Part shown: positions 1 through 64,000 of the stretch, one piece after another | How positions within the stretch are numbered: the stretch's first letter is position 1 | How the letters are laid out: the number at the start of each line of letters is the position of its first letter | Source: Candidatus Daviesbacteria bacterium | Lineage (GTDB): Bacteria; Patescibacteriota; Microgenomatia; Daviesbacterales; UBA10151 | Assembly (NCBI GenBank): GCA_016187035.1 | Contig: JACPKL010000008.1 | Coordinates: 99,990 to 163,989, forward strand | DNA length: 64,000 bases | Reading direction: 5' to 3' | Notes under the pieces: generated by a model | The model's database searches: none | What the model was told of the DNA's origin: nothing | The model's input: the letters and a program-made list of their open reading frames with translations, nothing else | Translations under genes and position numbers: made by a program

Positions 1-1
1 A

Positions 2-178
2 GGTTTGGGGAATGGGATGGGGATTAGTGTGGGCAGACTTAGGGAGGATGGCAATAATGGTTTTAAGTTCATTGGATTGTCGCACAACACCATCAGGGGT
101 GCAGCTGGCGGGGCAATCTTAACTGCTGAACTATTAGTAAAAAAAGGATACTTACAAATGTCATCCCGAACAAAGTGA
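2..178 (+). CDS. asd: aspartate-semialdehyde dehydrogenase, 3' end (gene begins upstream of window)
   Basis: Frame-2 translation ..GISVGRLREDGNNGFKFIGLSHNTIRGAAGGAILTAELLVKKGYLQMSSRTK*. SHNTIRGAAGGAIL..AELL is the conserved ASD C-terminus. The last codons and TGA 176-178 lie inside repeat 159-245. Confidence 0.6.
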   Translation, partial: GLGNGMGISVGRLREDGNNGFKFIGLSHNTIRGAAGGAILTAELLVKKGYLQMSSRTK

Positions 179-245
179 GGGATCTTCCAAGTAGAGTGGT
201 AAATATCCTACCATGGAAGATTCCTCGCTAATGCTCGGAATGACA
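159..245. repeat. palindromic mini-element, type A (TGTCAT...ATGACA termini), full copy
   Basis: TGTCATCCCGAA at 159-170 pairs with CTCGGAATGACA at 234-245. An inner pair is GAGGGATCTTCC / GGAAGATTCCTC. Same termini and inner modules as copies at 13458, 32005 and 44969. Confidence 0.8.
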
Positions 246-257
246 ATAGTGGAAACT

Positions 258-1451
258 ATGGCAAAAATTAATTCAAATTATAATAAGCTGCCTCCCTCTT
301 ATTTCTTCTTGGAAATGGGCAAAAAAGTCAAAGCTTTTCAAGAGAAAAACCCTGAGGTAGAGATTTTAAGACTGGGTATTGGCAATACTACTGAGGCTCT
401 AACTTCCACAGTGATTAAAGGGTTAACAAAAGGGGTGCAGAAACTGGCTGATGTTAAAACATACACAGGTTATGGAGATGAGCAGGGTGACAGCAGACTC
501 AGAACAGCCTTAGCAGCATATTACCAAAAAAGCCATATTAATCTTGATCCCCAGGAAATTTTTATCAGTGATGGAGCCAAGCCGGACTGTGCCAATATAT
601 TATCTATTTTCAGTGACAGCAGTATAGTGGCAGTAGCTGATCCGGCCTATCCGGTTTATGTTGACAGCTCAATTATAGCCGGCAAAAAAGTTATTTATAT
701 GAGATGTAGTCAGGAGAATGGATTTATCTCTGATTTGCCATCAAAAAAGGCAGACTTGATTTTTCTTTGCAGCCCTAATAACCCGACAGGGGTGGTGTTA
801 ACAAAGAAGAAACTCCAGGTATTTGTTGAATATGCTAGGAAAACTGCGGCAGTGATTATTTTTGATGCTGCATATGCAGAGTATATTCAAGATCAAGATC
901 TGCCAAAAAGTATTTATGAAATCCCCGGGGCAAAAAGCTGCGCCATAGAAATAAACAGCTTTTCCAAATGGGCAGGATTTACCGGGGTGCGTTTAGGTTG
1001 GAGTGTGGTGCCGATGGATTTGATAGTTGAGGGGGAAAAGAAGGGGAAAATTAACAGTCTTTGGAACAGGCGGCAAACTACCATGTTTAATGGTGCCTCA
1101 AATATCGCCCAGGAAGGCGGTTTGGCAGTTCTGTCTCAGGCAGGACAAAAAGAGTGCAAAAAACTGGTTGATTATTATATGAGAAATAGTGAAATTATTA
1201 AAGAAGGTTTGGAAAGCATGGGGTTGAAAGTTTTTGGCGGAGTAAATGCCCCATACCTTTGGGTAAAATGTCCAAAAGGATTAACTTCCTGGGAATTTTT
1301 TGATAAATTGCTAAATGATGCTCATGTTGTGTCAACTCCTGGTTCAGGATTTGGGAGTATGGGTGAAGGGTATCTAAGATTATCTGCTTTTGGACATAGG
1401 GAGAATATTAAGAAAGCAGTGGAAAGCATTAAAAAGAATTTAGTTTTATGA
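258..1451 (+). CDS. dapL: LL-diaminopimelate aminotransferase
   Basis: ORF 213-1451. MAKINSNYNKLPPSYFF matches DapL N-termini, and NSFSKWAGFTGVRLGW is the PLP-lysine motif. Start moved to ATG 258 because 213-257 is repeat sequence. Flanked by asd and lysA. Confidence 0.8.
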   Translation: MAKINSNYNKLPPSYFFLEMGKKVKAFQEKNPEVEILRLGIGNTTEALTSTVIKGLTKGVQKLADVKTYTGYGDEQGDSRLRTALAAYYQKSHINLDPQEIFISDGAKPDCANILSIFSDSSIVAVADPAYPVYVDSSIIAGKKVIYMRCSQENGFISDLPSKKADLIFLCSPNNPTGVVLTKKKLQVFVEYARKTAAVIIFDAAYAEYIQDQDLPKSIYEIPGAKSCAIEINSFSKWAGFTGVRLGWSVVPMDLIVEGEKKGKINSLWNRRQTTMFNGASNIAQEGGLAVLSQAGQKECKKLVDYYMRNSEIIKEGLESMGLKVFGGVNAPYLWVKCPKGLTSWEFFDKLLNDAHVVSTPGSGFGSMGEGYLRLSAFGHRENIKKAVESIKKNLVL

Positions 1452-2692
1452 ATAAAACTTTGCCGTTTAATAAAGAACAAATAGAAGAAATTATTAAAAA
1501 GTATCCAACGCCTTTTCATATCTATGATGAGAAGGCAATCAGGGAAAACGCCAGAAGATTCTATGAAGCTTTTAATTGGATTTCTGATTTTAAAAACTAT
1601 TTTGCTGTTAAAGCTTGCCCTAATCCATATATTCTGAAGATTTTAAATGAGGAAGGAATGGGAGCGGATTGTTCTTCTTTAGCGGAATTAATTTTAGCAG
1701 AAAAAGTAGGAATTACAGGAGAAAATATTATGTTTTCTTCAAATAATACTCCCTCCGATGAATTCAGGAAAGCTAAACAATTAGGAGCAATTATAAATCT
1801 GGATGATATTAGTCATATTAAATTCTTAGAAGAGGCTGTAGGAATACCAGAGATTATCTGTTTCAGGTATAACCCGGGTCCTTTAAGGAAAAGTGGTGTA
1901 AATTCCATAATTGGCAAACCGGAGGAAGCAAAATATGGTTTAACAAAAAAACAATTATTTGAAGCTTATAAAATTATGAAACAAAAAGGGGTCAAAAGAT
2001 TTGGTCTGCATACCATGGTGGTATCAAATGAAATTGATATGAATGCTTTAGTGGCTACAGCAGAGATGCTTTTTGATATTACTATAGAGCTTTATAAAAA
2101 GCTGGATATAAACTTAGAGTTTATTAATTTAGGAGGCGGTATTGGAATTCCATATAGATTAGACCAAAAGGGGGTTGATTTAAATATACTCTCTCAAAAA
2201 ATAAAAAAAATTTACAAAGAAAGAATTATCAAAAATGGATTAGATTTTTTAAAAATTGTGTTTGAGTGTGGCCGGATAATTACCGGGCCTTATGGGTATT
2301 TGGTTACCAGGGTAATTCATCAAAAGCACATATATAAAGAATATGTTGGTGTTGATGCCTGTATGGCTAATTTAATGAGGCCTGCTTTATATGGGGCCTA
2401 TCATCATCAGACAGTTTTAGGAAAAGAAAAGAAACCTAAAACTCATACCTATGATGTGGTGGGGTCTTTATGTGAGAATAATGACAAGTTTGCAATTGAT
2501 CGGAAATTACCAGAAATAAAGATAGGGGATATTATTGTGATTCATGACACAGGTGCCCATGGCTATGCCATGGGATTTAACTATAATGGCAAATTACGCT
2601 CTGCAGAGCTGTTGTTAAAACCAAACGGTCAAGTTGTCCAAATCAGAAGAGCCGAAAACTTGGATGACTACTTTGCTACTTTAGATTTCTGA
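1448..2692 (+). CDS. lysA: diaminopimelate decarboxylase
   Basis: Orn/DAP/Arg decarboxylase family motifs (YFAVKACPNP, NLGGGIGIPY, GSLCENNDKF). ATGA overlap with dapL. Confidence 0.85.
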   Translation: MNKTLPFNKEQIEEIIKKYPTPFHIYDEKAIRENARRFYEAFNWISDFKNYFAVKACPNPYILKILNEEGMGADCSSLAELILAEKVGITGENIMFSSNNTPSDEFRKAKQLGAIINLDDISHIKFLEEAVGIPEIICFRYNPGPLRKSGVNSIIGKPEEAKYGLTKKQLFEAYKIMKQKGVKRFGLHTMVVSNEIDMNALVATAEMLFDITIELYKKLDINLEFINLGGGIGIPYRLDQKGVDLNILSQKIKKIYKERIIKNGLDFLKIVFECGRIITGPYGYLVTRVIHQKHIYKEYVGVDACMANLMRPALYGAYHHQTVLGKEKKPKTHTYDVVGSLCENNDKFAIDRKLPEIKIGDIIVIHDTGAHGYAMGFNYNGKLRSAELLLKPNGQVVQIRRAENLDDYFATLDF

Positions 2693-2710
2693 GATTGAAT
2701 GATCTGGAAA

Positions 2711-3109
2711 TTAATTAACTGCCAGTAATTTTAGATTAGCAACTCTTGAAAAATGTTTGGGATTAGCAGTGATTAGAATTGAGTTATTGGCTATGCAAGT
2801 TGCAGCTAATATTATATCCAAATCTTCTATTACAGCTCCTTTTTCTTTTAGATCTGCTCTAATTTGTCCGAAAGTTTTGGCTATGTCCTCATCAACACCA
2901 AAAACTTGGCTTAATCCGGCAAAAAAATTTAGAATTCCTTTTTCAGCTTTTTCTCTTTCGCGAACTCGCCAAATTCCCTCATAAAGTTCTGCCAAGCAAA
3001 TGTAAGATGAAGTAAGTTCACCATTTAAATTATTTACAGTTTCAACTGCAGATCCTTTATCTCTTAGGTAGTTAATAATTACTGAAGTATCAATTAAGTA
3101 TACATTCAT
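2711..3109 (-). CDS. vapC: PIN-domain toxin VapC
   Basis: MNVYLIDTSVIINYL.. PIN N-terminus with a C-terminal ..ILITANPKHF. ATG 3109 gives a 4-nt ATGA overlap with the upstream antitoxin ORF. Confidence 0.75.
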   Translation of the reverse strand: MNVYLIDTSVIINYLRDKGSAVETVNNLNGELTSSYICLAELYEGIWRVREREKAEKGILNFFAGLSQVFGVDEDIAKTFGQIRADLKEKGAVIEDLDIILAATCIANNSILITANPKHFSRVANLKLLAVN

Positions 3110-3369
3110 AAAGAAATAGGGGATTTTCTTGATTTTTTCTTTAACCCCTTTTTCCATAAAATATCATTATCCAGAGGACCTTCTTTCCATACTCCAGCAA
3201 CTTTTGCTAGAAGTTTTCTTTTCTCTTCAGGGGCCGCTTTTAAAAGTGCAAAAGGCTTGCCTCCTTTTGTCAGGATTACAGTATCAGTTTTAGCAAGGTT
3301 TTTAGAAATCTTGCCAAAGTTGCGACGAAGTTCGGTAATAGGTATTATTTTAGAGAGAGAGCCGTTCAT
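3106..3369 (-). CDS. Phd/YefM-like antitoxin
   Basis: Small ORF overlapping the vapC start. IPITELRRNFGKISKNL..VILTKGGKPFALL resembles the Phd/YefM N-terminal fold. ATG 3369 preferred over TTG 3387. Confidence 0.6.
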   Translation of the reverse strand: MNGSLSKIIPITELRRNFGKISKNLAKTDTVILTKGGKPFALLKAAPEEKRKLLAKVAGVWKEGPLDNDILWKKGLKKKSRKSPISL

Positions 3370-3504
3370 AATTGTATTATACCACAAATATAAAATTATC
3401 CATCACTTTTATGCTGATTATATTGATCATTATTCTGTATACTGCTTAATGGACGTAACTTCCTACTTGAAAAAAAGTAAAGGGCAAAGTAATGTATCCT
3501 AGTT

Positions 3505-4125
3505 ATGAAAGATATCTTGGGAACATTGCCTGATTGGGTTATTAAAGAACATATTAAAAAGGGAATAATTAAAATTGATCCTTTGCCAAAAGATTGGGAA
3601 GAAATGGTGGATGAGGTGACTATTGATTTTCATTTAGGAAGCAAACTCAGGGTTTTCTCTCATGAAGGTTTAAATACCATAGATACCAAATACACTACCA
3701 AAGAGGATATGGAGTCTTCAATGAGGCTGGTAGAATTAAAGAGTGGCCAGCCATTTATCTTAACTGAACATGATTTTGTGATTGCTACAACTAAGGAAAG
3801 ACTAACACTGCCTGATAATATTGTGGGGCATTTACATGGTAAATCTTCTTTAGCCAGACTGGGAGTGGTGGTTCATTCCACTGCTGCCAGGTTTGACCCG
3901 GGTTGGGATGGCCATCCTGTTTTGGAATTTGGAACTTTCCTAAAGGGGAAAAAACTGGTTATTTATGAAGGTTCTCCAATTTGCGCTTTTTCCTTTGAGA
4001 AACTGGCAGCGCCTGTGGAGAGGTCATACAAAATGAGCCCTAATAACAGGTATGGGGGATCAGACTTGCCTGAAGTGTCTAATATTACAGGGAGAAACAA
4101 ACATGTCAGTAATCGGCATAGATGA
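3505..4125 (+). CDS. dcd: dCTP deaminase
   Basis: GKSSLARLGVVVHSTAARFDPGWDGHPVLEF aligns with the Dcd core, including the catalytic Glu of the (I/V)LEF motif. Confidence 0.8.
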   Translation: MKDILGTLPDWVIKEHIKKGIIKIDPLPKDWEEMVDEVTIDFHLGSKLRVFSHEGLNTIDTKYTTKEDMESSMRLVELKSGQPFILTEHDFVIATTKERLTLPDNIVGHLHGKSSLARLGVVVHSTAARFDPGWDGHPVLEFGTFLKGKKLVIYEGSPICAFSFEKLAAPVERSYKMSPNNRYGGSDLPEVSNITGRNKHVSNRHR

Positions 4126-4657
4126 AATCCTGCTAAGAGTAAAAACAGAAAAACTAATAGAAAATCTTTCCAATAGAGAGTTGAAAAATCCTGAAGGAAT
4201 TGGAATTGATTTAAGATTAGGAGCTGTTTATAAAATAACAGCAGGGGGGGCATTTATAGAAGCGGGTTTGGGTAAAAGAAAAGGAGTAACAACAGAATTA
4301 GTTGCTCAGTTTAAAAAAAAAGGCAGGCAGAAAAAGATAACCATAAAGCCGGGTGATTATTATTTGGTTTCTACTTTGGAAACTATTAATACCCCAAAAG
4401 ATCTAATGCCTGTTATTTTTCCCAGAACTAGTTTATTTAGAGCAGGACTGTTTCTTTTAAATTCCAAAACAGACCCAGGTTATAAAGGTAGCTTAACAAT
4501 GGGTTTAAAAAATTTATCAGAATTTGAGGTTAAGCTGCAACTTGGGGCCAGAATCTGTAATGTGGTATTTTTTAAAATTGATGGGAAAACTAACCCCTAC
4601 AGGGGTCAGCATCAAGGTGGTAGAATAAGTCCTGAGAATGTCGAACAACAAGTCTAA
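4103..4657 (+). CDS. dCTP deaminase/dUTPase-family paralog, dUTPase-like
   Basis: PRTSLFRAGLFLLNSKTDPGYKGSLTMGLKNLS..GARICNVVFF. Same fold as dcd, but the deaminase Glu position reads TMGLKN, resembling the dUTPase motif. ATG 4103 is preceded by GGAGAAAC and overlaps dcd by 23 nt. Confidence 0.6.
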   Translation: MSVIGIDEILLRVKTEKLIENLSNRELKNPEGIGIDLRLGAVYKITAGGAFIEAGLGKRKGVTTELVAQFKKKGRQKKITIKPGDYYLVSTLETINTPKDLMPVIFPRTSLFRAGLFLLNSKTDPGYKGSLTMGLKNLSEFEVKLQLGARICNVVFFKIDGKTNPYRGQHQGGRISPENVEQQV

Positions 4658-5678
4658 ACCCCGATTAAATCGGGGTAAACACCCTGAATATCAATACCTG
4701 GATCTTTTAAAAGAAGTCTTGGAAACAGGGATCAGGAAAGTAGATAGAGGAACTAACATTGTTTTATATTCTCTTTTTGGCAGACAGACCAGGTATGATT
4801 TATCATATGGTTTTCCTCTTTTAACCACTAAAAAAGTCTACTGGAAAGGTGTCTTACATGAGCTGTATTGGTTTATGTCCGGCCAGACCAATATCAAATA
4901 TTTAGTAGATGAAGATGTGCATATTTGGGATGATTATCCATATAAAATATATAAATTCAAAAGTCAAAATATTTCGCAAAGCGAAACTTCCTTCGGAAGA
5001 GCAAAAGTCAAAAGTATTTTAAGCAAAGAGGAGTTTATAGAGAAGATTAAGACAGATAAAAGCTTTGCCAAAAAATGGGGGAATTTACCAAGGATTTATG
5101 GGGAGATGTGGAGAAAATGGCCTACAAGAGTAAAGGGTCGGACAATAGATCAATTAAAATGGGTTCTTCAGGAGATGGAAGATGATCCTGATGCCAAAAA
5201 CTTAATAGTGAATTCCTGGAATCCGGAATATCTTTATACCATGGCTACCAATAAAGACGCTTCCCGTTTCCCAATCTGCCACAACTCATATCAAATAAGT
5301 AATAGAAATGGAAAATTGTCACTTCAGCTATACCAAAGGTCCTCAGATCTTTTCTTAGGAGTACCGTTTAATATAGCCAGCTATGCTCTTTTAACCATGA
5401 TTCTAGCTCAGATAGCAGGATTAGAATCTGGAGAATTTATCCACACTTTTGGAGATGTGCATATTTATGAAAATCATATTCCGCAAGTTAAAGAGCAGCT
5501 GAAAAGAAAACCCAGGCCTTTTCCTAAAGTTAAAATCGATCCGTCTGTTAAAAATCTTGATGATTTTAAACCTGAACTGGTTACCTTGGAAGGATATGAT
5601 CCTTATCCGATGTTAAAAGCACAATTAACTGTGGCAGGGGGACTGTATGATCCTAAAACAGGCCAAATGGCTGGTTGA
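4638..5678 (+). CDS. thyA: thymidylate synthase ThyA (long form with large internal insert)
   Basis: YQYLDLL, FPLLTTKKVYWKGVLHELYWF, catalytic FPICH, SSDLFLGVPFNIASYALLT, HIYENH. Confidence 0.9.
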   Translation: MSNNKSKPRLNRGKHPEYQYLDLLKEVLETGIRKVDRGTNIVLYSLFGRQTRYDLSYGFPLLTTKKVYWKGVLHELYWFMSGQTNIKYLVDEDVHIWDDYPYKIYKFKSQNISQSETSFGRAKVKSILSKEEFIEKIKTDKSFAKKWGNLPRIYGEMWRKWPTRVKGRTIDQLKWVLQEMEDDPDAKNLIVNSWNPEYLYTMATNKDASRFPICHNSYQISNRNGKLSLQLYQRSSDLFLGVPFNIASYALLTMILAQIAGLESGEFIHTFGDVHIYENHIPQVKEQLKRKPRPFPKVKIDPSVKNLDDFKPELVTLEGYDPYPMLKAQLTVAGGLYDPKTGQMAG

Positions 5679-5729
5679 TATTGATAACATTACGTTGGAC
5701 GGCCGTACACTTGTTTGTTACAAGTAAAA

Positions 5730-6212
5730 ATGAATAAACCTAAAATAAGTTTAATAGCTGCTATTGCTTCTGGAAATAGAGCTTTAGGAAAGGGTGGTAA
5801 ATTAATCTATTATATCCCAGAAGACTTAAAAAGATTTAAGAAAATAACTTCAGGCTATCCTATTATTATGGGCAGAAAGACTTTTGAATCAATTGGGCAG
5901 CCGTTACCAAGCAGGACAAATATTGTTATTACCAGGGATCGCCAGTATTTTGCAGAAGGGATAATAGTAGTGCATTCTGTGGGAGAAGCCTTGAAAGAAG
6001 CAGAGGGAAGCGATGAAGTATTTGTTATTGGGGGAGGTCAAATCTATCAGGAAACCATTAGTATGGCCAGTAAACTTTATTTAACTGTGGTGGAGGGAAA
6101 TCCAGAAGCAGACACCTTTTTCCCAGATTTTCAAGATTTTAAAAAAGTAGTCTTTGACCAAAGCCATGAAAGTAATGGATTAAAGTATAAATTCTTGGAT
6201 CTTGAAAGATGA
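5730..6212 (+). CDS. folA: dihydrofolate reductase
   Basis: ISLIAAIA..LGKGGKL..IPEDLKRFKKIT.GYPIIMGRKTFESIG.PLPSRTNIVITR. ATG 5730 lies inside the TTG-initiated ORF 5715. Confidence 0.85.
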   Translation: MNKPKISLIAAIASGNRALGKGGKLIYYIPEDLKRFKKITSGYPIIMGRKTFESIGQPLPSRTNIVITRDRQYFAEGIIVVHSVGEALKEAEGSDEVFVIGGGQIYQETISMASKLYLTVVEGNPEADTFFPDFQDFKKVVFDQSHESNGLKYKFLDLER

Positions 6213-6299
6213 GTAGGAATGTTGTAAAATTTCAGCCATTAAACATCTATCAGTCTATTTTTCCTGAAACTATATTGCTGATAGAGAAGATCAAGGAAA

Positions 6300-7178
6300 A
6301 TGTATAAATTACCTACACTACAAGAATTATTAGAAGCAGGTGTTCATTTTGGGCATCAGGTTAGACGTGGTCATCCACGGATGAAGCCGTATATTTTTGG
6401 TGTTAGAGAAGGGGTTCATGTGATTGATTTAATTCAATCAGAAAGTTATCTTAAGCAAGCTTGTGAGTTTGTATACGAACTTGGAAAAAGTGGAAAAGTG
6501 TTGCTTTTTGTTGGAACTAAAAAACAAGCCAGACCTATTATTGAGGAATCAGCTAAAAAACTACAAGCTCCATACATGGCAGAAAGATGGATGGGAGGAT
6601 TTTTAACTAATTTTGAAGAAATTAAAAAAAGAATTAAACTGTTAAAAGATTTAAAAGAACAAAAAGCTAAAGGAGATTTGTCCAGATACACTAAAAAAGA
6701 GCAGCTTCTATTAGATAGAGAAATGGATAAACTCCATAAAGATTTTGTAGGTGTGATGGATTTAGCAACACTTCCTGATGCTATCTTTGTGGTTGATGCA
6801 GTCACAGATAATATTGCTATCAGGGAAGCAAATAGATTAGGCATTAAAGTTATAGCAATTGCAGATTCAAATTGTAATGTTTCAGAAATAGTTTATCCGA
6901 TTCCTGGTAATGACGATGCTATAAAATCAATTAAAATATTAGTAGAAGCTATAGCTAGTGCTTATGGAGAAGGCAAGGAGGAAGCAAGAAAAGCAGCAGA
7001 GAAAGAGGCCAAAAGAGTGCAAAAGGAAGCCCTTCGATCCCGAGGTCCTCAGGACCGAGGGGCTCAGGGTAAACAGGTTGAAGAAGATGTGGATAAAGAT
7101 TTAGCTGAGCAAGTAGCAGTTGTTGAAGAACAAGTGGAAAAGCAAGCAATTAAAGAAGCAGAAAGAATCGTTGAGTAA
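6300..7178 (+). CDS. rpsB: 30S ribosomal protein S2 with charged C-terminal extension
   Basis: LLEAGVHFGHQVRRGHPRMKPYIFG.. and an AIADSNC block. About 50 extra Glu/Lys/Ala-rich residues at the C-terminus. Confidence 0.95.
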   Translation: MYKLPTLQELLEAGVHFGHQVRRGHPRMKPYIFGVREGVHVIDLIQSESYLKQACEFVYELGKSGKVLLFVGTKKQARPIIEESAKKLQAPYMAERWMGGFLTNFEEIKKRIKLLKDLKEQKAKGDLSRYTKKEQLLLDREMDKLHKDFVGVMDLATLPDAIFVVDAVTDNIAIREANRLGIKVIAIADSNCNVSEIVYPIPGNDDAIKSIKILVEAIASAYGEGKEEARKAAEKEAKRVQKEALRSRGPQDRGAQGKQVEEDVDKDLAEQVAVVEEQVEKQAIKEAERIVE

Positions 7179-7186
7179 TTAGTATT

Positions 7187-7642
7187 ATGTCAACTAATCT
7201 TGATAGTATTAAGAAGTTAAGAGAAGAAACTGGGGCTGGAATTGCTGATTGTAAAGAGGCTTTAAAAGAATCTGATGGAGGTTTGGAAAAAGCAAAAGAA
7301 GTTTTAAAGAAAAAAGGTTTTGAAAAAGGGGCTTCTAAAGCAGCAAGAGAAGTTAAAGCAGGATTAATAGATGTGTATTCCCACTTTGGGAAAGTTGGAG
7401 TCATGGTTGAACTTTTATGTGAGACAGATTTTGTAGCCAGGACAGATGATTTTAAAAATCTGGCTCATGAACTATCTTTACAAGTTGCATCAATGAATCC
7501 TTCTTCTGTGGAAGAACTTTTAGAACAAGAATATATTAGAGATACAACCCTGACAGTAGACCTGTTGATAAAATCAGTAAGTGGTAAACTAGGGGAAAAT
7601 ATACAAGTAGGAAGATTTGAAAGGATCGCCTTAGGGGTATAA
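7187..7642 (+). CDS. tsf: elongation factor Ts (short 151-aa form)
   Basis: LREETGAGIADCKEAL UBA-like N-terminus and CETDFVARTDDF core. Follows rpsB. Confidence 0.85.
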   Translation: MSTNLDSIKKLREETGAGIADCKEALKESDGGLEKAKEVLKKKGFEKGASKAAREVKAGLIDVYSHFGKVGVMVELLCETDFVARTDDFKNLAHELSLQVASMNPSSVEELLEQEYIRDTTLTVDLLIKSVSGKLGENIQVGRFERIALGV

Positions 7643-8197
7643 ATGGATCCTATACTGACCAAAGCCACTGAAAAGATTGATGTTGCACTTCATCACTTTA
7701 AAGTGGAGATTGTTGGTATCAGAGCTGGCAGGGCTAATCCAGCACTAATAGAAAATATTTCTATTGAAGTATATGGTAGTAGAATGAAGTTAATGGAGGT
7801 AGGTAATATTTCCGCACCACAGCCAACTCTGCTAACAGTTCAGGTTTGGGACGCTTCAATCTTACAAAGCGTTTTAAAGGGGATTATGGAGGCAAACCTG
7901 GGTCTAAATCCTTCTAATGACGGGACGTTAGTCCGTTTGCCTATACCGCCATTAACTGCTGAGAGAAGAGAAGAGTTTATAAAGATATTGCATCACAAAA
8001 TAGAAGAAGCTAGAGTAGCTATTAGGCAAATCAGACAGGATTTTAGAAATGAGTGGAAAAAACAGTCTGAAGACGGACAAATTGGTGAAGATGAGTTTCA
8101 AAGAAGGGAAAAATTGCTTCAGGATTTGATAGATAGAAAGATTCTGGAAGTGGAAGACTTGGGAAAAGCTAAGAAAGAGGAACTAATAGAGATTTAA
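7643..8197 (+). CDS. frr: ribosome recycling factor
   Basis: IRAGRANPALIENISIEVYG.., LPIPPLTAERREE. Confidence 0.9.
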   Translation: MDPILTKATEKIDVALHHFKVEIVGIRAGRANPALIENISIEVYGSRMKLMEVGNISAPQPTLLTVQVWDASILQSVLKGIMEANLGLNPSNDGTLVRLPIPPLTAERREEFIKILHHKIEEARVAIRQIRQDFRNEWKKQSEDGQIGEDEFQRREKLLQDLIDRKILEVEDLGKAKKEELIEI

Positions 8198-8271
8198 GAT
8201 TTATGAATAACGATTTAAGAATGAAGGATCGTAAATCTTGAATCTTAAATCATAAATCACTTTTTACTACT

Positions 8272-9351
8272 ATGATAGTATCCATTCTTATCTTTATCTT
8301 TACACTACTAGTTTTAGTCCTCATCCATGAATTTGGACATTTTTTGATGGCTAAAAAATTTGGAGTTAAGGTGGAAGAATTTGGTTTTGGTATTCCTCCT
8401 AGAATTTTTGGCAAAAGGTTTGGAGAAACACTTTATTCTATAAATGCATTACCTGTGGGAGGATTTGTTAAATTATTAGGAGAAGATGAGGTTGGAAAAT
8501 CGCGAAGTGACCGTGATTTTAGGGCAAAGCATGTTGGACAAAGAATAATCATAGTAGTAGCTGGGGTGGTAATGAATTTAATTTTAGCCTGGATTATTTT
8601 TTACACAGTGATAATTTCCCAAAACTTTAAAGTTATTTATCCAACCTTAGAAGGAGGAGTGTATATTGGCTATTTAGAGAAAAACTTTCCTGCTGAGCAG
8701 GCTGGAATAAGGGTGGGAGAGAGAATATTAAAGGTTGATGAAAAAGAGGTTAAAACGCTTGAAGATCCCAGGAAATTTATTAAAGAGAAAAAAGATCAGT
8801 CAGTTAATTTAACCTTGTCTGATTTAGATGGAAAAAATGTCAGGACAATTACAGTTACTCCAAAAAGAATAGAGAAAGATTTCTTAATTGGAGTTGGATT
8901 TAGTCCAATTGCGCTTAAGCAGTATCAATCTACTCCTCAAAAAATATTTTCTGGTATCACTTATTCTTTTGATTTAACCAAATTAACATTTGTAGGATTT
9001 AATAAAACTATTCATGATTTAATATCAGGTAATTTTGGTTCTGTTTCCCAATCTGTTTCAGGACCAGTAGGTTTAGCTAATATCAGCAATGATATTTTGA
9101 GTGGCGGCAGAGAAGCTTTACCATTCTATTTTTGGTTTGTGGGAGTAATATCTTTAACTTTATCTATATTCAATGCTTTGCCTATACCTGCTTTAGATGG
9201 AGGGAGGCTGTTATTTCTAGTAATTGAAGCCGTGACTAGAAAAAAGGTTAAGGAAGATGTGGAAAAAATAGTCCATCAAATAGGCTTTGCTATCCTTCTC
9301 ACCTTGGCACTTCTAATCACTTATTCTGATATATCCAAACTAATCCGTTAA
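8272..9351 (+). CDS. rseP: RIP metalloprotease RseP (M50 site-2 protease with PDZ)
   Basis: HEFGHFLMAK zinc motif, a central PDZ-like segment, C-terminal NALPIPALDGG. Multiple TM helices. Confidence 0.85.
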   Translation: MIVSILIFIFTLLVLVLIHEFGHFLMAKKFGVKVEEFGFGIPPRIFGKRFGETLYSINALPVGGFVKLLGEDEVGKSRSDRDFRAKHVGQRIIIVVAGVVMNLILAWIIFYTVIISQNFKVIYPTLEGGVYIGYLEKNFPAEQAGIRVGERILKVDEKEVKTLEDPRKFIKEKKDQSVNLTLSDLDGKNVRTITVTPKRIEKDFLIGVGFSPIALKQYQSTPQKIFSGITYSFDLTKLTFVGFNKTIHDLISGNFGSVSQSVSGPVGLANISNDILSGGREALPFYFWFVGVISLTLSIFNALPIPALDGGRLLFLVIEAVTRKKVKEDVEKIVHQIGFAILLTLALLITYSDISKLIR

Positions 9352-9355
9352 GATA

Positions 9356-9913
9356 ATGAATGAAGCAAAGACAGTTTTCAAAGGTAGATCTGATAAAGGA
9401 AAAGAAATTATCATCAGGTATCCTGCTAAAAAAGATTTGAAAGCAATGCGGGAATATATCAACACCCTTTCTCAAGAGAGAACATATATCACTTTCCAAG
9501 GAGAACAACTTTCTTTAGAAGAAGAGAAAAAATTTTTAGATTCACATCTTGAGAAAATCTCCAAAAATCTGGCTGTGCTGCTTTTAGTATTTCATGAGGG
9601 AAAACTGATTGGTAATTCAGGCATAGATTTAAAGGAAAGAGTAGAAAAACATATTGGAGTTTTTGGAATAACAATAGCTAAAGGTTTTAGAGGTGAAGGA
9701 ATAGGTGTGAAGTTGATGGAGTTGGTAATCAGTGAAGCAGAGAAAAACTTGCCTAATCTGGAAATAATCACTTTAGGAGTTTTTGCAAGTAATGATGTGG
9801 CTAAAGAAATGTACAAGAAGTTTGGTTTTATAGAGTATGGTAATTTGTCTAAGGGTTTAAAATTAGAAAATGGGTATGTTGACCATATCTATATGCACAA
9901 GACAACAAAATAA
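9356..9913 (+). CDS. GNAT family N-acetyltransferase
   Basis: Acetyl-CoA binding segment ..AKGFRGEGIGVKLMELVISEA.. and C-terminal YKKFGFIEYG. Confidence 0.7.
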   Translation: MNEAKTVFKGRSDKGKEIIIRYPAKKDLKAMREYINTLSQERTYITFQGEQLSLEEEKKFLDSHLEKISKNLAVLLLVFHEGKLIGNSGIDLKERVEKHIGVFGITIAKGFRGEGIGVKLMELVISEAEKNLPNLEIITLGVFASNDVAKEMYKKFGFIEYGNLSKGLKLENGYVDHIYMHKTTK

Positions 9914-9961
9914 ACGATCGCTTAATTTGTTTCCTTTTTAATTTTGATGTAAGATTAATTT

Positions 9962-10462
9962 ATGAATGCCCTAACAGAAGAAATTTTGGAGACTTTATCA
10001 GATCTTGCTTTCCATCCTCACAGATTATTTTATGGACGTTTAATAAAAGAATACTCCAGGAAAAGTTTGGGAGTCACAGTTCGCAGATTAGAACAAAAAG
10101 GATATATTGAGAGAGGAGTTATGGAGGATGAAGTTTGTATAAAATTAACAGAATTAGGTACCAAAAAATTAACAGAAAAAAGAAACCTCAGAAAAGAGAA
10201 AGCATTACTGAATTTAAGTGTTAAAGATGAAAAGTGGGATGGAAAATGGAGAATAGTAATCTTCGACATACCTGAGGTTAATAAGAGGATTAGACAGGCA
10301 TTAAGAGAAACTCTAAAGGTCTTGGAATTTTGGCCGCTGCAAAAGAGTGTTTGGATTTCCAAGAAAAATTACACAAAAGAACTTCGTAAATGGATAACGG
10401 ATTTAGATTTATCCAAACATATTCTGACTTTTGAAACAAAGGATTTAGGTAATAACAATTAG
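9962..10462 (+). CDS. PaaX-family-like regulator (wHTH N-terminus, Cas2/VapD-like ferredoxin-fold C-terminus)
   Basis: LGVTVRRLEQKGYIER wHTH. WDGKWRIVIFDIPEVNKRIRQALRETLKVLEFWPLQKSVWIS is the PaaX C-terminal/Cas2-like pattern. Confidence 0.5.
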   Translation: MNALTEEILETLSDLAFHPHRLFYGRLIKEYSRKSLGVTVRRLEQKGYIERGVMEDEVCIKLTELGTKKLTEKRNLRKEKALLNLSVKDEKWDGKWRIVIFDIPEVNKRIRQALRETLKVLEFWPLQKSVWISKKNYTKELRKWITDLDLSKHILTFETKDLGNNN

Positions 10463-10495
10463 ACAACAAAAAATGCGATCGCATAAAATGTTGTC
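10462..10495. repeat. hairpin overlapping the stop codon, containing the 12-nt perfect palindrome ATGCGATCGCAT
   Basis: GACAAC 10462-10467 pairs with GTTGTC 10490-10495. ATGCGATCGCAT lies at 10473-10484. A T-run starts 6 nt downstream, so it may act as a terminator. Confidence 0.5.
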
Positions 10496-10505
10496 ATGGA
10501 ATTTT

Positions 10506-10534
10506 TTGACAAAGATAAGGATTCATGCTAAACT
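10506..10534 (+). promoter_or_regulatory. sigma70-type promoter of the T-box leader
   Basis: TTGACA 10506-10511, 17-nt spacer, TAAACT 10529-10534. A TATAAT also occurs at 10539-10544. Confidence 0.5.
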
Positions 10535-10540
10535 GAACTA

Positions 10541-10828
10541 TAATTAAATAAGCAAGCTTGTTGCTTGCGCAATAAAAGCGTTTGAGTTTGGTTTCCCGCC
10601 AAACAAGCTGAGTAGGGTGACTACTACAGAAGGACACTGTAAAAATAGCTCCAAAGTGTGTTGCTTCGTAAGCTCAGCATAAACTAGCTTAAAGAAGATA
10701 AAGCATTAAGAATCTTTTATTAGACACACCATAGGGTGTGTTTTTTTAAGGTTAAAGCAAGGTGGTACCACGAGTCTTTACCTCGTCTTTGCAATAGCTT
10801 AATGCTGTTGTAAAGAGGAGGTTTTTTA
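10541..10828 (+). promoter_or_regulatory. T-box riboswitch leader (probably tRNA-Pro responsive)
   Basis: T-box sequence AAGCAAGGUGGUACCACGAG at 10755-10774. Antiterminator: A1 10757-10760/10789-10792, a GGUGGUA bulge, A2 10770-10774/10782-10786. Mutually exclusive 18-bp helix 10781-10798/10804-10821. Stem III-like hairpin 10724-10741. Downstream operon ends in proS. Confidence 0.6.
10781..10827 (+). terminator. T-box expression platform: terminator helix that also sequesters the SD
   Basis: CCTCGTCTTTGCAATAGC / GCTGTTGTAAAGAGGAGG (18 bp, 1 mismatch, 2 G-U pairs), loop TTAAT, then TTTTTT 10822-10827. The 3' arm contains AGGAGG 10816-10821, 7 nt before ATG 10829. Confidence 0.6.
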
Positions 10829-11593
10829 ATGGAAAGACTAAAAAGAATATTAGTAAAAGTAGGCACAAGTGCAATTAAAAATGGCAGTGGAATAGACCAG
10901 GAGTTAGTTAATGATTATGCAAGGCAAATTGCTTGGTTAAGAAGAAACTATGGAATTGAGACTATTATTGTAAGCTCTGGAGCGATTGCCAGCGGAAGAG
11001 TGCTTGAGCCTAATTTAACCAGAAGTATTATTGATAAACAGGTTGCTGCCATGTTTGGACAGCCTGAGTTAATGACGGCCTGGCGGAGAGCATTTCAAAG
11101 ACAAGACATGATAGCAGGAGAAGCTTTGTTAAAAGATGATGATCTTGAGAACTTTCGATATCCTCTTTTAAGAGCATTACAGTTTGGGGTTGTGGTTATA
11201 AATGGTAATGATGTAACTTATAACCAAGACGCCGAAGAAGAAATAATCTCTGCAGATAATGATAGGCTCTCTAGAGTAGTAGCTAACAGATGCGGGGTTG
11301 GTCTGTTAATTATGTTAACTGAAGCTGAAGGTATTTTAGATGAAGATAGAAAGGTAATTTCAAATATAGCGAGCTATTCAGACCTACACAGGATTAGTTT
11401 TTTTGAGAGAACACAGGAAGGTATAGGTGGACCAGGTTCTAAACTTTTAGAAGCCAGAAAGTTTATTACTGATGCTACTAAAATAGCATATATTGCAGGA
11501 GCTAGGATGGAAAATGTAATATTGAGAATAGCAACTGGTGAGAGAGTAGGAACAAGAGTAACGTTGCCTTTACAAGGATTTTTAAATATATGA
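10829..11593 (+). CDS. proB: glutamate 5-kinase-like amino-acid kinase (no PUA domain)
   Basis: VKVGTSAI, IVSSGAIASGR, KQVAAMFGQ, VINGNDV, SADNDRLS and GGPGSKLLEA align with ProB motifs. Confidence 0.65.
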   Translation: MERLKRILVKVGTSAIKNGSGIDQELVNDYARQIAWLRRNYGIETIIVSSGAIASGRVLEPNLTRSIIDKQVAAMFGQPELMTAWRRAFQRQDMIAGEALLKDDDLENFRYPLLRALQFGVVVINGNDVTYNQDAEEEIISADNDRLSRVVANRCGVGLLIMLTEAEGILDEDRKVISNIASYSDLHRISFFERTQEGIGGPGSKLLEARKFITDATKIAYIAGARMENVILRIATGERVGTRVTLPLQGFLNI

Positions 11594-11943
11594 TTAAGCC
11601 GCAAATTACATATGAAGATTTTGATAAGGTGGATATTAGGGTAGGGGAAGTAATTAAAGTTGAGGATTTTCCCAAGGCTCACAAACCTGCATATAAATTG
11701 ACCATAGATTTTGGGAGAGAAATTGGAATTAAAAAATCCTCAGCACAGCTGGTTAAAAATCAGACAAAAGAAGAATTGCTAGGAAAACAAGTGGTTTGTG
11801 TTGTAAATTTTGCTCCCAGACAAATTGGCCCTTTTGTTTCTGAAGTTTTAACATTAGGACCTGATGATGGTACAAACGAAGAGAGCAACTGGGTTGTCTT
11901 AACTCCCTTAAAGATAGTACCATTAGGAAGAGGAGTTAAATAG
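11590..11943 (+). CDS. tRNA-binding OB-fold protein (CsaA/Trbp111-like)
   Basis: FDKVDIRVGEVIKVEDFPKAHKPAYKLTIDFG..VVCVVNFAPRQIG. ATGA overlap with proB. Confidence 0.7.
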   Translation: MIKPQITYEDFDKVDIRVGEVIKVEDFPKAHKPAYKLTIDFGREIGIKKSSAQLVKNQTKEELLGKQVVCVVNFAPRQIGPFVSEVLTLGPDDGTNEESNWVVLTPLKIVPLGRGVK

Positions 11944-11945
11944 AG

Positions 11946-13388
11946 GTGAATAACCAGGTAAAAAGTATTACTAAAAAAAGTGATGATATTTCCGGCTGGT
12001 ATAATGATGTGATTGAGAAAGCTCAGCTGGCTGAGCATGGACCGGTTAAAGGTACTATAATTTTTAGGCCTAAAGGTTATGCTTTATGGGAAGCAATTCA
12101 AAAGAATTTGGATATTAGAATCAAAGATTTAGGTGCTCAAAATGCCTATTTTCCTTTGTTTATCCCTTATTCTTACTTACAAAAAGAAAAAGCACATGTT
12201 AAAGGTTTCTCTCCTGAATTAGCAGTGGTAACTCATGGAGGCGGTGAAAAATTAAAAGAGCCAGTGGTGGTTCGGCCTACCTCTGAAACCATTATGTATG
12301 AGGCATATTCCAGATGGATTCAATCTTTTAGAGATTTACCTTTAATTATTAATCAGTGGAATAATGTAGTGAGGTGGGAAAAGCGTCCTTACTATTTTTT
12401 AAGAACAACTGAATTTTTGTGGCAAGAAGGTCATAGTGCTCATGAAAGTAATGAGGATGCTCAAAAAATGGTAGAAAATGCTCTTAAAATGTATGTAGAC
12501 TTTTACCAAAGTGTTTTAGGCATCTATGGTTATGCTGGCAAAAAATCAGAATCTGAAAAATTTGCTGGGGCAGATTCAACTTTAACTTATGAGATGCTGA
12601 TGCCAGATGGTAAAATAGTTCAAGGCTGTACTTCCCATAATTTAGGTCAAAACTTTGCCAAAGCTTTTAAAGTGCAGTACCAAGATAACAAAGGTCAGCA
12701 GCAATTTGTTTCTCAAACTTCCTGGGGGTTATCCACCCGTTCTATTGGAGCTTTAATTTTAACTCACGGAGATGATAACGGGTTAGTTTTGCCTCCTCAA
12801 ATTGCCCCAACTCAAGTAGTGATTATTCCCATAGTAACTAAATCATCTGATCACGTTTCAATTAACAGGTTAGCAAGACAAGCTTTTGAAATATTGGAAG
12901 GTAATAATATCAGGGTAAAATTAGATGATTCTGATCAATCAATTGGTTGGAAGTTTAACCAATATGATTTGGAAGGGGTACCTATCAGGATAGAAATTGG
13001 AGGAAGGGAAGCGCAAAATCAGGAAGTGAGTATTAAACTAAGAAGTGACAAAGGAAGAGTAATAACCTCAATACTGGAAAATGTGGCAGAAGATGTTCAA
13101 AACTTGCTTCACGAAATCCAAGTTATTATGTTTGAGAAATCAAAAAAGTTTACTTTGGAAAATACCAGGCAAGCTGATAATTATGATCAGTTTAAAGAGA
13201 TAATGGAAACCAGCAGAGGGTTTATAGAAGCTTTCTGGTGTGAAGATCCAAATTGTGAGGCAAAAATAAAAGAAGAGACTAAGGCTACTACCAGGTGTTT
13301 GCCTGTAAATTCAATAGAAGCAAATGGTGAGTGTATTTATTGTAAAAAAAGCGCTAAATTCCGCTGGCTTTTTGGCCAGTCTTATTAA
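11946..13388 (+). CDS. proS: prolyl-tRNA synthetase, archaeal/eukaryote-like type
   Basis: Class IIa core (RPTSET, FLRTTEFLWQEGH) and a C-terminal Cys-rich domain ending ..FGQSY. GTG start. Confidence 0.9.
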   Translation: MNNQVKSITKKSDDISGWYNDVIEKAQLAEHGPVKGTIIFRPKGYALWEAIQKNLDIRIKDLGAQNAYFPLFIPYSYLQKEKAHVKGFSPELAVVTHGGGEKLKEPVVVRPTSETIMYEAYSRWIQSFRDLPLIINQWNNVVRWEKRPYYFLRTTEFLWQEGHSAHESNEDAQKMVENALKMYVDFYQSVLGIYGYAGKKSESEKFAGADSTLTYEMLMPDGKIVQGCTSHNLGQNFAKAFKVQYQDNKGQQQFVSQTSWGLSTRSIGALILTHGDDNGLVLPPQIAPTQVVIIPIVTKSSDHVSINRLARQAFEILEGNNIRVKLDDSDQSIGWKFNQYDLEGVPIRIEIGGREAQNQEVSIKLRSDKGRVITSILENVAEDVQNLLHEIQVIMFEKSKKFTLENTRQADNYDQFKEIMETSRGFIEAFWCEDPNCEAKIKEETKATTRCLPVNSIEANGECIYCKKSAKFRWLFGQSY

Positions 13389-13393
13389 TAAAA

Positions 13394-13431
13394 CCCTAGG
13401 TGTCATCGTATTTCCACCTCCGAGGTAGGAT
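13394..13431. repeat. repeat type D (CCCTAsGTGTCATCGTATTTCyACCTCsGAGGTAGGAT)
   Basis: 35/38 nt identical to 43067-43104. Both copies start 4-5 nt after a stop codon (proS, purH). Confidence 0.8.
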
Positions 13432-13435
13432 GGCA

Positions 13436-13558
13436 CTTAATTAGTATTTCCCAGTAATGTCATTGCGAGCGAACACAGTGAGCGTGGCAATCTTCCCCGA
13501 TCATGGAAGATTCCTCGGATGCCTCGGAATGACAAATCGGCTGGGAAGAACTAATTAG
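13436..13558. repeat. outer palindrome whose centre is occupied by a type A element (nested insertion)
   Basis: CTTAATTAGTATTTCCCAG 13436-13454 against CTGGGAAGAACTAATTAG 13541-13558 (inverted, about 16/18). Confidence 0.6.
13458..13534. repeat. palindromic mini-element type A, full copy
   Basis: TGTCATTGCGAGCGAA..GTGGCAATCTTCC..GGAAGATTCCTCGG..CTCGGAATGACA. Termini and GGAAGATTCCTCG module shared with copy 159-245. Confidence 0.8.
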
Positions 13559-13573
13559 TTTCAAAGCAACTAC

Positions 13574-13600
13574 TTGAAATTTTAACCTCAAAGGTATAAT
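13574..13600 (+). promoter_or_regulatory. promoter-like element close to ATG 13610
   Basis: TTGAAA 13574-13579, 15-nt spacer (short), TATAAT 13595-13600. ATG follows 9 nt later with no SD. Confidence 0.35.
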
Positions 13601-13609
13601 ATCCAGACT

Positions 13610-13948
13610 ATGTCTACACCTGATATTCCTCAAGAAGGAAGGATAAATTTAGCGGAACAAAAAAGACAAAAGTTTATGTTTCCTGGAGAAGTTTTTTTGG
13701 GAGATTGGAAAAAAGGTCCAGAACGTCGTTATTCAGATTTAGTATACTATGATCAGAGATCTTGGGAGGCTCTAATACAGTCTTGGAACGATGAAAAAGC
13801 AAGACTATGCACGGCAGACTGGGCAAAGTATTATTTTGCAGAATCTGGCCTATTTAGATTAATAAGAGAGATACCAGCAATCTCGAGATTGGGTCGACTT
13901 ATATCCAGTAGGATGGGAATTGTAGCGATGCCTAAACTTGTGCCATAA
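13610..13948 (+). CDS. hypothetical protein (112 aa, Trp/Arg-rich, no recognisable motif)
   Basis: ORF only. Sits between the repeat cluster and tig. Confidence 0.4.
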   Translation: MSTPDIPQEGRINLAEQKRQKFMFPGEVFLGDWKKGPERRYSDLVYYDQRSWEALIQSWNDEKARLCTADWAKYYFAESGLFRLIREIPAISRLGRLISSRMGIVAMPKLVP

Positions 13949-13961
13949 TCTCTTGTCCTAA

Positions 13962-13990
13962 TTGATTTTAATCTTACTTTCCTCTACAAT
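13962..13990 (+). promoter_or_regulatory. promoter of tig
   Basis: TTGATT 13962-13967, 17-nt spacer, TACAAT 13985-13990. ATG 14002 is 11 nt downstream, with no SD. Confidence 0.45.
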
Positions 13991-14001
13991 ACCTGGCAGC
14001 A

Positions 14002-15111
14002 ATGATAACAAAAAATATTAATAAACTAGCTAAATCTTTGGTGGAAGTAAATATTACAGTGCCTTGGATTGATCTGCAACCTCAATGGGATCAGACTTTA
14101 CAAAAAATGGCAGCTGATGTAGAGATTGCAGGTTTTAGGAAAGGGCAAGCCCCCCTGAACTTGGTGGAAGGCCAGCTTGGCACCAGACTTCAGGATGAAG
14201 TTTTAAAAGTAGCCATGCCGAATTTTTTGATTGAGGCTCTTAAAGGTGCGGATATTGTCCCTATTGATTATCCTAAGTATAACTTGATCTCCTTTGTTCA
14301 GGGATCACAGCTTGAGTTTAAAGCTGCAGTTACCAACAGACCTTATGTAACAGTTGGTGATTATAAAGCTATAATAGCAGCAAGGCCTTCTATAAAACCA
14401 GCTACTGAAGAAGAAATACAAAAGGTTATAGACGATTTATTTAAAAAATGGAAAGTCAGAAATCCCATAGTCCAACAAAATCAGCAACAAGGAGGTTCGA
14501 TTAGTTTTCAAGGAGGACAAGCACAAAATGAGATTGCCACGTCGTCCCTCGATAAACTCGGGATTCCTCGCAATGACAATGTTGTAGACGCCCCGAATGA
14601 TGATTTTGCCAAGGCTATGGGAGCAACTTCTTTAATTAACTTAAGAGAGAAGGTCAGAAAAGATTTAGATGCTAATATTTCATATAACAATGAATTAGAT
14701 TATGAGGAAGCTATTCTACAGGAGGTTGAGAAAATTACTACAGTAGAGCTGCCAGACATTTTGATCCAGGATGAATTAAATAGAATGCTGGTTTCGCTGC
14801 AAAGAAGAGTGGCTGATATGGGGCTTTTGCTTGAGGATTATCTGAAAGGCCAGGGTAAAACTCTGGAGCAGTTAAAAAATGAATGGATGCCACAAGCAGA
14901 AAAAAATGTCAGGATGGAGTTAGGGCTTGCCGAGATTGCCAGAAAAGAAAATGTCACTATTTCAGATACTGAGCTTCAGGCCGAAGTTGATAAAATCCAG
15001 GATGGGCGGGTTAAGAAACAGTTTGAAGCACAAGAACCAAGGTTGCATCTTAGACATGCATTGAGACAGACTCGGACACTAGACTTACTAAAGAAAATGG
15101 TAGGAGGATAA
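14002..15111 (+). CDS. tig: trigger factor lacking the FKBP PPIase domain
   Basis: The N-terminal ribosome-binding domain has GFRKGQAP (the GFRxGxxP signature). The C-terminal arm domain aligns (..DDFAKAMGA..LREKVRKDL..). The middle is a roughly 40-aa Gln/Gly-rich linker instead of the roughly 100-aa PPIase domain. Confidence 0.8.
   Translation: MITKNINKLAKSLVEVNITVPWIDLQPQWDQTLQKMAADVEIAGFRKGQAPLNLVEGQLGTRLQDEVLKVAMPNFLIEALKGADIVPIDYPKYNLISFVQGSQLEFKAAVTNRPYVTVGDYKAIIAARPSIKPATEEEIQKVIDDLFKKWKVRNPIVQQNQQQGGSISFQGGQAQNEIATSSLDKLGIPRNDNVVDAPNDDFAKAMGATSLINLREKVRKDLDANISYNNELDYEEAILQEVEKITTVELPDILIQDELNRMLVSLQRRVADMGLLLEDYLKGQGKTLEQLKNEWMPQAEKNVRMELGLAEIARKENVTISDTELQAEVDKIQDGRVKKQFEAQEPRLHLRHALRQTRTLDLLKKMVGG
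14531..14578. repeat. type A half-element inside tig, in frame
   Basis: AGATTGCCACGTCG..GGATTCCTCGCAATGACA is the reverse complement of the left arm of the copy at 32005 (TGTCATTGCGAGGAATC..CGACGTGGCAATCT). Encodes (E)IATSSLDKLGIPRNDN. Confidence 0.7.
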
Positions 15112-15127
15112 TTAGATTTAAGAATTT

Positions 15128-15460
15128 ATGGAGAACTGTATTTTCTGTAAAATTATCAAAAAAGAAATACCTTCAAACATTGTATACGAGTCTGATTCTA
15201 TGGTTGCTTTTCCCGATATAAATCCTTCAGCAGAAACACATATATTAATAGTGCCAAAACAGCATATTGGCAGTATACAAGATATAAGTAAAGAAAATGG
15301 GCAGCTTTTAGCTGAAGTTTATTTAACTGCCAGCAAGTTAGTTTCTGATTATAATTTAACCAATAATTTTTATAAAGTAGTTGTTAATGGCGGTAAAGCC
15401 CAACATGTTCCGCATCTACACTTTCATCTGCTAGGTGGAAACTTGAAGAGAATGGTTTAA
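15128..15460 (+). CDS. HIT-family nucleotide hydrolase (HinT-like)
   Basis: CIFCKII N-terminus and histidine triad HVPHLHFHLLGG. Confidence 0.85.
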   Translation: MENCIFCKIIKKEIPSNIVYESDSMVAFPDINPSAETHILIVPKQHIGSIQDISKENGQLLAEVYLTASKLVSDYNLTNNFYKVVVNGGKAQHVPHLHFHLLGGNLKRMV

Positions 15461-15488
15461 AATATAGATTATAGGGAGGTGTTTTCTT

Positions 15489-15686
15489 TTGAGTATTATT
15501 GTTAAAGCAAATCCAGGTGATTCAACAGATTCAGTTATTAGAAAATTTCAAAAAAGAGTTGTTGCTGAAGGATTAGTGCAAGAAATTAGAGATAGATCGG
15601 TTTACAAAAAACCTTCACAACGCCGTCAAGAATATTTAGCGGAAAAAAGACGTAAAATCCTGAGGGCTCGACGCTATGATAGGTAA
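15489..15686 (+). CDS. rpsU: 30S ribosomal protein S21
   Basis: ..IRKFQKRV..EGLVQEIRDRSVYKKPSQRRQ..KRRK. TTG start, with GGGAGG 10 nt upstream. Confidence 0.85.
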   Translation: MSIIVKANPGDSTDSVIRKFQKRVVAEGLVQEIRDRSVYKKPSQRRQEYLAEKRRKILRARRYDR

Positions 15687-16122
15687 GATACAAAACGATT
15701 TAAAGAACGCACAGTTTGCCAGGGATGAGGTTAAAGTATCAACTTTAAGGTTACTTCTGTCTGAAGTTAGGAATGCTGAAATTAACAAAGGCGGCAGTCT
15801 TTCTGATGAAGATGTTATTTCTTTGGTGCAAAAAGAGGTTAAAAAAAGAAAAGAGGCTGCTTTAGGGTTTAGACAAGGAGGGAGAGAAGGATCGGCCAAG
15901 AGAGAAGAAGCAGAACTTAAAGTTTTAGAAAGTTACTTGCCGGCTCAGCTCTCAAATGAAGAGTTGACTAAAATAGTTGAAGAGACTATAAGTGAAGTAG
16001 GAGCAAGTTCAACTTTAGATATAGGGAAAGTGATGGGGATGGTTATGAGTAAGGTGGCTGGAAAGGCAGATGGAGGTTCAGTTAGTCAGATAGTTAAAGA
16101 GAAACTGTCTAATAAAAGTTAA
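15676..16122 (+). CDS. GatB/YqeY domain protein
   Basis: LKNAQFARDEVKVSTLRLLLSEV..VQKEVKKRKEA..YLPAQLSNEEL..GKVMGMVMSKVAGKADG. Confidence 0.75.
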   Translation: MIGKIQNDLKNAQFARDEVKVSTLRLLLSEVRNAEINKGGSLSDEDVISLVQKEVKKRKEAALGFRQGGREGSAKREEAELKVLESYLPAQLSNEELTKIVEETISEVGASSTLDIGKVMGMVMSKVAGKADGGSVSQIVKEKLSNKS

Positions 16123-16139
16123 AAGTCGAATTCTGAATT

Positions 16140-16550
16140 ATGATAAACATAATTGTTTCTTCAGATCCAAGATATCATGTTAACAAAATAGTTATTAAAT
16201 CAGCTGTGACTCAGGCTTTGTTAAAACACCGAGTCGGAGGAAGAGTAGAAGTTGGGGTGAATATTATTGGCGATCGGAAAATGCACGAACTCAATAAAAA
16301 ATTCCGCGGGATTGATTCCACGACTGATGTTTTATCATTTGCCCTAGAAGATCCACATGTGGATAACTTGCAGCATGTTCCAAGAATTGGTTTTGTAGCA
16401 TCTCCAGATAAATGGTTAAGATTAGGAGATATTGTGATTTCTTATCCTCAGGCTGTAGAAGATGCTTCTCTTGATGGAACTTCTGTTGACGAGGAGATTA
16501 AGATTCTAGTTGAACATGGGGTAAATCATCTATTGGGGATTCACCACTAA
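16140..16550 (+). CDS. ybeY: rRNA maturation endoribonuclease YbeY
   Basis: TDVLSF and zinc motif HGVNHLLGIHH. Confidence 0.85.
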   Translation: MINIIVSSDPRYHVNKIVIKSAVTQALLKHRVGGRVEVGVNIIGDRKMHELNKKFRGIDSTTDVLSFALEDPHVDNLQHVPRIGFVASPDKWLRLGDIVISYPQAVEDASLDGTSVDEEIKILVEHGVNHLLGIHH

Positions 16551-18094
16551 TGGCCGCTTTCTATTTAAAATATCGTCCTCAAAGCTTAAATGATTTAATT
16601 GGTCAGGATCATATAAAAAAAATTATTTTAGGAGCTTTTGCCAAACACCAACTTTCTCATGCTTATCTTTTTGTGGGGCCGAGAGGAACAGGTAAAACAT
16701 CAACAGCTAGAATATTGGCAAAGATGGTGAATTGCGAGAGTCAAATTAAAATGCCATGTAATAAATGTCCTGCATGTTTATCTATAACTGATGGTTCCAA
16801 TCTGGATTTAATTGAGATAGATGCTGCCTCCAACAGAGGTGTTGAGGATATTCGAACTCTGCGAGAAAAAATCAAACTTTCACCAAGTAATGCAAAAAAG
16901 AAGGTCTATATTGTAGATGAATGCCATATGTTAACAACTGAGGCTTTTAATGCTTTTTTAAAAACTCTAGAAGAACCCCCGTCTCACGCACTTTTTATAT
17001 TGGCCACCACAGATGCTGCAAAGTTGCCGCAAACAATTCTGTCTAGAGTCCAAAGATTGGATTTTAGGTTAGCTACACCAGAAGAATTATCACTTGCCTT
17101 AAAGAGGATTACCGCTAATGAAAAAATTGATATTGATGAAGAAGCTTTAAAACTCCTCGTAAAAAAATCAGAAGGTTCTTTTAGAGATGGTATTAAACTT
17201 TTAGATCAAATCTCTACATCTGATGGGAAAATAACGCTTGAGGTTTTAGAAGAGTCTTTAAAAACTTCTAATTTTGATAAGCTTTTGGAACTTATTAAAG
17301 TTTTCTCTGCAAAGGATACTGTTAAAGGATTAACAATAATTTTGCAGGCAACAAAAGAGGGAATAGATATTAAGGATTTAATTATTTCTTTGATGGATAG
17401 TTTGAGAAGTTTGGTCCTGATTACGAATGATTTAGGAGAACAGATGGTAAAGCCTAATATGATGGATGATAAGTACCAAGAATTAGTAAAAGTGTCTGGT
17501 CAATTTACCAATCACCAATTACTTAAAATATTAGATATTTTACAAAAAGCACTAGAGAAACTTAAATTTACTTCCATTCCTTCATTCCCGCTGGAATTAG
17601 CAGTAGTAGAAATTTGCGGGGAAGAAACAAATAAGACGATGGAAGATAGAAAATTGAAAATAGTGGTGGAAGATGGAGGATTGAAAGTTGAAAATAAGCA
17701 AATCGACCCTCTACCCTCTATCCTCAAAGATCCATCGTCTAATGATGATATCTCTAAGCTTAAAGAGAAATGGACTTTTGTTTTAGAAACAATTCGTCCA
17801 TATAATTTCTCTTTAGAAGCATTACTCCGTTCTGCCAGTATTAAAGAGTGTTCTGATGCAACAATCATTATGGAAGTGCCATATTCTTTTCATCAAAGAA
17901 TTTTAGAAGCCCCTAAAAACAGAGATCTTTTGGAAGGGATTTTGTCAGATATATTAGGAAGGGGTATTAGGGTTTCAACAGTGTTAGGAGTGCGTATTCC
18001 AAAAAGAGAAGATATTGCCAATATTGAGGTAGCAGCAGATGATGAAATAATCAGGGCAGCTGCAGAAATTTTTAATAGTGATAGCGTAAATTAA
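16550..18094 (+). CDS. dnaX: DNA polymerase III subunit gamma/tau
   Basis: YRPQ..L.GQ, GPRGTGKTS, Cys module CNKCPACL, DECHML, SRVQRLDF. Confidence 0.9.
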   Translation: MAAFYLKYRPQSLNDLIGQDHIKKIILGAFAKHQLSHAYLFVGPRGTGKTSTARILAKMVNCESQIKMPCNKCPACLSITDGSNLDLIEIDAASNRGVEDIRTLREKIKLSPSNAKKKVYIVDECHMLTTEAFNAFLKTLEEPPSHALFILATTDAAKLPQTILSRVQRLDFRLATPEELSLALKRITANEKIDIDEEALKLLVKKSEGSFRDGIKLLDQISTSDGKITLEVLEESLKTSNFDKLLELIKVFSAKDTVKGLTIILQATKEGIDIKDLIISLMDSLRSLVLITNDLGEQMVKPNMMDDKYQELVKVSGQFTNHQLLKILDILQKALEKLKFTSIPSFPLELAVVEICGEETNKTMEDRKLKIVVEDGGLKVENKQIDPLPSILKDPSSNDDISKLKEKWTFVLETIRPYNFSLEALLRSASIKECSDATIIMEVPYSFHQRILEAPKNRDLLEGILSDILGRGIRVSTVLGVRIPKREDIANIEVAADDEIIRAAAEIFNSDSVN

Positions 18095-18122
18095 AATTCT
18101 GTTATATAATTTCCCCACTACA

Positions 18123-19415
18123 GTGGCATCTAAGATTTTTAAATTAATAGAAGAAGAAGCTCACAGGCAAAAGTATGGTCTGGAGATGATTCCCTCAGAA
18201 AATTATGTTTCAGATGCAGTATTAAAAGCTCTGGGGTCAATTTTAACTAATAAATATTCAGAAGGTTTTCCGCTCAGAAGATATTATGGGGGAAATGAAG
18301 TCATAGATAAAATAGAAACTTATGCTTGTGATTTAGCTAAAAAATTATTTAAAGTTCCACAAGCTTATGTTCAATCTTATTCCGGGTCACCGGCAAACAT
18401 GGCTGTAACTATGGCTGTTTGTGAGCCGGGTGATGTAGTAATGGGGTTATCTTTAGCATCAGGTGGACATTTAACCCATGGTGCTAAGTTAAGTTTTTCC
18501 AGCATTTTCTATAAAGCAGTTAACTATAATGTTAGAGGAGATGACTGGAAAATAGATTTTGATGAGCTTGAGGCTTTAGCCAAAAAACATAAACCAAAAT
18601 TAATTTGGGCCGGTACTACTGCTTATCCTTTTAAATTAGATTATAGAAGATTTAGAAAAATTGCAGATATGGTTGGGGCGACTTTGGTGGCAGATTGTTC
18701 TCACATCACAGGACTGATTATTGCAGGTGTTCATGAGTCCCCAGTTCCATATTGTGATTTAATCATGACAACAACTCATAAAACTTTAAGAGGCCCCAGA
18801 GGAGCCATGATTTTAGTAACTGAGCGGGGTTTTAAAAAAGACCCCGAGATAAAAGGCAAAATAGAACGGGCTATAATTCCTGGTATCCAGGGAGGGCCAC
18901 ATAATCACCAGACAGCAGCTATTGCAGTATCATTAGAAGAGGCTTTAAAACCCTCCTTTAAAAAATACGGTGCACAAATTGCCAAAAATGCTAAGGTTTT
19001 AGCCCAAAGTTTGGGCACTGTTTCAGAAACCCACTTGGTGCTTTTGAGCTTAACTGGTTATGGATATGGTTTGGGATACCAGGCCCAATACGGTTTGGAA
19101 GAGGCAGGTATAACTGTGAATAAAAATACTATTCCCGGGGAGCCGGCTTCTCCTTTCTACCCTTCAGGTATTAGGCTTGGCACTCCTGCTTTAACTTCCA
19201 GAGGAATGAAGGAAAAAGATATGGTCAAAATTGCCTCCTGGATTAAAAGAGTATTGGAAGAAATTCGCGGTTTGGATCTGCCAAAGATGCAGGACATGCG
19301 AAAAGACTTCCTAAGAGAGGTCAAATTAAAGCTTAGAAAGAATAAGAATTTAAAACAAATCAGAAGAGAAGTAGAAAGCTTTGCTGGAAAATTCCCCGTC
19401 CCTGGTATATCATAG
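18123..19415 (+). CDS. glyA: serine hydroxymethyltransferase
   Basis: LEMIPSENY, YSEGFP..RYYGG, PLP-Lys TTTHKTLRGPRG. GTG start. Confidence 0.9.
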   Translation: MASKIFKLIEEEAHRQKYGLEMIPSENYVSDAVLKALGSILTNKYSEGFPLRRYYGGNEVIDKIETYACDLAKKLFKVPQAYVQSYSGSPANMAVTMAVCEPGDVVMGLSLASGGHLTHGAKLSFSSIFYKAVNYNVRGDDWKIDFDELEALAKKHKPKLIWAGTTAYPFKLDYRRFRKIADMVGATLVADCSHITGLIIAGVHESPVPYCDLIMTTTHKTLRGPRGAMILVTERGFKKDPEIKGKIERAIIPGIQGGPHNHQTAAIAVSLEEALKPSFKKYGAQIAKNAKVLAQSLGTVSETHLVLLSLTGYGYGLGYQAQYGLEEAGITVNKNTIPGEPASPFYPSGIRLGTPALTSRGMKEKDMVKIASWIKRVLEEIRGLDLPKMQDMRKDFLREVKLKLRKNKNLKQIRREVESFAGKFPVPGIS

Positions 19416-19419
19416 CTTA

Positions 19420-20220
19420 ATGAAAGTATCTGGTAGAGTAGCAGCAGAGGCAATTTTAAAAAAGTTAGAAAAAGAAATTAAAGAAAAAAATCTTCATCCT
19501 TCTCTGGCTATTATTTTGGCTGGTAATGATTCTTCCTCAAGGATCTATATTAAAAATAAAATTAAATCTGCTGAGAGAATAGGGATAATTGCCAAACTAT
19601 TTGAGTTTTCAGAGAGTCAACTGGAAAAATGTATAGAGACTATTAAAAAATTAAATGAGGATTCTTTGATTTCTGGGATCATTATTCAATATCCAGTTTA
19701 TCCTTCCTGGAATTTTGATGAACTGGAGCAAGCTATAAATCCTCAAAAAGATGTGGATGGATTTAGGGAGGATTCACCATATGCTGGGGCTACTGCTTTG
19801 GCTGTCTGGGAAATGTTAACAGCATTTTCTTTAATTGAGGGTTTTAAAAGAGTAGAAGACTTTTTGAAAGGTAAAAAGATTGTTTTAATCGGGAAGGGTA
19901 AAGCAGCAGGAGGCCCTATTTTTAAACTGCTCACACAAAAAGGATTTACTCCTGAAGTGATAGTAAAAGAAACAGAAAATCCTACACCAATTATTAAGAG
20001 TGGAGATTTAATTATATCTGCAACAGGAGCAAAAAATATTATTAATAAAACTAATTTAAAACCAGGAGCTTATGTGGTAGGGATAGGAACTGGTGATCTT
20101 AATGAAGAAGAAGTTTGCAAAATTGCAAAACTTTATAATCCTAATATTGGAGGCATAGGGCCATTAACAATTGTTTCTCTGCTAAAGAATGTGGTAAAAG
20201 CCTCAGAAAATAAGCTATAA
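19420..20220 (+). CDS. folD: bifunctional methylene-THF dehydrogenase/methenyl-THF cyclohydrolase
   Basis: LAIILAGNDSSSRIYIKNK, KDVDGF, GIGPLTI. ATG 19420 lies just after the glyA stop. Confidence 0.85.
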   Translation: MKVSGRVAAEAILKKLEKEIKEKNLHPSLAIILAGNDSSSRIYIKNKIKSAERIGIIAKLFEFSESQLEKCIETIKKLNEDSLISGIIIQYPVYPSWNFDELEQAINPQKDVDGFREDSPYAGATALAVWEMLTAFSLIEGFKRVEDFLKGKKIVLIGKGKAAGGPIFKLLTQKGFTPEVIVKETENPTPIIKSGDLIISATGAKNIINKTNLKPGAYVVGIGTGDLNEEEVCKIAKLYNPNIGGIGPLTIVSLLKNVVKASENKL

Positions 20221-20244
20221 TATTTTTATTAATAGGAGTGAAAT

Positions 20245-21876
20245 ATGCCTATAGAACAAGAAGCAAACGGATCAGCTGCTAATGATGCAACAAGCTTTCT
20301 TTTAGATGGGGGTGAACCTCAGTCTCCGGGGTTAGGTTTTCAAATTAAAGCTGTAGATAAAATTTGGCAACTGATTGGAAATGGAACCGCGAGTCTTGTC
20401 AGCGTTAGATCTGGTTTTGTTTCTGTTGGTCCTGAATTAGGTAATTTAGGAGGAAGCCCGGCAGTGAGATTTATAGATCACCATCTTACTCTAAAGCTTG
20501 ATATGTACAAACAGGGAAGCGGAGGTTTCTATCAGGCTATACCAGATACAGTTATTCAAAGAAGACTTAGTCAAGTGTCTCCTAATTTGGTTGCTGATGG
20601 AGTAAATATATACTTGGTAACTAAAGCTGGGAGAGAAAGAATTGCTTTTAAGAATACAAATAATGAGTTCATTTATGATCCTGCTTCAAGAGTGGTAACA
20701 AATGCAGAAGAGTTACAAAGACATTTAGATTTAGCAGCCGGAATTTATAAAGCATACGCAACAGCATATTATGAGGTAAATGATTTGAGTGTTCCATCAG
20801 ATCAGCTAATTTTTGATGGGAAATTTTTAGAAGAACAAGAAGCACTTCGAAATAGTGAATCTAATAGTGTTAGACAAGGGGAGTTACCACAGGGAGTTAT
20901 AGTTGCAGAAAAGCCAGATGCTACTTTTGAAGATATTGGGGGTCAAGAAAAAGCAACTGCCATTTGCAAAAGGTTTGCTGAACAATTGCGATATCCGGAG
21001 GTGTTTGCTCTTCAGGGTTCTGAACCTCCCCGAGGAATTTTACTATTTGGTCCTCCTGGTACTGGAAAAACCTTACTTGCTAAAGCAATCGCTAATGGAG
21101 CAGAGGCCAATTTTCTACATGTTGATGCTTCAGATGTAGCCGGGCAAGGACTATATGGACAATCAGAAAGAGATGTAAGAGGAATATTTGATCTGGCTAA
21201 AAAACTTTCAGAAGCTGATGGCAAGCATGTTGTAATTTTTATTGATGAAGGAGACTTACTCTTACCTAGGGCTGGAGGAACAGGAGGAGGGCAACGTCAT
21301 GAAGCTACAGGGAAAACTGTGAGCATTTTTGCCCAGGAAATGGATGGATTAGTATCTTCACGAAAGATTACAGTAATCATATCAACAAATGAGCCACAAA
21401 ATTTAGATCCCAGGATTTTATCAAGAATGGAAGAAAGTGAAGAAGTCCCTTTACCGGATCAAAATGGTTTACAGCAAATATTGCGAATTCACCTTGCTAA
21501 ATTTAATAGAAAAGCGCATAGTGAAATTTTTGACGATGATATTAATCTAGATATACTATCCGAAAAAGCTCGTAGACAAGGATTAAGTGGAAGGGATATT
21601 GCAGATGTTGTTGCCCTACTTGCTCGTCAAAGAGGACAAAGACAACTAACACTTATAGAAGAGGCGATACGACAGGGAAGATTACAGTTACCCCCAGATG
21701 GAGATGAAAAAGCCTTTATAAACGGTATTGCAATTAGTATAGCTAAAGGGGATATAACAGAGGGAGAAGGGTTTATATTACCGCGTGCGACTACAGAAGA
21801 GCTTGGTGCAGTAATAGATAATGCTAAAAGTTTACTAAAAGCTAGACCTGAACGAAATATAGGTTTTAGACAATAA
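20245..21876 (+). CDS. orphan classic-clade AAA ATPase with an unrecognised 230-aa N-terminal domain
   Basis: FEDIGGQEKA, Walker A GPPGTGKT, Walker B VIFIDEGD, second region of homology ..STNEPQNLDPRILSRMEE..PLPD. No TM, protease or second ATPase domain. Confidence 0.7.
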   Translation: MPIEQEANGSAANDATSFLLDGGEPQSPGLGFQIKAVDKIWQLIGNGTASLVSVRSGFVSVGPELGNLGGSPAVRFIDHHLTLKLDMYKQGSGGFYQAIPDTVIQRRLSQVSPNLVADGVNIYLVTKAGRERIAFKNTNNEFIYDPASRVVTNAEELQRHLDLAAGIYKAYATAYYEVNDLSVPSDQLIFDGKFLEEQEALRNSESNSVRQGELPQGVIVAEKPDATFEDIGGQEKATAICKRFAEQLRYPEVFALQGSEPPRGILLFGPPGTGKTLLAKAIANGAEANFLHVDASDVAGQGLYGQSERDVRGIFDLAKKLSEADGKHVVIFIDEGDLLLPRAGGTGGGQRHEATGKTVSIFAQEMDGLVSSRKITVIISTNEPQNLDPRILSRMEESEEVPLPDQNGLQQILRIHLAKFNRKAHSEIFDDDINLDILSEKARRQGLSGRDIADVVALLARQRGQRQLTLIEEAIRQGRLQLPPDGDEKAFINGIAISIAKGDITEGEGFILPRATTEELGAVIDNAKSLLKARPERNIGFRQ

Positions 21877-21918
21877 ATGATAAGCATGATAAAATCTTAC
21901 AAAAGAGGCAAATAGTAT

Positions 21919-22197
21919 ATGGGTTTCATGGATAATTTAAAACAGCTTGGTGATCTTAAGAAAATGAGAGATCAGGCTATGGAAGTGCAAAAAAGACTGG
22001 CTGGTATCAAAATTACCATAGAACATAAAGGAGTGGTGATAGTGATGACAGCAGACCAGAAAGTCCAGTCAATATCAGGCGAGATGGATCCTCAAAAAGT
22101 AACTGAGGCTGTTAATGAAGCATTAAAACAATCCCAAAAAGTAGCAGCTGATGAAATGAAACCACTTATGGGTGGTTTAGGTATGCCGGGGATGTGA
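21919..22197 (+). CDS. ybaB: nucleoid-associated protein YbaB/EbfC
   Basis: ..LKKMRDQAMEVQKRL..GVVIVMTADQKV..I. Precedes recR. Confidence 0.8.
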   Translation: MGFMDNLKQLGDLKKMRDQAMEVQKRLAGIKITIEHKGVVIVMTADQKVQSISGEMDPQKVTEAVNEALKQSQKVAADEMKPLMGGLGMPGM

Positions 22198-22237
22198 CCG
22201 AGTCTTCGAGGTCATCCTGAGCTTGTCGAAGGATCTG
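22198..22237. repeat. repeat type B (GTCATCCTGAGCTTGTCGAAGGATC core)
   Basis: CTTCGA / TCGAAG arms flank GGTCATCCTGAGCTTG. Positions 22214-22230 are the exact reverse complement of 23955-23971 in cysS. Confidence 0.75.
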
Positions 22238-22262
22238 TTTTAATGGTAATATCTGCTTTACC

Positions 22263-22862
22263 ATGGCAGCACAGATTCCCAAATCTATCCAGAATTTAAT
22301 TGAGGCTTTTGAGAGGTTACCTGGGATAGGTCCCAAGACTGCCCAGAGGTTAACTTTTTATTTACTCCATGCTCCAATTGAAGAAGCCAGAAACTTAGCT
22401 CAGGCTGCTACTGCGATGAAAGAAAAAACCATACTTTGTTCTATTTGCTTTAATATTGGAGAGCAGGACCCTTGTAATATTTGTGCAGATTACAGTCGCG
22501 ACAAAACAATTATCATGGTGGTAGAAAACCCGCTTGATGTTCTAGCTTTGGAAAAAGCTAATTTTAAGGGTTTATATCATGTATTGCATGGAGTAATTTC
22601 CCCTTTAGAGAATATCGGCCCTGATGAAATTCATATCAGAGAGCTTTTACCCAGGCTTAAAGATGGGGTGGTTAAAGAGCTTATTTTAGCTACCAACCCT
22701 ACTATGGAAGGGGAAGCAACAGCCATGTATATGCAAAGGTTAATTTCTCCTTTGGGAGTTAAAGTAACTAGAATTGCCAGAGGATTGCCTGTTGGATCTG
22801 ATATAGAGTATGCTGATGAGACAACCTTATCCAGGGCACTTGAAGGAAGAAAGGAATTTTAG
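22263..22862 (+). CDS. recR: recombination protein RecR
   Basis: LPGIGPKTAQRLTFYLL HhH, a Cys4 zinc finger, and a Toprim segment. Confidence 0.9.
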   Translation: MAAQIPKSIQNLIEAFERLPGIGPKTAQRLTFYLLHAPIEEARNLAQAATAMKEKTILCSICFNIGEQDPCNICADYSRDKTIIMVVENPLDVLALEKANFKGLYHVLHGVISPLENIGPDEIHIRELLPRLKDGVVKELILATNPTMEGEATAMYMQRLISPLGVKVTRIARGLPVGSDIEYADETTLSRALEGRKEF

Positions 22863-22875
22863 CTAAGATAATTAC

Positions 22876-23247
22876 ATGAAGAGTACTCTTTTAGAAGTTG
22901 CTAAAGATGTTAAAGATGCAGTAGGAGAAATGATCGAGCAGGGAGTTCAAAGTGTCGCTGCACCGCAGCTTACTCCCAAGCAAATCCAGCAAAAGCAAGG
23001 AGAAGATCAAAAACAAATATTAGAGGCCAGAAGAAAAATAGCCTGGTATCAAAAAATAGATGAAGAGCAAAAAAAGGTGAGAGCCCAAAGTCAACAAAAA
23101 GAAGCTCAAAGGTTGCAGTCTGAGCAGCGTCAAGAACAGGCAGAGGTACAACAAACTCAAATCAAACAAGTCCAAAAACAAGCTACTCCTGAGGAAGTTT
23201 TAAGAACCCAGATTGAACGCAAAGCTGGTAAAGGATTAGGCGGATGA
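22876..23247 (+). CDS. hypothetical Gln/Glu/Lys-rich coiled-coil protein
   Basis: ORF only. Low-complexity Q-rich sequence. ATGA overlap with cysS. Confidence 0.4.
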   Translation: MKSTLLEVAKDVKDAVGEMIEQGVQSVAAPQLTPKQIQQKQGEDQKQILEARRKIAWYQKIDEEQKKVRAQSQQKEAQRLQSEQRQEQAEVQQTQIKQVQKQATPEEVLRTQIERKAGKGLGG

Positions 23248-24698
23248 AACTGTATAATACCTTGACTCGAAAAATAGAAAATTTTACTCCCATAAAACCG
23301 TCTTATGTAGGCATGTATACCTGTGGGCCTACAGTATATGACTATACCCATATTGGTCATCTTCGAAAGTATGTTGGTGATGATATTTTAAGAAGGATTT
23401 TAGAAGCCAATGGATATTCAGTTAAACATGTGATGAATATTACAGATGTGGGACATCTTGTTTCAGATCAGGACCAGGGAGATGATAAATTGGAGAAAGG
23501 TGCCAAGGAAAGAGGCCAGACTGTTTGGGAAGTTGCTAAATATTTTGAGGATTATTTTTTTAGATCAACTAAACTTGTAAATATTGAAAGGCCATCAGTT
23601 GTATGTCGTGCTACAGAGCATATAGGAGAACAGATTAAATTAATTCAAAAATTAGAAGAAAAAGGTTTTACTTACCAAACTGAAGAAGCTATTTATTTTG
23701 ATATTTCTAAATTCCCACATTACGGAAAATTGTCTGGGCAAGATTTGAAAGAGAAACAAACTGGGGTTAGAGGAGATGTAGTAGTGGATCCTAACAAGAA
23801 AAACCCTCAAGACTTTGCTTTGTGGTTTTTTGTGGTAGGAAGGTTTGTAACGCATAGTATGAGATGGGCTTCTCCTTGGGGTGAGGGGTTTCCCGGCTGG
23901 CATATTGAGTGTTCTGCCATGTCAATGGAATATTTAGGGAATAGTTTTGATCCATTCGACAAGCTCAGGATCAATGGTGAGCAAACCCGTACTGAGCGAA
24001 GTCGAAGTAGTCGAACCATTGATATACATACAGGAGGAATAGATCATATTCCGGTTCACCATACTAATGAGATTGCCCAGTCAGAGGCAGCTTCCGGAAA
24101 AATGTTTGTTAGAGTTTGGGTGCACCATAATTTTTTAATAGTAGATGGAGAGAAGATGTCTAAATCAAAAAAGAACTTTTATAGAATTGATGAAATTTTA
24201 TCCAAAGGCTTTGATCCTTTAGCCTTGAGGTATCTGTTTTTAACAGCTCACTATAGGGATAGCTTAAATTTTACCTGGAAATCTTTAGAAAGCACTCAGA
24301 ATGCTTTAAACAATTTGAGAGAAGAGATTAGGTTGTGGGAGCAGCCTAAAGGGAGTGTCGGACAATATTGGCAGAAGTTTGCCGAGGCTGCTAATAATGA
24401 CCTGAATACCCCTCAGGCAGTGGCAATTATGTGGGAGATGGTTAAATCAGATATCCCAACGTTTCAAAAGAGCAAAGATCTTGCAAAGATGGATGAAATA
24501 TTAGGGTTAGGGCTGCAGGATTTTATTGGCCAAAAGATTGAAGTGCCAAAGGAAGTTATGGAACTGGTGAATATTAGAGAAACTGTAAGGAAAAAAGGAG
24601 ATTATAAAGAGTCGGATAAACTGCGCCATCAGATTAAAAAGTTAGGCTTTGAAGTAGAAGATACCCCATCTGGTCCAAAAGTCAAACAAAGTGTATAA
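23244..24698 (+). CDS. cysS: cysteinyl-tRNA synthetase carrying a 24-codon in-frame insertion
   Basis: HIGH region (YDYTHIGHLR), WHIECSAMS, HHTNEIAQSEA, KMSKS. The canonical LG..FDIHGGG block is split as LGNSFD[24 aa]IHTGG. Confidence 0.9.
   Translation: MKLYNTLTRKIENFTPIKPSYVGMYTCGPTVYDYTHIGHLRKYVGDDILRRILEANGYSVKHVMNITDVGHLVSDQDQGDDKLEKGAKERGQTVWEVAKYFEDYFFRSTKLVNIERPSVVCRATEHIGEQIKLIQKLEEKGFTYQTEEAIYFDISKFPHYGKLSGQDLKEKQTGVRGDVVVDPNKKNPQDFALWFFVVGRFVTHSMRWASPWGEGFPGWHIECSAMSMEYLGNSFDPFDKLRINGEQTRTERSRSSRTIDIHTGGIDHIPVHHTNEIAQSEAASGKMFVRVWVHHNFLIVDGEKMSKSKKNFYRIDEILSKGFDPLALRYLFLTAHYRDSLNFTWKSLESTQNALNNLREEIRLWEQPKGSVGQYWQKFAEAANNDLNTPQAVAIMWEMVKSDIPTFQKSKDLAKMDEILGLGLQDFIGQKIEVPKEVMELVNIRETVRKKGDYKESDKLRHQIKKLGFEVEDTPSGPKVKQSV
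23952..24023. repeat. 72-nt palindromic mini-element (type B-related) inserted in frame in cysS
   Basis: Flanked by TTGAT at 23947-23951 and 24019-24023. Internal inverted repeat TTCGACAAGCTCAGGA / TACTGAGCGAAGTCGAA. 17-nt exact match (reverse complement) to 22214-22230. Confidence 0.8.
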
Positions 24699-24712
24699 TT
24701 ACGTTTTAGTTA

Positions 24713-25375
24713 ATGAATACAAATATCATTACCATTGATGGTCCGACATCTAGCGGCAAAAATAGTGTCGGATTTTTACTTTCTCAAAAATTAGGCTACC
24801 AATATATTGATACAGGTATGATTTATCGGGTAGGTACTTATTTAGTGCTAAAACAGAATATAAATCTTAATGATGTTTTACAAATAACTGGTATATTTAA
24901 AGATCTAAACTTAGAAATCAAAAAGAGCAATGGAGGTTTAATAATCCTTAATAATGGGGCAGATTTGACAAGCCAGTTACACTCTAAAGAAGTGACTGAT
25001 GCAGTATCTAAGGTGGCAGCTTACAAAGAAGTCAGGGAAGTGACTAAGCTGATCCAAAGAAAATTAGGTGTTTTAGAAAACACAGTCATGACAGGAAGGG
25101 ATATTGGTTCAGAGATTTTTCCGGAAGCTAAGCATAAATTTTACCTGACAGCTGATGTAAAGGTAAGGGCAAAGAGAAGGTTTGACCAGCTAGTAAAATT
25201 AGATTCTACTGTGCAATATGAAGATGTATTAAACTCCATGATTGAACGGGATAAAAAAGATTCTATCAGAGAGGTTTCTCCTTTAAGGATTCCGGAGGGA
25301 GCAGTAGTGATAGATAATACTAGTTTAAATATTGAGCAGACTGTTTCAGAGGTGTTAAAACACATTCATGTTTAA
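24713..25375 (+). CDS. cmk: cytidylate kinase
   Basis: ITIDGPTSSGKNSVG..LGYQYIDTGMIYR. Confidence 0.85.
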   Translation: MNTNIITIDGPTSSGKNSVGFLLSQKLGYQYIDTGMIYRVGTYLVLKQNINLNDVLQITGIFKDLNLEIKKSNGGLIILNNGADLTSQLHSKEVTDAVSKVAAYKEVREVTKLIQRKLGVLENTVMTGRDIGSEIFPEAKHKFYLTADVKVRAKRRFDQLVKLDSTVQYEDVLNSMIERDKKDSIREVSPLRIPEGAVVIDNTSLNIEQTVSEVLKHIHV

Positions 25376-26627
25376 CCAAAGAAGTTTAAGTAACGGATTA
25401 ACTTTAATAACTATTAATCAGCCTCATTTGGATTCTGTCACCACCTTGGTGGCGGTAGGAGCAGGATCAAGATACGAAACCAAAAAAATCTCCGGCATTT
25501 CCCATTTTTTAGAGCACATGTTTTTTAAAGGCTCCAAAAAATATCCTACTGCTATAGAAATTGCCAATTTAGTAGATGGCATAGGGGCAATTAATAATGC
25601 AGCTACAGATAAAGAAGTAACTTATTACTGGATTAAATCTGATAGTAAACATCTGGAGCTTTCTTCCGATATTTTATCTTCAATGATTAGCCAGTCGCTT
25701 TTGGCAGAGTCAGAAATCGAAAGAGAAAAAGGAGTCATTATTGAAGAGCTGAGAATGTATCGGGATGATCCAAGCCGTTATGTCTGGAATTTATATGAGA
25801 GGCTCCAATTTGGAGATCAGCCTTTGGGTTGGGATATTGGCGGAGATGAAAAAACTGTCACCTCCTTAATTAGGGAAGACTTTATAAAGTATATGAATGG
25901 CTTATATTCCCCAAAGAATATGGCTTTAGTATATGTTGGTAATTTGCCAAAAGATATTGAAAAAATTGCTGCTGATTATTTTAGTGATTTATTAGAAAAG
26001 CCTTATGGAAAATTCATACCATATAAGTCAAATGTGCAAACCAAACCTTGTCTTAATATATTCTACAAAAAAACAGACCAGGTTAATTTAATATTAGGTG
26101 TTCAGGCTTACAACCGTAATGACCCCAAAAAATATATTTTAAAAATATTAACAGCTATTTTGGGAGAAGGTATGTCTTCCAGGTTATTTATACAGCTTAG
26201 GGAACGAAGGGGTTTGGCCTATCATGTGGGCGCTGCGTTTACCCCGTATCAAGACAGCGGCGCCTTTACAGTTTATGCCGGCGTCAAGCTTGAGAAAGTT
26301 TATGAAAGCTTGGAAGTAATTAAAGCAGAGCTGGAAAAAGCCAAAGGTAAAGTGGGAGAAGATGAGTTAAAAAAGGCTAAAGAGATGATTAGGGGAAGAA
26401 TAGCTATTAAGAGTGAATCAACAAATTTCCTGGCAGAATACTTTGGAACCAATTTTGTGCTGGATAGGAAAATAGAAACTTTTGATGAGGTTTTAGAAAA
26501 AGTTGATAAAATATCTTTGGATGATGTTCAGTTAGTAGCCAATGAATTATTGCAAAACGAAAAGTATAACTTGCAGCTAATTGGACCCTTTAAGGATACT
26601 AATAAATTTGTTAAAGTTTTAGGATGA
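25368..26627 (+). CDS. M16 family zinc peptidase (insulinase-like)
   Basis: Inverted zinc motif HFLEHMFFKGS, plus EREKGVIIEE. Confidence 0.8.
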   Translation: MFNQRSLSNGLTLITINQPHLDSVTTLVAVGAGSRYETKKISGISHFLEHMFFKGSKKYPTAIEIANLVDGIGAINNAATDKEVTYYWIKSDSKHLELSSDILSSMISQSLLAESEIEREKGVIIEELRMYRDDPSRYVWNLYERLQFGDQPLGWDIGGDEKTVTSLIREDFIKYMNGLYSPKNMALVYVGNLPKDIEKIAADYFSDLLEKPYGKFIPYKSNVQTKPCLNIFYKKTDQVNLILGVQAYNRNDPKKYILKILTAILGEGMSSRLFIQLRERRGLAYHVGAAFTPYQDSGAFTVYAGVKLEKVYESLEVIKAELEKAKGKVGEDELKKAKEMIRGRIAIKSESTNFLAEYFGTNFVLDRKIETFDEVLEKVDKISLDDVQLVANELLQNEKYNLQLIGPFKDTNKFVKVLG

Positions 26628-27877
26628 ATATTTTTGACGGAGCAAAACACCAGCTAAATTTAGCAGCTAAACATCTTGAATTATCTAAAGGATTACTTGA
26701 GAGACTACAAACTCCTGACAGAACAATCCAGGTTAATTTGTTCGTTAAAAGAGATAACGGGCGAACGCAAATGTTTAAAGGTTATAGAGTTCAATATAAT
26801 AATTTCCTGGGTCCCTTTAAAGGGGGTTTGAGATTTCATCCTGCAGTGAATATGGATGAAGTTTCTGCATTAGCTTTTTGGATGATGATCAAAAATGCTG
26901 TTTCAGACGTGCCTTTTGGCGGGGGTAAAGGAGGGATACAAGTTGACCCTAAGAATTTATCAGAATCAGAACTGGAAAATTTAACCAGGGCTTTGGCTAA
27001 AGCACTTAGTCCTAATGTTGGTCCTAACCTGGATGTGCCAGCCCCTGATGTTAACACTAATTCTAAAATAATGGATTGGTTTGAATCGGAGTATTCCAAA
27101 ACTACAGGAGAGAAGAGTAAAGCTGTGGTAACTGGAAAATCAATCAAAAATGGTGGTTCTCAGGGCAGGGAACAAGCAACAGGTTTAGGGGGCTTTTTTG
27201 TTTTGGAGAAACTGGTAGAAAAGTTAGGTTTTAAAAAACCTTTAACAGCAGCAGTTCAGGGATTTGGCAATGTTGGTTCTAATATTGCCAAGATTTTGCA
27301 TGACAATGGTTATAAGGTGATAGCGCTATCAGATATAAAAGGTGGAATATGCAATACTACCGGAGAAGATTTTAATGTAGATTTGGTGAAAAAGTGCAGA
27401 GAAGAGAAAGGGTTTTTAGCAGGATGTTATTGTGTGGGATCTGTTTGTGATTTAGCAAAGAAATATGACGGGGTTATTTCCAATGAGGAACTGCTTGAGC
27501 TGCCGGTTGATATTTTAATTCCGGCAGCAGTAGAAAACGTGATTACAAAAAATAATGCAAATAAAATAAAAGCTAAAGTAGTTTTTGAAATGGCAAATGG
27601 TCCAACCTCCCCGGAAGCGGATCAGATTTTAAACAGAAAGAAAATTTTAGTTGTTCCAGATGTACTGGCAAACTGCGGAGGGGTAACTGTTTCATATTTT
27701 GAATGGTATCAGAATATGCACAGGGAAGTCTGGCAAGAGGATAAAGTAAACGGGAGATTGAAAGATCAAATGGAAAAAGCCTTTAATAGTGTTTGGGAGA
27801 TTCACCAAAGCAAAAAAGTTAATCTAAGAACAGCAGCTTATATATTAGCCTTGCAAAGGTTAGCCCAAAAAATATAG
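26624..27877 (+). CDS. gdhA: glutamate dehydrogenase
   Basis: FKGGLRFHP, PFGGGKGG, GFGNVG Rossmann motif, ANGPT. Confidence 0.9.
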   Translation: MNIFDGAKHQLNLAAKHLELSKGLLERLQTPDRTIQVNLFVKRDNGRTQMFKGYRVQYNNFLGPFKGGLRFHPAVNMDEVSALAFWMMIKNAVSDVPFGGGKGGIQVDPKNLSESELENLTRALAKALSPNVGPNLDVPAPDVNTNSKIMDWFESEYSKTTGEKSKAVVTGKSIKNGGSQGREQATGLGGFFVLEKLVEKLGFKKPLTAAVQGFGNVGSNIAKILHDNGYKVIALSDIKGGICNTTGEDFNVDLVKKCREEKGFLAGCYCVGSVCDLAKKYDGVISNEELLELPVDILIPAAVENVITKNNANKIKAKVVFEMANGPTSPEADQILNRKKILVVPDVLANCGGVTVSYFEWYQNMHREVWQEDKVNGRLKDQMEKAFNSVWEIHQSKKVNLRTAAYILALQRLAQKI

Positions 27878-28286
27878 CAACTATTGCTACTGCAATGCCT
27901 CCTAAAATATCCAAAGGATAATGGACTCCAACATAGACTCTTGATATGCCAACTAAAATTGCAAGTACTACAAAAAGATAAGACCATTTAGACCTAAAAT
28001 ATATATAGGCAAAAGCAATTGTTGCCATGATAGTTGCGTGCCTTGAAGGAAACGAAGCATCAGTTTTGCTGTCTACTAAAGGTGAGAAATTAAGAGTAAC
28101 AAAAGGCCTTGGTTCAAAATAAAGTAAGTGAATAATTTTAATTAAGAGTATGGCAATTGGGATAGCCAGGATGATAAGCAGAAGAGCTTTTTTCTCTTGC
28201 ACCTCGGCTTTAAAGGCTAAAATCAGCATCAAAAAAAATGTCAAATAAATCCCATACTGAGTAGTAAAAATCATTAAGCTGTCCAT
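27819..28286 (-). CDS. PAP2-family phosphatase (undecaprenyl-diphosphatase-like)
   Basis: PSRH and SRVYVGVHYPLD phosphatase motifs. Polytopic. 3' end overlaps gdhA by 59 nt. Confidence 0.7.
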   Translation of the reverse strand: MDSLMIFTTQYGIYLTFFLMLILAFKAEVQEKKALLLIILAIPIAILLIKIIHLLYFEPRPFVTLNFSPLVDSKTDASFPSRHATIMATIAFAYIYFRSKWSYLFVVLAILVGISRVYVGVHYPLDILGGIAVAIVAIFFGLTFARLIYKLLFLD

Positions 28287-28636
28287 GGAATAAAGGGAAG
28301 GAAAATAATAATTCCTAAAACAGCTGCAGTGACGGCAGCAACCAAAACTGCCCCAGCTGAAATGTCTTTAGCTAATTTAGCTCCAGGGTGCTCTTTATCT
28401 GTAAATGCATCAACCACTGCTTCGATTGCCGTATTTGTCAGTTCAATAGATATGACAAATCCAATTAAGATAATCAAAAAGATCCAATCATTTTTAGATA
28501 CTTTAAAATAAAAAGCAGCAAGAACAACAATTAATCCAGCAAGCAGATGAAATTTTAAATTTGGCTCCTCTTTTAAAGCAGCAATAAAACCTTCTAAAGC
28601 TAATTTGAAAGATAAAATACTAAATTTCTTGGTCAC
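28274..28636 (-). CDS. dgkA: diacylglycerol/undecaprenol kinase DgkA family
   Basis: IELTNTAIEAVVD.., AKDISAGAVL. 3 TM helices. GTG start. Confidence 0.75.
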   Translation of the reverse strand: MTKKFSILSFKLALEGFIAALKEEPNLKFHLLAGLIVVLAAFYFKVSKNDWIFLIILIGFVISIELTNTAIEAVVDAFTDKEHPGAKLAKDISAGAVLVAAVTAAVLGIIIFLPFIPWTA

Positions 28637-28653
28637 TCTTTTAGTATATATAC

Positions 28654-28682
28654 TTGACTTTAGGATTACAAATAGTTATATT
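28654..28682 (+). promoter_or_regulatory. purF operon promoter, leaderless configuration
   Basis: TTGACT 28654-28659, 17-nt spacer, TATATT 28677-28682. ATG 28688 follows after only 5 nt. Confidence 0.5.
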
Positions 28683-28687
28683 AGGCT

Positions 28688-30100
28688 ATGAGAGAGTTGA
28701 AAGAGAAATGTGGAATATTTGGAGTTTATGGCAAGGGATTTGAAGCAGCCCGTTTAGTTCATCCAGGATTGTGGGCCCTCCAGCATAGAGGCCAGGAATC
28801 TTCAGGAATAGCATCCTCAGATGGTAAACAAATTTTCATTCATAAAGGAATGGGTTTAGTAGCCCATGTTTTTGCAGAAAAGGACTTGCAAAAATTAAAA
28901 GGTTTTCTGGCAATTGGCCATAACCGTTATTCAACTTCTGGTGATTCAATTGAGTCTCATGCCCAACCAATTTTAGAAAAAGCAGGCGCTGGTAAATTTA
29001 TTGCTTTGGTACATAATGGTAATCTTCCTTCCACCAAAAAACTAGAACAATTCTTAAAAGAAAATAAGATTTTAACTTCCGGATTAAATGATTCAGAAAT
29101 GATCACCAAAGCCATAGCTTGTGATATGAAAGAAGATTTGTCTTTGGAAGATGCAATTAAAAAAGCTTACTCATTATTTACAGGAGTATTTTGCCTGTTA
29201 GTAATGGATGAGAAAAAATTGGTGGCATTAAGAGATAGTTTCGGAATCAGACCGCTTTGTATAGGTAAATTAAATGGAGGTTTTATAGTTGCCTCGGAAT
29301 CTTGCGCATTGGATATCATCGGCGCCAAATTCTTAAGGGAAGTAAAACCAGGTGAGATGATTGTTATTGATAAGAGGGGTTTGAAAAGTTATCAAATAGA
29401 AAAAGGCAATCAAAAATTAGATGTTTTTGAATATGTTTATTTTGCCAGACCGGATAGTATTCTTTTGGGAAAAAGTGTGGATCAAGTCAGGCAAAGTTTA
29501 GGAAAAGAACTGGCAAAAGAAAATCAGATTAAAGCTGATATAGTAATTCCTGTACCTGATTCTGCTATTCCTGCTGCAATTGGTTTTTCCCGCCAGTCTG
29601 GTATACCATTTGAAATGGGTCTTATAAAGAACCGTTATATTCATAGGACTTTTATTTCACCTGAGGAGCATACCCGTCATAAAGTAGTCCAACTGAAACT
29701 TAATCCAATGAGGCATATCTTAGAAGGTAAAAGAGTAGTTGTTATTGATGACTCAATTGTTAGGGGTACTACTTCCAAGGAAATTATTAAGATGATTAGA
29801 AATGCAGGGGCAAAAGAAATTCATCTGCTGATTTCCTCACCCCCTGTCAGATTTCCGGACTTTTATGGAATAGATACTCCTAATCAAAAAGATTTAATAG
29901 CTGCTGTTAAAAGAACAGATGAAATAGAACAATTTTTGGGTGTGGATTCTTTAAATTATTTATCTTATAAAGGATTAATAAAAGCAGTAGGTTTGCCTGA
30001 GGATGTTTTGTGCACGTCTTGTTTTACTGGAATATATCCTGTTGATATTGGAGAAAGGAGCAAAGAGGTAGATTATAGCTTGATTAAATATTTAACATGA
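28688..30100 (+). CDS. purF: amidophosphoribosyltransferase
   Basis: N-terminal nucleophile context KCGIFGV, PRTase motif VVVIDDSIVRGTT. Confidence 0.9.
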   Translation: MRELKEKCGIFGVYGKGFEAARLVHPGLWALQHRGQESSGIASSDGKQIFIHKGMGLVAHVFAEKDLQKLKGFLAIGHNRYSTSGDSIESHAQPILEKAGAGKFIALVHNGNLPSTKKLEQFLKENKILTSGLNDSEMITKAIACDMKEDLSLEDAIKKAYSLFTGVFCLLVMDEKKLVALRDSFGIRPLCIGKLNGGFIVASESCALDIIGAKFLREVKPGEMIVIDKRGLKSYQIEKGNQKLDVFEYVYFARPDSILLGKSVDQVRQSLGKELAKENQIKADIVIPVPDSAIPAAIGFSRQSGIPFEMGLIKNRYIHRTFISPEEHTRHKVVQLKLNPMRHILEGKRVVVIDDSIVRGTTSKEIIKMIRNAGAKEIHLLISSPPVRFPDFYGIDTPNQKDLIAAVKRTDEIEQFLGVDSLNYLSYKGLIKAVGLPEDVLCTSCFTGIYPVDIGERSKEVDYSLIKYLT

Positions 30101-30708
30101 CAAAGAGGATTGCGGTATTGGTTTCTAATATAGGAACAGGAACTAATTTACAAGCAATTATTGATGGAGTTAATTCAGGAAAAATAAATGCAGAGATTGT
30201 AGCAGTTATTTCTGATGTAGATAATAGTCCTGTCCTGCAACGGGTTAAAGAACATAAACTACCAATAATAATTTGCCCAAAAAAAGAAGATCTTTTAGAA
30301 ATTCTAAAAAATTTAAAAACAGACTATATTTGTCTGGCTGGGTGGAAACAAATCATTACTAATGAAGTGCTTGATACCTTTCCCAACAAAATATTAAACA
30401 CCCATCCAGGACTCATTCCAGATACACTTGATGGAGTTGTTAAAAATCCAGACGGAACAGAAGCTTTATGGAATAGGGGCAAAATGACCAATGCAGCTAT
30501 TCAAAACTTTTTAGACAGTAGAGTCACTTATGCTGGATGTACCAACCATCTTTTATCACATGAATTTGATTTTGGTCCAGTTTTAGGAAGGTGCTTTGAA
30601 AAAATTCAGCCTAAGGATACTATTGACTCACTTTATACGCGACTCAAGGTTAAAGAGAATCAATTATATGTTGATGTGTTAGCAAAATTATGCAAGGAGG
30701 ATCTATGA
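30097..30708 (+). CDS. purN: phosphoribosylglycinamide formyltransferase
   Basis: IAVLVSN.GTNLQAIID.., LAGW.., LNTHPGLIP. Confidence 0.8.
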   Translation: MTKRIAVLVSNIGTGTNLQAIIDGVNSGKINAEIVAVISDVDNSPVLQRVKEHKLPIIICPKKEDLLEILKNLKTDYICLAGWKQIITNEVLDTFPNKILNTHPGLIPDTLDGVVKNPDGTEALWNRGKMTNAAIQNFLDSRVTYAGCTNHLLSHEFDFGPVLGRCFEKIQPKDTIDSLYTRLKVKENQLYVDVLAKLCKEDL

Positions 30709-32051
30709 ACATATTGGTTATTGGACAAAATGGCAGAGAACATGCATTAGCAGAGAGTTATGCTAAAAGTAAAAAAGTAAAGAAAGTAATTATGACTCCT
30801 GGAAATGGTTTAACTGATTTTCAAAATCCCAAAATAAAAAATTATCCAGAGGTTGAGATGATGAATTTTGAAGGGATTGTTAAGATTTGTAAAAAAGAAA
30901 AAATAGATTTAGTGGATGTTCCTCAAGAGAATATTATCGAAGCAGCTTATGTTGATAGATTAGCTGATTTGGGATTCAAAGTATTTGGTCCCACCAAAGC
31001 AGCTTCACAATTAGAATGGGATAAGGAATGGTCCAGAAACTTTATGGTTAAATATAATCTTCCCATACCAAAGTTTAAATCATTTACCAATAGAAAAGAA
31101 GCAATTAAATATGTCAATAAGTTAAATGATAAGCTTTTGTTTATTAAGGCAACTGGTTTAGCTTATGGTAAAGGAGTAATTAGGGCTGAAAATAAAAAAC
31201 AGGCCATGGAGGCAATCAAAGGAATGAGCGAATTTGGAAAATCTGGAGAAACCTTTCTTATAGAAGAAGGATTAGTTGGGGAGGAGTTTTCTCTTTTTGC
31301 TTTGTGTGATGGAAAAAATTTACAGATAGTAAGTTTTGCTCAAGATTATAAAACAGCCTTTGATGGAGATATGGGGCCCAATACTGGGGGGATGGGAAGT
31401 GTAGCACCAGCAGGAGTTGTTACTGATACGATGATACGTATCATCAAAGCAGAGATTTTTGAACCGCTGATGCAGGGGATGCAAAAAGAGGGAAGGCCGT
31501 ATAGAGGAATTTTATATCTTGGAGGTATTCTGACTAAAGGTGGCGTGAGAGTCATAGAGTTTAATGCCCGGTGGGGCGATCCTGAAGCAGAAGTAATTTT
31601 ACCTGCTATTAAAACAGATTATCTAAAAATTGTTGAAGCAGTTTTAGCTGGTCAGTTGAAAACTTTAAAAGTTGAGATGGACAATAAAGTCAGAATTAGT
31701 GTGGCAGGTTGTTCTAAAGGATATCCACGAGATTATTCAAAAGCTAAAGGGAAAGAGGTAATCGGGTTAGATGAGGTAATCAAACTGCCAGGGATTACTA
31801 TCTTTGGCGCGGGGATTAAAAAAGCAGACAAAAAGTTTTTGGTAAGCGGCGGACGCGTCTTTTATTTAGTAGCGGACGGAAAAAATGTGATAGAGGCAAG
31901 ACAAAAGGCATATCAGGCAATGGCCTTGATAAATATAGAAGGAGATAATTTGCATTATAGAACAGATATTGGATGGAGGGATGTTGAAAGACTTAAGAAT
32001 CAGTTGTCATTGCGAGGAATCGGACTGAGCGAAGCGACGTGGCAATCTTGA
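30705..32051 (+). CDS. purD: phosphoribosylamine-glycine ligase
   Basis: MNILVIGQNGREHALA, ATP-grasp core, GGMGS. ATG 30705 is preceded by AAGGAGG. The last roughly 15 codons and the stop lie in repeat 32005-32098. Confidence 0.9.
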   Translation: MNILVIGQNGREHALAESYAKSKKVKKVIMTPGNGLTDFQNPKIKNYPEVEMMNFEGIVKICKKEKIDLVDVPQENIIEAAYVDRLADLGFKVFGPTKAASQLEWDKEWSRNFMVKYNLPIPKFKSFTNRKEAIKYVNKLNDKLLFIKATGLAYGKGVIRAENKKQAMEAIKGMSEFGKSGETFLIEEGLVGEEFSLFALCDGKNLQIVSFAQDYKTAFDGDMGPNTGGMGSVAPAGVVTDTMIRIIKAEIFEPLMQGMQKEGRPYRGILYLGGILTKGGVRVIEFNARWGDPEAEVILPAIKTDYLKIVEAVLAGQLKTLKVEMDNKVRISVAGCSKGYPRDYSKAKGKEVIGLDEVIKLPGITIFGAGIKKADKKFLVSGGRVFYLVADGKNVIEARQKAYQAMALINIEGDNLHYRTDIGWRDVERLKNQLSLRGIGLSEATWQS

Positions 32052-32098
32052 TTGAAGAAAGATTCCCACGCCCCGCCGTGGCGGGGCTCGGAATGACA
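32005..32098. repeat. palindromic mini-element type A, full copy with GC-rich inner hairpin
   Basis: TGTCATTGCGAGGAATCGGACTGAGCGAAGCGACGTGGCAATCTT .. GCCCCGC-CGTG-GCGGGGC .. CTCGGAATGACA. Confidence 0.8.
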
Positions 32099-32109
32099 GA
32101 AAGGAAACT

Positions 32110-34971
32110 ATGATCCAAAAGGTTAGAGTTATTACAAAAGTAGGACCAGATTTAAAAGGGATAGACATATTATCTGATATCCATAAAATGCTGGGTCTAA
32201 AAAAAGTCGACAAAGTAATTAGCATTAAAGTTTATAGGTTAGAAGGAGCAACAGAAAAACAAGCAAAGATTTTAGCAAAGCAACTCCTCTGTGAACAAAT
32301 TAATCAATCTTATTCAATTAACAAACCATTCTCTCACCTTCCAGGTTCTCACCTCGGAGGTGTAGCCATAGACTCGGCAGGTGTGACTATAGAAATTGCT
32401 TATAAGCCTGGTGTGATGAACCCGGAAGCTGCCTCGGTTTTAAAAGCTGCTAAGGATTTAGGGATCAAACTTCTTGCTGCCGATTCTTCTTACGAGTATG
32501 CATTTTTTGGAAGCATTACTAAAGAAGAGATAATAAAAATCGTTGAGAAGCTTAAACTTTATAATCCTTTAATAGAACATATTGTTATAGAGGAATCTAA
32601 AACCCTGCTTATCAAGGGGCAACCCGGTAAAACAAACATTATTCATATCAGGGATTGCAGTGACAAGCAGCTAATGGAGTTTTCAAAAGACAAACTGTTT
32701 CTTAATTTGGAGGAAATGAAGACAATTCAAAAATATTTTCAAAAAATTAAAAGAGACCCGACAGATGTGGAGTTGGAGACTTTGGCCCAAACCTGGAGTG
32801 AACATTCCGGCCATAAAACTTTTAAAGCCGACTTAATAGTAGACGGAAAACAGAAAGCGCCCTTGATATATAGGATTAAAACAGAAGCCCTAAAACATAA
32901 AAAGAACATAGTATCAGCTTTTGAAGATAACTCAGGGGTGATGGATTTTTATGATGGATGGGCAATTAATGGAAAAGGAGAAACTCATAATGCTCCCTCC
33001 AGTATAGAACCATATGGAGGGGCAATGACCGGCTCAGGGGGAGTTTTTAGAGATGTTTTAGCCACCGGCCAAGGAGCAAAAAATGTTATCTCAACAGATG
33101 TGTTTTGTTTTGCTCCACCTGAATATCCTAGTAAAAATTTACCTGCCGGCACTTTACCGCCTTTATATCTTTTAAAAAGAGTAGTGGCAGGAGTAAGGGA
33201 TTATGGTAACAGGGTAGGTATCCCTACCAGTAATGGTTCTGTCCACTTTCATCAAGATTTTAGGGCCAGGCCAACAGTTTTGGTAGGAGCATATGGGATT
33301 ATTCCCAAAAAATATGCCCAAAAAGGCAAACCAGAATTAGGAGATTTAATTGTGGTAATAGGAGGAAAAACAGGCAGGGATGGGATTCATGGGGCAACCT
33401 TTTCCTCAGGGGAGATGACAGAACGGACTATTAATGTTAATTCTACTGCTGTCCAAATTGGTAATGCCATTGAAGAAAAAAGAGTCTTTGATGCAATTTT
33501 AGAAGCCAGGGATAATGATTTAATAAGAGCTTTACAAGATTGTGGAGGCGGAGGATTTTCTTCAAGTATAGGAGAGATAGGTGAAAGTTTAGGGGTAACA
33601 ATTAATTTAGAAAAAGCTCCTTTAAAATATCCGGGGCTGTCTCCTTGGGAAATGTGGGTATCAGAATCACAGGAAAGAATGATTATAGTTTTGCAAAAGA
33701 AGAATTTAAGAAGATTCTTAAGAATTTGTGAAAAATACAATGTGGAAGCGTCAGTGATTGGTAAGTTTGATGGAAGCAAAAAGTTAAATATCTACCTTGA
33801 AAGAGAGAAAGTTTGTGACCTTTCTATGGAATTTTTGCATAAAGGGCTGCCTAAAAAAGTGTTAGTAGCAAGGCAGGAAACAGGTAACAGAAAGAAAAGT
33901 GATACTCCACCCATACCTAAAAATGAAGGGGAATGGATTCATGTTTTAGAAAAAGTTTTGTCCCATGGTAATGTTTGTTCCAAGGAATCAATTGTCAGAC
34001 TTTATGATCATACTGTCCAGGGGACGTCTGCTCTTCCTCCATTTACAGGGATAAAACAGGATAGTCCAAATGATGCAGTAGTTATCAGGCCTATCTTAGA
34101 CAAACCATATGGAATGATAGTATCTCATGGGTTAAATCCTGTTTTAAATAACATTGATCCATACTGGGGGAGTCTTTGGGCAGCTACAGAAGCTGTGGCA
34201 AATTATGCGGCTGTTGGAGGAGATTACCAGGAAGCATCTTTGATAGAAAACTTTATCTGGCCATTTCCTGATGAGCAGTCTCTTTGGTCTTTGGATCAGT
34301 CAGTAGATGCAGTAGTAGATTTTATGAAAGTTTTAAAAATTCCTGTGATTTCTGGTAAGGATAGTTTATCTTCCACTTACAGAGGTTCTGCCGGAGTAAT
34401 TAAAATTCCTCCAGTTTTATGTATCTCTGTTTTTGGCAAATTAGCTGATGTTACAAAAACTATATCTTTAGATTTTAAAAAAGTCGGGTCTACAATTGTT
34501 CTTTTAGGAAAACAGGATTTAGAAATGGGAGGATCTACCTATTTTGATGTTAATGGTGTATTAGGAGATCAGGTGCCTAAAGTAGATTTAAAACTTTTAC
34601 CAGAAGTTTTATCAACACTGCACAAAGCCATTAAACTTAGGAGTATTTTGGCAGCTCATGATATTTCCGAAGGAGGTTTGATTACTGCAATCTTTGAAAT
34701 GTGTTTGGGAGGCAGAATGGGAGCGGAGCTGCACCTCGAAGGAGTCAAAGCCCACCTTCGAGGTAACTTTCTTTTTAATGAAACAGCAGGCTGTTTTATT
34801 GTGGAAGTTAAGAATGAAAAAATGGCAGAAAAATTATTTAGAAATCTTCCATATAAAATTATTGGAAAAACAACATCACAATTTTCTATTAGTGCAAACG
34901 GATTATTTGAAGCAGATATTAAAAAATTAGAAAAGAAATGGAAAAAACCAATGGAGGAGATATTTTCTTGA
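32110..34971 (+). CDS. purL: FGAM synthase: PurS-PurS-PurL fusion (no glutaminase domain)
   Basis: Two roughly 80-aa PurS-like repeats (residues about 1-75 and 92-165). These are followed by a PurL core with SEHSGHKTF, ETHNAPS.IEPYGGA.TG and GRDGIHGATFSS. Confidence 0.9.
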   Translation: MIQKVRVITKVGPDLKGIDILSDIHKMLGLKKVDKVISIKVYRLEGATEKQAKILAKQLLCEQINQSYSINKPFSHLPGSHLGGVAIDSAGVTIEIAYKPGVMNPEAASVLKAAKDLGIKLLAADSSYEYAFFGSITKEEIIKIVEKLKLYNPLIEHIVIEESKTLLIKGQPGKTNIIHIRDCSDKQLMEFSKDKLFLNLEEMKTIQKYFQKIKRDPTDVELETLAQTWSEHSGHKTFKADLIVDGKQKAPLIYRIKTEALKHKKNIVSAFEDNSGVMDFYDGWAINGKGETHNAPSSIEPYGGAMTGSGGVFRDVLATGQGAKNVISTDVFCFAPPEYPSKNLPAGTLPPLYLLKRVVAGVRDYGNRVGIPTSNGSVHFHQDFRARPTVLVGAYGIIPKKYAQKGKPELGDLIVVIGGKTGRDGIHGATFSSGEMTERTINVNSTAVQIGNAIEEKRVFDAILEARDNDLIRALQDCGGGGFSSSIGEIGESLGVTINLEKAPLKYPGLSPWEMWVSESQERMIIVLQKKNLRRFLRICEKYNVEASVIGKFDGSKKLNIYLEREKVCDLSMEFLHKGLPKKVLVARQETGNRKKSDTPPIPKNEGEWIHVLEKVLSHGNVCSKESIVRLYDHTVQGTSALPPFTGIKQDSPNDAVVIRPILDKPYGMIVSHGLNPVLNNIDPYWGSLWAATEAVANYAAVGGDYQEASLIENFIWPFPDEQSLWSLDQSVDAVVDFMKVLKIPVISGKDSLSSTYRGSAGVIKIPPVLCISVFGKLADVTKTISLDFKKVGSTIVLLGKQDLEMGGSTYFDVNGVLGDQVPKVDLKLLPEVLSTLHKAIKLRSILAAHDISEGGLITAIFEMCLGGRMGAELHLEGVKAHLRGNFLFNETAGCFIVEVKNEKMAEKLFRNLPYKIIGKTTSQFSISANGLFEADIKKLEKKWKKPMEEIFS
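32350..32362. repeat. CACCTCGGAGGTG core (type C/D-like) in the linker between the two PurS-like repeats
   Basis: Same core as 13417-13427, 43089-43099 and the arms of 38541-38595. Preceded by a CTCACCT direct repeat. Encodes ..SHLPGSHLGGV.. Confidence 0.4.
34732..34764. repeat. type C element (short form), 33 nt, exactly 11 codons, in frame in purL
   Basis: CACCTCGAAGG-AGTC-AAAGCCCACCTTCGAGGT. Same arms and AAAGCCCA module as 38541-38595, but lacks its inner hairpin. Encodes HLEGVKAHLRG. Confidence 0.75.
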
Positions 34972-35747
34972 AACCTAAAATTTGTGTTTTAAAATCTGAC
35001 GGGACTAATTGTGATGAGGAGCTTTATTATGCTTTTGAAAAGGTTGGAGGAGATCCAGAGTTGGTTCATATTAATGAAGTAAGAAATAAAAATGTCAGGT
35101 TTAAGGATTTTCAGGTGATTGCTTTTCCGGGCGGATTTTCTTATGGGGATGATATTGCATCAGGAAAAATTTTGGCTGTAGAGATGGTGAGTTTTTTAAA
35201 AGAAGAACTGGAAAATTTTCGAGCCAAGAATGGGGTAATAATTGGAATTTGTAATGGATTCCAAACATTAATCAGGACAGGGCTTTTGCCTTTTGGAAGT
35301 TTAGGCAAGATGGATGCAACCTTAGCCCCAAATGACAGCGGTCACTTCGAATGCAGGTGGGTTAGACTGAAAAAAGAAAAAGTTAACAAATGTAAATTCT
35401 TGCAAGGGGATGAAAATATTGGTTGGTTTGCCGTTAATCACGGAGAAGGAAAACTCTTCGCCGGTAATGAGACAATAAAAACAATTGAGCAATCCGGCCT
35501 GGTTGTTTTTAGATATGTTGATGAAAATAACAGGCCAACTCAAAAATACCCTAATAATCCCAATGGTTCAATTAATGCCATAGCTGGAATTTGTGATCCA
35601 AAAGGATTAGTATTTGGGATGATGCCTCATCCTGAGAAATTTGTAGATTTAACCCAATATCCAAACTGGAGAAGGGAAAAGATTGAAAAACCTCATGGAC
35701 TGTTTATTTTTGAAAATATAGTTAAATTTGCAAGGGTGGCAAAATGA
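34968..35747 (+). CDS. purQ: FGAM synthase glutaminase subunit
   Basis: Class I GATase: GGFSYGDD, GICNGFQ, HPE. TTG 34968 (TTGA overlap with the purL stop, GGAGGAG 8 nt upstream) is preferred to ATG 34938. Confidence 0.85.
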   Translation: MKPKICVLKSDGTNCDEELYYAFEKVGGDPELVHINEVRNKNVRFKDFQVIAFPGGFSYGDDIASGKILAVEMVSFLKEELENFRAKNGVIIGICNGFQTLIRTGLLPFGSLGKMDATLAPNDSGHFECRWVRLKKEKVNKCKFLQGDENIGWFAVNHGEGKLFAGNETIKTIEQSGLVVFRYVDENNRPTQKYPNNPNGSINAIAGICDPKGLVFGMMPHPEKFVDLTQYPNWRREKIEKPHGLFIFENIVKFARVAK

Positions 35748-37231
35748 TAATTTTAGTTGATTTTGGCGGACAAACAGCACATCTGATTTCCAGAAGAATC
35801 AGGGAGCTGGGAATAGAATGTACAGCTTTAGATCCAGAAGAATCTTTACAAAAAATTAAGGAGTTAAAACCTAAAGGAATAATTTTCTCAGGTGGGCCAG
35901 CATCTGTTTATGAAAAAAGTTCACCAACTGTTGATAAAAAGACTTTTGATTTACAAGTTCCAATTTTAGGAATTTGTTATGGAGAACAGCTAATAACGTA
36001 TCTTTTGGGTGGTAAAGTAAAACCCGGCAAAAAAGAATATGGTCCGGCTACACTGATAATAAATAAATCTTCAAAATTATTAAAAGGAATTCCAGAAAAT
36101 TCCAAAGTTTGGATGTCACATGGAGATGAAGTAGAGGGGCTTCCAAAAGGATTTGTAAATAATGGGAAAACCCAAACCATTCCTCATGCTGCTATATCAA
36201 ATGAAAAGAAAAAAATATATGCAATTCAATTTCATCCGGAAGTTATACATACAGAATTTGGTATGGAAATCTTAGAAAATTTTATTAAGATTTGCGGATT
36301 AAAGATTAAAAAAAGAATTATCAACAGGGAATTCATAGAAAATATCATTCAAGATATTAAGGATTCGATTGGGGGAGATAAAGCAATTTGTGCATTATCA
36401 GGAGGAGTTGACTCTGCTGTTGCAGCAGCTTTAGTGCGTGAAGCAATTGGTGAGAATCTCCAATCTATTTATATTGATTCAGGTTTAATGAGAGATGGAG
36501 ATGCTGTAAACATGAGGAATGTAAAAATTATAGATGCTGGCAATCAATTTTTAAAAGCACTCAAAGGAGTCTCAGATCCAGAAGAAAAAAGAAAGATTAT
36601 TGGCAAAGCATTTATAGAAGTTTTTGAAACTGTTGCTAAAAAATCAGGAGCTAAATTTTTAGTCCAAGGAACAATTTATCCAGATGTGATTGAATCAGCA
36701 GGTAGTAAACATTCTCAGGTTATTAAATCCCATCATAATGTTGGAGGATTACCTAAAGAAATGAGTTTGACTTTGGTTGAACCATTGAGAAACTTTTATA
36801 AAGATGAGGTAAGACAAATAGGAAAAATTTTAGGATTGCCGGAAAGTATTACTCAAAGGCAGCCTTTTCCAGGGCCAGGTTTGGCAGTTAGAATTATCGG
36901 AGAAGTTACAGAAAGAAAGCTGGAGATTTTAAGAAAGGCAGATAAAATATTACAGGAAGAACTAAGGGATTATCAGGATAGTCTTTGGCAGGCATTTACT
37001 GTTTTTACATCAATAAAAACAACAGGAATTAGGGGAGACAACAGGGCTTATGGGGAAACAATTGCTATCAGGGCGATTGAGGCAAAAGATGCCATGAGTG
37101 CCAATTTTGCCAAGCTTTCATATACAATTTTAGACAAAATTTCCACCAGAATTGTTAATGAAGTACCTCAAGTTAACAGAGTAGTCTATGATATCACCAA
37201 CAAACCCCCAGCTACTATGGAATGGGAATAG
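35744..37231 (+). CDS. guaA: GMP synthase (glutamine-hydrolysing)
   Basis: GICYGEQL, HPEV, SGGVDS PP-loop, C-terminal ..PPATMEWE. Confidence 0.9.
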   Translation: MIILVDFGGQTAHLISRRIRELGIECTALDPEESLQKIKELKPKGIIFSGGPASVYEKSSPTVDKKTFDLQVPILGICYGEQLITYLLGGKVKPGKKEYGPATLIINKSSKLLKGIPENSKVWMSHGDEVEGLPKGFVNNGKTQTIPHAAISNEKKKIYAIQFHPEVIHTEFGMEILENFIKICGLKIKKRIINREFIENIIQDIKDSIGGDKAICALSGGVDSAVAAALVREAIGENLQSIYIDSGLMRDGDAVNMRNVKIIDAGNQFLKALKGVSDPEEKRKIIGKAFIEVFETVAKKSGAKFLVQGTIYPDVIESAGSKHSQVIKSHHNVGGLPKEMSLTLVEPLRNFYKDEVRQIGKILGLPESITQRQPFPGPGLAVRIIGEVTERKLEILRKADKILQEELRDYQDSLWQAFTVFTSIKTTGIRGDNRAYGETIAIRAIEAKDAMSANFAKLSYTILDKISTRIVNEVPQVNRVVYDITNKPPATMEWE

Positions 37232-38539
<1,308 letters not shown>

Positions 38540-38540
38540 T

Positions 38541-38595
38541 CACCTCGAAGGGGAGAGAGTCCGGTGGACTCTTGAGAAAGCCCACCTTCGAGGTG
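38541..38595. repeat. type C palindromic element, full form
   Basis: Perfect 11-bp arms CACCTCGAAGG 38541-38551 / CCTTCGAGGTG 38585-38595. Inner hairpin AGAGTCC-GGTG-GGACTCT. On the minus strand the arm reads GAGGTG, 7 nt before the purA ATG. Confidence 0.85.
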
Positions 38596-38633
38596 TTTTG
38601 CTTGCTACGATGACAAGAGTGTAGCATAAGTCT

Positions 38634-38662
38634 TTGACATTTGGTAGTCTATTTAATATACT
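38634..38662 (+). promoter_or_regulatory. purP operon promoter, leaderless configuration
   Basis: TTGACA 38634-38639, 17-nt spacer, TATACT 38657-38662. ATG 38668 follows after 5 nt. Confidence 0.55.
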
Positions 38663-38667
38663 AAGAT

Positions 38668-39687
38668 ATGGGAATAAAGAAACATACAATTGTAACATTA
38701 GGTTCTCATTCTGCGTTGCAGATCCTCAAAGGTGCAAAAGATGAGGGATTTAAAACTGCTGTCATAGCAACCCCAGATAGAATTGCTCTTTATACCAGCT
38801 ACAAAAATTTCATTGATGAAATAATGGAAGTGAAAACCTGGAAAGATTTTCCAAGTTTAGAAAAAGACCTATTGGAAAGAAATGCCATTATTATTCCCCA
38901 TGGTTCATTTGTGGCATATTTAGGAATGGCAGAAAACAAACAAATGCAAGTTTCCTATTTTGGCAATAAGTTAGTTTTAGATTGGGAAGAAAATAGAAAG
39001 ATGCAAAGGTTGTGGCTTGAAGAGGCGCAAATAAAAGTACCACACAAGTTTAAAAGAGGGGATAGAATTGACAGGCCAGTAATAGTTAAATCATACGGAG
39101 CCGCCGGGGGTAAAGGGTATTTTGTCTCCCGGAATCAAAAAGAATTTGATGAAAAACTAAAAAGCTTTAGTGAAGAAAGATTTATTGTTCAGGAGTATGT
39201 AATTGGAGTACCAGTCTACTTTCACTTTTTCTATTCACCCCTAACTTCCAAGGTTGAAGTAATGAGTATTGATAAAAGATATGAGACTAATGTTGATTCC
39301 TTGGGTAGAATTCCTGCCAAAAACCAAAGAGGGTTAAACATTGACCCTTCTTTTGAAGTAGTTGCCAATATCCCTATGGCGATCAGGGAATCACTTTTAG
39401 CAGAGGCTGTTTCAATGGCAGAAAGGGTAATACAAGCTTCGCAAAAGCTGATATCTCCCAAAGGGCTTTTTGGACCATTTTGTCTGGAAACAATTATTAC
39501 TTCAACTGAAGAAATTTATGCAATTGAGATATCTGCCAGGATTGTTGCCGGTACTAATTGTTTTATTAATGGCTCACCCTATACATATTTAAACTATAAT
39601 GAACCTATGTCAACAGGAAGAAGAATTGCCAGGGAAATTAAAAATGCTATTAAGTTAAATAAATTAAAAGAGGTGCTGGATGGATAA
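38668..39687 (+). CDS. purP: archaeal-type FAICAR synthetase PurP (ATP-grasp), paralog 1
   Basis: TLGSHSALQILKGAKDEGFKT.., IIPHGSFVAY, YFHFFYSPL, GPFCLETI. This is the pattern I recall from PurP (M. jannaschii MJ0136 family). Confidence 0.75.
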   Translation: MGIKKHTIVTLGSHSALQILKGAKDEGFKTAVIATPDRIALYTSYKNFIDEIMEVKTWKDFPSLEKDLLERNAIIIPHGSFVAYLGMAENKQMQVSYFGNKLVLDWEENRKMQRLWLEEAQIKVPHKFKRGDRIDRPVIVKSYGAAGGKGYFVSRNQKEFDEKLKSFSEERFIVQEYVIGVPVYFHFFYSPLTSKVEVMSIDKRYETNVDSLGRIPAKNQRGLNIDPSFEVVANIPMAIRESLLAEAVSMAERVIQASQKLISPKGLFGPFCLETIITSTEEIYAIEISARIVAGTNCFINGSPYTYLNYNEPMSTGRRIAREIKNAIKLNKLKEVLDG

Positions 39688-40753
39688 ACAATATACCATT
39701 GCTGTTTTAGGGTCTCACTGCGCTCTTGATGTTTGCAGAGGGGTAAAAGATGAGGGTTTTAAAACATTGGTTATTTCCCAAAGGGGTAGAGAAAAAACTT
39801 ATCAAAAGTATTACAAAAATATCGTTGATGAATGTCTGGTTTTAGATAAGTTTAAAGATATTCTAAAGCGGGAAATTCAGAAAATTTTAAGAGATAGAAA
39901 CGCTATTTTTATTCCCCACAGGTCTTTTGAGGTTTATATAAATGATTATGATGCTATTGAGAAAAAATTTAGGGTACCAATATTTGGTAATAGATTTCTT
40001 TTGCGGTATGAAGAAAGAAATCAAAAACCTAATCAATATGATTTGCTTACTAAAGCAAATATCAGATACCCCAAACAATTTAAAGATCCTAAGGATATAG
40101 ATAGGCTTTGTATTGTTAAGGTTTTAGAAAAGGAAAGGGGATATGAGCGAGCATTCTTTTTGGTAGAAAATTATGAGCAATATAAATTGGAGTCTGAAGA
40201 TAAAATATTAAAAGGACAAATTACAAAAGAACAATTAGAAAATGCTGTTATAGAAGAATTTATAATTGGTGTGCAAGTTAATTTTAATTTTTTCTATTCT
40301 CCAATTTTAAAAAGATTAGAATTAATTGGTACTGATACCAGAAGGCAAACTAATATTGAAGGTTTGGTGAGAATTCCTGCCTTATATCAACAATCTATTT
40401 TGGAAAAAGTATCTATTAAATATGAAGAAGCAGGACATATTGCAGTAACTGTTTTGGAATCTCTTTTGGAAGAGGTTTTTGCAGTAGGAGAGAAATTTGT
40501 AAAAGCATCCCAGGATTTAATACCGCCAGGTGTGATTGGGCCATTTGGGTTGCAAACAGTCATCACTGCAGGTCCTCCTAAAAAAGAAATTATTGTTTTT
40601 GATGTTTCACCAAGGATGCCGGGAAGTCCAGGGATATTTGCAACACCATATAGCGGATATTTATATGGACAAAATATTTCGATGGGAAAAAGAGTGGCAA
40701 TGGAAATTAAAGATGCGATAGAGAGTAGAAAGTTAGATGGGATAGTAACTTGA
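39680..40753 (+). CDS. PurP-family ATP-grasp protein, paralog 2
   Basis: VLGSHCALDVCRGVKDEGFKT, FIPHRSFEVY, NFNFFYSPI, GPFGLQTVI. Collinear with paralog 1 and overlaps it by 8 nt. Confidence 0.7.
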   Translation: MDKQYTIAVLGSHCALDVCRGVKDEGFKTLVISQRGREKTYQKYYKNIVDECLVLDKFKDILKREIQKILRDRNAIFIPHRSFEVYINDYDAIEKKFRVPIFGNRFLLRYEERNQKPNQYDLLTKANIRYPKQFKDPKDIDRLCIVKVLEKERGYERAFFLVENYEQYKLESEDKILKGQITKEQLENAVIEEFIIGVQVNFNFFYSPILKRLELIGTDTRRQTNIEGLVRIPALYQQSILEKVSIKYEEAGHIAVTVLESLLEEVFAVGEKFVKASQDLIPPGVIGPFGLQTVITAGPPKKEIIVFDVSPRMPGSPGIFATPYSGYLYGQNISMGKRVAMEIKDAIESRKLDGIVT

Positions 40754-40789
40754 TCCAATTACATGTGCGATCGTACACCAAAATGGTAT

Positions 40790-41545
40790 ATGAAAAAATT
40801 TAAAGCTTTAATAATGGATTGCGATGGAACATTAATTTTACCTCAAAGAGATGCAATGCCAACACCTAAAGTAACTAAGGCAATAAAACAAGCTTCTAAA
40901 AAACTGCATGTGGGAATTGCTACTCAGCGTGCTACTCCTAACACTATTCCAATAATTAAACATCTAGATTTAATTGGTCCCTCAATTGTAGCTGGAGGGT
41001 CATTAATTATAGACAGTAAATCTCTTAAAGTTATAAAAGAAGAAATAATTGATTTTGACTCAATATATCAAGTTATAAAGATTGCCAAAGATTACAAAAA
41101 GTATGGAGGTCCTTTTTTAATTCAAGATAGTGAAAAAGGTGATGAAGAATGGGCTGAAAGTTACGTTATAGGAAAGCCAATTGGTTTATTTATTGGCAGT
41201 CTAAGCTATGATTTGGCGATTGAATTAGAGGATAAATTGTCAAAAATTCCTAATATTGCAGTACACAAAGTAATTCCCTGGGCAGGTCAGTTTGGCTTGG
41301 CAGTAAATGCAGCTTTAGCAACTAAGCAACATGGTATATTTGAAGTGGCAAAGATTTTGGGTATTAATACTCACGAGATAATAGGTATTGGGGATAGTTA
41401 TAATGATTTTCCTTTGCTGATGGCCTGTGGATTAAAGGTGGCTATGGGAAATGCAGTGGAGGAGTTAAAAGCGATTGCAGATTATATTGCACCATCTGTA
41501 GAGGAAGATGGGATAGTGGATGTGATTAATAAATTCGTACTATGA
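40790..41545 (+). CDS. HAD-superfamily (Cof-type, IIB) phosphatase
   Basis: LIMDCDGTL motif I and GDSYNDFPLL..AMGNA motif IV. ATG 40790 preferred to 40763. Confidence 0.7.
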   Translation: MKKFKALIMDCDGTLILPQRDAMPTPKVTKAIKQASKKLHVGIATQRATPNTIPIIKHLDLIGPSIVAGGSLIIDSKSLKVIKEEIIDFDSIYQVIKIAKDYKKYGGPFLIQDSEKGDEEWAESYVIGKPIGLFIGSLSYDLAIELEDKLSKIPNIAVHKVIPWAGQFGLAVNAALATKQHGIFEVAKILGINTHEIIGIGDSYNDFPLLMACGLKVAMGNAVEELKAIADYIAPSVEEDGIVDVINKFVL

Positions 41546-43062
41546 TAAAGAAGTTTGCCTTACTAAGTGTTTATGATAAAACCGGGATTTCTGATTTAGC
41601 TAAGATTTTAAGAGAGCTTGGATATGAAATTATTTCCACCGGCGGAACTTTTGAAGTTTTGAAAAATGACGGGATAAAAGTTATTCCAATTGAAGAGATC
41701 ACCGGAAATCCTAGGGATTCATTTGATGGCAGGATGAAAACTATCAGTTTTCAGATTGAGTCAGGAATTTTGTTTGACAGGGAAAATCCCAAGCATCTGG
41801 AGCAGGTTCAAAAATTAAATATTCCCCAAATAGATATTGTTGTTTGCAATCTTTATCCATTTGAAGAAAAACCTTCTATTGAAACAATTGATGTTGGTGG
41901 TCCCACTATGATTAGGGCAGCTGCTAAAAATTACCAAAATTGTGTAGTAATTGTTGACCCAAAAGATTATGGTCAAGTTAAAAATGTTTTGGATAATAAG
42001 CAATTAAGAAAACAATTGGCTTCTAAGGCTTTTTATCATTTGTCTTTTTATGACAGCCAGATTGGTAAGTTTTTTAATGAAGAAAAGTTTCCCAAAGAGG
42101 TGACAATTCCCCTCAGGAAAACTAATGTCTTAAGGTATGGAGAAAATCCGCATCAAGATGGAACTTTATATTTAACTGCGAATACTAATTCGCCACTTAG
42201 CAAATTAAACCATCTTTGGGGAAGGCAGTTATCTGGTACAAATATCGGTGACATCTATGCAGGAGTGGAGACTGTCAGACAATTTCAAGAAGCTGCAGCT
42301 TGTGTGGTCAAACATTTAAGCCCTTGTGGTATTGCGACAGGAACTGATGCAAAAGAAGCTTTAGATAGGGCAGTTGAAGCAGATCCTGTTTCTGCATTTG
42401 GTGGTGTAATAGTCTTAAATAGAAAAATGGATCTTGAGGCTGCAAAAATCGTAGCCACTTTTAAAAATGAAAAAGAGGGTAATATTGATATAGTGGCTGT
42501 TCCAGAGATTTCTGATCAGGCTTGTAAGCTACTAAGGGAAGTCAGAAAAAGTATGGGAATTTATACATTCGGCAATATACCTGATTACCGTACTGAAAAA
42601 TGGGATATAAAATATTTTGCAGGAGGAATGCTTTTACAGGATTTTGATGACAATGTGGAAAATAGCTTTAAAGATTGGGAAGTGGTGACAAAAACTAAAC
42701 CAATTGAAAAACAGTATAGATTAATGCAGTTTGGTTTTAAGGCAGTGAAAGCAGTCAGGTCAAATGCTGTTTTAGTAGTTGATAAAGATATGCCAATGAC
42801 CAGGGGAATTGGTTCCGGACAAACATCAAGGGTGGGTGCTGCTAAGATTGCCCTAGAGCAGGCAGGTGATTTTGCCAAAGGCGGTATATTAATCAGTGAT
42901 AGTTTTTTCCCTTTTGATGATTGTGTCAAGCTTGCGGCAAAATTTGGAATTAGTGCTATAGTAGAGCAAGGGGGATCTGTTAATGATGCAGCGTCAGTGG
43001 CAGCTGCAAATGAGGTAGGCATTTCAATGGTGTTTACAGAAAGGAGAGCATTTAGGCACTAG
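41542..43062 (+). CDS. purH: bifunctional AICAR transformylase/IMP cyclohydrolase
   Basis: LLSVYDKTG..STGGT, VCNLYPFE, RYGENPHQ, VKHLSPCG, GSGQTSRV, SDSFFPF, C-terminal ..FTERRAFRH. Confidence 0.9.
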   Translation: MIKKFALLSVYDKTGISDLAKILRELGYEIISTGGTFEVLKNDGIKVIPIEEITGNPRDSFDGRMKTISFQIESGILFDRENPKHLEQVQKLNIPQIDIVVCNLYPFEEKPSIETIDVGGPTMIRAAAKNYQNCVVIVDPKDYGQVKNVLDNKQLRKQLASKAFYHLSFYDSQIGKFFNEEKFPKEVTIPLRKTNVLRYGENPHQDGTLYLTANTNSPLSKLNHLWGRQLSGTNIGDIYAGVETVRQFQEAAACVVKHLSPCGIATGTDAKEALDRAVEADPVSAFGGVIVLNRKMDLEAAKIVATFKNEKEGNIDIVAVPEISDQACKLLREVRKSMGIYTFGNIPDYRTEKWDIKYFAGGMLLQDFDDNVENSFKDWEVVTKTKPIEKQYRLMQFGFKAVKAVRSNAVLVVDKDMPMTRGIGSGQTSRVGAAKIALEQAGDFAKGGILISDSFFPFDDCVKLAAKFGISAIVEQGGSVNDAASVAAANEVGISMVFTERRAFRH

Positions 43063-43066
43063 AAGA

Positions 43067-43104
43067 CCCTACGTGTCATCGTATTTCTACCTCGGAGGTA
43101 GGAT
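43067..43104. repeat. repeat type D
   Basis: 35/38 identical to 13394-13431. Begins 4 nt after the purH stop. Confidence 0.8.
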
Positions 43105-43114
43105 ATAGGATATC

Positions 43115-44488
43115 ATGATTATGAAAGATATTTTTAAAAATTATTCAAGTCCGTTTTCTTGGAGGTATGGGTCTGAGGAGATGAGACAGATCTTTTCCGA
43201 GGAAAATAAATATAAATTATGGAGAAAAATTTGGGTGGAGTTGGCTAGAGCACAAAACAAAGAGGGATTAGTGGGAAAAGAAGAATTAGAAGATTTAGAG
43301 AAAAATCAGAACAATATTAATATAGAAAGAATTTGGGAAATTGAAAAAGAGACAAGACATGATGTGGTAGCAGCAATTAAAGAATTTGGCGAGATTGCCA
43401 AAATTGGCGGTGGGAAAATACACCTTGGCGCTACTTCAATGGATATTAATGACAATACGGAAACCGTAAGAATGTACGAAGCGCTCGATATAATAGAAAA
43501 TCAATTAATAAAATTAATTAAAACCTTTGGTGAAAAAATTAATAAGTATGCTGACTTTGTTTGTATGGGTTACACCCATTTACAACCGGCAGAACCCACT
43601 ACTTTAGGATATAGATTTGCCTTTTATGCACAAGATCTATTAATGGATTTAGAGTTACTTCGATTTGTTAAAAAGAACTTAAAGAGTAAAGGATTAAAAG
43701 GGGCTGTTGGAACATCTGCCAGTTATGTCAGTTTATTAAATTTAGAAAAGGCCCAGCAGATGGAAAAAGAGGTATTAGAAGGATTAGGGGGATTAGAAGC
43801 CTATGAAATAACCAACCAGACTTCACCAAGAAAAATAGAAGTCTGGTTAGGGAATTTATTATCATCTATTGCTCAAAGTTTATATAAATTTGCTTTTGAT
43901 TTAAGAATTATGCAGTCTCCGCAGTTTGGCCAGTGGCAGGAGCCTTTTTCTAAATCCCAGGTTGGTTCATCAGCTATGCCTTTTAAGAAAAATCCAATTA
44001 AAGCTGAGCAAATCTGTTCTTTATCAAGACTCACGGTAAGTTTGTCAAGGGTGCTTTGGGATAATGCTTCGCATATGTTACTGGAAAGGACTCTTGATGA
44101 TTCAGCAAACAGAAGAATCGTCATCCCTGAGATGTTTTTGGCAATTGATGAAATGTTAACCAGTGCAGATAATATTGTTGCCGGGTTAATGATAAACGAT
44201 AAACAAGTAACGAAAAACCTTGAAACCTATTGGCCTTTTTCAGCATCAGAAGGAATAATTATTGAAGCAGTGAAAAAAGGTGCAGACAGGCAAAGAATAC
44301 ATGAAGTCTTAAGAGAAATTTCCACGGAAGCTGAACTAAAGCCTATGGTAGAATTATTTCTTAAGTCTCAAGAAATAAACAAATATTTAAGTTCTGAGGA
44401 AATTAAAAAATTACTGGATGCTAAAAATCATATTGGAAATGCCAAAGAAAAAGCTTTAGAATTGGTTAGTAAGATTAATAAAATATGA
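43115..44488 (+). CDS. purB: adenylosuccinate lyase
   Basis: Fumarate-lyase signature GSSAMPFKKNP, YTHLQPAEPTTLG. Confidence 0.9.
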   Translation: MIMKDIFKNYSSPFSWRYGSEEMRQIFSEENKYKLWRKIWVELARAQNKEGLVGKEELEDLEKNQNNINIERIWEIEKETRHDVVAAIKEFGEIAKIGGGKIHLGATSMDINDNTETVRMYEALDIIENQLIKLIKTFGEKINKYADFVCMGYTHLQPAEPTTLGYRFAFYAQDLLMDLELLRFVKKNLKSKGLKGAVGTSASYVSLLNLEKAQQMEKEVLEGLGGLEAYEITNQTSPRKIEVWLGNLLSSIAQSLYKFAFDLRIMQSPQFGQWQEPFSKSQVGSSAMPFKKNPIKAEQICSLSRLTVSLSRVLWDNASHMLLERTLDDSANRRIVIPEMFLAIDEMLTSADNIVAGLMINDKQVTKNLETYWPFSASEGIIIEAVKKGADRQRIHEVLREISTEAELKPMVELFLKSQEINKYLSSEEIKKLLDAKNHIGNAKEKALELVSKINKI

Positions 44489-44985
44489 CTAGGGTTCTTA
44501 TAATATCTGCATCTGAGTCTGATTTGATAGTGATGAGAGAGGCTGCAAAAGTTTTGGATGAATTTGGGGTTGAATATGAATTAACAATTTCTTCAGCCCA
44601 TAGATCACCTGATAGATCGGTAAAGTTAGTCAAAAATTTTTATGGCAGTGATGGAAAAGTAATTATTTGCGGAGCAGGGTTGGCCGCGCATTTGGCAGGG
44701 GTGGTGGCAGCACATTTTCCTTTGCCAGTGATAGGGGTTCCTTTAAAAAACAAAGGAGGATTAGAAGGGTTAGAGGGATTAGATGCATTGCTTTCTACAA
44801 TGCAGATGCCCTCAGGTATTCCAGTTGCTACTGTTGGAATAGATAATGCCAAGAATGCAGGAATCTTAGCAGTACAAATTTTAGCTACCTCAGATAAAAA
44901 CTTAGAAAGAAAATTGGTAGATTATAAGAAAAAGTTAGCAAGAATTGTGGAAGAAAAGGCAAAACAATTGTCATCCCGTACTTGA
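44485..44985 (+). CDS. purE: N5-CAIR mutase (class I PurE-like)
   Basis: SAHRSP, GAGLAAHLAGVVAA..PVIGVP, MPSGIPVATV. The AAHL loop resembles class I enzymes. The last 5 codons and the stop lie in repeat 44969-45039. Confidence 0.85.
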   Translation: MTRVLIISASESDLIVMREAAKVLDEFGVEYELTISSAHRSPDRSVKLVKNFYGSDGKVIICGAGLAAHLAGVVAAHFPLPVIGVPLKNKGGLEGLEGLDALLSTMQMPSGIPVATVGIDNAKNAGILAVQILATSDKNLERKLVDYKKKLARIVEEKAKQLSSRT

Positions 44986-45039
44986 TATGGGATCTATATA
45001 AATAATATTTTATGGATTCTCGCTTTCGCGGGGATGACA
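44969..45039. repeat. palindromic mini-element type A (AT-rich centre)
   Basis: TGTCATCCCGTA .. CGCGGGGATGACA termini, and GGATTCTCG is related to the GGAAGATTCCTCG module. Confidence 0.7.
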
Positions 45040-45046
45040 AGGATAT

Positions 45047-45985
45047 ATGGTACCAACTAAAAAGATTTTAGACAGTATTCCTCTTGTCCTCAAAACTATT
45101 AATATTCCCCGCCTTGGAGAAAAAAGCAGCGGCAAAGTCAGAGACTATTTTTTACTTGATGGAAAAAGAGTATTAGTAACTACTGACAGGTTATCTGCTT
45201 TTGACAGAGTATTAGGCTGTTTTCCTTATAAAGGACAGGTCTTGAACCAGTTGAGTGAGTTTTGGTTTGAAAAGACCAAGGATATCATTTTTAACCACAT
45301 GATTTCTGTGCCGGATCCAAATGTGATGATTGTTAAAAATTGTAAAACTATCCCGATAGAAATGGTAGTCCGCGGATTTATTACAGGTGTGACTGATACT
45401 TCCATTTGGGGATTTTACCAGGCAGGAGAAAGAGTGATTTATGGGATTAAATTTCCAGATGGATTAAAAAAGAATCAAAAACTGCCAGATCCGCTGATTA
45501 CTCCTACCACTAAAGCAGAACAGGGGCATGATGAGAGATTAACTGAAAAAGAAATATTAAAAAGAAAAATAGTTACCCCAAAAATCTGGAATCAAATGAA
45601 AACATCTAGCTTGGCACTTTTCAAAAGAGGGCAAAAAATTTGTGACAAAGGAGGAATAATTTTAGTTGATACCAAATATGAATTTGGGTTGGATGAAAAA
45701 AATAAATTAATTTTAATTGATGAAATACATACTCCTGATTCTTCCAGATTTTGGCTAAAGGGCACCCATAAAAATTTTGACAAAGAATTTTTAAGAATTT
45801 GGTTTGCCCAAAGGGGATATAAAGGAGAGGGTCAACCGCCAAAAATGCCAACTGAATTCATGGCTCAAGTTAGTGCCAGATACATAAAAATATATGAGAA
45901 GATTACCGGCAAAAAATTCCAAGCATTTAATTATCCAATAGACAAAAGAATCAAGAATAATTTAAAATATATATATGCCAAATAG
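45047..45985 (+). CDS. purC: SAICAR synthetase (long form)
   Basis: GKVRD.Y, TDRLSAFD, LVDTKYEFG, DEIHTPDSSRFW. Confidence 0.85.
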   Translation: MVPTKKILDSIPLVLKTINIPRLGEKSSGKVRDYFLLDGKRVLVTTDRLSAFDRVLGCFPYKGQVLNQLSEFWFEKTKDIIFNHMISVPDPNVMIVKNCKTIPIEMVVRGFITGVTDTSIWGFYQAGERVIYGIKFPDGLKKNQKLPDPLITPTTKAEQGHDERLTEKEILKRKIVTPKIWNQMKTSSLALFKRGQKICDKGGIILVDTKYEFGLDEKNKLILIDEIHTPDSSRFWLKGTHKNFDKEFLRIWFAQRGYKGEGQPPKMPTEFMAQVSARYIKIYEKITGKKFQAFNYPIDKRIKNNLKYIYAK

Positions 45986-46961
45986 TAATGGCTTTGTGCT
46001 AATAACCGGGACAGCTAATTTAAAATTAGCAAAAGATGTTGCTAAAATTTTAGGACAAAGAGTTTGGGAGACAGTTACAACGTTTGCGGATGGTGAAAAG
46101 AGGATTATCATTCCTGAAAATCTTAGAAAAAGAGAGGTATTTATTATTCAACCGACTTGTCCGCCTGTTGATTCGAGTATCATAGAGTTGTTTTTGATTA
46201 TTGATGCAGCAAAAAGATCCTCTGCCTCTGAAGTTACTGCTATAATTCCTTATTTTGGTTATTCGCGGCAGGACAGAAAAGACAGACCCAGAGTACCAAT
46301 ATCCGCATCGATTATGGCTAGGTTAATAGAATATGCAGGAGCAGATAGAATTCTGACTATTGACATTCATTCAGAACAGGAACCGGGTTTTGTGGAGATT
46401 CCCTGGGACAATTTATATAGCAGCTATTCGTTACTGCCAGTTCTCAAGGAAAGATTTCCTAGGAATCTAGTTGTGGCATCTCCTGATAAAAATGGGGTTG
46501 CAAGAGCAACTTTTTATGCAGAGCTATTAAAGGCAGACGGTATTGCAATCGGTTTTAAAGAAAGAGATACTAGTCAAAGAAATAAGAGTAAAGTTATGGA
46601 CATGATTGGAAACGTTAAGGATAAGGATGTGCTTTTAGTTGATGACATGATAGATACAGGAGGAACAATTGTTGATGCAGCAGATTTGATACAAAGTCGC
46701 GGGGCAAAAAGTATTTCTGTGGCAGCCACACATGGGATTTTTTCTGACCCTGCACCACAAAGAATTAAAGTTGCCCCGATTGATAAAATTTTTATCACGG
46801 ATACTATACCAATAAGACAGGATTTGTTAAGAAGTGGTAAAGTCGTGATAATTTCTGTTGCCAAACTTTTAGCAGAGGCAATAGGCTGTATTTACAATGG
46901 AGATTCAATGAGTGAAAAACTGATTCCCAAAGCACATAGAACATATGAAGAAAGAGATTAA
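45975..46961 (+). CDS. prs: ribose-phosphate pyrophosphokinase
   Basis: FADGE, YFGYSRQDRKDRPRVPISA, VDDMIDTGGT. Confidence 0.9.
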   Translation: MPNSNGFVLITGTANLKLAKDVAKILGQRVWETVTTFADGEKRIIIPENLRKREVFIIQPTCPPVDSSIIELFLIIDAAKRSSASEVTAIIPYFGYSRQDRKDRPRVPISASIMARLIEYAGADRILTIDIHSEQEPGFVEIPWDNLYSSYSLLPVLKERFPRNLVVASPDKNGVARATFYAELLKADGIAIGFKERDTSQRNKSKVMDMIGNVKDKDVLLVDDMIDTGGTIVDAADLIQSRGAKSISVAATHGIFSDPAPQRIKVAPIDKIFITDTIPIRQDLLRSGKVVIISVAKLLAEAIGCIYNGDSMSEKLIPKAHRTYEERD

Positions 46962-48070
46962 CGAAGATCCAAAGTCTTATCTTCAAATGTAATATTTTTT
47001 GGTTTGATAACTACCTGTTTTTCACCCTGGCAAACTTCCCCTGCATAAATGGATTTTAGATTAAGGTTACTGGCAATGCTTTGAGCTTTTTCCAGCTGAT
47101 CTTTTGGCAGGTAAATAGCATATCCTGCCCCCATATTAAAGTTTCCATACATTTCTTCATCACTATTGCCGGAGTGTTCCTTTATAAAATCAAAAATAGG
47201 AGGGACTTCGGGAATTTGGGAAATCACATAGCTCAAATTTTTATCAGCCCTCATCAATTTTCTCCAGCCATGCCCGGTGATATTAACCATATAATGGATA
47301 TCAATTCCGGCTTCAAATAATTCCTTGATTAAATTCACATATATATGGGCAGGTGTTAAAAGGGCAGTTCCAAACATTGTTCCGTCAGCCAGTTTGCTGA
47401 TATATCTTTCCGGCAAATTCTCAGCTACTGCTCTGGCTAAAGATAAACCATTAGCATGAATACCACTGCTTTCAATCAGCATAATAGCATCTCCGGCTTG
47501 TAATTTGTCACTAACAGTTAACCTACTCTTGGGTTTAATAATTCCAATACAAGAGCCTACTAAATCAATAGTTTCAGGGTAAATAATACCTTTGAGTCCT
47601 GGTGTTTCTCCGCCGCCCCAGGTAGCTCCTGCCATCTCACAAGCTTTTGCCCATCCTTCGACTAATGCAGTTGAACGTTCATCATCAGAAAACCAATCAG
47701 GACCACCTGTTCCAAAATAGGCATTTATAACTTGCGGCAGGGCGCCAACTGTTAAAATATCATTAACAATAGCAGCTATGCTGTCTTGTGCAATAGCATC
47801 GTAATAGGATTCCTTGCCGATTTTGGCCATTTCATCAGCCACTAAATTTTTAGTGCCTAAGCCTTCGATTACAAATGCCCTGTAGCAATTTTCTTCTTCC
47901 CAAACATAGGCAGATTCACCCCGGCTTTCTGAGACTTCTTTTAAGTTAAATTGTTGTAAGTTTTTAGAAGTTTGTTGGCCCATTTTTTGAGCAAGGCGTT
48001 TGAGAGGATCCATCAAATTATAATTAACACCAGTAGCACAGTAGGTAATTTTTGACTTATTCACCTTCAT
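46958..48070 (-). CDS. purM: AIR synthetase (divergent PurM-family)
   Basis: PurM/AIR-synthase fold: EGLGTKNLVA, AIVNDILTVGA, GGGETPGL, NMGAGY. It is the only PurM candidate in the pur cluster. Confidence 0.7.
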   Translation of the reverse strand: MKVNKSKITYCATGVNYNLMDPLKRLAQKMGQQTSKNLQQFNLKEVSESRGESAYVWEEENCYRAFVIEGLGTKNLVADEMAKIGKESYYDAIAQDSIAAIVNDILTVGALPQVINAYFGTGGPDWFSDDERSTALVEGWAKACEMAGATWGGGETPGLKGIIYPETIDLVGSCIGIIKPKSRLTVSDKLQAGDAIMLIESSGIHANGLSLARAVAENLPERYISKLADGTMFGTALLTPAHIYVNLIKELFEAGIDIHYMVNITGHGWRKLMRADKNLSYVISQIPEVPPIFDFIKEHSGNSDEEMYGNFNMGAGYAIYLPKDQLEKAQSIASNLNLKSIYAGEVCQGEKQVVIKPKNITFEDKTLDLR

Positions 48071-48080
48071 AATATATCAT
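48052..48080 (+). promoter_or_regulatory. suf operon promoter embedded in the purM 5' coding region, leaderless configuration
   Basis: TTGACT 48052-48057, 17-nt spacer, TATCAT 48075-48080. ATG 48088 is 7 nt downstream, with no SD. Confidence 0.45.
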
Positions 48081-48087
48081 CCTGCGT

Positions 48088-48318
48088 ATGCAAATGAAAG
48101 ATGCCACCAGACTCAAGAAAGATATGCCTATCTTAGAAATTGCAGAAAAATCCCCAAAAGCTGTAGAGTTATTAGCTATGTATGGCCTGCATTGCACTAA
48201 TTGTTTTTTTAATAATTCAGAAACTTTGGAAGATGGGGCAAGATTGCATGGTATGACTGATAAGGAGACAGACTTAATGGTTGAGGAGATTAACAGGGAA
48301 CTGGAGAAAGATACATGA
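48088..48318 (+). CDS. DUF1858-type small redox/disulfide domain protein
   Basis: DMPILEIAEKSPKAVELLAMYGLHCTNC..ETLEDGARLHG resembles the hybrid-cluster-protein-associated DUF1858 pattern. Confidence 0.55.
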   Translation: MQMKDATRLKKDMPILEIAEKSPKAVELLAMYGLHCTNCFFNNSETLEDGARLHGMTDKETDLMVEEINRELEKDT

Positions 48319-49049
48319 AAAACCAATTAATCATTCAGGATTTATTTGTATCTACAAAGACGGGTAAACAAATTGTTGATGGGGTCAACCTAAAAATTAA
48401 AACAGGCGAGATACATATTTTAATGGGTCCAAATGGATCAGGCAAATCTACCTTAACAGATGCATTAATGGGGCATCCGGAGTATAAAATAACCTCCGGG
48501 AAGTTAATTTTAAACGGGCAGGATATCACAAATTTTCCTATTGATAAAAAAGCCAAGCTGGGACTGTTTTTAGGATTCCAGTATCCTATTGAAGTAGCTG
48601 GAGTAAACTTTGCGCAGTTTTTGAGAATGGCTGTTAATGAGCAGTCTTCTAAAAGGGTCTCTCCTGTTGCGTTTAGAAATATTTTAAAGAGTCAGGCCAA
48701 AAAATTATCTTTAAAAGATGAAATTATTGAACGCTGCCTTAATGAAGGTTTTTCCGGGGGAGAGAAGAAAAAGGCAGAGATTTTGCAGCTTAGTTTATTA
48801 AAACCCAAATTTGCCATACTGGATGAACCTGATTCCGGACTTGATGCGGATGCCTTAAAGTACTTATTTAACTTTATAAATAATTTAGATTTTCCGCTGG
48901 GAATGCTGCTGATTACACATAACCAAAGAATACTTCACTTTGTCAAAGCGGACTTTGTCCATATTATGATAAAGGGAGAAATTGTTAAATCAGGTGATTT
49001 TAATCTGGTGGAAGAAATTGAAAGGTCAGGCTATGCTGAATTTGCCTAA
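48315..49049 (+). CDS. sufC: Fe-S cluster assembly ATPase SufC
   Basis: [27 protein letters not shown]. Confidence 0.9.
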
Positions 49050-50367
49050 AGGTTTAAATTCAAAAACAGTTGAGGCGATTTCTCATTACAAGAATGAACC
49101 GGATTGGATGAGGCGGTTTAGGTTAAAAGCATTAGGTTTATTTTTAAAAAAATCTATGCCTTTGTGGGGCGCTGATTTATCAGGTATTAATCTTGATGAT
49201 ATCTATTATTATATCTCTCCAACTGATAAAAAATTTAAAAGCTGGGATGAAGTGCCAAAACAGATCAAAGATACTTATGACAAAATTGGCATACCTGAGG
49301 CAGAAAAGAAGTTTTTGGCAGGTGTTGGAGCAATGTATGATTCAGAAGTTATTTATCATAATTTAAAAAAGCAATGGGAAGATAAAGGAGTTATCTTTGT
49401 CAGTATAGATACTGCCCTGAAAATTTATCCGGATATTTTCAAACAATATTTCAGCACTGTGATTTCGCCTGATGATAATAAATTTGCAAGCTTAAACAGT
49501 GCAGTGTGGAGCGGGGGAAGCTTTGTTTATATACCAAAAGGAGTACATGTGGATATTCCTTTGCAAGCCTATTTTAGGATTAATGCTGTCAGCATGGGAC
49601 AATTTGAAAGGACTTTAATTATTGCTGAAGAAGGAAGTTACCTTACTTATATTGAGGGTTGCAGCGCGCCAATTTACTCTAAGGACTCTTTGCATGCAGC
49701 AGTGGTAGAAATAATTGTTAAAAAAGGCGCCAGGGTTAGATATACAACTATACAAAATTGGTCCAGTAATGTTTATAACTTAGTTACCAAAAGGGCTATT
49801 GTAGAGGAAGAAGGAATCTGCGAATGGGTGGACGGCAACTTGGGTTCTAAAGTAACCATGAAATACCCCTCTGTTTACTTAAAAGGGAAAGGAAGTAAAG
49901 GTGAGATTTTATCCCTAGCTTTTGCCTCGCGGAATCAGATACAGGATGCCGGAGGAAAAGCTGTGCATTTAGCCCCATATACTTCAAGCACTATTACCTC
50001 AAAATCAGTCAGTGTACATGGGGGCAGAACCAGTTACAGAGGATTTGTGAAAATTAATCATGGCGCAAAAGGATCCAAATCTCTTGTCCGTTGTAGCGCT
50101 TTAATATTAGACTCAGTTTCCCGTTCTGATACTTATCCCACTAATGTGATAGAAGAGGAAGATGTTACTTTGGGGCATGAAGCAACTGTTTCTAAAATAG
50201 GAGAGCAGCAAATTTTTTATTTAATGTCACGCGGATTAAATGAGACTCAGGCATCTTCAATGATAGTTAATGGGTTTATCGAGCCGGTAATTAAACAGCT
50301 GCCTTTGGAGTATGCTGTAGAGCTTAATAAATTGATAGATTTATCAATGGAAGGTAGCTTAGGTTGA
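49033..50367 (+). CDS. sufB: Fe-S cluster assembly scaffold SufB
   Basis: [53 protein letters not shown] 49033. Confidence 0.9.
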
Positions 50368-50879
50368 GCCAGCAACTGGTTCCAATTCTTTGGACAGGTT
50401 TGGAAAAAAATCTGTCGTATGATTTTACTCTCTCAAAAAGAGGATCTAGTATATCTATATTAGGACTGTTATTAGGTAAAGGGGGAAAGAGATTAAATAT
50501 TACAATTAATGTTGTACATAAAGCGCCTGATACTAAAAGCGAGATCATTTTAAAAGGAGTATTAAAAGGTAATTCAGAAGTTAATTTTAAAGGTCTGGTA
50601 AAAATAAATAAAGGAGCTAAAGGCACAGAAACCTGGCAAGCTGTACATCTTTTAATTTTGTCTGACCAGGCAAAAGGTACAGCAATACCGTCTTTAGAGA
50701 TTTTAGAAAATGATGTTAAAGCAGGTCATGAGATTACTGTGGGGAAAATTTCAGATATGGAAATGTTTTATTTACAAAGCAGAGGTCTATCCAAACAACA
50801 GGCAAAAAAATTAATTGTCCAGGGATTTTTATCAGAAGTTTATGAAAAGAGACAAATTTATGAAAGTAAGCTTAGTTAA
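50364..50879 (+). CDS. sufD: truncated SufD-like protein (171 aa, C-terminal half of the SufBD fold)
   Basis: ..[33 protein letters not shown].. , [25 protein letters not shown] start overlapping the sufB stop. Confidence 0.6.
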
Positions 50880-52086
50880 ATCTGATTTTCCAATTTTTGA
50901 TGAGTACCCAAATTTAGTGTATTTGGATAATGCTGCAACTTCCCAGAAACCTCATACAGTCATAGATGCAGTGAAGCAATTTTACGTTAAATACAATGCA
51001 AATATTCACAGGGGAATTTATAAATTATCAGAAAATGCGACTCAAAAATACGAAAATGTAAGAAGTAAAGTTGCCGGATTTATTGGTTGTGATGATCCAA
51101 AAGAAATTATTTTTACCAAAAATACAAATGAAGCTATCAATCTAATAGTTTATGGTTGGGCAAGAGTGAATCTTAAAAAAGGGGATATAGTAGTCTTATC
51201 TGAAATGGAACATCATGCTAATATTGTTCCCTGGATCAGGTTGAAACAGGAGTTAGGTATTAATTTATACTTTGTTCCCCTAACTTCTGACTATGGATTG
51301 GACTACAAAAAAATATTAGCCCAAGGGTTTGATTTATCAAAAATTAAATTAGTTTCTATAGCTCATGTGTCAAATGTTTTGGGAACAATTAATCCAGTCA
51401 GTGAAATTGTAAAATTTTTAAAAGAAAATAAATTATCAGTAAAAGTATGCATAGATGCTGCCCAGTCTGTTCCTCATTTACCTATAGATATTAGGGATTT
51501 AGATTGTGATTTTTTAACCTTTTCTGCTCATAAAATGTTAGGGCCTTCCGGGGTGGGAGTGCTTTGGGCAAGACTTAAGCTTTTAGAAAGTATGGAACCG
51601 TTTTTAGCAGGAAGCCATATGATTTTAAAAGTCTTCAGGGATAATGTAATTTTTGCTGATTTTCCGGATAAATTTGAAGCAGGTACAGCTAACTTGGAAG
51701 GAGTTGTTGGGTTTGGAGCTGCAATTGATTATCTTAATAAATTAGGAATGCAAAATGTTTTTGAACATGACCAAACTTTGATGAAATATGGATTGCAAGA
51801 GCTGTCTGGTATAGATGGCTTAAAACTTTTCGGGCTCAAAGAAGCTAAAAACAGGATAGCTATTTTTTCTTTTGGATTTGAGGGAATTCATCCTCATGAT
51901 ATTGCTCAGATTTTAGATGAGGATAATATTGCTATCCGCTCCGGCCATCATTGCGCCCAACCTTTAATGGATTCAATTAAGCAGTCAGCAACTGCCCGAG
52001 CCTCCTGTTATATTTATAACAGTAAGGAGGATTTGGATAAATTAGTCATGGGTTTAAAAAAAGTTAAGCAAACATTAGGAATATAA
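50860..52086 (+). CDS. sufS: cysteine desulfurase SufS
   Basis: YLDNAATSQKP, SAHKMLGPSGVG PLP-Lys, RSGHHCAQP active-site Cys. Confidence 0.9.
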   Translation: MKVSLVKSDFPIFDEYPNLVYLDNAATSQKPHTVIDAVKQFYVKYNANIHRGIYKLSENATQKYENVRSKVAGFIGCDDPKEIIFTKNTNEAINLIVYGWARVNLKKGDIVVLSEMEHHANIVPWIRLKQELGINLYFVPLTSDYGLDYKKILAQGFDLSKIKLVSIAHVSNVLGTINPVSEIVKFLKENKLSVKVCIDAAQSVPHLPIDIRDLDCDFLTFSAHKMLGPSGVGVLWARLKLLESMEPFLAGSHMILKVFRDNVIFADFPDKFEAGTANLEGVVGFGAAIDYLNKLGMQNVFEHDQTLMKYGLQELSGIDGLKLFGLKEAKNRIAIFSFGFEGIHPHDIAQILDEDNIAIRSGHHCAQPLMDSIKQSATARASCYIYNSKEDLDKLVMGLKKVKQTLGI

Positions 52087-52091
52087 TGAGA

Positions 52092-52121
52092 CATACATTG
52101 ATACGATCGTATATATGTATG
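52092..52121. repeat. 30-nt near-perfect palindrome centred on ATACGATCGTAT
   Basis: CATACAT-TG-ATACGATCGTAT-AT-ATGTATG, between the sufS stop and the sufU start. Confidence 0.6.
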
Positions 52122-52137
52122 GGATTAGTTAATCAGA

Positions 52138-52500
52138 ATGAATAAGACTTTATATAGGGAAATAATATTGGAACACTTTAGAAATCCTTTAAACTTTGGA
52201 GAAATTTTAGATGCAGATTTTATAGTTGATGAGGATAATCCGCTTTGTGGAGATTCAGTTCACTTAACCGGTAAAGTTAATAAGGGAAAATTAACTGATA
52301 TTAAATTTAAGGGAGAAGGATGTGTGATCTCCAGGGCAGCCGGATCAATAATGACTGAGTATATTAAAAATAAAACCATCAAGGAAATTAGAAACTTTAA
52401 TCAAAAAGATTTTTTATCCCTTATAGAAATTCCTTTAACTGTAACCAGATTAAAATGTGCCCTGCTGCCTTTCTCTGCTTTACAAAAAGCTTTAAAATAA
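52138..52500 (+). CDS. sufU: SufU/IscU-like Fe-S scaffold
   Basis: HFRNP.NFG, NPLCGD, GEGCVIS, RLKCALLP. Confidence 0.8.
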   Translation: MNKTLYREIILEHFRNPLNFGEILDADFIVDEDNPLCGDSVHLTGKVNKGKLTDIKFKGEGCVISRAAGSIMTEYIKNKTIKEIRNFNQKDFLSLIEIPLTVTRLKCALLPFSALQKALK

Positions 52501-54099
52501 AGGTGGTTGGGTATCGCGATCTAGTCGAATCCTCCCTCTAGTTGTATCTGATATCTTGCTATCAATTGTGTCAATTTGCTCTATAAAAAATTGTAGCTTA
52601 CCAAATTCTTGTTTATGTTGGTTAATATATTGATAAGCTAAAAACTCTGATAGTCTAAATGATTGCCAATCTTTATATGAAGTATATTTCTCATTCAAAT
52701 ATTGTAAACGGCGAGATAATTGCATGAGAGAGGTACGGAGCCAATAGATTTTTCTTCCATCTTCTGCAGTTAAATCTTCTACTTTTATTTGATACATAAT
52801 CGGTATTTGGATTTGGGCTTCATTTAAAACTTGCTTCCAGGCAGGGTAAGCATCAGAAGATAGATTGGTTAGATAATAATAATCAACCTCTTTATTAACA
52901 GTAGGTTTGAAGCGGGTAGCTATTAAACCATCAACGTCAATGATGTTAAAAAGCAGCATCGCTAAAATTGTAACTGTGCCGGCTGCAATAAAAATATTTC
53001 TTTCTGTTTGCTTCTTAATAACTTCTATCAATAAAATTATTAGTATTAAGCAAAGCCAGACAAAAAAGATCATTCCAAAACCCCTAGCTCTAGTTAAACC
53101 ATGGGTTTGTATATAAAGGTTTACTCTTTGAAAAGCTGAAAGCAAAATTAGTACGGTTTCTAAAATTAAAAGAATAGATAAAGCTTGAGTGATATTTTTT
53201 TGCTTAATTTGTAACCGATGCATGAATTTTAAAATGTAAATCACTATTAATGAGGCAATTACTGAAACAATTAATAGTTCAAAAAACCCTTTTCTAACAT
53301 ACTCTGAATACGTTTGAGAATTTATCCCAATAGATCCAAGATTTGATTCTGATGCTTTATAAAATAAATATTGAAACTGAACAAAAATAAATGCAGCAAA
53401 AAGAATTGTGACACTGCCTGAAATTATTAATAATTCGTAGAATTTACCCAAAGCTAATTTTGAAGTATTAGCAGAGTCCGTAAAGGCCTTTTTAATTTGA
53501 GTGATTGAAGCAACAAAAAGAAATATAAAAAGAATTAATGAAATAAACAATCTTTCTTTAATATCTTTAAATAATAGATTGGCTAGTTTTCCAAAAACCG
53601 GATCGGCATTTGTTAGCAAAAGAAAAAGTATAAATACTAAAGGAATTGTGATTAATACCCCTTTTGTAATTGAAGAAAAATTATCTGATTTAAAATCATC
53701 GGTATTTATATCTTTGGAGTTAAGAATTTTTAAGCTACTAGTTAAATAACTGATTGTTGAATAAAATGGTATTAAAAGTGCATTAATTATTTTAAGGAAA
53801 AAAGCTTCTTCTGTTTTGTAAAGATAAAAAGCTAATATCAAGAAAAAAGAAACTGCAATAAAATTTGAGATTTGAACTACTCCCGAGTCTCTCCATCCAA
53901 ACATGGATCCAAAAATTACTGAAATAGCAGAAAAAACTAATGCCAGTTTAATATTTTTAGTTTTAGGATTTCTAGTTAAGAAATAAAAAAAATTTAAACC
54001 AAAAACCAAAACCCCTATTCCAATACCAGGTTGGACATGATAAAAAAATAGGTTATAAAGGAGGACAAAAACTAAAATAAGTAAAAGATTTTTTACCAT
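52492..54099 (-). CDS. polytopic membrane protein of unknown function (possibly DUF4153/DUF4173-like)
   Basis: Roughly 12 predicted hydrophobic helices followed by a roughly 130-aa soluble C-terminal region. No catalytic motif recognised. Confidence 0.55.
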   Translation of the reverse strand: MVKNLLLILVFVLLYNLFFYHVQPGIGIGVLVFGLNFFYFLTRNPKTKNIKLALVFSAISVIFGSMFGWRDSGVVQISNFIAVSFFLILAFYLYKTEEAFFLKIINALLIPFYSTISYLTSSLKILNSKDINTDDFKSDNFSSITKGVLITIPLVFILFLLLTNADPVFGKLANLLFKDIKERLFISLILFIFLFVASITQIKKAFTDSANTSKLALGKFYELLIISGSVTILFAAFIFVQFQYLFYKASESNLGSIGINSQTYSEYVRKGFFELLIVSVIASLIVIYILKFMHRLQIKQKNITQALSILLILETVLILLSAFQRVNLYIQTHGLTRARGFGMIFFVWLCLILIILLIEVIKKQTERNIFIAAGTVTILAMLLFNIIDVDGLIATRFKPTVNKEVDYYYLTNLSSDAYPAWKQVLNEAQIQIPIMYQIKVEDLTAEDGRKIYWLRTSLMQLSRRLQYLNEKYTSYKDWQSFRLSEFLAYQYINQHKQEFGKLQFFIEQIDTIDSKISDTTRGRIRLDRDTQPPLF

Positions 54100-54207
54100 T
54101 GTAGTTTTATACAGTCAGAGCATTATATCATATATGAATTGTATCATCGTAGTTGATAATACAAAAAGATTATGGTACGATTGGATTGTAACTAACGTTA
54201 TAGGATT

Positions 54208-54273
54208 ATGATTAATATTGTTATGTTAAGAAAATCTTTAATTCTCCTTGCTGTCCTTATAAGCCAAGTTTAA
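54208..54273 (+). promoter_or_regulatory. ilv leader peptide ORF (21 codons, 12 Ile/Leu/Val)
   Basis: MINIVMLRKSLILLAVLISQV*. AGGA lies just upstream. The stop codon abuts attenuator region 2. Confidence 0.5.
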
Positions 54274-54305
54274 CTTGGAGGGAGACTAAAGATTTAAATT
54301 TTAAG

Positions 54306-54332
54306 ATCTCCCTAAGCAGGGAGATTTTTTTT
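54306..54332 (+). terminator. attenuator terminator (regions 3:4)
   Basis: ATCTCCCT 54306-54313, loop AAGC, AGGGAGAT 54318-54325, with the stem running into an 8-T run at 54325-54332. The competing antiterminator is AGGGAGA 54279-54285 with TCTCCCT 54307-54313. Confidence 0.65.
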
Positions 54333-54387
54333 GGAGAAAAAAATTATCTACCTACAGCTATCAGCTGTCAGATAAAAAATAAAAAAT

Positions 54388-54416
54388 TTGACGGCTGATG
54401 ACTAAAGGTTGATAAT
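54388..54416 (+). promoter_or_regulatory. promoter-like element immediately upstream of ilvE
   Basis: TTGACG 54388-54393, 17-nt spacer, GATAAT 54411-54416. ATG 54425 is 8 nt downstream, with no SD. Confidence 0.4.
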
Positions 54417-54424
54417 TACATTGT

Positions 54425-55366
54425 ATGTCAAATCAAAAGCAGAAAGCAGAATATTTTCCCTATGCCTTTTTCCAAGAAAAAATAGTTCGTGTGGAAGATG
54501 CCAAAATATCTATTATGACTAATGCTTTACAATATGGCACTGGGATCTTTGCCGGTATCAGGGGTTATTATAATGAAAACAACGGTAAACCTTTTTTATC
54601 TGTTTTCAGGATAGAAGATCATTACACCAGGTTTTTGAATTCTTTAAAAATTATTGGAGTAAGTTTGGGTTACAATAAAGAGCAACTGATTGATATTACA
54701 CTAAACTTACTTAAGAAAAATAACCCCCACAAAGATACTTATGTCAGGCCTTTGGCTTACGCAGGAAGCGTTAATTTATCACCAAATTTAACCCGTGATA
54801 ACAAGTTTGACCTGGCCATTTATACCATTCCTTTGGGTGATTATTTACCAACAAATAAAGGTCTTTCTGCTAAAGTCTCTTCTTTTAGAAGAATATCTGA
54901 TAATGCTATTCCTGCCAGGGCAAAAATTTCAGGAGCATATATTAACTCAGCCTTAGCCAGAAAAGAAGCAGCAGATGCCGGTTTTGATGAAGCGATCTTT
55001 TTAACAGAAGACGGTCATGTAGCAGAAGGTTCTGCTGAAAATATATTTATTGTTAGAAATGGGATTTTAATTACCCCCCCAGTTTCTGATGAAGTTTTGG
55101 AAGGAGTTACCAGAAGAACTGTGATGGAGATTGCCAAGGAGGAAGATATCCCGGTTTTGGAAAGAAGCATTGACAGGTCTGAAATTTATATTGCTGATGA
55201 GGCTTTCTTCTGTGGTACCGGCGTGCAAGTTGTCTGGATTAATAATGTTGACGGAAGACAATTAGGCAATGGCAAGCGCGGACTGATTACTGCCAAAATT
55301 CAAGATAAATACTTCGGAATCGTCAGAGCCGGTGAGAGGCAGTGTACCAGGCTTAACCTTGTCTAA
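54425..55366 (+). CDS. ilvE: branched-chain amino acid aminotransferase
   Basis: Class IV aminotransferase: ALQYGTGIFAGIRGY, AKISGAYINS, EGSAENIF, LEGVTR. Confidence 0.9.
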   Translation: MSNQKQKAEYFPYAFFQEKIVRVEDAKISIMTNALQYGTGIFAGIRGYYNENNGKPFLSVFRIEDHYTRFLNSLKIIGVSLGYNKEQLIDITLNLLKKNNPHKDTYVRPLAYAGSVNLSPNLTRDNKFDLAIYTIPLGDYLPTNKGLSAKVSSFRRISDNAIPARAKISGAYINSALARKEAADAGFDEAIFLTEDGHVAEGSAENIFIVRNGILITPPVSDEVLEGVTRRTVMEIAKEEDIPVLERSIDRSEIYIADEAFFCGTGVQVVWINNVDGRQLGNGKRGLITAKIQDKYFGIVRAGERQCTRLNLV

Positions 55367-55378
55367 ACTACAAAACCT

Positions 55379-57064
55379 ATGAAACTTTCCGGCGGCCGCA
55401 TTTTAATGGAGTCTTTGCTAGAAAACCAAACTGATCTGATTTTTGGTTACCCTGGCGGGGCCATCATGCCAATTTATGATGCCCTTTATGATTATAAAGA
55501 TAAACTAAAGCATGTTTTAGTGCGTCACGAGCAAGGGGCAGCGCATGCTGCCGAAGGTTATGCCAGATTAAGCGGAAAAGTCGGGGTCTGTTTTGCCACC
55601 TCCGGCCCGGGAGCCACCAATCTGGTAACAGGAATTGCTGATGCCATGATGGACTCAGTGCCGCTGGTTTGTATCACAGGCCAGGTTTATGCAAATTTAC
55701 TGGGTACAGATGCTTTTCAGGAAACAGACATGATTGGTGTGACCACCCCTATTACTAAATGGAATTATCAAATTACAAAGCCTGATGAGGTGGCTGAAAC
55801 TATTGCCAAAGCTTTTTATATTGCCCGGACCGGCAGACCAGGGCCTGTATTAATAGATATTACCAAAAATGCTCAGATTGAAAAAGCAGACTTTAAATAC
55901 CCTCAAAAAATCTCTATTCCTTCATTTAAACTGCCTGGTAAACCAAATGATAATTTAGTAAAACAGGCTGCCAAATTAATCAATAATGCCCAAAAACCAT
56001 TTTTAATAGCAGGACATGGAGTAATTATTTCTAAAGCTTTTAATCAGCTAAAAACTTTAGCCCAAAAGGCGGATATTCCTGTTGCTTCAACTTTATTGGG
56101 TTTATCTGCCATACCTTCAAGCCACCCTTTAAGTATGGGTATTTTGGGTATGCATGGCAAGTATTCTACTAATGTCTTAACTAATCAGGCAGATGTAATT
56201 ATCGCAGTTGGAATGAGGTTTGATGACCGGGTGACTGGCCGGCTTAGTGAATATGCCAAACAGGCCAAGATTATCCATATAGATATTGACGCATCAGAAA
56301 TAAACAAAAATACCATTGCCAATGTAGCTATTAACGCTGATGCAAAATCAGCGCTAGAAGCTTTGATTCCTAAAATTAGCAAAAATGAACACACATCATG
56401 GCTGTCTGAGTTTAACAGGCTGGACCAGATTGAATTTGAAAAAGTCACCACTAAAGAGTTAACACCTCAAAATAACAAAATTAAAATGGCTCAGGTGGTA
56501 AATATGCTGTCAGATAAGACCAAAGGAAGGGCGGTTGTGGTGGCTGATGTAGGACAGCACCAGATGGTGACAGCCCGCTATTTTAAGTTTCAAAAAAATA
56601 ATTCATTTTTAACCTCAGGAGGAGCAGGTACCATGGGTTATGCTTTGCCAGCTGCTATTGGAGCAAAAATGGCCCAGCCCCAGACAGAGGTAATTGCCAT
56701 TATTGGTGATGGTTCTTTCCAAATGACAATCCAGGAATTGGCCACCATTGCCCAGGAAGGGATAGCCATCAAAATAATTATCCTGAACAATAAATTTTTA
56801 GGAATGGTCAGGCAATGGCAAGATTTATTTTTTGATAAAAGATATTCTTTTGTGGATTTAAAAAACCCTGATTTTGTAGCTGTTGCTAAAGGATTTTATA
56901 TTTATGGGGAAAAAGTAACCAGCTATTCGGATTTGGAAAAAGCAATTGAAAGACTTTTGAAAGCTAAAAAATCCTATCTGTTGGAAGTGGAAGTGGAAAA
57001 AGAAACCAATGTTTTTCCCATGGTGCCTGCCGGAGCATCTGTCGAAGAAGTGAGGTTAGAATGA
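55379..57064 (+). CDS. ilvB: acetolactate synthase large subunit
   Basis: ThDP enzyme: GYPGGAIMPIYDAL, TSGPGATNLVTGIADA, GDGSFQMTIQEL. Confidence 0.9.
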   Translation: MKLSGGRILMESLLENQTDLIFGYPGGAIMPIYDALYDYKDKLKHVLVRHEQGAAHAAEGYARLSGKVGVCFATSGPGATNLVTGIADAMMDSVPLVCITGQVYANLLGTDAFQETDMIGVTTPITKWNYQITKPDEVAETIAKAFYIARTGRPGPVLIDITKNAQIEKADFKYPQKISIPSFKLPGKPNDNLVKQAAKLINNAQKPFLIAGHGVIISKAFNQLKTLAQKADIPVASTLLGLSAIPSSHPLSMGILGMHGKYSTNVLTNQADVIIAVGMRFDDRVTGRLSEYAKQAKIIHIDIDASEINKNTIANVAINADAKSALEALIPKISKNEHTSWLSEFNRLDQIEFEKVTTKELTPQNNKIKMAQVVNMLSDKTKGRAVVVADVGQHQMVTARYFKFQKNNSFLTSGGAGTMGYALPAAIGAKMAQPQTEVIAIIGDGSFQMTIQELATIAQEGIAIKIIILNNKFLGMVRQWQDLFFDKRYSFVDLKNPDFVAVAKGFYIYGEKVTSYSDLEKAIERLLKAKKSYLLEVEVEKETNVFPMVPAGASVEEVRLE

Positions 57065-57537
57065 ACATCACTATTACCATTTACTCAGAAAACAAACCAG
57101 GAGTTCTTTACAGGATTGCCAATTTGTTTTTAAGAAGAAAAGTCAATATTGAATCCTTGACTGTGTCAGAAATTAAAAGCGAAGACAGATCCCGTTTTAC
57201 CATTGTAGTTAAAGAGGATTTGTCACTGGTTGCAAAAATTGCCAAACAGTTGGAAAGGATTATTGAAGTAAGCAGCGTAGAAATTCATACTGATAATGAG
57301 TTGATTTTTAAAGATGCAGCGTTAATTAAAATAAGTAAAAATCCAAAGGTGGTAAAGAAATTAGATAGTATTATTAGTCTGCTTAAAGCAAGTATAGCTT
57401 ATCAAAACGATAAATATATCATCATTGAGAAATTGGGGACAGAGGAAGATATAGATTTGTTAGTATCAACCTTAGAACCTTTTGTTAAAGAAACAGTGAA
57501 ATCAGGACGTATTGCTTTGCCAAAAAACGGACAGTAA
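57061..57537 (+). CDS. ilvN: acetolactate synthase small (regulatory) subunit
   Basis: ACT domain ..ENKPGVLYRIANLF.RR..NIESL.V. Confidence 0.85.
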   Translation: MNITITIYSENKPGVLYRIANLFLRRKVNIESLTVSEIKSEDRSRFTIVVKEDLSLVAKIAKQLERIIEVSSVEIHTDNELIFKDAALIKISKNPKVVKKLDSIISLLKASIAYQNDKYIIIEKLGTEEDIDLLVSTLEPFVKETVKSGRIALPKNGQ

Positions 57538-57556
57538 GATATACTTAGTCAAATTT

Positions 57557-58549
57557 ATGAAAAAGATTTATTACGATCAGGATACAGATTTGAAAGTATT
57601 AAGGAATAAAACCGTAGCTGTTTTTGGGTATGGCAGCCAGGGTTCTGCCCAGGCTCAAAACATGAGAGACTCAGGGGTTTCAGTTATTTTGGGTTTAAGA
57701 AGAGATGGCAGCTCCTGGTCTCAAGCTATGGAGGATGGTTTTCAGGTTTTTGAATTTAAGGAAGCTGCCAAACGGGCAGATATTTTGCATTTCCTGCTGC
57801 CTGATGAAAGGCATTTAGAAGTGTTTGAAGAAATTAAAGAGTTTATTACACCCGGTAAAACAATTGTTTGCAGCCATGGGTTTAATTTCCATTTTCAGGT
57901 GATTAATCCGCCAAAAGAAGTAGATGTAATTATGGTTGCTCCCAAAGCTCCGGGTCCGACTGTCAGGAGAGAATATGTTAATGGTTTTGGAGTGCCTGCT
58001 TTAATTGCTGTTTTTAAAAATGCTTCAGGAAAAGCCAAGGAAACTGCCCTGGCCCTGGCTAAGGCTAACGGCCATACGCGGGTGGGGGTTTTTGAAACAA
58101 CATTTAAATTTGAAACAGAAACAGATCTTTTTGGGGAGCAGACAGTGCTTTGCGGGGGAGTGGTGGAGTTGATGAGAATGGGTTTTGACACACTGACAGC
58201 AAATGGTTATCCGCCGGAAATTGCTTATTTTGAGTGTGTCCATGAGATGAAATTAATTGTCGATTTGATCTATCAGGGCGGTATGCTGGGCATGTATAAA
58301 AAAGTCTCAAACACTGCTAAGTTTGGAGGACTGACTGTTGGCCCGAAAGTTATTCCAGCCCAAACTAAAAAAGTAATGCAAAAAGCCTTAGATAAAATTA
58401 AATCAGGACAATTTAAAGCTAGTTGGATAGATAAAGAATTTAAAAAAGATAAATTAAAAAATTTAGATAAGATGTTGGATATGGTGTCAAAATGGCAGGT
58501 TGAGAAAGTAGGCAAGATTATCCGTCAGTTTGCAGGACTATCGGACTGA
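57557..58549 (+). CDS. ilvC: ketol-acid reductoisomerase
   Basis: VAVFGYGSQGSAQAQNMRDSG, GFNFHF, LFGEQTVLCGG. ATG 57557. The stop region overlaps repeat fragment 58535-58566. Confidence 0.9.
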   Translation: MKKIYYDQDTDLKVLRNKTVAVFGYGSQGSAQAQNMRDSGVSVILGLRRDGSSWSQAMEDGFQVFEFKEAAKRADILHFLLPDERHLEVFEEIKEFITPGKTIVCSHGFNFHFQVINPPKEVDVIMVAPKAPGPTVRREYVNGFGVPALIAVFKNASGKAKETALALAKANGHTRVGVFETTFKFETETDLFGEQTVLCGGVVELMRMGFDTLTANGYPPEIAYFECVHEMKLIVDLIYQGGMLGMYKKVSNTAKFGGLTVGPKVIPAQTKKVMQKALDKIKSGQFKASWIDKEFKKDKLKNLDKMLDMVSKWQVEKVGKIIRQFAGLSD

Positions 58550-58566
58550 ACGAAGCGAAGGAGATC
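58535..58566. repeat. type A internal fragment
   Basis: GGACTATCGGACTGAACGAAGCGAAGGAGATC against GGAATCGGACTGAGCGAAGCGACGTGGCAATC (32016-32047), about 26/32 by eye. Contains the ilvC stop codon. Confidence 0.55.
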
Positions 58567-58614
58567 GTTTGCAAACAAGTCTCCAGTGGAGAGTTTTTTG
58601 ACAAGGGGAGAGAA

Positions 58615-59331
58615 ATGATTAAACTGACTGGTGTAAGTCTGGCCCGGAATAAAAGGGTGATATTAGAGGATTTGAATTGGGAAGTAAAAAAAGGTGAGCA
58701 TTGGGCGGTTCTCGGTGGCAATGGCGCCGGTAAAACTATGCTTTTGAAAATGCTCTCGGGTTACCTTTGGCCAAGTAAAGGTGAGATTTTTGTATTGGGT
58801 AAAAAGTTTGGGGAAGTGGATTTATCTGCTCTACGCCAGACTATTGGCTGGGTTAGTTTTGACTTGCAGAAAGTGGTGGGGGAGGTTAGCGCATGTGAAG
58901 TTGTTTTGTCAGGGTATTTTGCTTCAATTGGTTTATATAAAAAACCAACTGAACAAATTTTGAAAAGAGCAGATAAACTTTTAAAATTTGTCGGACTTAA
59001 AGAGCATAAAGACAATTTGTTCTCCCACTTGTCTTATGGAGAGCAGAAAAAGATTTTAATAGCCAGAAGTTTGATAAGCAAACCAAAGCTTTTGCTTTTG
59101 GATGAGCCATGTTCCGGATTGGATATGAAAGCAAGAGAAGAATTTTTGCTCTTTGTGGATAAGGTGGCAAAACAAAAAAATGGTCCAACCATTATTTTAG
59201 TGACTCATCACCTTGAAGAAATTATACCAGGTATGACTCATGTTTTGGCTTTAAAACAAGGGCAGATAGTGGGTAAAGGTGAAAAGAGAGAAATATTAAC
59301 TGAAGCATTAATAAAGAAAGTATTTGCATGA
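58615..59331 (+). CDS. stand-alone ABC-type ATPase (no permease partner in the window)
   Basis: GGNGAGKT Walker A, LSYGEQKK signature, LLLLDEP Walker B, VTHH switch. Confidence 0.8.
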
Positions 59332-60818
59332 AGAAAAAAATTATTGTCTTTGATACAACTTTAAGAGATGGTGAGCAGGTGCCGGGTTGCCAGCTGAATA
59401 CTGTTGAGAAAATTGAAGTAGCAGAAAACTTGGAAGATATGGGTGTGGATGTGATAGAGGCAGGTTTTCCCATTTCTTCTCCAGGGGATTTTAATTCTGT
59501 TTCAGAAATTGCTAAAGTAATTAAAAAATCAACAGTCTGCGCTCTGTCACGGGCTGTTGCCAAAGACATTGAAGCAGCCTGGGAAAGTATTAAAAAGGCA
59601 AGAAATCCAAGGATCCATACTTTTATTTCCAGCTCAGATATACATATTAAATACCAGTTTAAATCAACCAGGGAAAAAATATTAGCCCAAGGAGTTGAAG
59701 CAGTGAAACTAGCTAAAAGCTTTTGTGAAGATGTGGAGTTCTCTGCCATGGATGCAGGCAGAACTGGGAATGGGTTTTTAGCCAAATTTATTGAAAGCGT
59801 GATTACAGCAGGAGCGACTACTGTTAACATCCCGGACACAACTGGTTATTGTTTGCCTGATGAGTTTGGCCAAAAAATTAAATTTTTATTTGAAAACGTT
59901 AAAAACATTCATAAAGCTATAGTCTCAGTGCATTGCCATAATGATTTAGGTATGGCTACAGCCAATACCATTTCTGCAGTCCAAAACGGAGCAAGGCAAA
60001 TAGAAGTGACAGTTAATGGTGTCGGAGAAAGGGCAGGCAATACTTCTTTAGAAGAAGCAGTAATGATTATTAAAACAAGACAGCAGTTACACAAGTTTAC
60101 CAATATTGACACTAAAAAGATCTATCCAATCAGCAGATTAGTTTCCCGTTTGATGAGGATGCCGGTGCAGCCAAATAAAGCCATAGTTGGCAGAAATGCT
60201 TTTGCCCATTCATCCGGTATCCATCAGGATGGAGTTTTAAAAAATAAATTTACTTATGAGTTAATAAACCCTTGTGAAGTAGGATTGTCTGAGTCCAGTT
60301 TGGCATTAACAGCCCGCTCCGGACGTTCTGCTTTGAAGCATCATCTGGAAAGGTTAGGATTTAGTATTACTGCTGAAGAGTTGGACGATGTTTATCAGCA
60401 GTTTGTTAGATTAGCTGATCAGAAAAAAGATATTAGCGATGATGACTTAAGGCAAATCATGGGACAAAAACCAAAAGGAGACGGTGCCAGCCTGGAGCTT
60501 TTAGAGGTAGTTTGCGGTAGACCTCTTACTCCAAAGGCAACTGTCAAGCTTTTGATAGAAGGTAAAGAGTATACTGCTACTGCCATAGGTAATGGTCCGG
60601 TTGACGCCACTTTCAAAGCAATTAATAATATTGTCAGGAAAAAAGTGCTGCTTGAGGAATTTTTAATCCAGGCAATTACCAAAGGGTCTGATGATATAGG
60701 GAAAGTGCATATTCAGGTTTCTTACAAGGGGAATTATTATTATGGTTTTGGCACAGATACTGATATTGTGGTTGCTTCGGCCAAAGCTTATTTAAATGTG
60801 TTAAACAAGGTAATATGA
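59328..60818 (+). CDS. leuA: 2-isopropylmalate synthase (or citramalate synthase)
   Basis: [41 protein letters not shown], and a C-terminal LeuA dimerisation/regulatory domain. Confidence 0.85.
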
Positions 60819-62536
60819 ATTGTTGCAGGAAATTGAAAATCAGAAGCGGAGAATTGACTGGTACACCTTGTTCTGATAATTGGGTTAAAAGAGCTCCGGC
60901 CCGCTCCATGTTTAGGGCAGTAGGTTTTAAAGATGAAGATTTTAAAAAACCTTTAATTACTGTTGCTTGCCCATACACAAATGCCACTCCCTGCAATGCC
61001 CATATTGAAAGTTTAGGAAAAATAGTTTGTGATGAGGTGGAAAAAACAGGAGGTAAGCCAATTATTTTTGGCACACCTGTGGTAACTGATGGTGAAACAA
61101 TGGGAACCGAAGGAATGAAGTATTCTCTGGTATCAAGGGATTTGATTGCAGACAGCATTGAAATGATGCATGAAGCATATCTGGCTGATGGGATATTAAC
61201 TTTATCCGGATGTGATAAAACAATCCCGGCCAGCTTAATGCCGATTGCCAGGAATAATTCTATTGGCCTGACTTTATACGGGGGAACAATTTTAGCCGGG
61301 TCGTACAAAGGTGAAAGTTTAACTATTGTTTCAACTTTTGAAGCAGTCGGAGCATATTCTGCCGGCAAATTTGATGAGAAAGACTTGTATGAAATAGAAT
61401 GCAGGGCTTGTCCTGGTAATGGGGCATGCGGGGGAATGTATACAGCCAACACCATGGCTTCAGCAATTGAAGCTTTGGGAATGAGTATTCCTTATTCTTC
61501 TTCCCATCCGGCAGTTGATGCAAATAATCAAATCTCGAAGGAAAAAAGAAAAGACTGTGAGCAGTCGGTTAAAACTCTTTTTAATCTTTTAAAAAAAAGA
61601 ATCAGGGCCCGCCAGATCATGACTTTTGAAGCCTTTGAAAATGCAATTACTTTGGTGATGGCTTTAGGCGGTTCAACTAATGCTGTTTTGCATCTCTTGG
61701 CTTTAGCTCATGAAGCAGGTGTGAAATTGAATCTTTCAGATTTTGACAGGATTGCCCAAAAAGTGCCATTAATTGGAGATTTTAAACCTTTTGGTAAATA
61801 TGTGATGGCAGACTTAGATAAAATTGGCGGAGTGCCCGTGGTAATGAAACACCTGTTAGATAATGGGTTAATTAATGGAGATTGTTTGACAGTAACAGGT
61901 AAAACCATAACCGAGAATCTGCAGGATGCTCCTGATTTTCCAAAAGACCAGAAAGTAATTTACTCTTTGGAAAAACCTTTATCAGAAGCAGGCCATCATA
62001 TTAGAATTCTGCATGGTAATTTAGCTAAAGACGGAGCAGTTATAAAATTATCCGGAAAAGAGTTAAAAAGGTTTTCCGGTCCTGCCCGTGTTTTTGAAAG
62101 TGAAGAAAGTGCTTTAGATGCAATCTTGCAGGATAAGATTAAAAAAGGAGATGTAATGATTATAAGATCTGAGGGTCCAAAAGGCGGGCCAGGGATGAGG
62201 GAGATGCTGTCTCCATCAGCTGCTTTGATGGGAAAAGGTTTAGGCAAAGATGTGGTTTTAATTACTGATGGCAGGTTTTCCGGAGGGTCACATGGAATTA
62301 TGATAGGGCATGTTGCGCCGGAAAGTTTTGAAGGGGGTAATATTGCCTTGATAGAAGAAGGAGATAAAATTACCATTAATCTTGATAAATTAACTCTAGA
62401 TTTAGAAGTAGATGAAAAGATACTTCAGCAAAGAAGAAAAAAATGGTCTGCTCCTAAACCCAGATATCAACGGGGCGTCTTGGCAAAATACGCCAGGTTG
62501 GTTTCTTCCGCTTCAAAAGGGGCAGTAACATCCTGA
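60815..62536 (+). CDS. ilvD: dihydroxy-acid dehydratase
   Basis: [58 protein letters not shown]. Confidence 0.9.
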
Positions 62537-62588
62537 AACAGCCAAAGAACTTTACTAATTAGAACTCGCACAAAGCCCTTTCGATTCA

Positions 62589-63515
62589 TTAAAATGTTCC
62601 TTCTTTATTCTCAGTTATTGGAGTTGGAAAGTCTTCTTTATTGCATCCTGTTACCTTTTGGTAGCCGAATGTCTTGTTTGACAACCATTTAGCGCTTCGT
62701 ACCAGCACATGATTTATAAATAACTTTTGCTCTCCGGTTAAAGTATAAATATGAAAGGTCATCGATTCACACTCGCTACCTTCAGCCGGAACTGAATAAG
62801 CCATGATTGCATCTTTAGCAGAATTTGTTTTTAGATGGAAAATCCCTTTAGGTAAAGCGGATGATATTATAGCTTTTGTTGTAACATCTAGTATCGAGGG
62901 GGGAACATCCAAGGTCGTTATAAACAATAAAGCATTATCTCCAATCCATGCTGCGTGACCTAAGTCCTTTTGTGATTCTAGTATTTTCTCTCCAGTTACC
63001 TTAAAGACCATAAATGAGGGGACAAAGGTGCCTGTCTTATTAATATAAAATGCTTCGCCAGAAGGAGAAAATTCCATATCCCAGTTATCAAGATAATAAC
63101 CACCCCGCCCGCCTAAAGCTTTATTTAGGAACCATATTTTCTGAATCTCTTTTTCGTCTCTCTTATAAGTATAAACCCCATAATTATCTCTATCATATGA
63201 AGCAGAGAATGCAATGACATTTTGATTAATAGGAGAGATTGTCAGTAATTCTACTTCATTTATCGTATTATCAAGTTCTTTTATTGCAGAGCTTAAATCT
63301 GATTTACTAAAATTATCTATTAGTGTTGTGATGGGTGGAGATTGCAGCGGCATAGGTTGATGGGTAGGGGTAGGATTTGGGGTGGTCTGATTTTGTGCGA
63401 TTTTTGGAGAAGTATTTAAGGTTAAATATCCTTTGTAAAATCCAAAAGCTAAGCTTCCAAAAAACAGACCGAAAAGTAAAATTGCAATAATACTTGAAAA
63501 GCCCTTGTGGTTCAT
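62589..63515 (-). CDS. hypothetical membrane-anchored/exported protein
   Basis: N-terminal TM helix (SSIIAILLFGLFFGSLAFGF), a Pro/Thr/Gln-rich linker, then a roughly 230-aa beta-rich region. No motif recognised. Confidence 0.5.
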   Translation of the reverse strand: MNHKGFSSIIAILLFGLFFGSLAFGFYKGYLTLNTSPKIAQNQTTPNPTPTHQPMPLQSPPITTLIDNFSKSDLSSAIKELDNTINEVELLTISPINQNVIAFSASYDRDNYGVYTYKRDEKEIQKIWFLNKALGGRGGYYLDNWDMEFSPSGEAFYINKTGTFVPSFMVFKVTGEKILESQKDLGHAAWIGDNALLFITTLDVPPSILDVTTKAIISSALPKGIFHLKTNSAKDAIMAYSVPAEGSECESMTFHIYTLTGEQKLFINHVLVRSAKWLSNKTFGYQKVTGCNKEDFPTPITENKEGTF

Positions 63516-63559
63516 ATAATTATTGTTTCAGATATATAATCCAATTGCAAATGATAGTA

Positions 63560-63586
63560 TTGACTTCGGGTTAAATTAGGTATAGT
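63560..63586 (+). promoter_or_regulatory. promoter-like element upstream of the Bro-N-like ORF
   Basis: TTGACT 63560-63565, 15-nt spacer, TATAGT 63581-63586. GTG 63595 is 8 nt downstream. Confidence 0.3.
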
Positions 63587-63594
63587 GTAAATAT

Positions 63595-63951
63595 GTGAAT
63601 ATAGAAGTCGCTATTTTTGAAGGTAAGAAAATACGAAGACACTGGGATGACAAACTCGAGAAATGGTATTTTTCAGTAGTTGATATTGTCCAAGTGTTAA
63701 TCGACCAACCAAATTTCACTAAAGCGAGAAAATATTGGAACAAACTGGCTGAAAGACTTCGTAAAGAAGGAAGTGAGGTGGTGACAAAATGTCACCAACT
63801 GAAATTGCAGGCCGCCGATGGAAAACACTACCTTACTGATGTAGCAGATGTAGAAACAATGCTTAGGATTATTCAATCAATTCTCTCTCCAAATGCCGAG
63901 CCATTTAAATTATGGTTAGCACGTATTGGTAAAGAACAGGGAAGAAGGTAA
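63595..63951 (+). CDS. Bro-N/antirepressor-like domain protein, apparently truncated
   Basis: IFEGKKIRRHWDDKLEKWYFSVVDIVQVL..ARKYWNKL..LKLQAADGK..TDVADVETMLRIIQSI.SPNAEPFKLWLARIG matches the Bro-N family pattern as I recall it. It ends shortly after the domain. Confidence 0.5.
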   Translation: MNIEVAIFEGKKIRRHWDDKLEKWYFSVVDIVQVLIDQPNFTKARKYWNKLAERLRKEGSEVVTKCHQLKLQAADGKHYLTDVADVETMLRIIQSILSPNAEPFKLWLARIGKEQGRR

Positions 63952-64000
63952 CGAGTAAACTTAATGCTAAGAACTTAGGACTTTTATCCGAAAAATCAGA

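Follow-up and report, generated by a model that had tools for sequence, protein, structure and literature searches.

Two probable families of small, non-autonomous REP-like palindromic elements at gene ends and within genes of a Candidatus Daviesbacteria genome

The window analysed here is a 64-kb stretch from the tiny genome of a Candidatus Daviesbacteria bacterium, a member of the CPR/Patescibacteria. It has a coding fraction of 95.6% and carries 13 loci of small palindromic elements, 27–94 nt in size, which occupy 1.1% of its length. The initial annotation had listed such repeats as types A to D, and every copy in that listing was recovered, at its given position or no more than a few bases away. 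Nine of the 13 loci are intergenic or lie at gene ends, whereas only 4.4% of the window is intergenic DNA. The remaining four copies (at least three had been claimed) lie in frame in loops or linkers, one in trigger factor, one in CysRS and two in PurL, and leave these ORFs intact. The type A dimers and the copy at 38541–38595 carry no strand assignment; all other loci are given on the plus strand.

Four loci are full type A copies, for which long hairpins are predicted (z −2.9 to −9.4). The copy at 159–245 (stems ATCCC/GGGAT and ATTCC/GGAAT; z −9.4) provides the last seven codons and the stop of an upstream asd-like ORF, which ends in QMSSRTK, and the dapL ATG lies 14 nt beyond. The ORF end is inside the element, as had been noted, but the 58-aa fragment has no Pfam match and asd is a putative identity. 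The copy at 13458–13534 is a heterodimer of an ATTGC and an ATTCC unit in the spacer downstream of proS, and the orthologous spacer of the relative L277 has no element of this sort. Another heterodimer, at 32005–32098, has GC-rich mini-hairpins in both unit loops and adds 16 codons (QLSLRGIGLSEATWQS) and a stop to purD, with the purL ATG 11 nt beyond. The fourth, at 44969–45039, is a decayed, AT-enriched dimer with two mismatches in its 5' arm (z −4.9); it forms the last five codons and the stop of purE (end LSSRT), and VIPAKARI, of the CGTC-1 type discussed below, is the translation of its 3' unit (in reverse complement, TGTCATCCCCGCGAAAGCGAGAATCC).

Smaller or altered copies accompany these dimers. 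A single unit at 14524–14578, corresponding to the 3' half of a dimer, is in frame in the trigger-factor linker, where it encodes EIATSSLDKLGIPRNDN; tig of L277 has two units within the same linker. A type B single unit, GGTC-ATCCT-GAGCTTGTCGA-AGGAT-C, is found at 22209–22235, between ybaB, whose stop lies 12 nt before it, and recR, which begins 27 nt beyond it. The fragment at 58535–58566 matches the 5' side module of 32005–32098 at 18 of 19 positions and extends to about 58521. It is a decayed single unit (58521–58566), whose CGTC tag is still readable, and the final codons of ilvC (end GLSD), with the stop, lie within it. The locus at 23952–24023 had been listed as a B copy and does contain the B 17-mer, but it is a composite insert rather than a simple B copy. 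Its 72 nt make up 24 codons, in frame in cysS between ...GNSFD and IHTGG, with TTGAT direct repeats at both sides, and they consist of a tagless, reverse-oriented B-type unit and a second palindrome (ATCAATGGT...ACCATTGAT) containing ACTGAGCGAAG.

The type C hairpin is 34 nt long, and its stem, CACCTCGAAGG/CCTTCGAGGTG, has 11 bp. The copy at 34732–34765, CACCTCGAAGGAGTCAAAGCCCACCTTCGAGGT(A), lies in frame in purL and encodes HLEGVKAHLRG (z −4.0). The N-terminal part of the same gene contains, also in frame, a decayed C-type copy (32330–32363) with a perfect 13-nt palindrome, CACCTCGGAGGTG (32350–32362); L263 has a full C copy in this loop, and L003 a variant. The third, at 38541–38595, lies between purA and purP, which are divergent, and is a 55-nt variant with one more hairpin inside it (z −4.3). 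Type D occurs at 13394–13431, 5–6 nt past the proS stop, where a TGTC-AT start is followed by the palindrome CCACCTCCGAGGTAGG, and at 43067–43104, between the purH stop (4 nt before it) and the purB ATG (10 nt beyond it). The two D copies are near-identical, as had been observed, at 36 of 39 positions (13394–13431 against 43066–43104; 35 of 38 in the earlier count). The palindrome ACCTCGRAGGT is common to C and D, and ACCTCSRAGG has 10 matches in the window, which correspond to five palindromic sites, against 0.17 expected.

We consider it probable, as the best explanation of these data, that the small palindromic repeats of the window are non-autonomous, of the REP kind and divided into two families. 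Family 1 unites types A and B, the half copy in trigger factor and the remnant at ilvC; family 2 is type C, to which D is assigned as a hybrid or derivative. A single modular superfamily had been proposed. This holds insofar as A and B have a common unit architecture, and their modules are mixed in copies outside the window, and insofar as C and D have a common core; but A/B and C/D are connected by nothing more than the TGTC-AT with which D starts, a weak link, and two families result.

The family 1 unit is a self-folding sequence of about 25–45 nt. An unpaired (T/C)GTC tag is followed by an A,T-initial stem (ATTGC/GCAAT, ATTCC/GGAAT, ATCCC/GGGAT or ATCCT/AGGAT); a loop, in which a GAGC...CGA motif or GC-rich mini-hairpin is often found, separates the two stem arms, and a tail with C as its first base completes the unit. 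Type A consists of two inverted units with the tags outside, whereas one unit alone makes up type B, the half copy of trigger factor and the remnant at ilvC. All eight outer tags of the four type A dimers read TGTC, as does that of the tig half copy, and the tag of the ilvC remnant is CGTC. The tag of type B is GGTC in the window and TGTC, CGTC, CCTC or GCTC in outside copies. Three of the four full type A copies are heterodimers, and all four have their tags outside. Among 78 dimer copies analysed, 54 were homotypic and 24 heterotypic, and in the latter the inner arm complemented its own outer arm in 47 of 48 halves and matched that of the other half in one. The pairing that is conserved is thus the one inside each unit.

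The within-window pairwise matches are short (17–39 nt) and the output of a generic repeat finder was mostly AT-rich noise, as would be found if the copies were chance matches among GC-rich patches of an AT-rich genome, or assembly artefacts. The type A terminus TGTCATYSCGAG alone, with up to two mismatches, gave 9 matches against 6.7 expected and is not above chance. On the other hand, other motif counts are far above those of shuffles. Exact TGTCATYSCGAG occurs six times (chance estimate about 0.03), as inverted pairs at 159–245, 13458–13534 and 32005–32098 and as a lone arm at 14567–14578. The B 17-mer ATCCTGAGCTTGTCGAA has exactly two window copies, in opposite orientation, against 0.09 expected, and the module ACTGAGCGAAG, with up to one mismatch, has four matches against 0.36. 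A type A profile trained on 74 copies from unrelated viral contigs only recognised 32005–32098 (E about 2e-11), 13458–13534 (1.5e-10), 159–245 (3e-5) and 14524–14578 (1e-4); the 44969 copy and types B, C and D were not recovered by this search of the window. Moreover, identical sequence was found in independently assembled Logan contigs, and there are hundreds of copies outside the window. A chance or artefactual origin is thus barely conceivable.

The elements had also been called MITE-like. Classical MITEs would be deletion derivatives of insertion sequences, moved by a DDE transposase through the TGTCAT...ATGACA terminal inverted repeats, and the small size, these termini and the lack of an own transposase fit this label of the first annotator. 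Bacterial MITEs such as Correia/NEMIS, ERIC, RUP and Nezha are likewise small, non-autonomous and hairpin-forming, and in-frame fusions with ORFs occur among them. A MITE, however, is flanked by a target-site duplication, TA or another, and its ends are related to those of an insertion sequence; for the elements studied here, neither feature was found. Target-site duplication was seen in none of 72 unique type A copies, whose flank-repeat lengths equal chance (0 nt in 53, 1 nt in 10, 2 nt in 7, 3 nt in 1 and 6 nt in 1), and in none of 24 type C copies (length 0 in 24 of 24). Covariation is inside each half and not between the termini, and lone single units are common. As had been stated, the window contains no transposase: its ORFs of at least 100 aa had no transposase match in Pfam, NCBIfam or PHROGs, and no Y1_Tnp-like ORF was found. 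The neighbourhoods of 70 viral-contig copies held nothing transposase-like and no recurrent transposase. Since neither a target-site duplication nor a transposase was found, the MITE label is unsupported, and we regard such an origin as very unlikely. Three of the window ORFs of at least 100 aa had no match whatever in the three databases.

The copies are scattered, with turnover among related genomes. The type A pattern is found on 70 viral-contig stretches and the type B core on 67, and family 1 also extends to phage-like contigs and to plasmids from other phyla. There was no exact TGTCATYSCGAG terminus in about 380 kb of purine loci from 22 relatives. The purE–purC spacer is 77 nt in the window and 3–6 nt in L002 and L020, and the PurD and PurE tails are absent from the orthologues compared. 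The 24-aa insert of CysRS is unique among 19 orthologues (absent from the other 18 aligned), and the CysRS of P0095, P0112 and P0113 have element-coded inserts at other positions of the protein. The relatives L002, L010 and L277 have copies at other sites, and in-frame copies were found in DnaX, CysRS, PurH and AspRS of relatives. As relatives are without the window's copies and have their own elsewhere, the sites turn over. The sites are not syntenic in relatives, and the earlier description as dispersed, non-autonomous and REP-like agrees with these sister loci and with the viral and metagenome contigs. Some sites are occupied in several species, namely two C sites of PurL, a third C site in AspRS and the site in the tig linker. 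They could reflect ancient insertions, inherited and retained under selection, instead of continuing mobility.

Outside the window, about 35 copies of type C with 24 distinct flanks were found in low-GC metagenome contigs, and type C appears to be confined to such CPR-like contigs. These copies are mostly inside ORFs, are read in four frames and are highly conserved. No earlier description of the C family is apparent. Type D was searched for outside the window and found nowhere. The C and D palindromes (CACCTC...GAGGTG) resemble an anti-Shine-Dalgarno and a Shine-Dalgarno sequence, and they might be translational or transcriptional control sites for the purine regulon or operators of a dimeric regulator instead of repeats. 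Five of the five palindrome sites of the window are in or beside pur genes or proS, the minus-strand arm of 38541–38595 brings GAGGTG to 7 nt before the purA ATG, and a D copy lies just upstream of purB. However, the identical C 34-mer is found inside the ORFs of AspRS, HMG-CoA reductase, topoisomerase I, mevalonate kinase and a glycosyltransferase, inside pilin-like ORFs and inside others, it is read in four frames, and PurL of L004–L006 is without the C element. We regard a regulatory origin as very unlikely, too.

The strongest competitor, though still an unlikely one, is that the hairpins are cis-acting RNA elements of the host, such as 3'-end stabilisers, processing sites or terminators in pur, ilv and other operons, kept for their function and not as selfish DNA. 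Most copies lie directly 3' of coding regions, with which they are probably co-transcribed, and the hairpins are strong. Type C is conserved at 94%, against 69–71% for adjacent coding sequence, and REPs have been proposed as RNA elements in the literature, as noted in PMC3733652. Against this, the hairpins are followed by ATAGTGG, AATCGGC, GAAAGGA, AGGATAT and ATATAGG, and no copy has the T-run expected directly behind the GC-rich hairpin of an intrinsic (Rho-independent) terminator. No Rfam family matched, even to E 0.5. The orthologous junctions of relatives are without elements, many copies lie inside ORFs in several frames and both orientations, and the same family is carried by phage-like contigs and plasmids of other phyla.

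Under the reading as dispersed REP-like repeats, the clustering at stop codons, which had been described as striking, is real in that copies overlap or abut stops. It is, however, expected in a window of 95.6% coding density, where a surviving intergenic insertion necessarily abuts a stop, and gene-3'-end placement of REPs is already on record (PMC3733652). The clustering is the outcome expected of purifying selection in a 96%-coding genome and no special property of the elements. The view that they remodel protein termini and loops agrees with the predicted C-terminal tails and stops and the inserts in CysRS, PurL and trigger factor. We infer that the repeats spread by hairpin-dependent, duplication-free insertion into single-stranded DNA. 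Catalysis would be provided in trans by an enzyme encoded outside the window, with a RAYT-type transposase (HUH/Y1) as the obvious candidate. In such a densely coding genome, selection would spare harmless insertions only, presumably those a few bases past a stop, in the last codons (where the element gives a short tail and a new stop) and in in-frame loops or linkers. RNA-level effects, such as protection of mRNA 3' ends, are possible in addition.

GTAG-tagged REPs and REPINs are reportedly mobilised by Y1/HUH RAYT transposases (Nunvar 2010; Bertels and Rainey 2011; Ton-Hoang 2012). The window elements are like them in being non-autonomous, in lacking target-site duplication and in forming an inverted doublet of self-folding units able to fold as one long hairpin. 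They differ in the tag, which is TGTC or CGTC and not GTAG, and in that no RAYT gene was seen in the window. The RPE of Rickettsia (Ogata et al. 2000, 2002), as described in PMC2229807, PMC10969869 and PMC1779305, are also palindromic selfish DNA of a reduced genome, placed in frame in conserved housekeeping genes as well as in intergenic regions. Their description likewise includes several families, lineage-specific proliferation, no known transposase and an unresolved target-site duplication. The RPE are 100–150 bp, unlike the window elements (27–94 nt), and among them a link to the CGTC family is on record for RPE-4 and RPE-6 only. The window elements are connected to the RPE indirectly, through the equation of RPE-6 with CGTC-1 and of RPE-4 with CGTC-4 and through the likeness of a window unit to a CGTC-1 peptide.

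Family 1 is of a known kind, the CGTC/TGTC-tagged REP, in a host phylum new to it. According to Di Nocera, De Gregorio and Rocco (2013; PMC3733652), the CGTC superfamily (CGTC-1 to CGTC-4) includes Neisseria dRS3 and RPE-6 (CGTC-1) and RPE-4 (CGTC-4) of Rickettsia conorii. Its tag is CGTC, often TGTC or CCTC, the stems are A,T-initial, and the units form head-head (tags-outside) dimers and heterodimers. The repeats lie less than 20 bp from ORF 3' ends and their termini give stop codons, and intragenic dimers encode 20–30 aa in proteins that include tRNA synthetases. The paper reports no dedicated transposase, only fortuitous transposase associations, and no RAYT gene. All of this resembles the window and the loci compared, in tag, A,T-initial stems, self-folding unit and often heterotypic tags-outside dimers, as well as in ORF-3'-end sites, stops that are sometimes supplied, in-frame copies including tRNA synthetases, and the lack of an associated transposase. 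In contrast, the repeats in that account come from five phyla, mainly Alphaproteobacteria, and the host here belongs to the Patescibacteria/CPR. CGTC-1 to CGTC-4 are described there with stems of 8–9 bp, loops of 4–5 nt and a CCA tail, whereas most window units have five Watson-Crick pairs with possible tandem G·A pairs, long variable loops (11–25 nt) or mini-hairpins, and a CTT or CTC tail. The 3' unit of 44969–45039 (ATCCCCGC-GAAA-GCGAGAAT-CC) does fit the 8–9 bp stem and 4–5 nt loop form, and its VIPAKARI is close to the VIPAKAGI listed for CGTC-1. N. aromaticivorans is among the species listed in that source. A copy on its plasmid pNL2, CGTCATTGCGAGCGTCGCGAAGCAATCCAG...CTCGCAATGACG, belongs to the same family as type A, and its ATTGCGAG...GCAAT dimer is the same as that of the window, with CCA as its tail.

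All the copies of the four repeat types (A to D) listed in the initial annotation exist in the window, in which 13 element loci were counted with a total of 714 nt, or 1.1% of its length. DNA identical to the window was found in independently assembled Logan contigs; therefore, the repeat features are not artefacts of a single assembly. The G+C content of the window is 33–38%, almost every gene lies on the + strand, and the coding share according to the report's gene list is 95.6%, leaving 4.4% intergenic. The genes are housekeeping ones, namely dapL, a lysA-like gene, dcd, thyA, folA, rpsB, tsf, frr, proS, tig (trigger factor), dnaX, glyA, folD, ybaB, recR and cysS, a complete purine pathway, suf genes and an ilv/leu operon. 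PurH shows 78% identity to that of Daviesbacteria RIFCSPLOWO2_01_FULL_39_23. No tRNA genes were found in the window, and Rfam gave zero matches at the gathering score. Among the window ORFs of at least 100 aa, searches of Pfam, NCBIfam and PHROGs revealed no transposase-like ORF and left three ORFs unmatched. A generic repeat finder applied to the whole window returned mostly AT-rich noise, and the matches from BLASTN of the window against itself were just 17–39 nt long, so that copies from outside were required.

The exact type A terminus TGTCATYSCGAG occurs six times in the window, as inverted pairs 53–70 nt apart plus one lone arm, and the count of the motif with up to two mismatches is not above chance there. 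Long-hairpin folding of the four full copies gave z-scores of −2.9 to −9.4. To avoid circularity, IMG/VR was scanned with TGTCATYSCGA-N45-75-TCGSRATGACA, which yielded 85 matches on 70 stretches, and a nhmmer profile was made from 74 unique outside copies. The profile recovered the window copies at 32005–32098 (E 2e-11), 13458–13534 (1.5e-10) and 159–245 (3e-5) and the half copy at 14524–14578 (1e-4), and it missed the decayed copy at 44969 and types B, C and D. The outside copies follow a common plan, consisting of TGTCAT-YS-CGAG, a variable GC-rich mini-hairpin, CG-x-RSR-ATC-YC, a loop and the mirror image. In 24 heterotypic dimers, whose halves differ among ATTGC, ATTCC, ATCCC and ATCGC, the inner arm pairs with its own outer arm in 47 of the 48 halves and with the opposite half in one, where chance would give about 3%. 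The conserved pairing of type A is within each half, so the unit is a self-folding hairpin, two of which make up a type A element in inverted orientation. Of the four dimers in the window, three are heterodimers.

No target-site duplication was found in 72 unique type A copies, and their flanks show a weak Y...R extension of the palindrome and nothing more. The search for a common neighbour gene of the 70 viral-contig copies found just phage structural genes, in two groups of related phage contigs. Plasmid BLASTN with the window copy 32003–32100 gave zero matches; a canonical outside copy as the query did match.

The type B 17-mer occurs twice in the window, in opposite orientations, against 0.09 expected. 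Its layout is GGTC-ATCCT-GAGCTTGTCGA-AGGAT-C, that is, one unit of the same design as the type A units. The 17-nt core was found on 67 viral-contig stretches, mostly as lone modules after TGTC, CGTC, CCTC or GCTC; of the others, some are tandem, some form half of a full dimer and some are mixed with GCAATC-type arms. Short tandem arrays of B-type units or dimers were observed on viral contigs L198 (10313–10377), L193 and L143, and one array from such contigs has three successive GCTCATCCTGAGCTTGTCGAAG units. The module ACTGAGCGAAG, which is shared between types, is over-represented in the window. The ilvC "fragment" has 18/19 identity to the side module of 32005–32098, and a CGTC tag is readable at about 58521.

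The initial annotation had called the repeats REP-like, and this label was right. Di Nocera et al. 2013 (PMC3733652) described a "CGTC-tagged" REP superfamily, whose unit has a short tail and which forms homodimers as well as heterodimers. The same paper reports that the majority of these REPs lie <20 bp from ORF 3' ends, that REPs at gene ends, some supplying stop codons, are a known pattern, that dimeric intragenic copies code for 20–30 aa, tRNA synthetases included, and that the superfamily is "apparently" without a dedicated transposase (PMC3733652). It also equates CGTC-1 and CGTC-4 of R. conorii with RPE-6 and RPE-4, respectively, of the Rickettsia palindromic elements (RPEs). The window units share with the CGTC-tagged REPs the tag, the A,T-start, self-folding, dimers with the tags outside, the position and the absent transposase. 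Most window units differ from those REPs in having five Watson–Crick stem pairs, after which tandem G·A pairs may follow, and long variable loops; the tail is CTT or CTC. The tandem arrays of B-type units on viral contigs resemble the clustered CGTC repeats described for Neisseria and Wolbachia.

The assignment of types A and B to the CGTC-type REPs is supported by two sequences. Plasmid pNL2 of N. aromaticivorans, a species named in PMC3733652, has a copy that reads CGTCATTGCGAGCGTCGCGAAGCAATCCAG...CTCGCAATGACG and plainly belongs to the type A family. The 3' unit of 44969–45039 (reverse complement TGTCATCCCCGCGAAAGCGAGAATCC) translates to VIPAKARI, and the supplement of PMC3733652 gives VIPAKAGI for the CGTC-1 repeats of R. 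conorii and S. wittichii. The Cardinium MITE was rejected as unrelated, being a derivative of an IS982-family element. The window elements are of a known kind, CGTC/TGTC-tagged REPs related to RPEs, in a phylum without a report in our literature search for RPE together with CPR; a full-text search with the repeat sequences and peptides found primer coincidences alone.

The presence/absence comparison with sister genomes, which had been proposed as a check, showed that window sites are empty in relatives and that the relatives' copies lie elsewhere. The exact type A terminus is absent from about 380 kb of purine loci of 22 Microgenomates relatives. The purE–purC spacer is 77 nt in the window versus 3–6 nt in two of the relatives' loci (L002, L020), and orthologues have neither the tail QLSLRGIGLSEATWQS of PurD nor LSSRT at the end of PurE. 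Conversely, L002 carries a full dimer immediately upstream of purH that is absent from the window, and another relative's locus (L010) has several copies, one within purH. L277, from Daviesbacteria GCA_016183245.1, is syntenic with window 13–28.6 kb and has six element loci in 14.7 kb, its sites being dnaX, the folD–ybaB gap, cysS aa 344–372, the gap between cmk and an M16 peptidase gene, and the tig linker. The sole site common to the window is the tig linker.

The copies inside genes are read in frame, and the peptides predicted to be encoded by elements include HLEGVKAHLRG, PFDKLRINGEQTRTERSRSSRT and LSLRGIGLSEATWQS. The window CysRS has a 24-aa insert, PFDKLRINGEQTRTERSRSSRTID, immediately ahead of the HxGGxD strand, with SF(D) on one side and DIHTGG on the other; neither the 18 orthologues aligned with it nor solved structures of CysRS contain this insert. 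For an RPE-bearing guanylate kinase of Rickettsia, the recombinant enzyme has reportedly been assayed kinetically with and without the element. Element-coded inserts lie elsewhere in the CysRS orthologues P0095, P0112 and P0113 (VILGSEERATPES...SFARMT, VIARNEVTKQS...SLGMT and VIPSDSEESQ...APRND), and those of P0095 and P0113 were confirmed in DNA as TGTC dimers. The AlphaFold2 model of CysRS, made from a 19-sequence alignment, had a mean pLDDT of 42 and was unusable.

Enrichment at gene ends against random placement, another check proposed earlier, was confirmed: 9 of the 13 loci are intergenic or over a stop codon in a window that is 4.4% intergenic (binomial P about 5e-10). Reading this placement as targeting did not hold, as the pattern measures selection in a 95.6%-coding window. 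The spacers are 50–80 nt and are largely the element itself, so that a tolerated insertion must abut a stop codon. Intrinsic terminators were rejected because none of the copies is followed by a T-run, a CRISPR array because the copies are single and within ORFs, and an intein or intron because the elements are too small and an endonuclease is absent. We infer that the units would spread in hairpin form on single-stranded DNA with the help of a trans-acting enzyme, for which the REP-associated Y1/HUH transposase (RAYT) is the model, and that selection would then filter the insertions down to gene ends and tolerant loops.

Type C forms a second family. JGI metagenomes were scanned for AAAGCCCACCTTCGAGGT, giving 52 stretches. 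About 20 of these are on high-GC contigs and without the left arm, a number near that estimated for chance; the others are on low-GC contigs (35–44% G+C) with the full hairpin CACCTCGAAGGAGTCAAAGCCCACCTTCGAGGTG and an identical loop, or with 49/55-nt variants. With the two window copies counted in, 22 of 36 copies sit 40 codons or more inside long ORFs, and four reading frames are used, giving HLEGVKAHLRG, TSKESKPTFEV, PRRSQSPPSR and antisense TSKVGFDSFEV. By ORF similarity, the putative host proteins include PurL, AspRS, HMG-CoA reductase, SucC-like proteins, topoisomerase I, mevalonate kinase, thiolase, a glycosyltransferase, an integrase and pilin-like proteins. A purine operator was rejected, as the identical 34-mer occurs in unrelated genes. 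In 24 distinct flanks no duplication at the insertion sites was found, and the left flank is pyrimidine-rich. The arms with a gap had one match in viral contigs, inside a coding sequence. No paper with the C sequence or peptides was found by full-text search, and C appears to be a family not described before, broadly of the REP kind.

In AspRS, one loop is occupied by the C element in five orthologues, in two frames and at three different lengths. Both window PurL sites are occupied in other species too, with full copies in two of the relatives' loci (L255 and L263); in three others (L004–L006) the PurL loops are shorter and the element is absent. The element of L255 matches that of the window at 32/34 positions, and the coding DNA beside it is 69–71% identical. 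The sites common to several species may go back to old insertions that gene conversion has kept alike, or they may be hot spots of insertion. In another relative's locus, L003, positions 1638–1668 and 3990–4023 correspond to window 32330–32363 and 34732–34765; these are orthologous PurL loops with the hairpin's loop reverse-complemented and a different frame, and at 1638–1668 the two stems have changed places about the loop. The arrangement suggests inversion or independent re-insertion.

The palindrome ACCTCSRAGG has five sites in the window, against 0.17 matches expected. Type D starts with TGTC-AT followed by the CTACCTCGGAGGTAG palindrome, and may be a hybrid of the TGTC-REP and C families. 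The two window copies of D have 36/39 identity; the type is absent from the viral contigs and from all relatives' loci compared, and the 13-nt palindrome CACCTCGGAGGTG is present in relatives also. The C/D arms CACCTC and GAGGTG resemble an anti-Shine–Dalgarno/Shine–Dalgarno pair (38541–38595, 43087–43101, 32350–32362), and in the 38541–38595 copy, read on the minus strand, GAGGTG precedes the purA ATG by 7 nt.

A further reading, which we consider improbable, is that the C hairpin is an undescribed, active, CPR-specific element that favours certain surface loops of housekeeping enzymes and is near-identical through transposition or gene conversion. The loop preference is drawn from the AspRS loop in five species, the two PurL loops, HMG-CoA reductase and the SucC-like proteins, and ongoing transposition or gene conversion would hold the element near-identical between species. 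As the arms mimic a Shine–Dalgarno/anti-Shine–Dalgarno duplex, C might act on translation or supply ribosome-binding sites. If this were true, C and the TGTC REPs of phage-like contigs would mean that hairpin DNA, perhaps brought in by phages, keeps altering the proteins encoded by the smallest genomes of bacteria.

Few known genomes are as small and streamlined as those of CPR/Patescibacteria, so that selfish repeats are unexpected in them. Yet REP-type hairpin DNA makes up about 1% of the window, where it rewrites predicted C-termini and adds 11–30 encoded residues to essential enzymes, even beside the catalytic HxGGxD strand of CysRS. A pattern thought typical of Rickettsia recurs in a free-standing ultra-small lineage, and the host range of the CGTC/TGTC REP superfamily is extended to CPR. 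Many of the odd tails, insertions and junk ORFs annotated in CPR genomes are accounted for by the repeats, which can also mislead alignments, phylogenies and binning. Gene-poor CPR genomes are a good hunting ground for a transposase of the CGTC/TGTC REPs. The C family offers a compact, highly conserved hairpin, whose recurrence in the same protein loops lends itself to weighing target preference against selection.

Several other features of the window were observed. The trigger factor (window 14002–15111; L277 525–1667) has N and C domains only (Pfam aa 4–146 and 212–364), and in both Daviesbacteria genomes a linker of ~65 aa with REP units stands in place of the PPIase domain. At 7017–7083 (+), an in-frame GC-rich hairpin (up to 70% G+C) encodes ...KEALRSRGPQDRGAQGKQ... 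in the C-terminal tail that ribosomal protein S2 has after its Pfam S2 domain (end at aa 225); it does not match families A–D and may be another inserted palindrome. Thymidylate synthase (4638–5678) has 346 aa, of which aa 19–331 span a 266-position Pfam profile, indicating about 48 extra residues around aa 100–150. Two tandem PurP-type genes (38668–40753; Pfam DUF1246/DUF1297) adjoin a bacterial-type purH. At 62589–63951, a minus-strand 308-aa ORF unmatched in Pfam, NCBIfam and PHROGs adjoins a Bro-N/phrog_15286 ORF, and this edge of the window may hold an islet of phage origin.

A sub-threshold Rfam T-box match (35 bits, E 4e-4) lies at 10601–10793 (+), with the T-box motif AGGTGGTACCACG at about 10762–10774, in a gap of 366 nt that precedes the amino-acid-kinase, tRNA-binding and proS genes; judged from these motifs, a T-box leader is probable here, in a CPR bacterium. 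The region 54210–54333 (+), upstream of ilvE-ilvBN-ilvC-leuA-ilvD, has a Phe_leader-like Rfam match (38.7 bits, E 0.007). It comprises a 21-codon ORF for MINIVMLRKSLILLAVLISQV*, a hairpin (GGGAGATCT...AGATCTCCC) and then GGGAGATTTTTTTT, and looks like an Ile/Leu/Val leader-peptide attenuator.

What the first reader, a model, noticed from the sequence alone, without database searches (positions are those of the whole stretch)
10506..10831. T-box riboswitch whose terminator helix also buries the SD, upstream of a proB-like/csaA-like/proS operon
Seen: a promoter (TTGACA-17-TAAACT) precedes a roughly 290-nt leader containing AAGCAAGGUGGUACCACGAG (consensus AAnnnGGGUGGUACCGCG). The leader can fold as a canonical antiterminator, with two helices flanking a GGUGGUA bulge that carries the UGGN tRNA-acceptor pairing site. 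Its 3' half instead pairs in an 18-bp helix with GCTGTTGTAAAGAGGAGG, followed by T6 and then ATG 2 nt later. One structure could therefore both terminate transcription and occlude AGGAGG. Established knowledge: T-boxes typically control aaRS and amino-acid genes, mostly in Firmicutes, and translational variants occur in Actinobacteria. Inference: this is a tRNA-Pro-sensing T-box in a lineage where T-boxes are not well described. I could not map Stem I canonically. One candidate specifier is CCA-A at 10651-10654, at the 3' edge of the 16-nt loop of hairpin 10625-10670, which resembles the ultrashort Stem I layout. The other is CCC/CCG/CCA in the loop region 10595-10601.
Basis: partly seen in the sequence, partly recalled or inferred. 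Interest (0 to 1): 0.65.

Follow-up and report, generated by a model that had tools for sequence, protein, structure and literature searches.

The report
Minimal proline T-box in a CPR bacterium
The leader before a proline-related operon in a Candidatus Daviesbacteria genome is very probably a stripped-down tRNA-sensing T-box riboswitch for tRNA-Pro, whose single off-state hairpin looks like a transcription terminator and also covers the ribosome-binding site; this combination and this lineage were not described for T-boxes in the papers I could search.

Summary
No regulation or tRNA binding was tested here. Rfam's T-box model (RF00230) is the best hit on the leader, but at 35 bits it is far below the gathering score of 93. 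Independent support comes from relatives. Sub-threshold T-box hits sit at the same place upstream of the same proB-like kinase–(csaA)–proS operon in 9 of 12 related loci. A model built only from four distant orthologs finds the window's discriminator domain as its best hit in the window. In a hand-curated alignment of 11 leaders, 19 of 28 base pairs change on both sides. [quoted passage not shown] It is CCC at 10595-10597, in a 7-nt apical loop of an ultrashort, probably K-turn-based Stem I. Orthologs carry CCC, CCA or CCU there, all proline codons, followed by a purine. In all 11 full leaders the off-state hairpin contains GGAGG in its 3' arm and is followed by U6-8, with the start codon 0-1 nt later. 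Ultrashort Stem I has been described for translational ileS T-boxes of Actinobacteria, so pairing it with a terminator-like platform, in Patescibacteria and for proline, is a new variant of a known kind.

The parts
10506..10534 (+). Sigma-70-type promoter: TTGACA, 17-nt spacer, TAAACT, with a TG-extended -10. The predicted transcription start is near 10541.
   Evidence: One search gives 10 of 12 matches with TG present. Ten of the 11 orthologous leaders also have a promoter-like site upstream, mostly with TGn, and in 6 of them the -10 ends 8-11 nt before AAAGC. These are consensus matches only; no start site was mapped.
10552..10568 (+). Extra 5' hairpin GCAAGC-UUGUU-GCUUGC between the predicted start and the T-box. 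It is absent from the window's two closest relatives, L003 and L016.
   Evidence: Function unknown; not conserved.
10575..10609 (+). Ultrashort Stem I. AAAGC (10575-79) pairs with GCU (10607-09). K-turn-like strands are GUUUGAG (10580-86) and CAA (10604-06). A 5-bp stem joins 10587-91 to 10599-10603. The 7-nt apical specifier loop UUUCCCG is 10592-98.
   Evidence: Segmentation was checked against the sequence. Four of the 5 stem pairs change on both sides across 11 leaders. AAAGC and GCU never vary, so that short helix and the K-turn are inferred from sequence pattern only.
10595..10598 (+). Specifier codon CCC (Pro) plus the purine G that follows it.
   Evidence: Loop positions 4-6 read CCC in 8 leaders, CCA in 2 and CCU in 1, all proline codons. 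Position 7 is G or A. The genes downstream are a proB-like kinase and proS.
10611..10625 (+). Miniature Stem II: AGUAG (10611-15) pairs with CUACU (10621-25) around the pentaloop GGUGA.
   Evidence: Four of the 5 pairs change on both sides. The loop is GAUGA, GAAGA or GGUGA in 8 of 11 leaders (9 of 12 counting partial L018). Three orthologs (L001, L008, L017) have a 26-30-nt extension instead. Whether it forms an S-turn was not tested.
10626..10652 (+). Stem IIA/B pseudoknot. Stem IIA is ACAG (10626-29) with CUGU (10637-40). Loop bases GGA (10632-34) pair with UCC (10650-52). CUGUAA (10637-42) resembles the F-box.
   Evidence: All 4 stem pairs and all 3 pseudoknot pairs change on both sides: GGA:UCC, CCA:UGG, CAA:UUG, GAU:AUC and GGU:ACC. 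Rfam's own alignment of L008 places its Stem IIA and CGUUA F-box on the homologous ACGG...CCGUAA.
10653..10723 (+). Variable linker. This part of the leader is much longer in the window clade than in the short-form orthologs.
   Evidence: It is not conserved, and it splits the covariance-model hit in the window.
10724..10747 (+). Stem III: ACACACC (10724-30) pairs with GGUGUGU (10735-41). In the window clade only, it is followed by U6 (10742-47), which makes it look like a terminator.
   Evidence: L003 and L016 keep a hairpin plus U-run with different stem sequences. Distant orthologs have Stem III without a U-run, or no clear Stem III at all.
10757..10792 (+). Discriminator (antiterminator). 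Helix A1 is GCAAGG with CUUUGC. The 7-nt T-box bulge is UGGUACC (10763-69), whose UGGU would pair with a tRNA 3' ACCA. Helix A2 is ACGAG with CUCGU.
   Evidence: A1 and A2 each have 2 pairs that change on both sides. This region is the best hit in the whole window for a model built from distant orthologs only (24.8 bits, E about 7e-4).
10781..10827 (+). Off-state hairpin, acting as terminator and SD sequestrator. The 5' arm (10781-98) reuses the 3' strands of A2 and A1. The 3' arm (10804-21) contains the SD GGAGG (10817-21). U6 follows at 10822-27.
   Evidence: -26.8 kcal/mol against -8.1 for the antiterminator. The same logic appears in all 11 full leaders, built from three different sets of strands. 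Only 1 of 24 SD-bearing ORFs in the window has a T-run of 5 or more between SD and start, and it is this one.
10829..13388 (+). The operon presumed to be controlled: a proB-like glutamate 5-kinase without a PUA domain (10829-11593), a CsaA/Trbp111-type tRNA-binding protein (11590-11943), and an archaeal-type prolyl-tRNA synthetase (11946-13388).
   Evidence: The kinase and proS stay adjacent in every related locus where the downstream gene is visible.

Best explanation
This is a proline-specific T-box riboswitch of a minimal design.

Proposed mechanism (inferred from the known T-box mechanism; nothing below was measured here). The transcript starts near 10541. The anticodon of tRNA-Pro pairs with CCC (10595-97), which sits in the 7-nt apical loop of an ultrashort, probably K-turn-based Stem I. 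A miniature Stem II and a Stem IIA/B pseudoknot assist. There is no elbow-binding platform.

If the tRNA is uncharged, its 3' ACCA pairs with UGGU in the bulge (10763-66). That stabilises the weak antiterminator (10757-92). RNA polymerase then reads through and the SD stays single-stranded, so the proB-like kinase, the CsaA-like protein and ProRS are made.

If the tRNA is charged or absent, the 3' strands of the antiterminator pair instead with 10804-21. That single hairpin looks like an intrinsic terminator, because U6 follows directly and the AUG comes one base later. It also buries GGAGG. Any transcript that escapes termination, or that refolds after the tRNA leaves, would therefore also be translationally silent.

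Shown here: the sequence elements, their conservation and covariation, the fixed proline codon, and the conserved overlap of hairpin, SD and U-run.
For: - RF00230 is the top hit and the only T-box hit in the window (35.1 bits; E 2.6e-6 on the leader, 4e-4 on the window).
- Nine of 12 orthologous loci have a full-length RF00230 hit at the same place (31.8-54.7 bits).
- Model R1, built from four distant orthologs only, finds full-length matches in seven loci it was not trained on (34.8-111.5 bits). Its best hit in the window is 10746-10792.
- On 11 leaders, 96.4% of cells are paired, against 72.8% in shuffles (0 of 500 reach it) and 36-53% when partners are slid. Nineteen of 28 pairs change on both sides, including all 3 pseudoknot pairs.
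- The specifier position reads CCC, CCA or CCU, followed by a purine.
- Downstream lie a glutamate-5-kinase homologue and ProRS.
- In the nine leaders folded correctly, the off-state hairpin (-8 to -27 kcal/mol) is more stable than the antiterminator (-5 to -9). In all 11, GGAGG lies in its 3' arm, U6-8 follows, and the start codon comes 0-1 nt later.
- A U-run between SD and start is not usual in this genome: 1 of 24 ORFs has one.
- Promoter-like sites lie just upstream of the leader in orthologs.
Against: - The Rfam score is well below the curated threshold.
- Rfam's alignment of Stem I in the window is wrong.
- The covariation counts rest on an alignment I curated around the proposed structure, with variable loops cut out. 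That leans towards the structure.
- The 11 leaders fall into about four clades, so the number of independent changes is smaller than the number of cells.
- No tRNA-Pro gene is present in the window or in any locus. Anticodon and discriminator-base matching could not be checked.
- A crude scan finds no excess of hairpin-plus-U-run sites in 20 kb of this genome (11 found, 14.6 expected). Intrinsic termination in this organism is therefore assumed, not shown.
- A published review holds that transcriptional T-boxes need the long Stem I platform for fast tRNA capture (PMC7583486, section 6.2). This leader lacks that platform.
- The K-turn strands in the window read GA and AA rather than GA and GA.
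Confidence: 0.85

Rival explanations
1. It is a proline T-box that works only at translation, like the actinobacterial ileS class. The hairpin is purely an SD sequestrator, and the U-run is a spacer or ribosome-standby sequence, not a terminator tail.
For: An ultrashort Stem I without the elbow platform is so far the hallmark of translational T-boxes. The kinetic argument says such RNAs bind tRNA too slowly for a co-transcriptional decision (PMC7583486, section 6.2). GGAGG lies in the 3' arm in every ortholog. The genome shows no excess of intrinsic-terminator-like sites.
Against: U6-8 directly abuts the base of the helix in all 11 full leaders, even though the helix is built from three different sets of strands. 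Only 1 of 24 SD-to-start spacers in the window has a T-run of 5 or more. The hairpin is far more stable than the antiterminator (for example -26.8 against -8.1 kcal/mol). That fits a one-shot transcriptional decision better than a bistable equilibrium.
Confidence: 0.2
2. It is a proline T-box that works only at transcription. The SD lies in the terminator arm simply because these small genomes pack elements tightly.
For: The hairpin plus U-run has canonical terminator geometry. Once the antiterminator has allowed read-through, a ribosome could load before the RNA refolds.
Against: The SD is paired in all three structural versions of the helix (window clade, L012, and the GCACC...GGUGC group). 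That looks selected rather than incidental. The off-state hairpin is thermodynamically dominant, so read-through RNAs should refold and hide the SD once the tRNA leaves.
Confidence: 0.25
3. The 5' part of the leader is a separate small RNA, or a constitutive attenuator, ending at the 10724-10747 hairpin plus U-run. The operon would then be expressed from elsewhere.
For: In the window clade, Stem III is followed by U6 and resembles a terminator. L003 and L016 keep a hairpin plus U-run there with different stem sequences. Rfam gives a weak match to a terminator-like Bacillus sRNA at that spot.
Against: Every base from 10757 to the ATG is taken up by the antiterminator, the terminator arm, the SD and the U-run, leaving only 10748-10756 free, too short for a promoter. 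Distant orthologs have no U-run after Stem III, yet keep the rest of the leader. The decoding and discriminator domains are conserved together as one unit.
Confidence: 0.05
4. The conserved 7-nt loop hairpin is a protein operator, for example for autoregulation by ProRS as in E. coli thrS, and not a tRNA-pairing specifier.
For: A 5-bp stem with a 7-nt loop has the dimensions of an anticodon arm. A tRNA-binding protein and ProRS are both encoded downstream.
Against: The loop carries the proline codon, not the anticodon, so it is complementary to tRNA-Pro rather than a mimic of it. The wobble position varies among synonymous codons. The rest of the leader carries the full T-box discriminator, with a UGGN bulge and a mutually exclusive hairpin.
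Confidence: 0.03

Closest known systems
Translational ileS T-boxes of Actinobacteria with short or ultrashort Stem I (Mycobacterium tuberculosis, M. smegmatis, Nocardia farcinica; PDB 6UFM)
   Same: - The decoding module follows the same plan. Stem I is short, contains a K-turn, and lacks the elbow-binding platform.
- Stem II is followed by a Stem IIA/B pseudoknot made of three loop-to-linker base pairs, with an F-box-like 3' strand.
- The discriminator has the same UGGN bulge.
- The SD is sequestered in the off state.

Sources: PMC10651847, PMC11297988, PMC7583486. That the specifier lies in the apical loop of those Stem I hairpins is my reading of PMC10651847, not a direct statement there.
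   Different: - The specifier is proline (CCC, CCA or CCU), not isoleucine (AUC).
- The host is a Patescibacteria (CPR) bacterium, not an actinobacterium.
- In most members Stem II is cut down to 5 bp plus a pentaloop. The known Stem II is a long hairpin with an S-turn, and shortening it abolished tRNA binding in M. tuberculosis ileS (PMC11297988).
- The off-state helix is followed directly by a conserved U6-8, which makes it terminator-like.
- Some members have no clear Stem III.
Canonical transcriptional T-box leaders of Firmicutes (Rfam RF00230, for example Bacillus subtilis tyrS and glyQS)
   Same: - The T-box sequence is present.
- The antiterminator has two helices around a 7-nt bulge.
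- A competing terminator hairpin is followed by a U-run.
- A K-turn lies at the base of Stem I.
- A purine follows the specifier.
- The F-box and Stem IIA/B are present.
- The specifier matches the amino acid of the downstream genes.
   Different: - There is no specifier internal loop, no AG bulge and no distal platform. Rfam has to delete 47-76 model positions to align these leaders.
- All scores (31.8-54.7 bits) are below the gathering score of 93.
- The terminator's 3' arm is the SD, and the U-run ends at the start codon. From my own knowledge, Firmicutes leaders usually leave a spacer before a separate SD.
Proline T-boxes of Firmicutes (Bacillus subtilis proBA and proI; proS in clostridia). 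This entry rests on my own knowledge and was not checked here.
   Same: A tRNA-Pro-responsive T-box in front of proline biosynthesis (proB) and proS genes.
   Different: Those have the long canonical Stem I. TBDB reports that Pro T-boxes prefer codons ending in U (bioRxiv 10.1101/2020.06.17.157016), whereas CCC dominates here.
Riboswitches that act at two levels with one structure (for example E. coli lysC). This entry rests on my own knowledge.
   Same: One ligand-controlled fold affects more than one step of gene expression.
   Different: The ligand, fold and second step are different (lysC combines translation with RNase E cleavage). The review I read (PMC7583486) describes T-boxes as falling into two separate classes, transcriptional and translational.

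Membership tests
T-box leader (RF00230) | Match to the Rfam covariance model at or above its gathering score | tested here: not met
   35.1 bits against a gathering score of 93. Orthologs score 31.8-54.7 bits. The E-values are still significant: 2.6e-6 on the leader and 4e-4 on the window.
T-box leader (RF00230) | Conserved T-box sequence (AGGGUGGNACCGCG) forming a two-helix antiterminator around a 7-nt bulge that starts with UGGN | tested here: met
   AAGGUGGUACCACG matches 11 of the 13 specified positions. The bulge is UGGUACC at 10763-69. Helices A1 and A2 covary.
T-box leader (RF00230) | A mutually exclusive, more stable hairpin that reuses the 3' strands of the antiterminator | tested here: met
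   10781-98 pairs with 10804-21 at -26.8 kcal/mol, against -8.1 for the antiterminator. The same holds in eight further orthologs that were folded correctly; for L008 and L011 the script picked the wrong U-run and the hairpin was read by eye.
T-box leader (RF00230) | A specifier codon that matches the amino acid of the regulated genes, followed by a purine | tested here: met
   CCC followed by G at 10595-98. Orthologs have CCC, CCA or CCU followed by G or A. Downstream lie a glutamate-5-kinase homologue and ProRS.
T-box leader (RF00230) | Long Stem I with a specifier internal loop, an AG bulge and a distal loop that together form the tRNA-elbow platform | tested here: not met
   Stem I is 5 bp with a 7-nt apical loop. 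Rfam deletes the distal Stem I positions to align it.
T-box leader (RF00230) | K-turn (GA motif) at the base of Stem I | tested here: inconclusive
   The pattern AGC, 3-nt bulge, GA on one strand and RA, GCU on the other fits in most orthologs. The window has GA opposite AA, and L012 has GG. The closing helix never varies, so there is no covariation to test it.
T-box leader (RF00230) | Stem IIA/B pseudoknot with an F-box | tested here: met
   All 7 pairs change on both sides. Rfam aligns its F-box to the homologous CCGUAA in L008.
T-box leader (RF00230) | Binds the cognate uncharged tRNA and switches gene expression | not testable with these tools
Translational (class II, ultrashort Stem I) T-box of the actinobacterial ileS type | Short Stem I without the platform, together with Stem II and the IIA/B pseudoknot | tested here: met
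   compared with the descriptions in PMC10651847 and PMC7583486.
Translational (class II, ultrashort Stem I) T-box of the actinobacterial ileS type | Long Stem II with an S-turn that docks on the codon-anticodon helix | tested here: inconclusive
   Eight of 11 full leaders (9 of 12 counting partial L018) have only 5 bp plus a GAUGA-like pentaloop. Three have an extension of 26-30 nt with GAAGGAA and AGUA-like purine tracts. No 3D test was made.
Translational (class II, ultrashort Stem I) T-box of the actinobacterial ileS type | An SD sequestrator without an intrinsic terminator | tested here: not met
   The SD is sequestered, but the helix is followed directly by a conserved U6-8.
Translational (class II, ultrashort Stem I) T-box of the actinobacterial ileS type | Ile specifier, upstream of ileS, in Actinobacteria | tested here: not met
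   The specifier is Pro, the operon is proB-like/proS, and the host is Candidatus Daviesbacteria.

The most novel reading that the evidence does not exclude
A natural T-box class in the Candidate Phyla Radiation makes a co-transcriptional termination decision with only an ultrashort Stem I and a 5-bp Stem II. The same hairpin acts as a post-transcriptional SD lock. If so, the elbow platform would not be a general requirement for transcriptional T-boxes. GC-rich codon-anticodon pairing (CCC with GGG), and perhaps a hairpin-plus-U-run pause after Stem III, could compensate. It would also extend the T-box mechanism to Patescibacteria, which bears on how old the mechanism is.
Probability: 0.4. Interest if true: 0.7.

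Novelty: new variant of a known kind. Interest (0 to 1): 0.58.

Why it matters
T-boxes are a well-studied example of one structured RNA reading another. A published review divides them into two classes (PMC7583486).

- Long-Stem-I T-boxes act on transcription, mostly in Firmicutes.
- Short-Stem-I T-boxes act on translation, mostly upstream of actinobacterial ileS.

This family mixes the two plans in a third, deeply branching and little-studied lineage, and for a different amino acid. It offers three things.

1. A natural test of the claim that the tRNA-elbow platform is needed for co-transcriptional switching.
2. A very small natural T-box for structural and engineering work. The L012 version is about 156 nt from the base of Stem I to the end of the U-run.
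3. A warning that curated thresholds, and database searches limited to a few phyla, miss T-boxes in uncultivated bacteria. Rfam's threshold misses every member found here. TBDB looked for the short class only in Actinobacteria and among sequences already detected by Rfam (PMC7778990).

It also links a PUA-less proB-like kinase and a CsaA-like tRNA-binding protein to proline and tRNA-Pro physiology in organisms with reduced biosynthesis.

Tried and rejected
- **Rfam at gathering threshold on the whole window.** Nothing was found. Only the permissive mode showed the T-box.
- **Rfam's own alignment of the window.** It starts at 10601 and places the K-turn and specifier on the Stem II region. Comparison with orthologs shows the true Stem I begins at 10575. 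In L008, Rfam closes Stem I with a CUCCUGAGCU that lies inside that ortholog's extended Stem II, a sequence most family members lack.
Rejected. Orthologs have UGG, ACC, AUC or ACU at the homologous place, covarying with the Stem IIA loop.
- **A possible long-range helix GCUGAG (10607-12) with CUCAGC (10673-78).** It is present only in the window and not in L003 or L016, so I treat it as chance.
- **MAFFT on the full leaders.** It misaligned the middle section. I therefore segmented by hand, checked each segmentation against the real sequence, and counted pairs on fixed-length cores.
- **Collection scans with the kinase alignment.** The genome scan gave 1 locus and the metagenome scan gave 1. 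Most orthologs came from exact-protein look-ups.
- **Search for a second T-box in the window.** The motif search, the Rfam E-value mode and my own model with filters off found none. A look-alike at 41088-41119 lies inside a coding ORF.
- **Search for tRNA-Pro genes in the window and loci.** None were found.
- **Leader-peptide attenuation for this leader.** By eye, the only AUG inside the leader (10801) opens a 3-codon ORF with no Pro codons.
- **Literature.** Searches combining T-box with CPR or Patescibacteria returned 0 papers. Sherwood 2015, Battaglia 2019 and Vitreschak 2008 are not held. I could not check whether any of them mentions terminator-SD overlap or ultrashort Stem I outside Actinobacteria.
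- My platform script picked an earlier U-run in L008 and L011. Their terminators were read by eye.
Full report
**Where the window comes from, and the genes**

The first gene after the leader (10829-11593) is 100% identical to a protein annotated in a Candidatus Daviesbacteria genome. That organism belongs to the Microgenomates group of Patescibacteria/CPR. The gene is an amino-acid kinase without a PUA domain. Its best family match is glutamate 5-kinase, below the curated cut-off (108 bits against 186). All its closest solved relatives are glutamate 5-kinases (best E 3.9e-23).

It is followed by a CsaA/Trbp111-type tRNA-binding protein (11590-11943). After that comes an archaeal-type prolyl-tRNA synthetase (11946-13388; 567 bits against a cut-off of 437).

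**Checking the observation**

- the promoter TTGACA-17-TAAACT at 10506-10534, with a TG-extended -10;
- the T-box sequence within 10755-10774;
- an antiterminator made of helix A1 (10757-62 with 10787-92), the 7-nt bulge UGGUACC (10763-69) and helix A2 (10770-74 with 10782-86);
- a competing helix (10781-98 with 10804-21) of 17 pairs and one G.G mismatch, whose 3' arm contains GGAGG (10817-21), followed by U6 (10822-27), one A and the ATG.

RNAfold gives -26.8 kcal/mol for this hairpin and -8.1 for the antiterminator. The whole leader folds much better than shuffled versions (z = -6.1). [quoted passage not shown]

**Is it a T-box?**

At Rfam's gathering thresholds nothing in the 64-kb window matches any family. 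In permissive mode RF00230 (T-box) is the best hit on the leader: 35.1 bits against a gathering score of 93, covering the full model. The E-value is 2.6e-6 on the leader and 4e-4 on the whole window, and it is the only T-box hit there. That alone is suggestive, not proof.

I therefore collected relatives of the kinase and the DNA around them. The gene order is conserved: rpsB, tsf, frr, rseP, sometimes one or two small genes, a gap of 200-300 nt, the kinase, sometimes csaA, proS, and tig. In 9 of the first 12 loci, Rfam finds a full-length but sub-threshold T-box hit exactly in that gap (31.8-54.7 bits). Two loci fetched later also carry the element (L017 in full, L018 cut at its 5' end).

As a cross-check independent of the window sequence, I built a covariance model (R1) from four distant short-form leaders only: L009, L011, L012 and L013. 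R1 finds matches in L017, L005, L008, L001, L018 (cut at its 5' end), L016 and L003, full-length in six of them (34.8-111.5 bits). It finds nothing in L002, L014 or L015, which lack the leader.

With filters off, R1's best hit on both strands of the whole window is the discriminator at 10746-10792 (24.8 bits, E about 7e-4). Weaker separate hits fall on the decoding module and on the SD/U-run. The window's long variable linker (10653-10723) splits the match.

**Anatomy from comparison**

I segmented 11 full leaders by hand and verified that each segmentation reproduces the real sequence. I then counted pairs on gap-free cores from which the variable loops and inserts had been removed.

- 96.4% of cells form standard pairs. 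Shuffles give 72.8% (0 of 500 reach the observed value). Sliding the partners gives 36-53%.
- 19 of 28 pairs change on both sides.
- By helix, the pairs that change on both sides are: Stem I 4 of 5, Stem II 4 of 5, Stem IIA 4 of 4, pseudoknot 3 of 3, A1 2 of 6, A2 2 of 5.

Two caveats apply. The alignment was curated around this structure. The leaders fall into about four clades, so the independent events are fewer than the cells.

*Stem I.* It begins with the invariant AAAGC (10575-79) and closes with GCU (10607-09). The strands between them fit the K-turn pattern in most orthologs: a 3-nt bulge and GA on one strand, RA on the other. The stem is 5 bp with a 7-nt apical loop (10592-98). There is no specifier internal loop and no distal platform.

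*The specifier.* The loop reads UUU-CCC-G in eight leaders, UAC-CCA-G in two and AUU-CCU-A in one. Positions 4-6 are always a proline codon with a varying wobble base, and position 7 is always a purine. In the two UACCCAG loops the codon could also be read as CCC followed by A, which is still proline. The window's specifier is therefore CCC at 10595-97.

[quoted passage not shown] That pairing covaries as GGA:UCC, CCA:UGG, CAA:UUG, GAU:AUC and GGU:ACC. This is the three-base-pair Stem IIA/B-linker pseudoknot described for the M. tuberculosis ileS T-box (PMC11297988). The 3' strand of Stem IIA plus the following adenosines (CUGUAA, or CCGUAA in orthologs) corresponds to the F-box. Rfam's own alignment of L008 places its F-box, Stem III, the AAA linker and the antiterminator where I do.

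*Stem II.* In 9 of 12 members (counting partial L018) it is unusually small, 5 bp plus a GAUGA-like pentaloop. Three members carry a purine-rich extension of 26-30 nt.

*Region before the T-box sequence.* An AG, usually AAG, precedes Stem III, and AA(A) follows it. That matches the purine pattern the review describes around Stem III (PMC7583486). In the shortest leaders Stem III is marginal or absent.

**The expression platform**

In all 11 full leaders the 3' strands of the antiterminator can pair instead with a downstream segment that contains GGAGG. That helix is followed directly by U6-8, and the start codon follows 0-1 nt later.

In the nine leaders that the script folded correctly, the hairpin is more stable than the antiterminator: -8 to -27 against -5 to -9 kcal/mol. 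For L008 and L011 the script caught an earlier U-run, and I read their hairpins by eye.

The helix is built in three different ways: the window clade, L012, and the GCACC...GGUGC group. Hairpin, SD and U-run overlap in all three, which argues for selection on that overlap.

As a control, I looked at the 24 ORFs in the window that have a clear SD. Only this one has a T-run of 5 or more between SD and start. A look-alike elsewhere lies inside a coding region.

One point weighs against taking termination for granted. A crude scan shows no excess of terminator-like sites in 20 kb of this genome (11 found, 14.6 expected). Intrinsic termination in this organism is an assumption.

**Most likely mechanism**

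What follows is inferred from the established T-box mechanism and the anatomy above. The anticodon of tRNA-Pro pairs with CCC in the apical loop, helped by Stem II and the pseudoknot. An uncharged 3' ACCA end pairs with UGGU in the bulge and stabilises the antiterminator. Otherwise the dominant hairpin forms, which would stop transcription at the U-run and in any case hides the SD.

I put about 0.85 on 'proline T-box'. Within that, I put roughly 0.45 on both levels being used, 0.3 on transcription only and 0.25 on translation only.

The all-G-C codon-anticodon helix may explain why such a small Stem II is tolerated. [quoted passage not shown]

**Comparison with what is known**

The decoding module follows the plan of the 'ultrashort Stem I' T-boxes. 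Those have a K-turn Stem I, Stem II, and the IIA/B pseudoknot (PMC10651847, PMC7583486). That class is described as translational, mostly upstream of ileS, and mostly in Actinobacteria.

The review states that transcriptional T-boxes generally need the long Stem I platform for fast tRNA capture (PMC7583486, section 6.2). Here the short decoding module is joined to a terminator-like platform, for proline, in Patescibacteria.

TBDB searched for its short class only in Actinobacteria reference genomes and among sequences already detected by the Rfam model (PMC7778990). Three full-text searches combining T-box with CPR or Patescibacteria returned no paper. Several key papers are not in the held library, so prior description cannot be excluded.

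I file it as a new variant of a known kind.

**Things left unexplained**

- In the window clade only, Stem III (10724-41) is followed by U6. L003 and L016 keep a hairpin plus U-run there with different stem sequences. It may be a pause or partial terminator that gives a slow-binding tRNA more time. That is speculation.
- The window alone has an extra 5' hairpin (10552-68).
- Eight of 11 leaders have an additional hairpin inserted between the 3' strand of Stem I and the K-turn. The window lacks it.

Noticed in passing
window 54208-54333 (+), upstream of 54425-57064: A 325-nt intergenic region precedes an ilvE-like class IV aminotransferase and an acetolactate-synthase-like TPP enzyme. It holds a 21-codon ORF (MINIVMLRKSLILLAVLISQV, 12 of 21 residues Ile/Leu/Val) with AGGA 4 nt upstream. 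After the ORF come alternative hairpins: AGGGAGA at 54279-85 or at 54319-25 can each pair with UCUCCCU at 54308-14. U8 follows. Rfam gives a sub-threshold Phe_leader hit (38.7 bits against 55, E 0.007). This looks like a classical leader-peptide attenuator for branched-chain amino acids in a CPR genome. However, a promoter-like TTGACG-17-TGATAAT lies between the terminator and the ilvE start codon.
   Followed up: partly
window 10724-10747; L003 and L016 homologous positions: In the window clade, Stem III of the T-box is followed by a U5-6 run, so it resembles an intrinsic terminator or pause hairpin lying before the T-box sequence. The stem sequence differs among the three relatives, but the hairpin and U-run are kept. 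Distant orthologs lack the U-run.
   Followed up: partly
window 10829-13388; L003, L005, L008, L009, L011, L012, L013, L017, L018: The PUA-less proB-like kinase is always immediately upstream of proS, sometimes with csaA in between, even though the ProRS type differs between loci. Some loci have the archaeal type with the ProRS-C_1 domain, some the bacterial type with an editing domain (566-575 aa), and some a short form of 408-409 aa. This suggests a functional link between this kinase and prolyl-tRNA synthesis that goes beyond canonical proline biosynthesis. I did not look for proA or proC.
   Followed up: partly
L014 2041-2076; L015 2905-2960; L002 1-603: Three relatives of the kinase have no T-box. 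In L014 the kinase follows rseP after 34 nt. In L015 only a promoter-like site and a short untranslated region precede it. The leader has therefore been lost, or was never gained, in some lineages of the family.
   Followed up: partly
L001 (contig CAZDFU010000012.1): The record title calls this bin 'uncultured Gammaproteobacteria'. Yet its kinase is 57% identical to the window's, and it carries the same T-box leader, with a CCU specifier. The bin is probably misclassified or chimeric.
   Followed up: no
L001 2813-2848, L008 2820-2857, L017 1083-1122: Three orthologs have an extended Stem II (26-30 nt in place of a pentaloop) with purine tracts such as GAAGGAAUAAGUA. Rfam aligns that tract to the canonical Stem II GAA...AGUA. 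Long and miniature Stem II versions therefore coexist in one family, which makes a natural deletion series.
   Followed up: partly
window 9962-10462 (+): The gene just upstream of the leader encodes a 166-aa protein with a PaaX central (Cas2-like) domain (E 1.4e-22) and only a weak match to full PaaX regulators. Its role is unknown. It is not part of the conserved gene order in the relatives.
   Followed up: no
window 13610-13948 (+): A 112-aa ORF between proS and tig has no Pfam or NCBIfam match. A gap of about 220 nt separates it from proS.
   Followed up: no

What the first reader, a model, noticed from the sequence alone, without database searches (positions are those of the whole stretch)
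23947..24023. 72-nt palindromic mini-element inserted in frame in the catalytic core of cysS, flanked by a 5-bp direct repeat
Seen in sequence: ..AGTTTTGAT[CCATTCGAC..GTCGAACCATTGAT]ATACAT.. TTGAT occurs at 23947-23951 and again at 24019-24023, exactly 72 nt apart. Removing one copy plus the intervening sequence restores ..LGNSFDIHTGGIDH.., the canonical CysRS LG..FDIHGGG block. The insert has an imperfect inverted repeat (TTCGACAAGCTCAGGA / TACTGAGCGAAGTCGAA). Its positions 23955-23971 are the exact reverse complement of intergenic repeat 22214-22230. It is open in frame (24 codons, PFDKLRINGEQTRTERSRSSRTID) and locally GC-richer than the gene. Established knowledge: the site lies between the ECSAM Cys and the HHxNE motif, which supply zinc ligands in E. 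coli CysRS, so the insertion hits the active-site region of an essential, usually single-copy gene. Inference: this is a selfish palindromic element with a target-site duplication that is tolerated as a translated loop, as with Rickettsia palindromic elements. An alternative is that it is skipped by ribosomal bypassing between the matching GAT codons, as in T4 gene 60 or the mitochondrial byp elements.
Basis: partly seen in the sequence, partly recalled or inferred. Interest (0 to 1): 0.8.

Follow-up and report, generated by a model that had tools for sequence, protein, structure and literature searches.

The report
Hairpin repeat inserted in-frame in cysS
A 72-base piece of a widespread, apparently undescribed family of hairpin-forming repeat DNA sits in frame inside the essential cysteinyl-tRNA synthetase gene of a Candidatus Daviesbacteria (CPR) bacterium and is most likely simply translated as a floppy 24-residue surface loop, as happens with the palindromic elements of Rickettsia.

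Summary
cysS (23244-24698, +) carries exactly 72 extra nt (23952-24023) that none of the 119 nearest CysRS homologues have. The nearest orthologue shows the empty site TTTGAT|ATT. The insert is not a private sequence. It is a copy of a modular hairpin repeat whose unit is a variable, covarying stem closing an almost invariant 13-14-nt loop (TGAGC-NNN-GTCGAA). That unit occurs in many bacterial phyla. In low-GC, CPR-like contigs two inverted units form a 48-nt "double hairpin". The cysS copy is that element plus a third unit (24 nt) nested in the second loop. The "target-site duplication" TTGAT is really the outer arm of a three-arm system (TTGAT / ATCAA / TTGAT). No classical TSD was found in the family. 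The same element lies in frame in GatC, MurB, MurC, TrxB-like, IspE, PurH and a GH130 enzyme. The GH130 case gives a second filled/empty pair obeying the same rule. In-gene copies are always stop-free, and their length is a multiple of 3 wherever it was measured (48, 72 and 78 nt). AlphaFold2 models the 24 residues as a disordered loop before an intact strand. Translation is therefore favoured; ribosomal bypassing is not supported. The mobilising mechanism is unknown.

The parts
23244..24698 (+). cysS (cysteinyl-tRNA synthetase), 484 aa including the insert; HIGH, KMSKS and the zinc-ligand motifs are intact
23947..23951 (+). native TTGAT (codons ..F-D of the conserved SFD|IHTGG block). It serves as the left arm of hairpin 1 and marks the insertion point (the insert follows it)
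   Evidence: empty site TTTGAT|ATT in the nearest orthologue L001; 119/119 homologues have SF/D-IHTGG uninterrupted
23952..24023 (+). the 72-nt inserted DNA = 24 codons PFDKLRINGEQTRTERSRSSRTID. Because of the TTGAT repeat the boundaries can be slid by up to 5 nt
23954..23967 (+). loop of unit 1, antisense orientation (A)TTCGACAAGCTCA, closed by TTGATCC (23947-23953) / GGATCAA (23968-23974)
23968..23977 (+). central arm GGATCAATGG. It is complementary to both the left arm (TTGATCC) and the right arm (CCATTGAT)
23978..24015 (+). loop of unit 2, sense orientation, TGAGCAAA...GTCGAA, split by the nested piece
   Evidence: compare L144 GGATTGATGG TGAGCAAAGTCGAA CCATCAA
23986..24009 (+). nested 24 nt CCCGTACTGAGCGAAGTCGAAGTA = a third unit (stem TAC/GTA, loop TGAGCGAAGTCGAA at 23993-24006)
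   Evidence: Analogous nesting is seen in L131/L143/L163/L186/L231 (+16 nt) and in L309/L310 (+30 nt)
24016..24023 (+). right arm CCATTGAT. Its last five bases repeat the native TTGAT, and together with the following ATA CAT they rebuild ..I-D-I-H-T-G-G
22195..22234 (-). second, degenerate copy of the same element in the spacer between the 92-aa ORF (21919-22197) and recR-like ORF 22263-22862. On the minus strand it reads ATCC TTCGACAAGCTCA GGATGACC TCGAAGACTC GGTCA. One arm overlaps the TGA stop codon of the upstream gene

Best explanation
The 72 nt are a copy of a non-autonomous, modular hairpin repeat that entered cysS immediately 3' of a native TTGAT and is translated.

Anatomy
- The basic unit is a short stem of free sequence closing a nearly invariant loop, TGAGC-(2-3 nt)-GTCGAA.
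- In low-GC (CPR-type) genomes two units in opposite orientation share a central arm. This gives a 48-nt element of the form X-CC-[TTCGACAAGCTCA]-GG-X'-NGG-[TGAGCNAAGTCGAA]-CCN-X.
- The cysS copy is this element with arms X = TTGAT, X' = ATCAA, plus a third unit of 24 nt nested in loop 2.

Why it is tolerated
- The inserted DNA ends in the same five bases that precede it. The reading frame and the residues (I)D-IHTGG of the Rossmann strand are therefore rebuilt.
- The 24 extra, mostly charged residues hang as a disordered loop between helix 221-231 and strand 259-265.
- The enzyme most likely still works. Only such in-frame, stop-free, surface-located insertions survive in an essential gene (survivorship).

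Shown versus inferred
- Shown: family membership, the empty site, the three-arm covariation, in-frame copies in other enzymes, and the frame being kept over time.
- Inferred: that the protein is made with the loop and is active.
- Inferred: that insertion is directed by similarity or complementarity between the element's arms and the target. Candidate routes are guide-to-target pairing on single-stranded DNA, as in IS200/IS605/REP systems, or microhomology-mediated template switching.
- No mobilising enzyme was identified.
For: 1. Insert absent from 119/119 homologues, and an exact empty site in L001.
2. The 17-mer core recurs in the window. A family HMM finds just these two places in 64 kb.
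The left flank, which was not part of the query, closes a hairpin: first closing pair Watson-Crick in 222/242 units.
4. In 61 units that were not themselves the search hit, 9/9 stem pairs show changes on both sides. Covariation score is 0.472 against 0.213 for shuffles (0/500 reach it).
5. The two-unit pattern gives >=120 metagenome stretches. L144 differs from the cysS copy essentially by the 24-nt nested piece and by coordinated flips in all three arms. Arms covary: stem 2 has 5/8 pairs and stem 1 has 4/8 pairs with double changes, 0/500 shuffles reach the score.
6. In-frame copies lie in Pfam-verified MurC, TrxB-like, GH130, IspE, MurB, GatC and PurH. No low-GC copy sits in a stop-containing frame inside a gene; the two candidates are intergenic.
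7. Second filled/empty pair, in GH130: empty GTATTTAAT|ATTTAT (L311); filled GTATTTAAT[CCATTCGAC..GTCGAAGTATTAAT]ATTTAT (L241). The arms TTAAT/ATTAA/TTAAT again match the native target. Every homologue inspected (the first 70 alignment rows) except P0123-P0125 and P0128/P0129/P0131 lacks any insert. Relatives at 88% and 84% identity keep it open and have gained a further 30-nt nested unit.
8. AF2: pLDDT <50 for residues 235-255, helix 221-231, strand 259-265. The overall fold matches CysRS 1u0b (TMq 0.72).
9. All catalytic motifs are intact.
Against: - There is no expression, proteomic or read-level data. Translation and enzyme activity are inferred.
- Only one assembly carries this cysS allele (P0001: 1 member, 1 contig).
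- Only two copies occur in 64 kb, so this genome is not visibly 'invaded'.
- No transposase or other recurrent neighbour was found near 240 loci. One IS200-like Y1_Tnp pseudogene in L020 is >1 kb from the motif and flanked by other repeats.
- The statistic 'all in-gene copies are open' rests on about 8 independent genes. With 4/6 frames open, p is about 0.04 (my arithmetic).
- The AF2 model is MSA-driven and also has low confidence in residues 145-218, so it cannot prove tolerance.
- A second cysS elsewhere in the genome could not be excluded. There is none in the window.
Confidence: 0.75

Rival explanations
1. Programmed translational bypassing: the ribosome takes off at GAT (23949-23951) and lands at the matching GAT (24021-24023). 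It skips the 72 nt, as in T4 gene 60 or the mitochondrial byp elements, so the protein has the canonical ..SFDIHTGG..
For: - Matched GAT codons lie exactly at the two ends.
- The take-off codon lies in the 5' side of a predicted hairpin, TTGATCC/GGATCAA.
Against: - The codon after take-off is an ordinary CCA, not a stop or a rare codon.
- The gap is 72 nt, a multiple of 3, and stop-free.
- Other in-gene copies are likewise stop-free in the host frame, and those whose length was measured are multiples of 3: 48 nt in GatC and GH130, 78 nt in two GH130 relatives. Nested variants that lie outside long ORFs add 16 nt.
- The insert's codons drift at the amino-acid level while staying open across relatives of 84-88% identity.
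- Hairpin stability is unexceptional (z about -1.9).
Confidence: 0.04
2. A classical MITE: a cut-down insertion sequence with terminal inverted repeats that was inserted by a DDE transposase, producing a 5-bp target-site duplication (TTGAT).
For: - A 5-bp direct repeat flanks the insert, and there is an internal inverted repeat.
- The element family is dispersed.
Against: - The flanking repeat is complementary to an internal segment (ATCAA). This three-way relation holds and covaries across the family, which a random TSD cannot do.
- The longest flank-to-flank repeats in 37 copies are distributed like a shuffled control.
- In GH130 and TrxB the 'duplicate' is similar but not identical to the native sequence: GTATTTAAT against GTATTAAT, and GTCCAA against GTCAA.
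- No parent IS or transposase was found.
- At 48 nt it is far below usual MITE size.
Confidence: 0.07
3. Assembly or chimera artefact: the 72 nt were spliced into cysS by the metagenome assembler at a short shared k-mer.
For: - Only one contig and one protein record carry this allele.
- The exact protein was not on record in the assemblies index.
- No reads could be inspected.
Against: - An artefact would not be expected to be exactly in frame, to rebuild the conserved D-IHTGG, and to have arms matching the native TTGAT.
- The same type of insertion is seen in other genes in independent assemblies from JGI, NCBI and ENA, including three independent assemblies of the GH130 insertion.
Confidence: 0.04
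4. The hairpin is kept in cysS because it does something at the nucleic-acid level, and the peptide is a by-product. It could be an mRNA structure that slows translation or controls stability, or a protein- or nuclease-binding site.
For: - The loop is nearly invariant across phyla while the stems covary. That is the signature of a selected structure or recognition site.
- G-T wobbles outnumber A-C mismatches 15:4 in stem 2 on the strand that is the mRNA strand in cysS.
- The intergenic copy abuts a stop codon.
Against: - No Rfam family matches.
- 119 relatives do without it at this site.
- Stem 1 shows no strand bias, 5:5.
- Conservation of the loop can equally reflect recognition by a mobilising enzyme.
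- After insertion the GH130 copies decay: GTCGAA to ATAGAA, GGATTAAT to GGACTAAT.
Confidence: 0.07
5. The interrupted cysS is a dying or redundant copy, and the working CysRS is encoded elsewhere.
Against: - The ORF is full length with all invariant residues of the family, including C27, C223, H272/H273, E276, HIGH and KMSKS.
- It scores 1127 bits against itself and about 875 against its nearest homologue, with no other lesions.
- There is no second copy in the 64 kb.
- CPR genomes normally have one cysS (my own knowledge).
Confidence: 0.03

Closest known systems
Rickettsia palindromic elements (RPEs; Ogata et al. 2000; summarised in PMC10969869)
   Same: - Short palindromic repeats with no coding capacity of their own are found both between genes and in frame inside unrelated housekeeping genes.
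- They add a conserved, hydrophilic peptide that is thought to loop out on the protein surface.
- Nearly all in-gene copies are in frame (for RPEs; here).
   Different: - RPEs are about 100-150 bp and were described in Rickettsia. This element is 48 nt (72 with nesting) and is found in CPR/Patescibacteria. Its unit occurs in many phyla.
- It is modular: units nest inside each other's loops.
- Its stems match the target sequence.
- Sequence relatedness to RPE families was not tested.
REP sequences / REPINs mobilised by RAYT (TnpA-REP) Y1 transposases (PMC3116915, PMC3337134, PMC6006769)
   Same: - Short hairpin repeats.
- The mobile form is a doublet of two units in inverted orientation.
- Singlets also occur.
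- There is no TSD.
- Recognition is thought to be of structure plus a short conserved motif.
   Different: - REPs have a conserved 5' GT[AG]G foot, a conserved stem and a 2-5-nt loop. They are species-specific and extragenic.
- Here the loop is conserved and the stem is free, the same 17-mer occurs across phyla, copies lie inside genes, and no RAYT was found nearby.
IS200/IS605 family (IS608, ISDra2) and their hairpin-ended derivatives
   Same: - Insertion is immediately 3' of a short specific sequence, without duplication.
- The cleavage and target sites are read by pairing with a short internal 'guide' next to a hairpin.
- Here the central arm is complementary to the native 5-mer that precedes the insert and to the element's own 3' end, in both resolvable cases.
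   Different: - No TnpA is associated.
- The left and right sites are the same sequence and share a single 'guide'.
- The two hairpins display their conserved loop on opposite strands.
- The mechanism is purely inferred.
Translational bypass elements (T4 gene 60; Magnusiomyces byps)
   Same: Matched codons at both ends, and a hairpin at the take-off site.
   Different: There is no stop or unassigned codon after take-off. The gap is in frame and open, and family members inside genes are stop-free in the host frame.

Membership tests
Rickettsia palindromic elements (RPE) | Dispersed palindromic repeat that occurs in frame inside unrelated protein-coding genes as well as between genes | tested here: met
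   cysS plus an intergenic copy in the window. In-frame copies in GatC, MurB, MurC, TrxB-like, IspE, PurH and GH130.
Rickettsia palindromic elements (RPE) | About 100-150 bp element belonging to one of the described RPE sequence families of Rickettsia | tested here: not met
   The element is 48 nt (72 nt with nesting) and the host is Cand. Daviesbacteria. Direct sequence comparison with RPE consensus sequences was not possible because none was available.
MITE | Target-site duplication of fixed length and unrelated sequence at each copy | tested here: not met
   Flanking repeats are the stem arms, complementary to an internal arm. There is no excess of flank repeats over the shuffled control.
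MITE | Terminal inverted repeats shared with a parent insertion sequence | tested here: inconclusive
   Internal inverted repeats exist (loop 1 is roughly the reverse complement of loop 2). No parent IS or recurrent transposase was seen in 240 loci.
REP / REPIN-RAYT | Doublet of two hairpin units in inverted orientation as the repeated entity | tested here: met
   >=120 metagenome stretches match the two-unit pattern.
REP / REPIN-RAYT | Conserved 5' GT[AG]G foot, a conserved G+C-rich stem and a short 2-5-nt loop; species-specific sequence | tested here: not met
   Here the 13-14-nt loop is conserved, the stem varies, and the same core occurs in many phyla.
REP / REPIN-RAYT | A RAYT (Y1 HuH) gene flanked by the repeats in the same genome | tested here: inconclusive
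   No recurrent neighbouring ORF. The only Y1_Tnp found (L020) is not adjacent to the motif. Whole genomes were not searched.
IS200/IS605-type single-strand transposition | Insertion 3' of a specific short target that pairs with an internal guide; no TSD | tested here: inconclusive
   Two filled/empty pairs fit: TTGAT|insert..ATCAA..TTGAT, and TTAAT|insert..ATTAA..TTAAT. Two cases are too few, and template switching predicts the same pattern.
IS200/IS605-type single-strand transposition | Y1 transposase acting on the element | not testable with these tools
   This needs whole-genome co-occurrence analysis or biochemistry.
Programmed translational bypass (gene 60 / byp) | Matched take-off and landing codons | tested here: met
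   GAT at 23949-23951 and at 24021-24023.
Programmed translational bypass (gene 60 / byp) | Stop, rare or unassigned codon right after take-off; a gap not constrained to be in frame or open | tested here: not met
   The next codon is CCA. The gap is 72 nt, open in frame. All in-gene family members are stop-free in the host frame, and the measured lengths are multiples of 3.
Known structured RNA (Rfam) | A match to any Rfam 15 covariance model | tested here: not met
   Nothing relevant at E<=10 in 21500-25500. Nothing at the motif positions in 18 loci at gathering score. No tRNA or tmRNA.

The most novel reading that the evidence does not exclude
The cysS insert would be the visible tip of an undescribed, pan-bacterial class of modular hairpin repeats with these properties:
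- an invariant 13-14-nt loop TGAGC-NNN-GTCGAA on a free stem;
- spread by a mechanism in which the stem arms either are copied from the target or select it by base pairing (left arm = native target, central arm = its complement, right arm = its repeat);
- units that can nest in one another's loops;
- in streamlined CPR genomes, repeated remodelling of surface loops of essential enzymes.

The cross-phylum conservation of the loop would then point to a conserved, still unidentified trans-acting enzyme or host function.
Probability: 0.3. Interest if true: 0.85.

Novelty: new variant of a known kind. Interest (0 to 1): 0.6.

Why it matters
In-frame 'selfish DNA' inside essential genes has been a Rickettsia curiosity. 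Here the same phenomenon appears in Candidate Phyla Radiation bacteria, caused by a much smaller, modular element.

- **Annotation.** FDKLR / LSLSK / PELVEG-type peptides in predicted proteins of uncultivated bacteria are repeat-derived. They inflate 'lineage-specific insertions' in CPR proteins.
- **Protein evolution.** The element is a ready source of disordered surface loops, and hot spots exist. The GH130 site was hit by two different repeats.
- **Mobile DNA.** A hairpin repeat with a conserved loop, covarying stems and target-matched arms, shared by many phyla, matches no Rfam family. None of the text searches run here retrieved a description of it, although the held library is incomplete. 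It therefore poses a concrete, testable question about what recognises it.

Tried and rejected
**Searches that found no known RNA**
- Rfam and ARAGORN. The insert is 72 nt, about tRNA size, and contains GGTTCGA on the minus strand, but no tRNA or RNA family matched.

**Literature**
- Full-text searches for the DNA motif, for the encoded peptides, for descriptions of hairpin repeats with conserved loops, and for CPR MITEs or palindromic repeats found nothing relevant.

**Peptide-level census of proteins carrying the insert**
- The tool needs >=40 aa. A concatenated 56-aa query gave only 2 meaningless hits. That search was wasted.

**Looking for a mobilising gene**
- All-vs-all clustering of 4514 ORFs from 240 loci showed only orthologous neighbourhoods.
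It is not adjacent to the motif.
- The 'class 3' HuH-associated structures of PMC6006769 (foot CnGA, about 600 copies in Solibacter) were checked in the paper's supplement. They are a different repeat, C-N-GAGCCGCGACCGTNAGGGAGCG.

**Other checks**
- A classical TSD is rejected.
- The nested 24-mer has no relative (<=4 mismatches) in the loci held at that point, L001-L241.
- The look-up of encoding contigs could not locate the source contig of P0001.
- Hit counts for the bare 17-mer are not evidence on their own. About 70 chance matches are expected in 596 Gb (my arithmetic). The evidence lies in the non-random flanks.
Full report
**1. The observation**

The window is low-GC DNA (29-40% in 2-kb windows). 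Its cysS product is 100% identical to a protein annotated in Candidatus Daviesbacteria (CPR/Microgenomates).

The ORF 23244-24698 (+) encodes a 484-aa class I CysRS:
- Pfam tRNA-synt_1e, E=1.8e-92.
- Best solved relatives are CysRS 3sp1, 8qhp and 1li5.

All PDB alignments split into two blocks ending at residue 236 and restarting at 258. In a MAFFT alignment with the 119 best homologues out of 5.8 billion proteins (65-78% identity), every one has a 24-column gap..MSMEYLG(D/N)SF------DIHTGGIDH...

The DNA of the nearest orthologue (L001) reads TCT TTT GAT|ATT CAC. The window reads AGT TTT GAT [CCA TTC ... ACC ATT GAT] ATA CAT. So 72 nt were added immediately after a native TTGAT, and the added DNA ends in TTGAT.

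Further checks:
- The insert has 48.6% G+C against 37.0% for the rest of the gene.
- TTCGACAAGCTCAGGAT (23955-23971) recurs as an exact reverse complement at 22214-22230. Chance expectation is 0.16 even with three mismatches.

**2. What the insert is**

They come from Alpha- and Betaproteobacteria, Bacteroidota, Chloroflexota, Acidobacteriota, Verrucomicrobiota, Planctomycetota, Eremiobacterota, Nitrospirota, Dependentiae, Patescibacteria and others, including cultured isolates.

A bare 17-mer is expected about 70 times by chance in 596 Gb (my arithmetic), so the count proves nothing. The flanks do:
- The bases 5' of the query, which were not searched for, pair with the bases at its 3' end. 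This makes a hairpin whose 13-nt loop is TTCGAC-NN-GCTCA, or TGAGC-NN-GTCGAA on the other strand.
- Over 242 units the first three closing pairs are Watson-Crick in 222, 211 and 184 cases.
- In 61 further units that were not themselves the search hit, all nine stem positions show changes on both sides (CATCC/GGATG, CATGC/GCATG, CATGG/CCATG, CACCC/GGGTG ...). The covariation score is 0.472 against 0.213 in shuffles (0/500 reach it), and slid controls collapse.

So the unit is a free stem on a nearly invariant loop. No Rfam family matches it. I found no description of it in the held literature.

*The double hairpin in low-GC contigs.* A metagenome scan for two units in opposite orientation again hit the 120-stretch limit. 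Among the low-GC (CPR-like) contigs the dominant form is a 48-nt 'double hairpin':

TCAATCC(A) TTCGACAAGCTCA GGATTGA(T/C)(G/C)(C/G) TGAGC(A/G)AAGTCGAA (G/C)(C/G)(A/G)TCAA

The central arm can pair with either outer arm. Both pairings covary:
- Stem 2: 5/8 pairs with double changes, 0/500 shuffles reach the score.
- Stem 1: 4/8 pairs, 0/500. For this alignment one optional loop base was removed to bring the sequences into register.

*The cysS copy.* L144 reads ..TCAATCCA TTCGACAAGCTCA GGATTGATGG TGAGCAAAGTCGAA CCATCAA.. The cysS copy is the same thing with two differences:
- All three arms are changed in concert: TCAAT/ATTGA/TCAA becomes TTGAT/ATCAA/TTGAT.
- 24 extra nt, CCCG-TAC-TGAGCGAAGTCGAA-GTA, form a third unit and sit between TGAGCAAA and GTCGAA of loop 2.

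Nesting of a unit in another unit's loop recurs elsewhere:
- +16 nt in L131, L143, L163, L186 and L231.
- +30 nt in loop 1 of the GH130 copies L309 and L310.

A family HMM finds only two places in the window: the cysS insert and a degenerate copy at about 22195-22234, one arm of which overlaps the stop codon of the upstream gene.

**3. The 'target-site duplication'**

The flanking TTGATs are the outer arms of the three-arm system, so they are not a classical TSD. In 37 low-GC copies the longest repeat shared by the two flanks is distributed like a control in which flanks are paired at random.

Yet one TTGAT in cysS is certainly native, because it encodes the conserved F-D.

A second resolvable case behaves the same way. 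The GH130 gene of L241 reads ..VFN[PFDKLRINAEQGRSIN]IYS.. In the 70 homologue rows inspected, all but six read ..F-NIYS.. without an insert. The six exceptions are the three related filled copies (P0123-P0125) and three carrying a different repeat (P0128, P0129, P0131).
- Empty site (L311): GTA TTT AAT|ATT TAT.
- Filled site: GTATTTAAT[CCATTCGACAAGCTCAGGATTAATGCTGAGCAAGGTCGAAGTATTAAT]ATTTAT.

The arms are TTAAT / ATTAA / TTAAT.

In both cases the element lies 3' of a native 5-mer that equals its own 3' end and is complementary to its central arm. Beyond 5 nt the similarity is imperfect: GTATTTAAT against GTATTAAT here, and GTCCAA against GTCAA in TrxB. This argues against literal duplication. 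It favours an element-borne arm that finds a similar target.

Two mechanisms would give this pattern:
- Guide-to-target pairing on single-stranded DNA, as documented for IS200/IS605 and REP/RAYT systems.
- Microhomology-mediated template switching from a donor copy.

I could not discriminate between them, and I found no associated transposase. This part is inference.

**4. Translated, or removed?**

The same element lies in frame in Pfam-verified enzymes:

| Locus | Enzyme |
|---|---|
| L240 | MurC |
| L204 | TrxB-like reductase |
| L241 | GH130 |
| L165 | IspE |
| L085 | MurB |
| L021 | GatC: MAEIN[PFDKLRIDGERSRTIN]KK.. |
| L178 | PurH (opposite strand frame) |

GC-rich relatives occur in a cyclase-like protein in five contigs.

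Points bearing on translation:
- Most copies use the frame (P/S)FDKLRI.(G/P/A)E..R..I., which gives a charged peptide.
- Four of the six frames are open.
- Among the low-GC contigs I found no copy in a stop-containing frame inside a gene. The two candidates are intergenic.
- The in-gene insert lengths that could be fixed against flanks or an empty site are 48, 72 and 78 nt. Nested variants outside long ORFs add 16 nt.
- GH130 relatives of 88% and 84% identity retain the insert, have changed some of its residues, have begun to lose its pairing, and have acquired a further 30-nt unit, all without losing the frame.

This is what translation predicts and what bypassing or RNA excision does not. 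In cysS the codon after the would-be take-off GAT is CCA, not a stop. The hairpin is not unusually stable (z about -1.9).

**5. Consequence for the enzyme**

- HIGH, KMSKS, C27, C223, H272/H273 and E276 are all present.
- AlphaFold2 (55-sequence MSA, mean pLDDT 75) gives helix 221-231, a segment 235-255 with pLDDT <50, and strand 259-265 (IDIHTGG). The terminal ..TID of the insert replaces the displaced ..SFD at the start of the strand.
- The model superposes on CysRS 1u0b (TMq 0.72).
- In a Rossmann fold, substrates bind at the C-terminal ends of the parallel strands (established knowledge). A loop at the N-terminal end of this strand therefore points away from the pocket. That is inference, and the model has other low-confidence regions.

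**6. Comparison with known systems and verdict**

Functionally this is the RPE phenomenon, in which palindromic repeats are tolerated in frame in housekeeping genes. It is not an RPE by size or host, and sequence relatedness was not tested.

It resembles a REPIN in being an inverted doublet of hairpin units. It fails the REP definition, which requires a conserved GT[AG]G foot and stem, a short loop, species specificity and an extragenic location.

It is not a classical MITE, having no TSD and no parent IS. It fails the defining features of bypass elements.

I therefore class it as a new variant of a known kind. The cysS case itself is a clear, well-supported example. The more surprising thing is the family behind it: an invariant loop, covarying and target-matched stems, nesting, and cross-phylum distribution including 67 stretches in IMG/VR viral contigs.

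Not tested:
- expression;
- read support;
- the rest of the genome;
- the mobilising machinery.

Noticed in passing
window 13390-13431 and 43063-43104: A 42-nt repeat (90% identical), AA.ACCCTA.GTGTCATCGTATTTC.ACCTC.GAGGTAGGAT. Each copy starts 1-2 nt after a stop codon (proS-like ORF ends at 13388; purH ends at 43062) and ends in a Shine-Dalgarno-like GAGGTAGGA. At 43063-43104 the next gene follows at 43115. It may be a conserved intergenic expression signal.
   Followed up: partly
window 22195-22234: The intergenic copy of the hairpin repeat has a truncated second loop (TCGAAGACTC). Its outer arm TGACC includes the TGA stop codon of the upstream 92-aa ORF.
   Followed up: partly
L312 (GH130 of P0128; also P0129, P0131), same site as the L241 insert: A different hairpin repeat, encoding PPEACFAKAPARQADQPLADNIFP, is inserted in frame at essentially the same position of the GH130 enzyme. 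This suggests a hot spot, either for insertion or for tolerance.
   Followed up: partly
L124, L134, L170, L204, L217, L219, L240 flanks: Many CPR-type double hairpins sit inside short tandem arrays of 7-8-nt units (TCAAAAC / AAAGTCC-like) that continue on both sides. In MurC and TrxB these arrays are translated too..ISNLKNQ..DQISKRQIKNQK...
   Followed up: no
L122, L125, L128, L129, L139, L146 and about 15 more loci: A second low-GC subfamily has the FDKLR double hairpin nested inside another palindrome, GGAATCCAG...CCATGGATTCC. That palindrome looks like a separate widespread repeat unit.
   Followed up: no
L136, L145, L161, L168, L220 (GC about 0.67): Five related contigs encode a long protein with the in-frame repeat peptide ALLRQAQDAHTEPVEVR just before a ..RIGLNAGEP.. 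motif that I read as cyclase-like (not checked against Pfam). The insert is conserved across diverged orthologues.
   Followed up: no
L033 3700-3760; L119; L012; L022; L017: In some GC-rich genomes the half-unit occurs as 22-nt tandem arrays (CTTCGACAAGCTCAGGATGAGG)n, or as runs of GCTCAGGATGACA, rather than as hairpins.
   Followed up: no
L242-L308 (IMG/VR): The 17-mer core occurs in 67 stretches of viral or proviral contigs. Whether phages carry and spread the unit was not examined.
   Followed up: no
L224 1005-3228: This CPR-like contig has a 16S rRNA gene of about 2.2 kb that contains a group I intron (Rfam RF00028 at 2063-2346). It also has two tandem copies of the double hairpin next to a tRNA gene.
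   Followed up: no
supplement 2 of PMC6006769: A Pseudomonas fluorescens RAYT-flanking REP is listed as GTGGTGAGCGGGCTTGTCGAATCG.. It contains TGAGC-(6 nt)-GTCGAA, a partial resemblance to the conserved loop described here. This is a lead, not a test.
   Followed up: no
whole window: GC skew is positive in every 2-kb window and the cumulative skew rises monotonically. This is consistent with one replichore.
   Followed up: no
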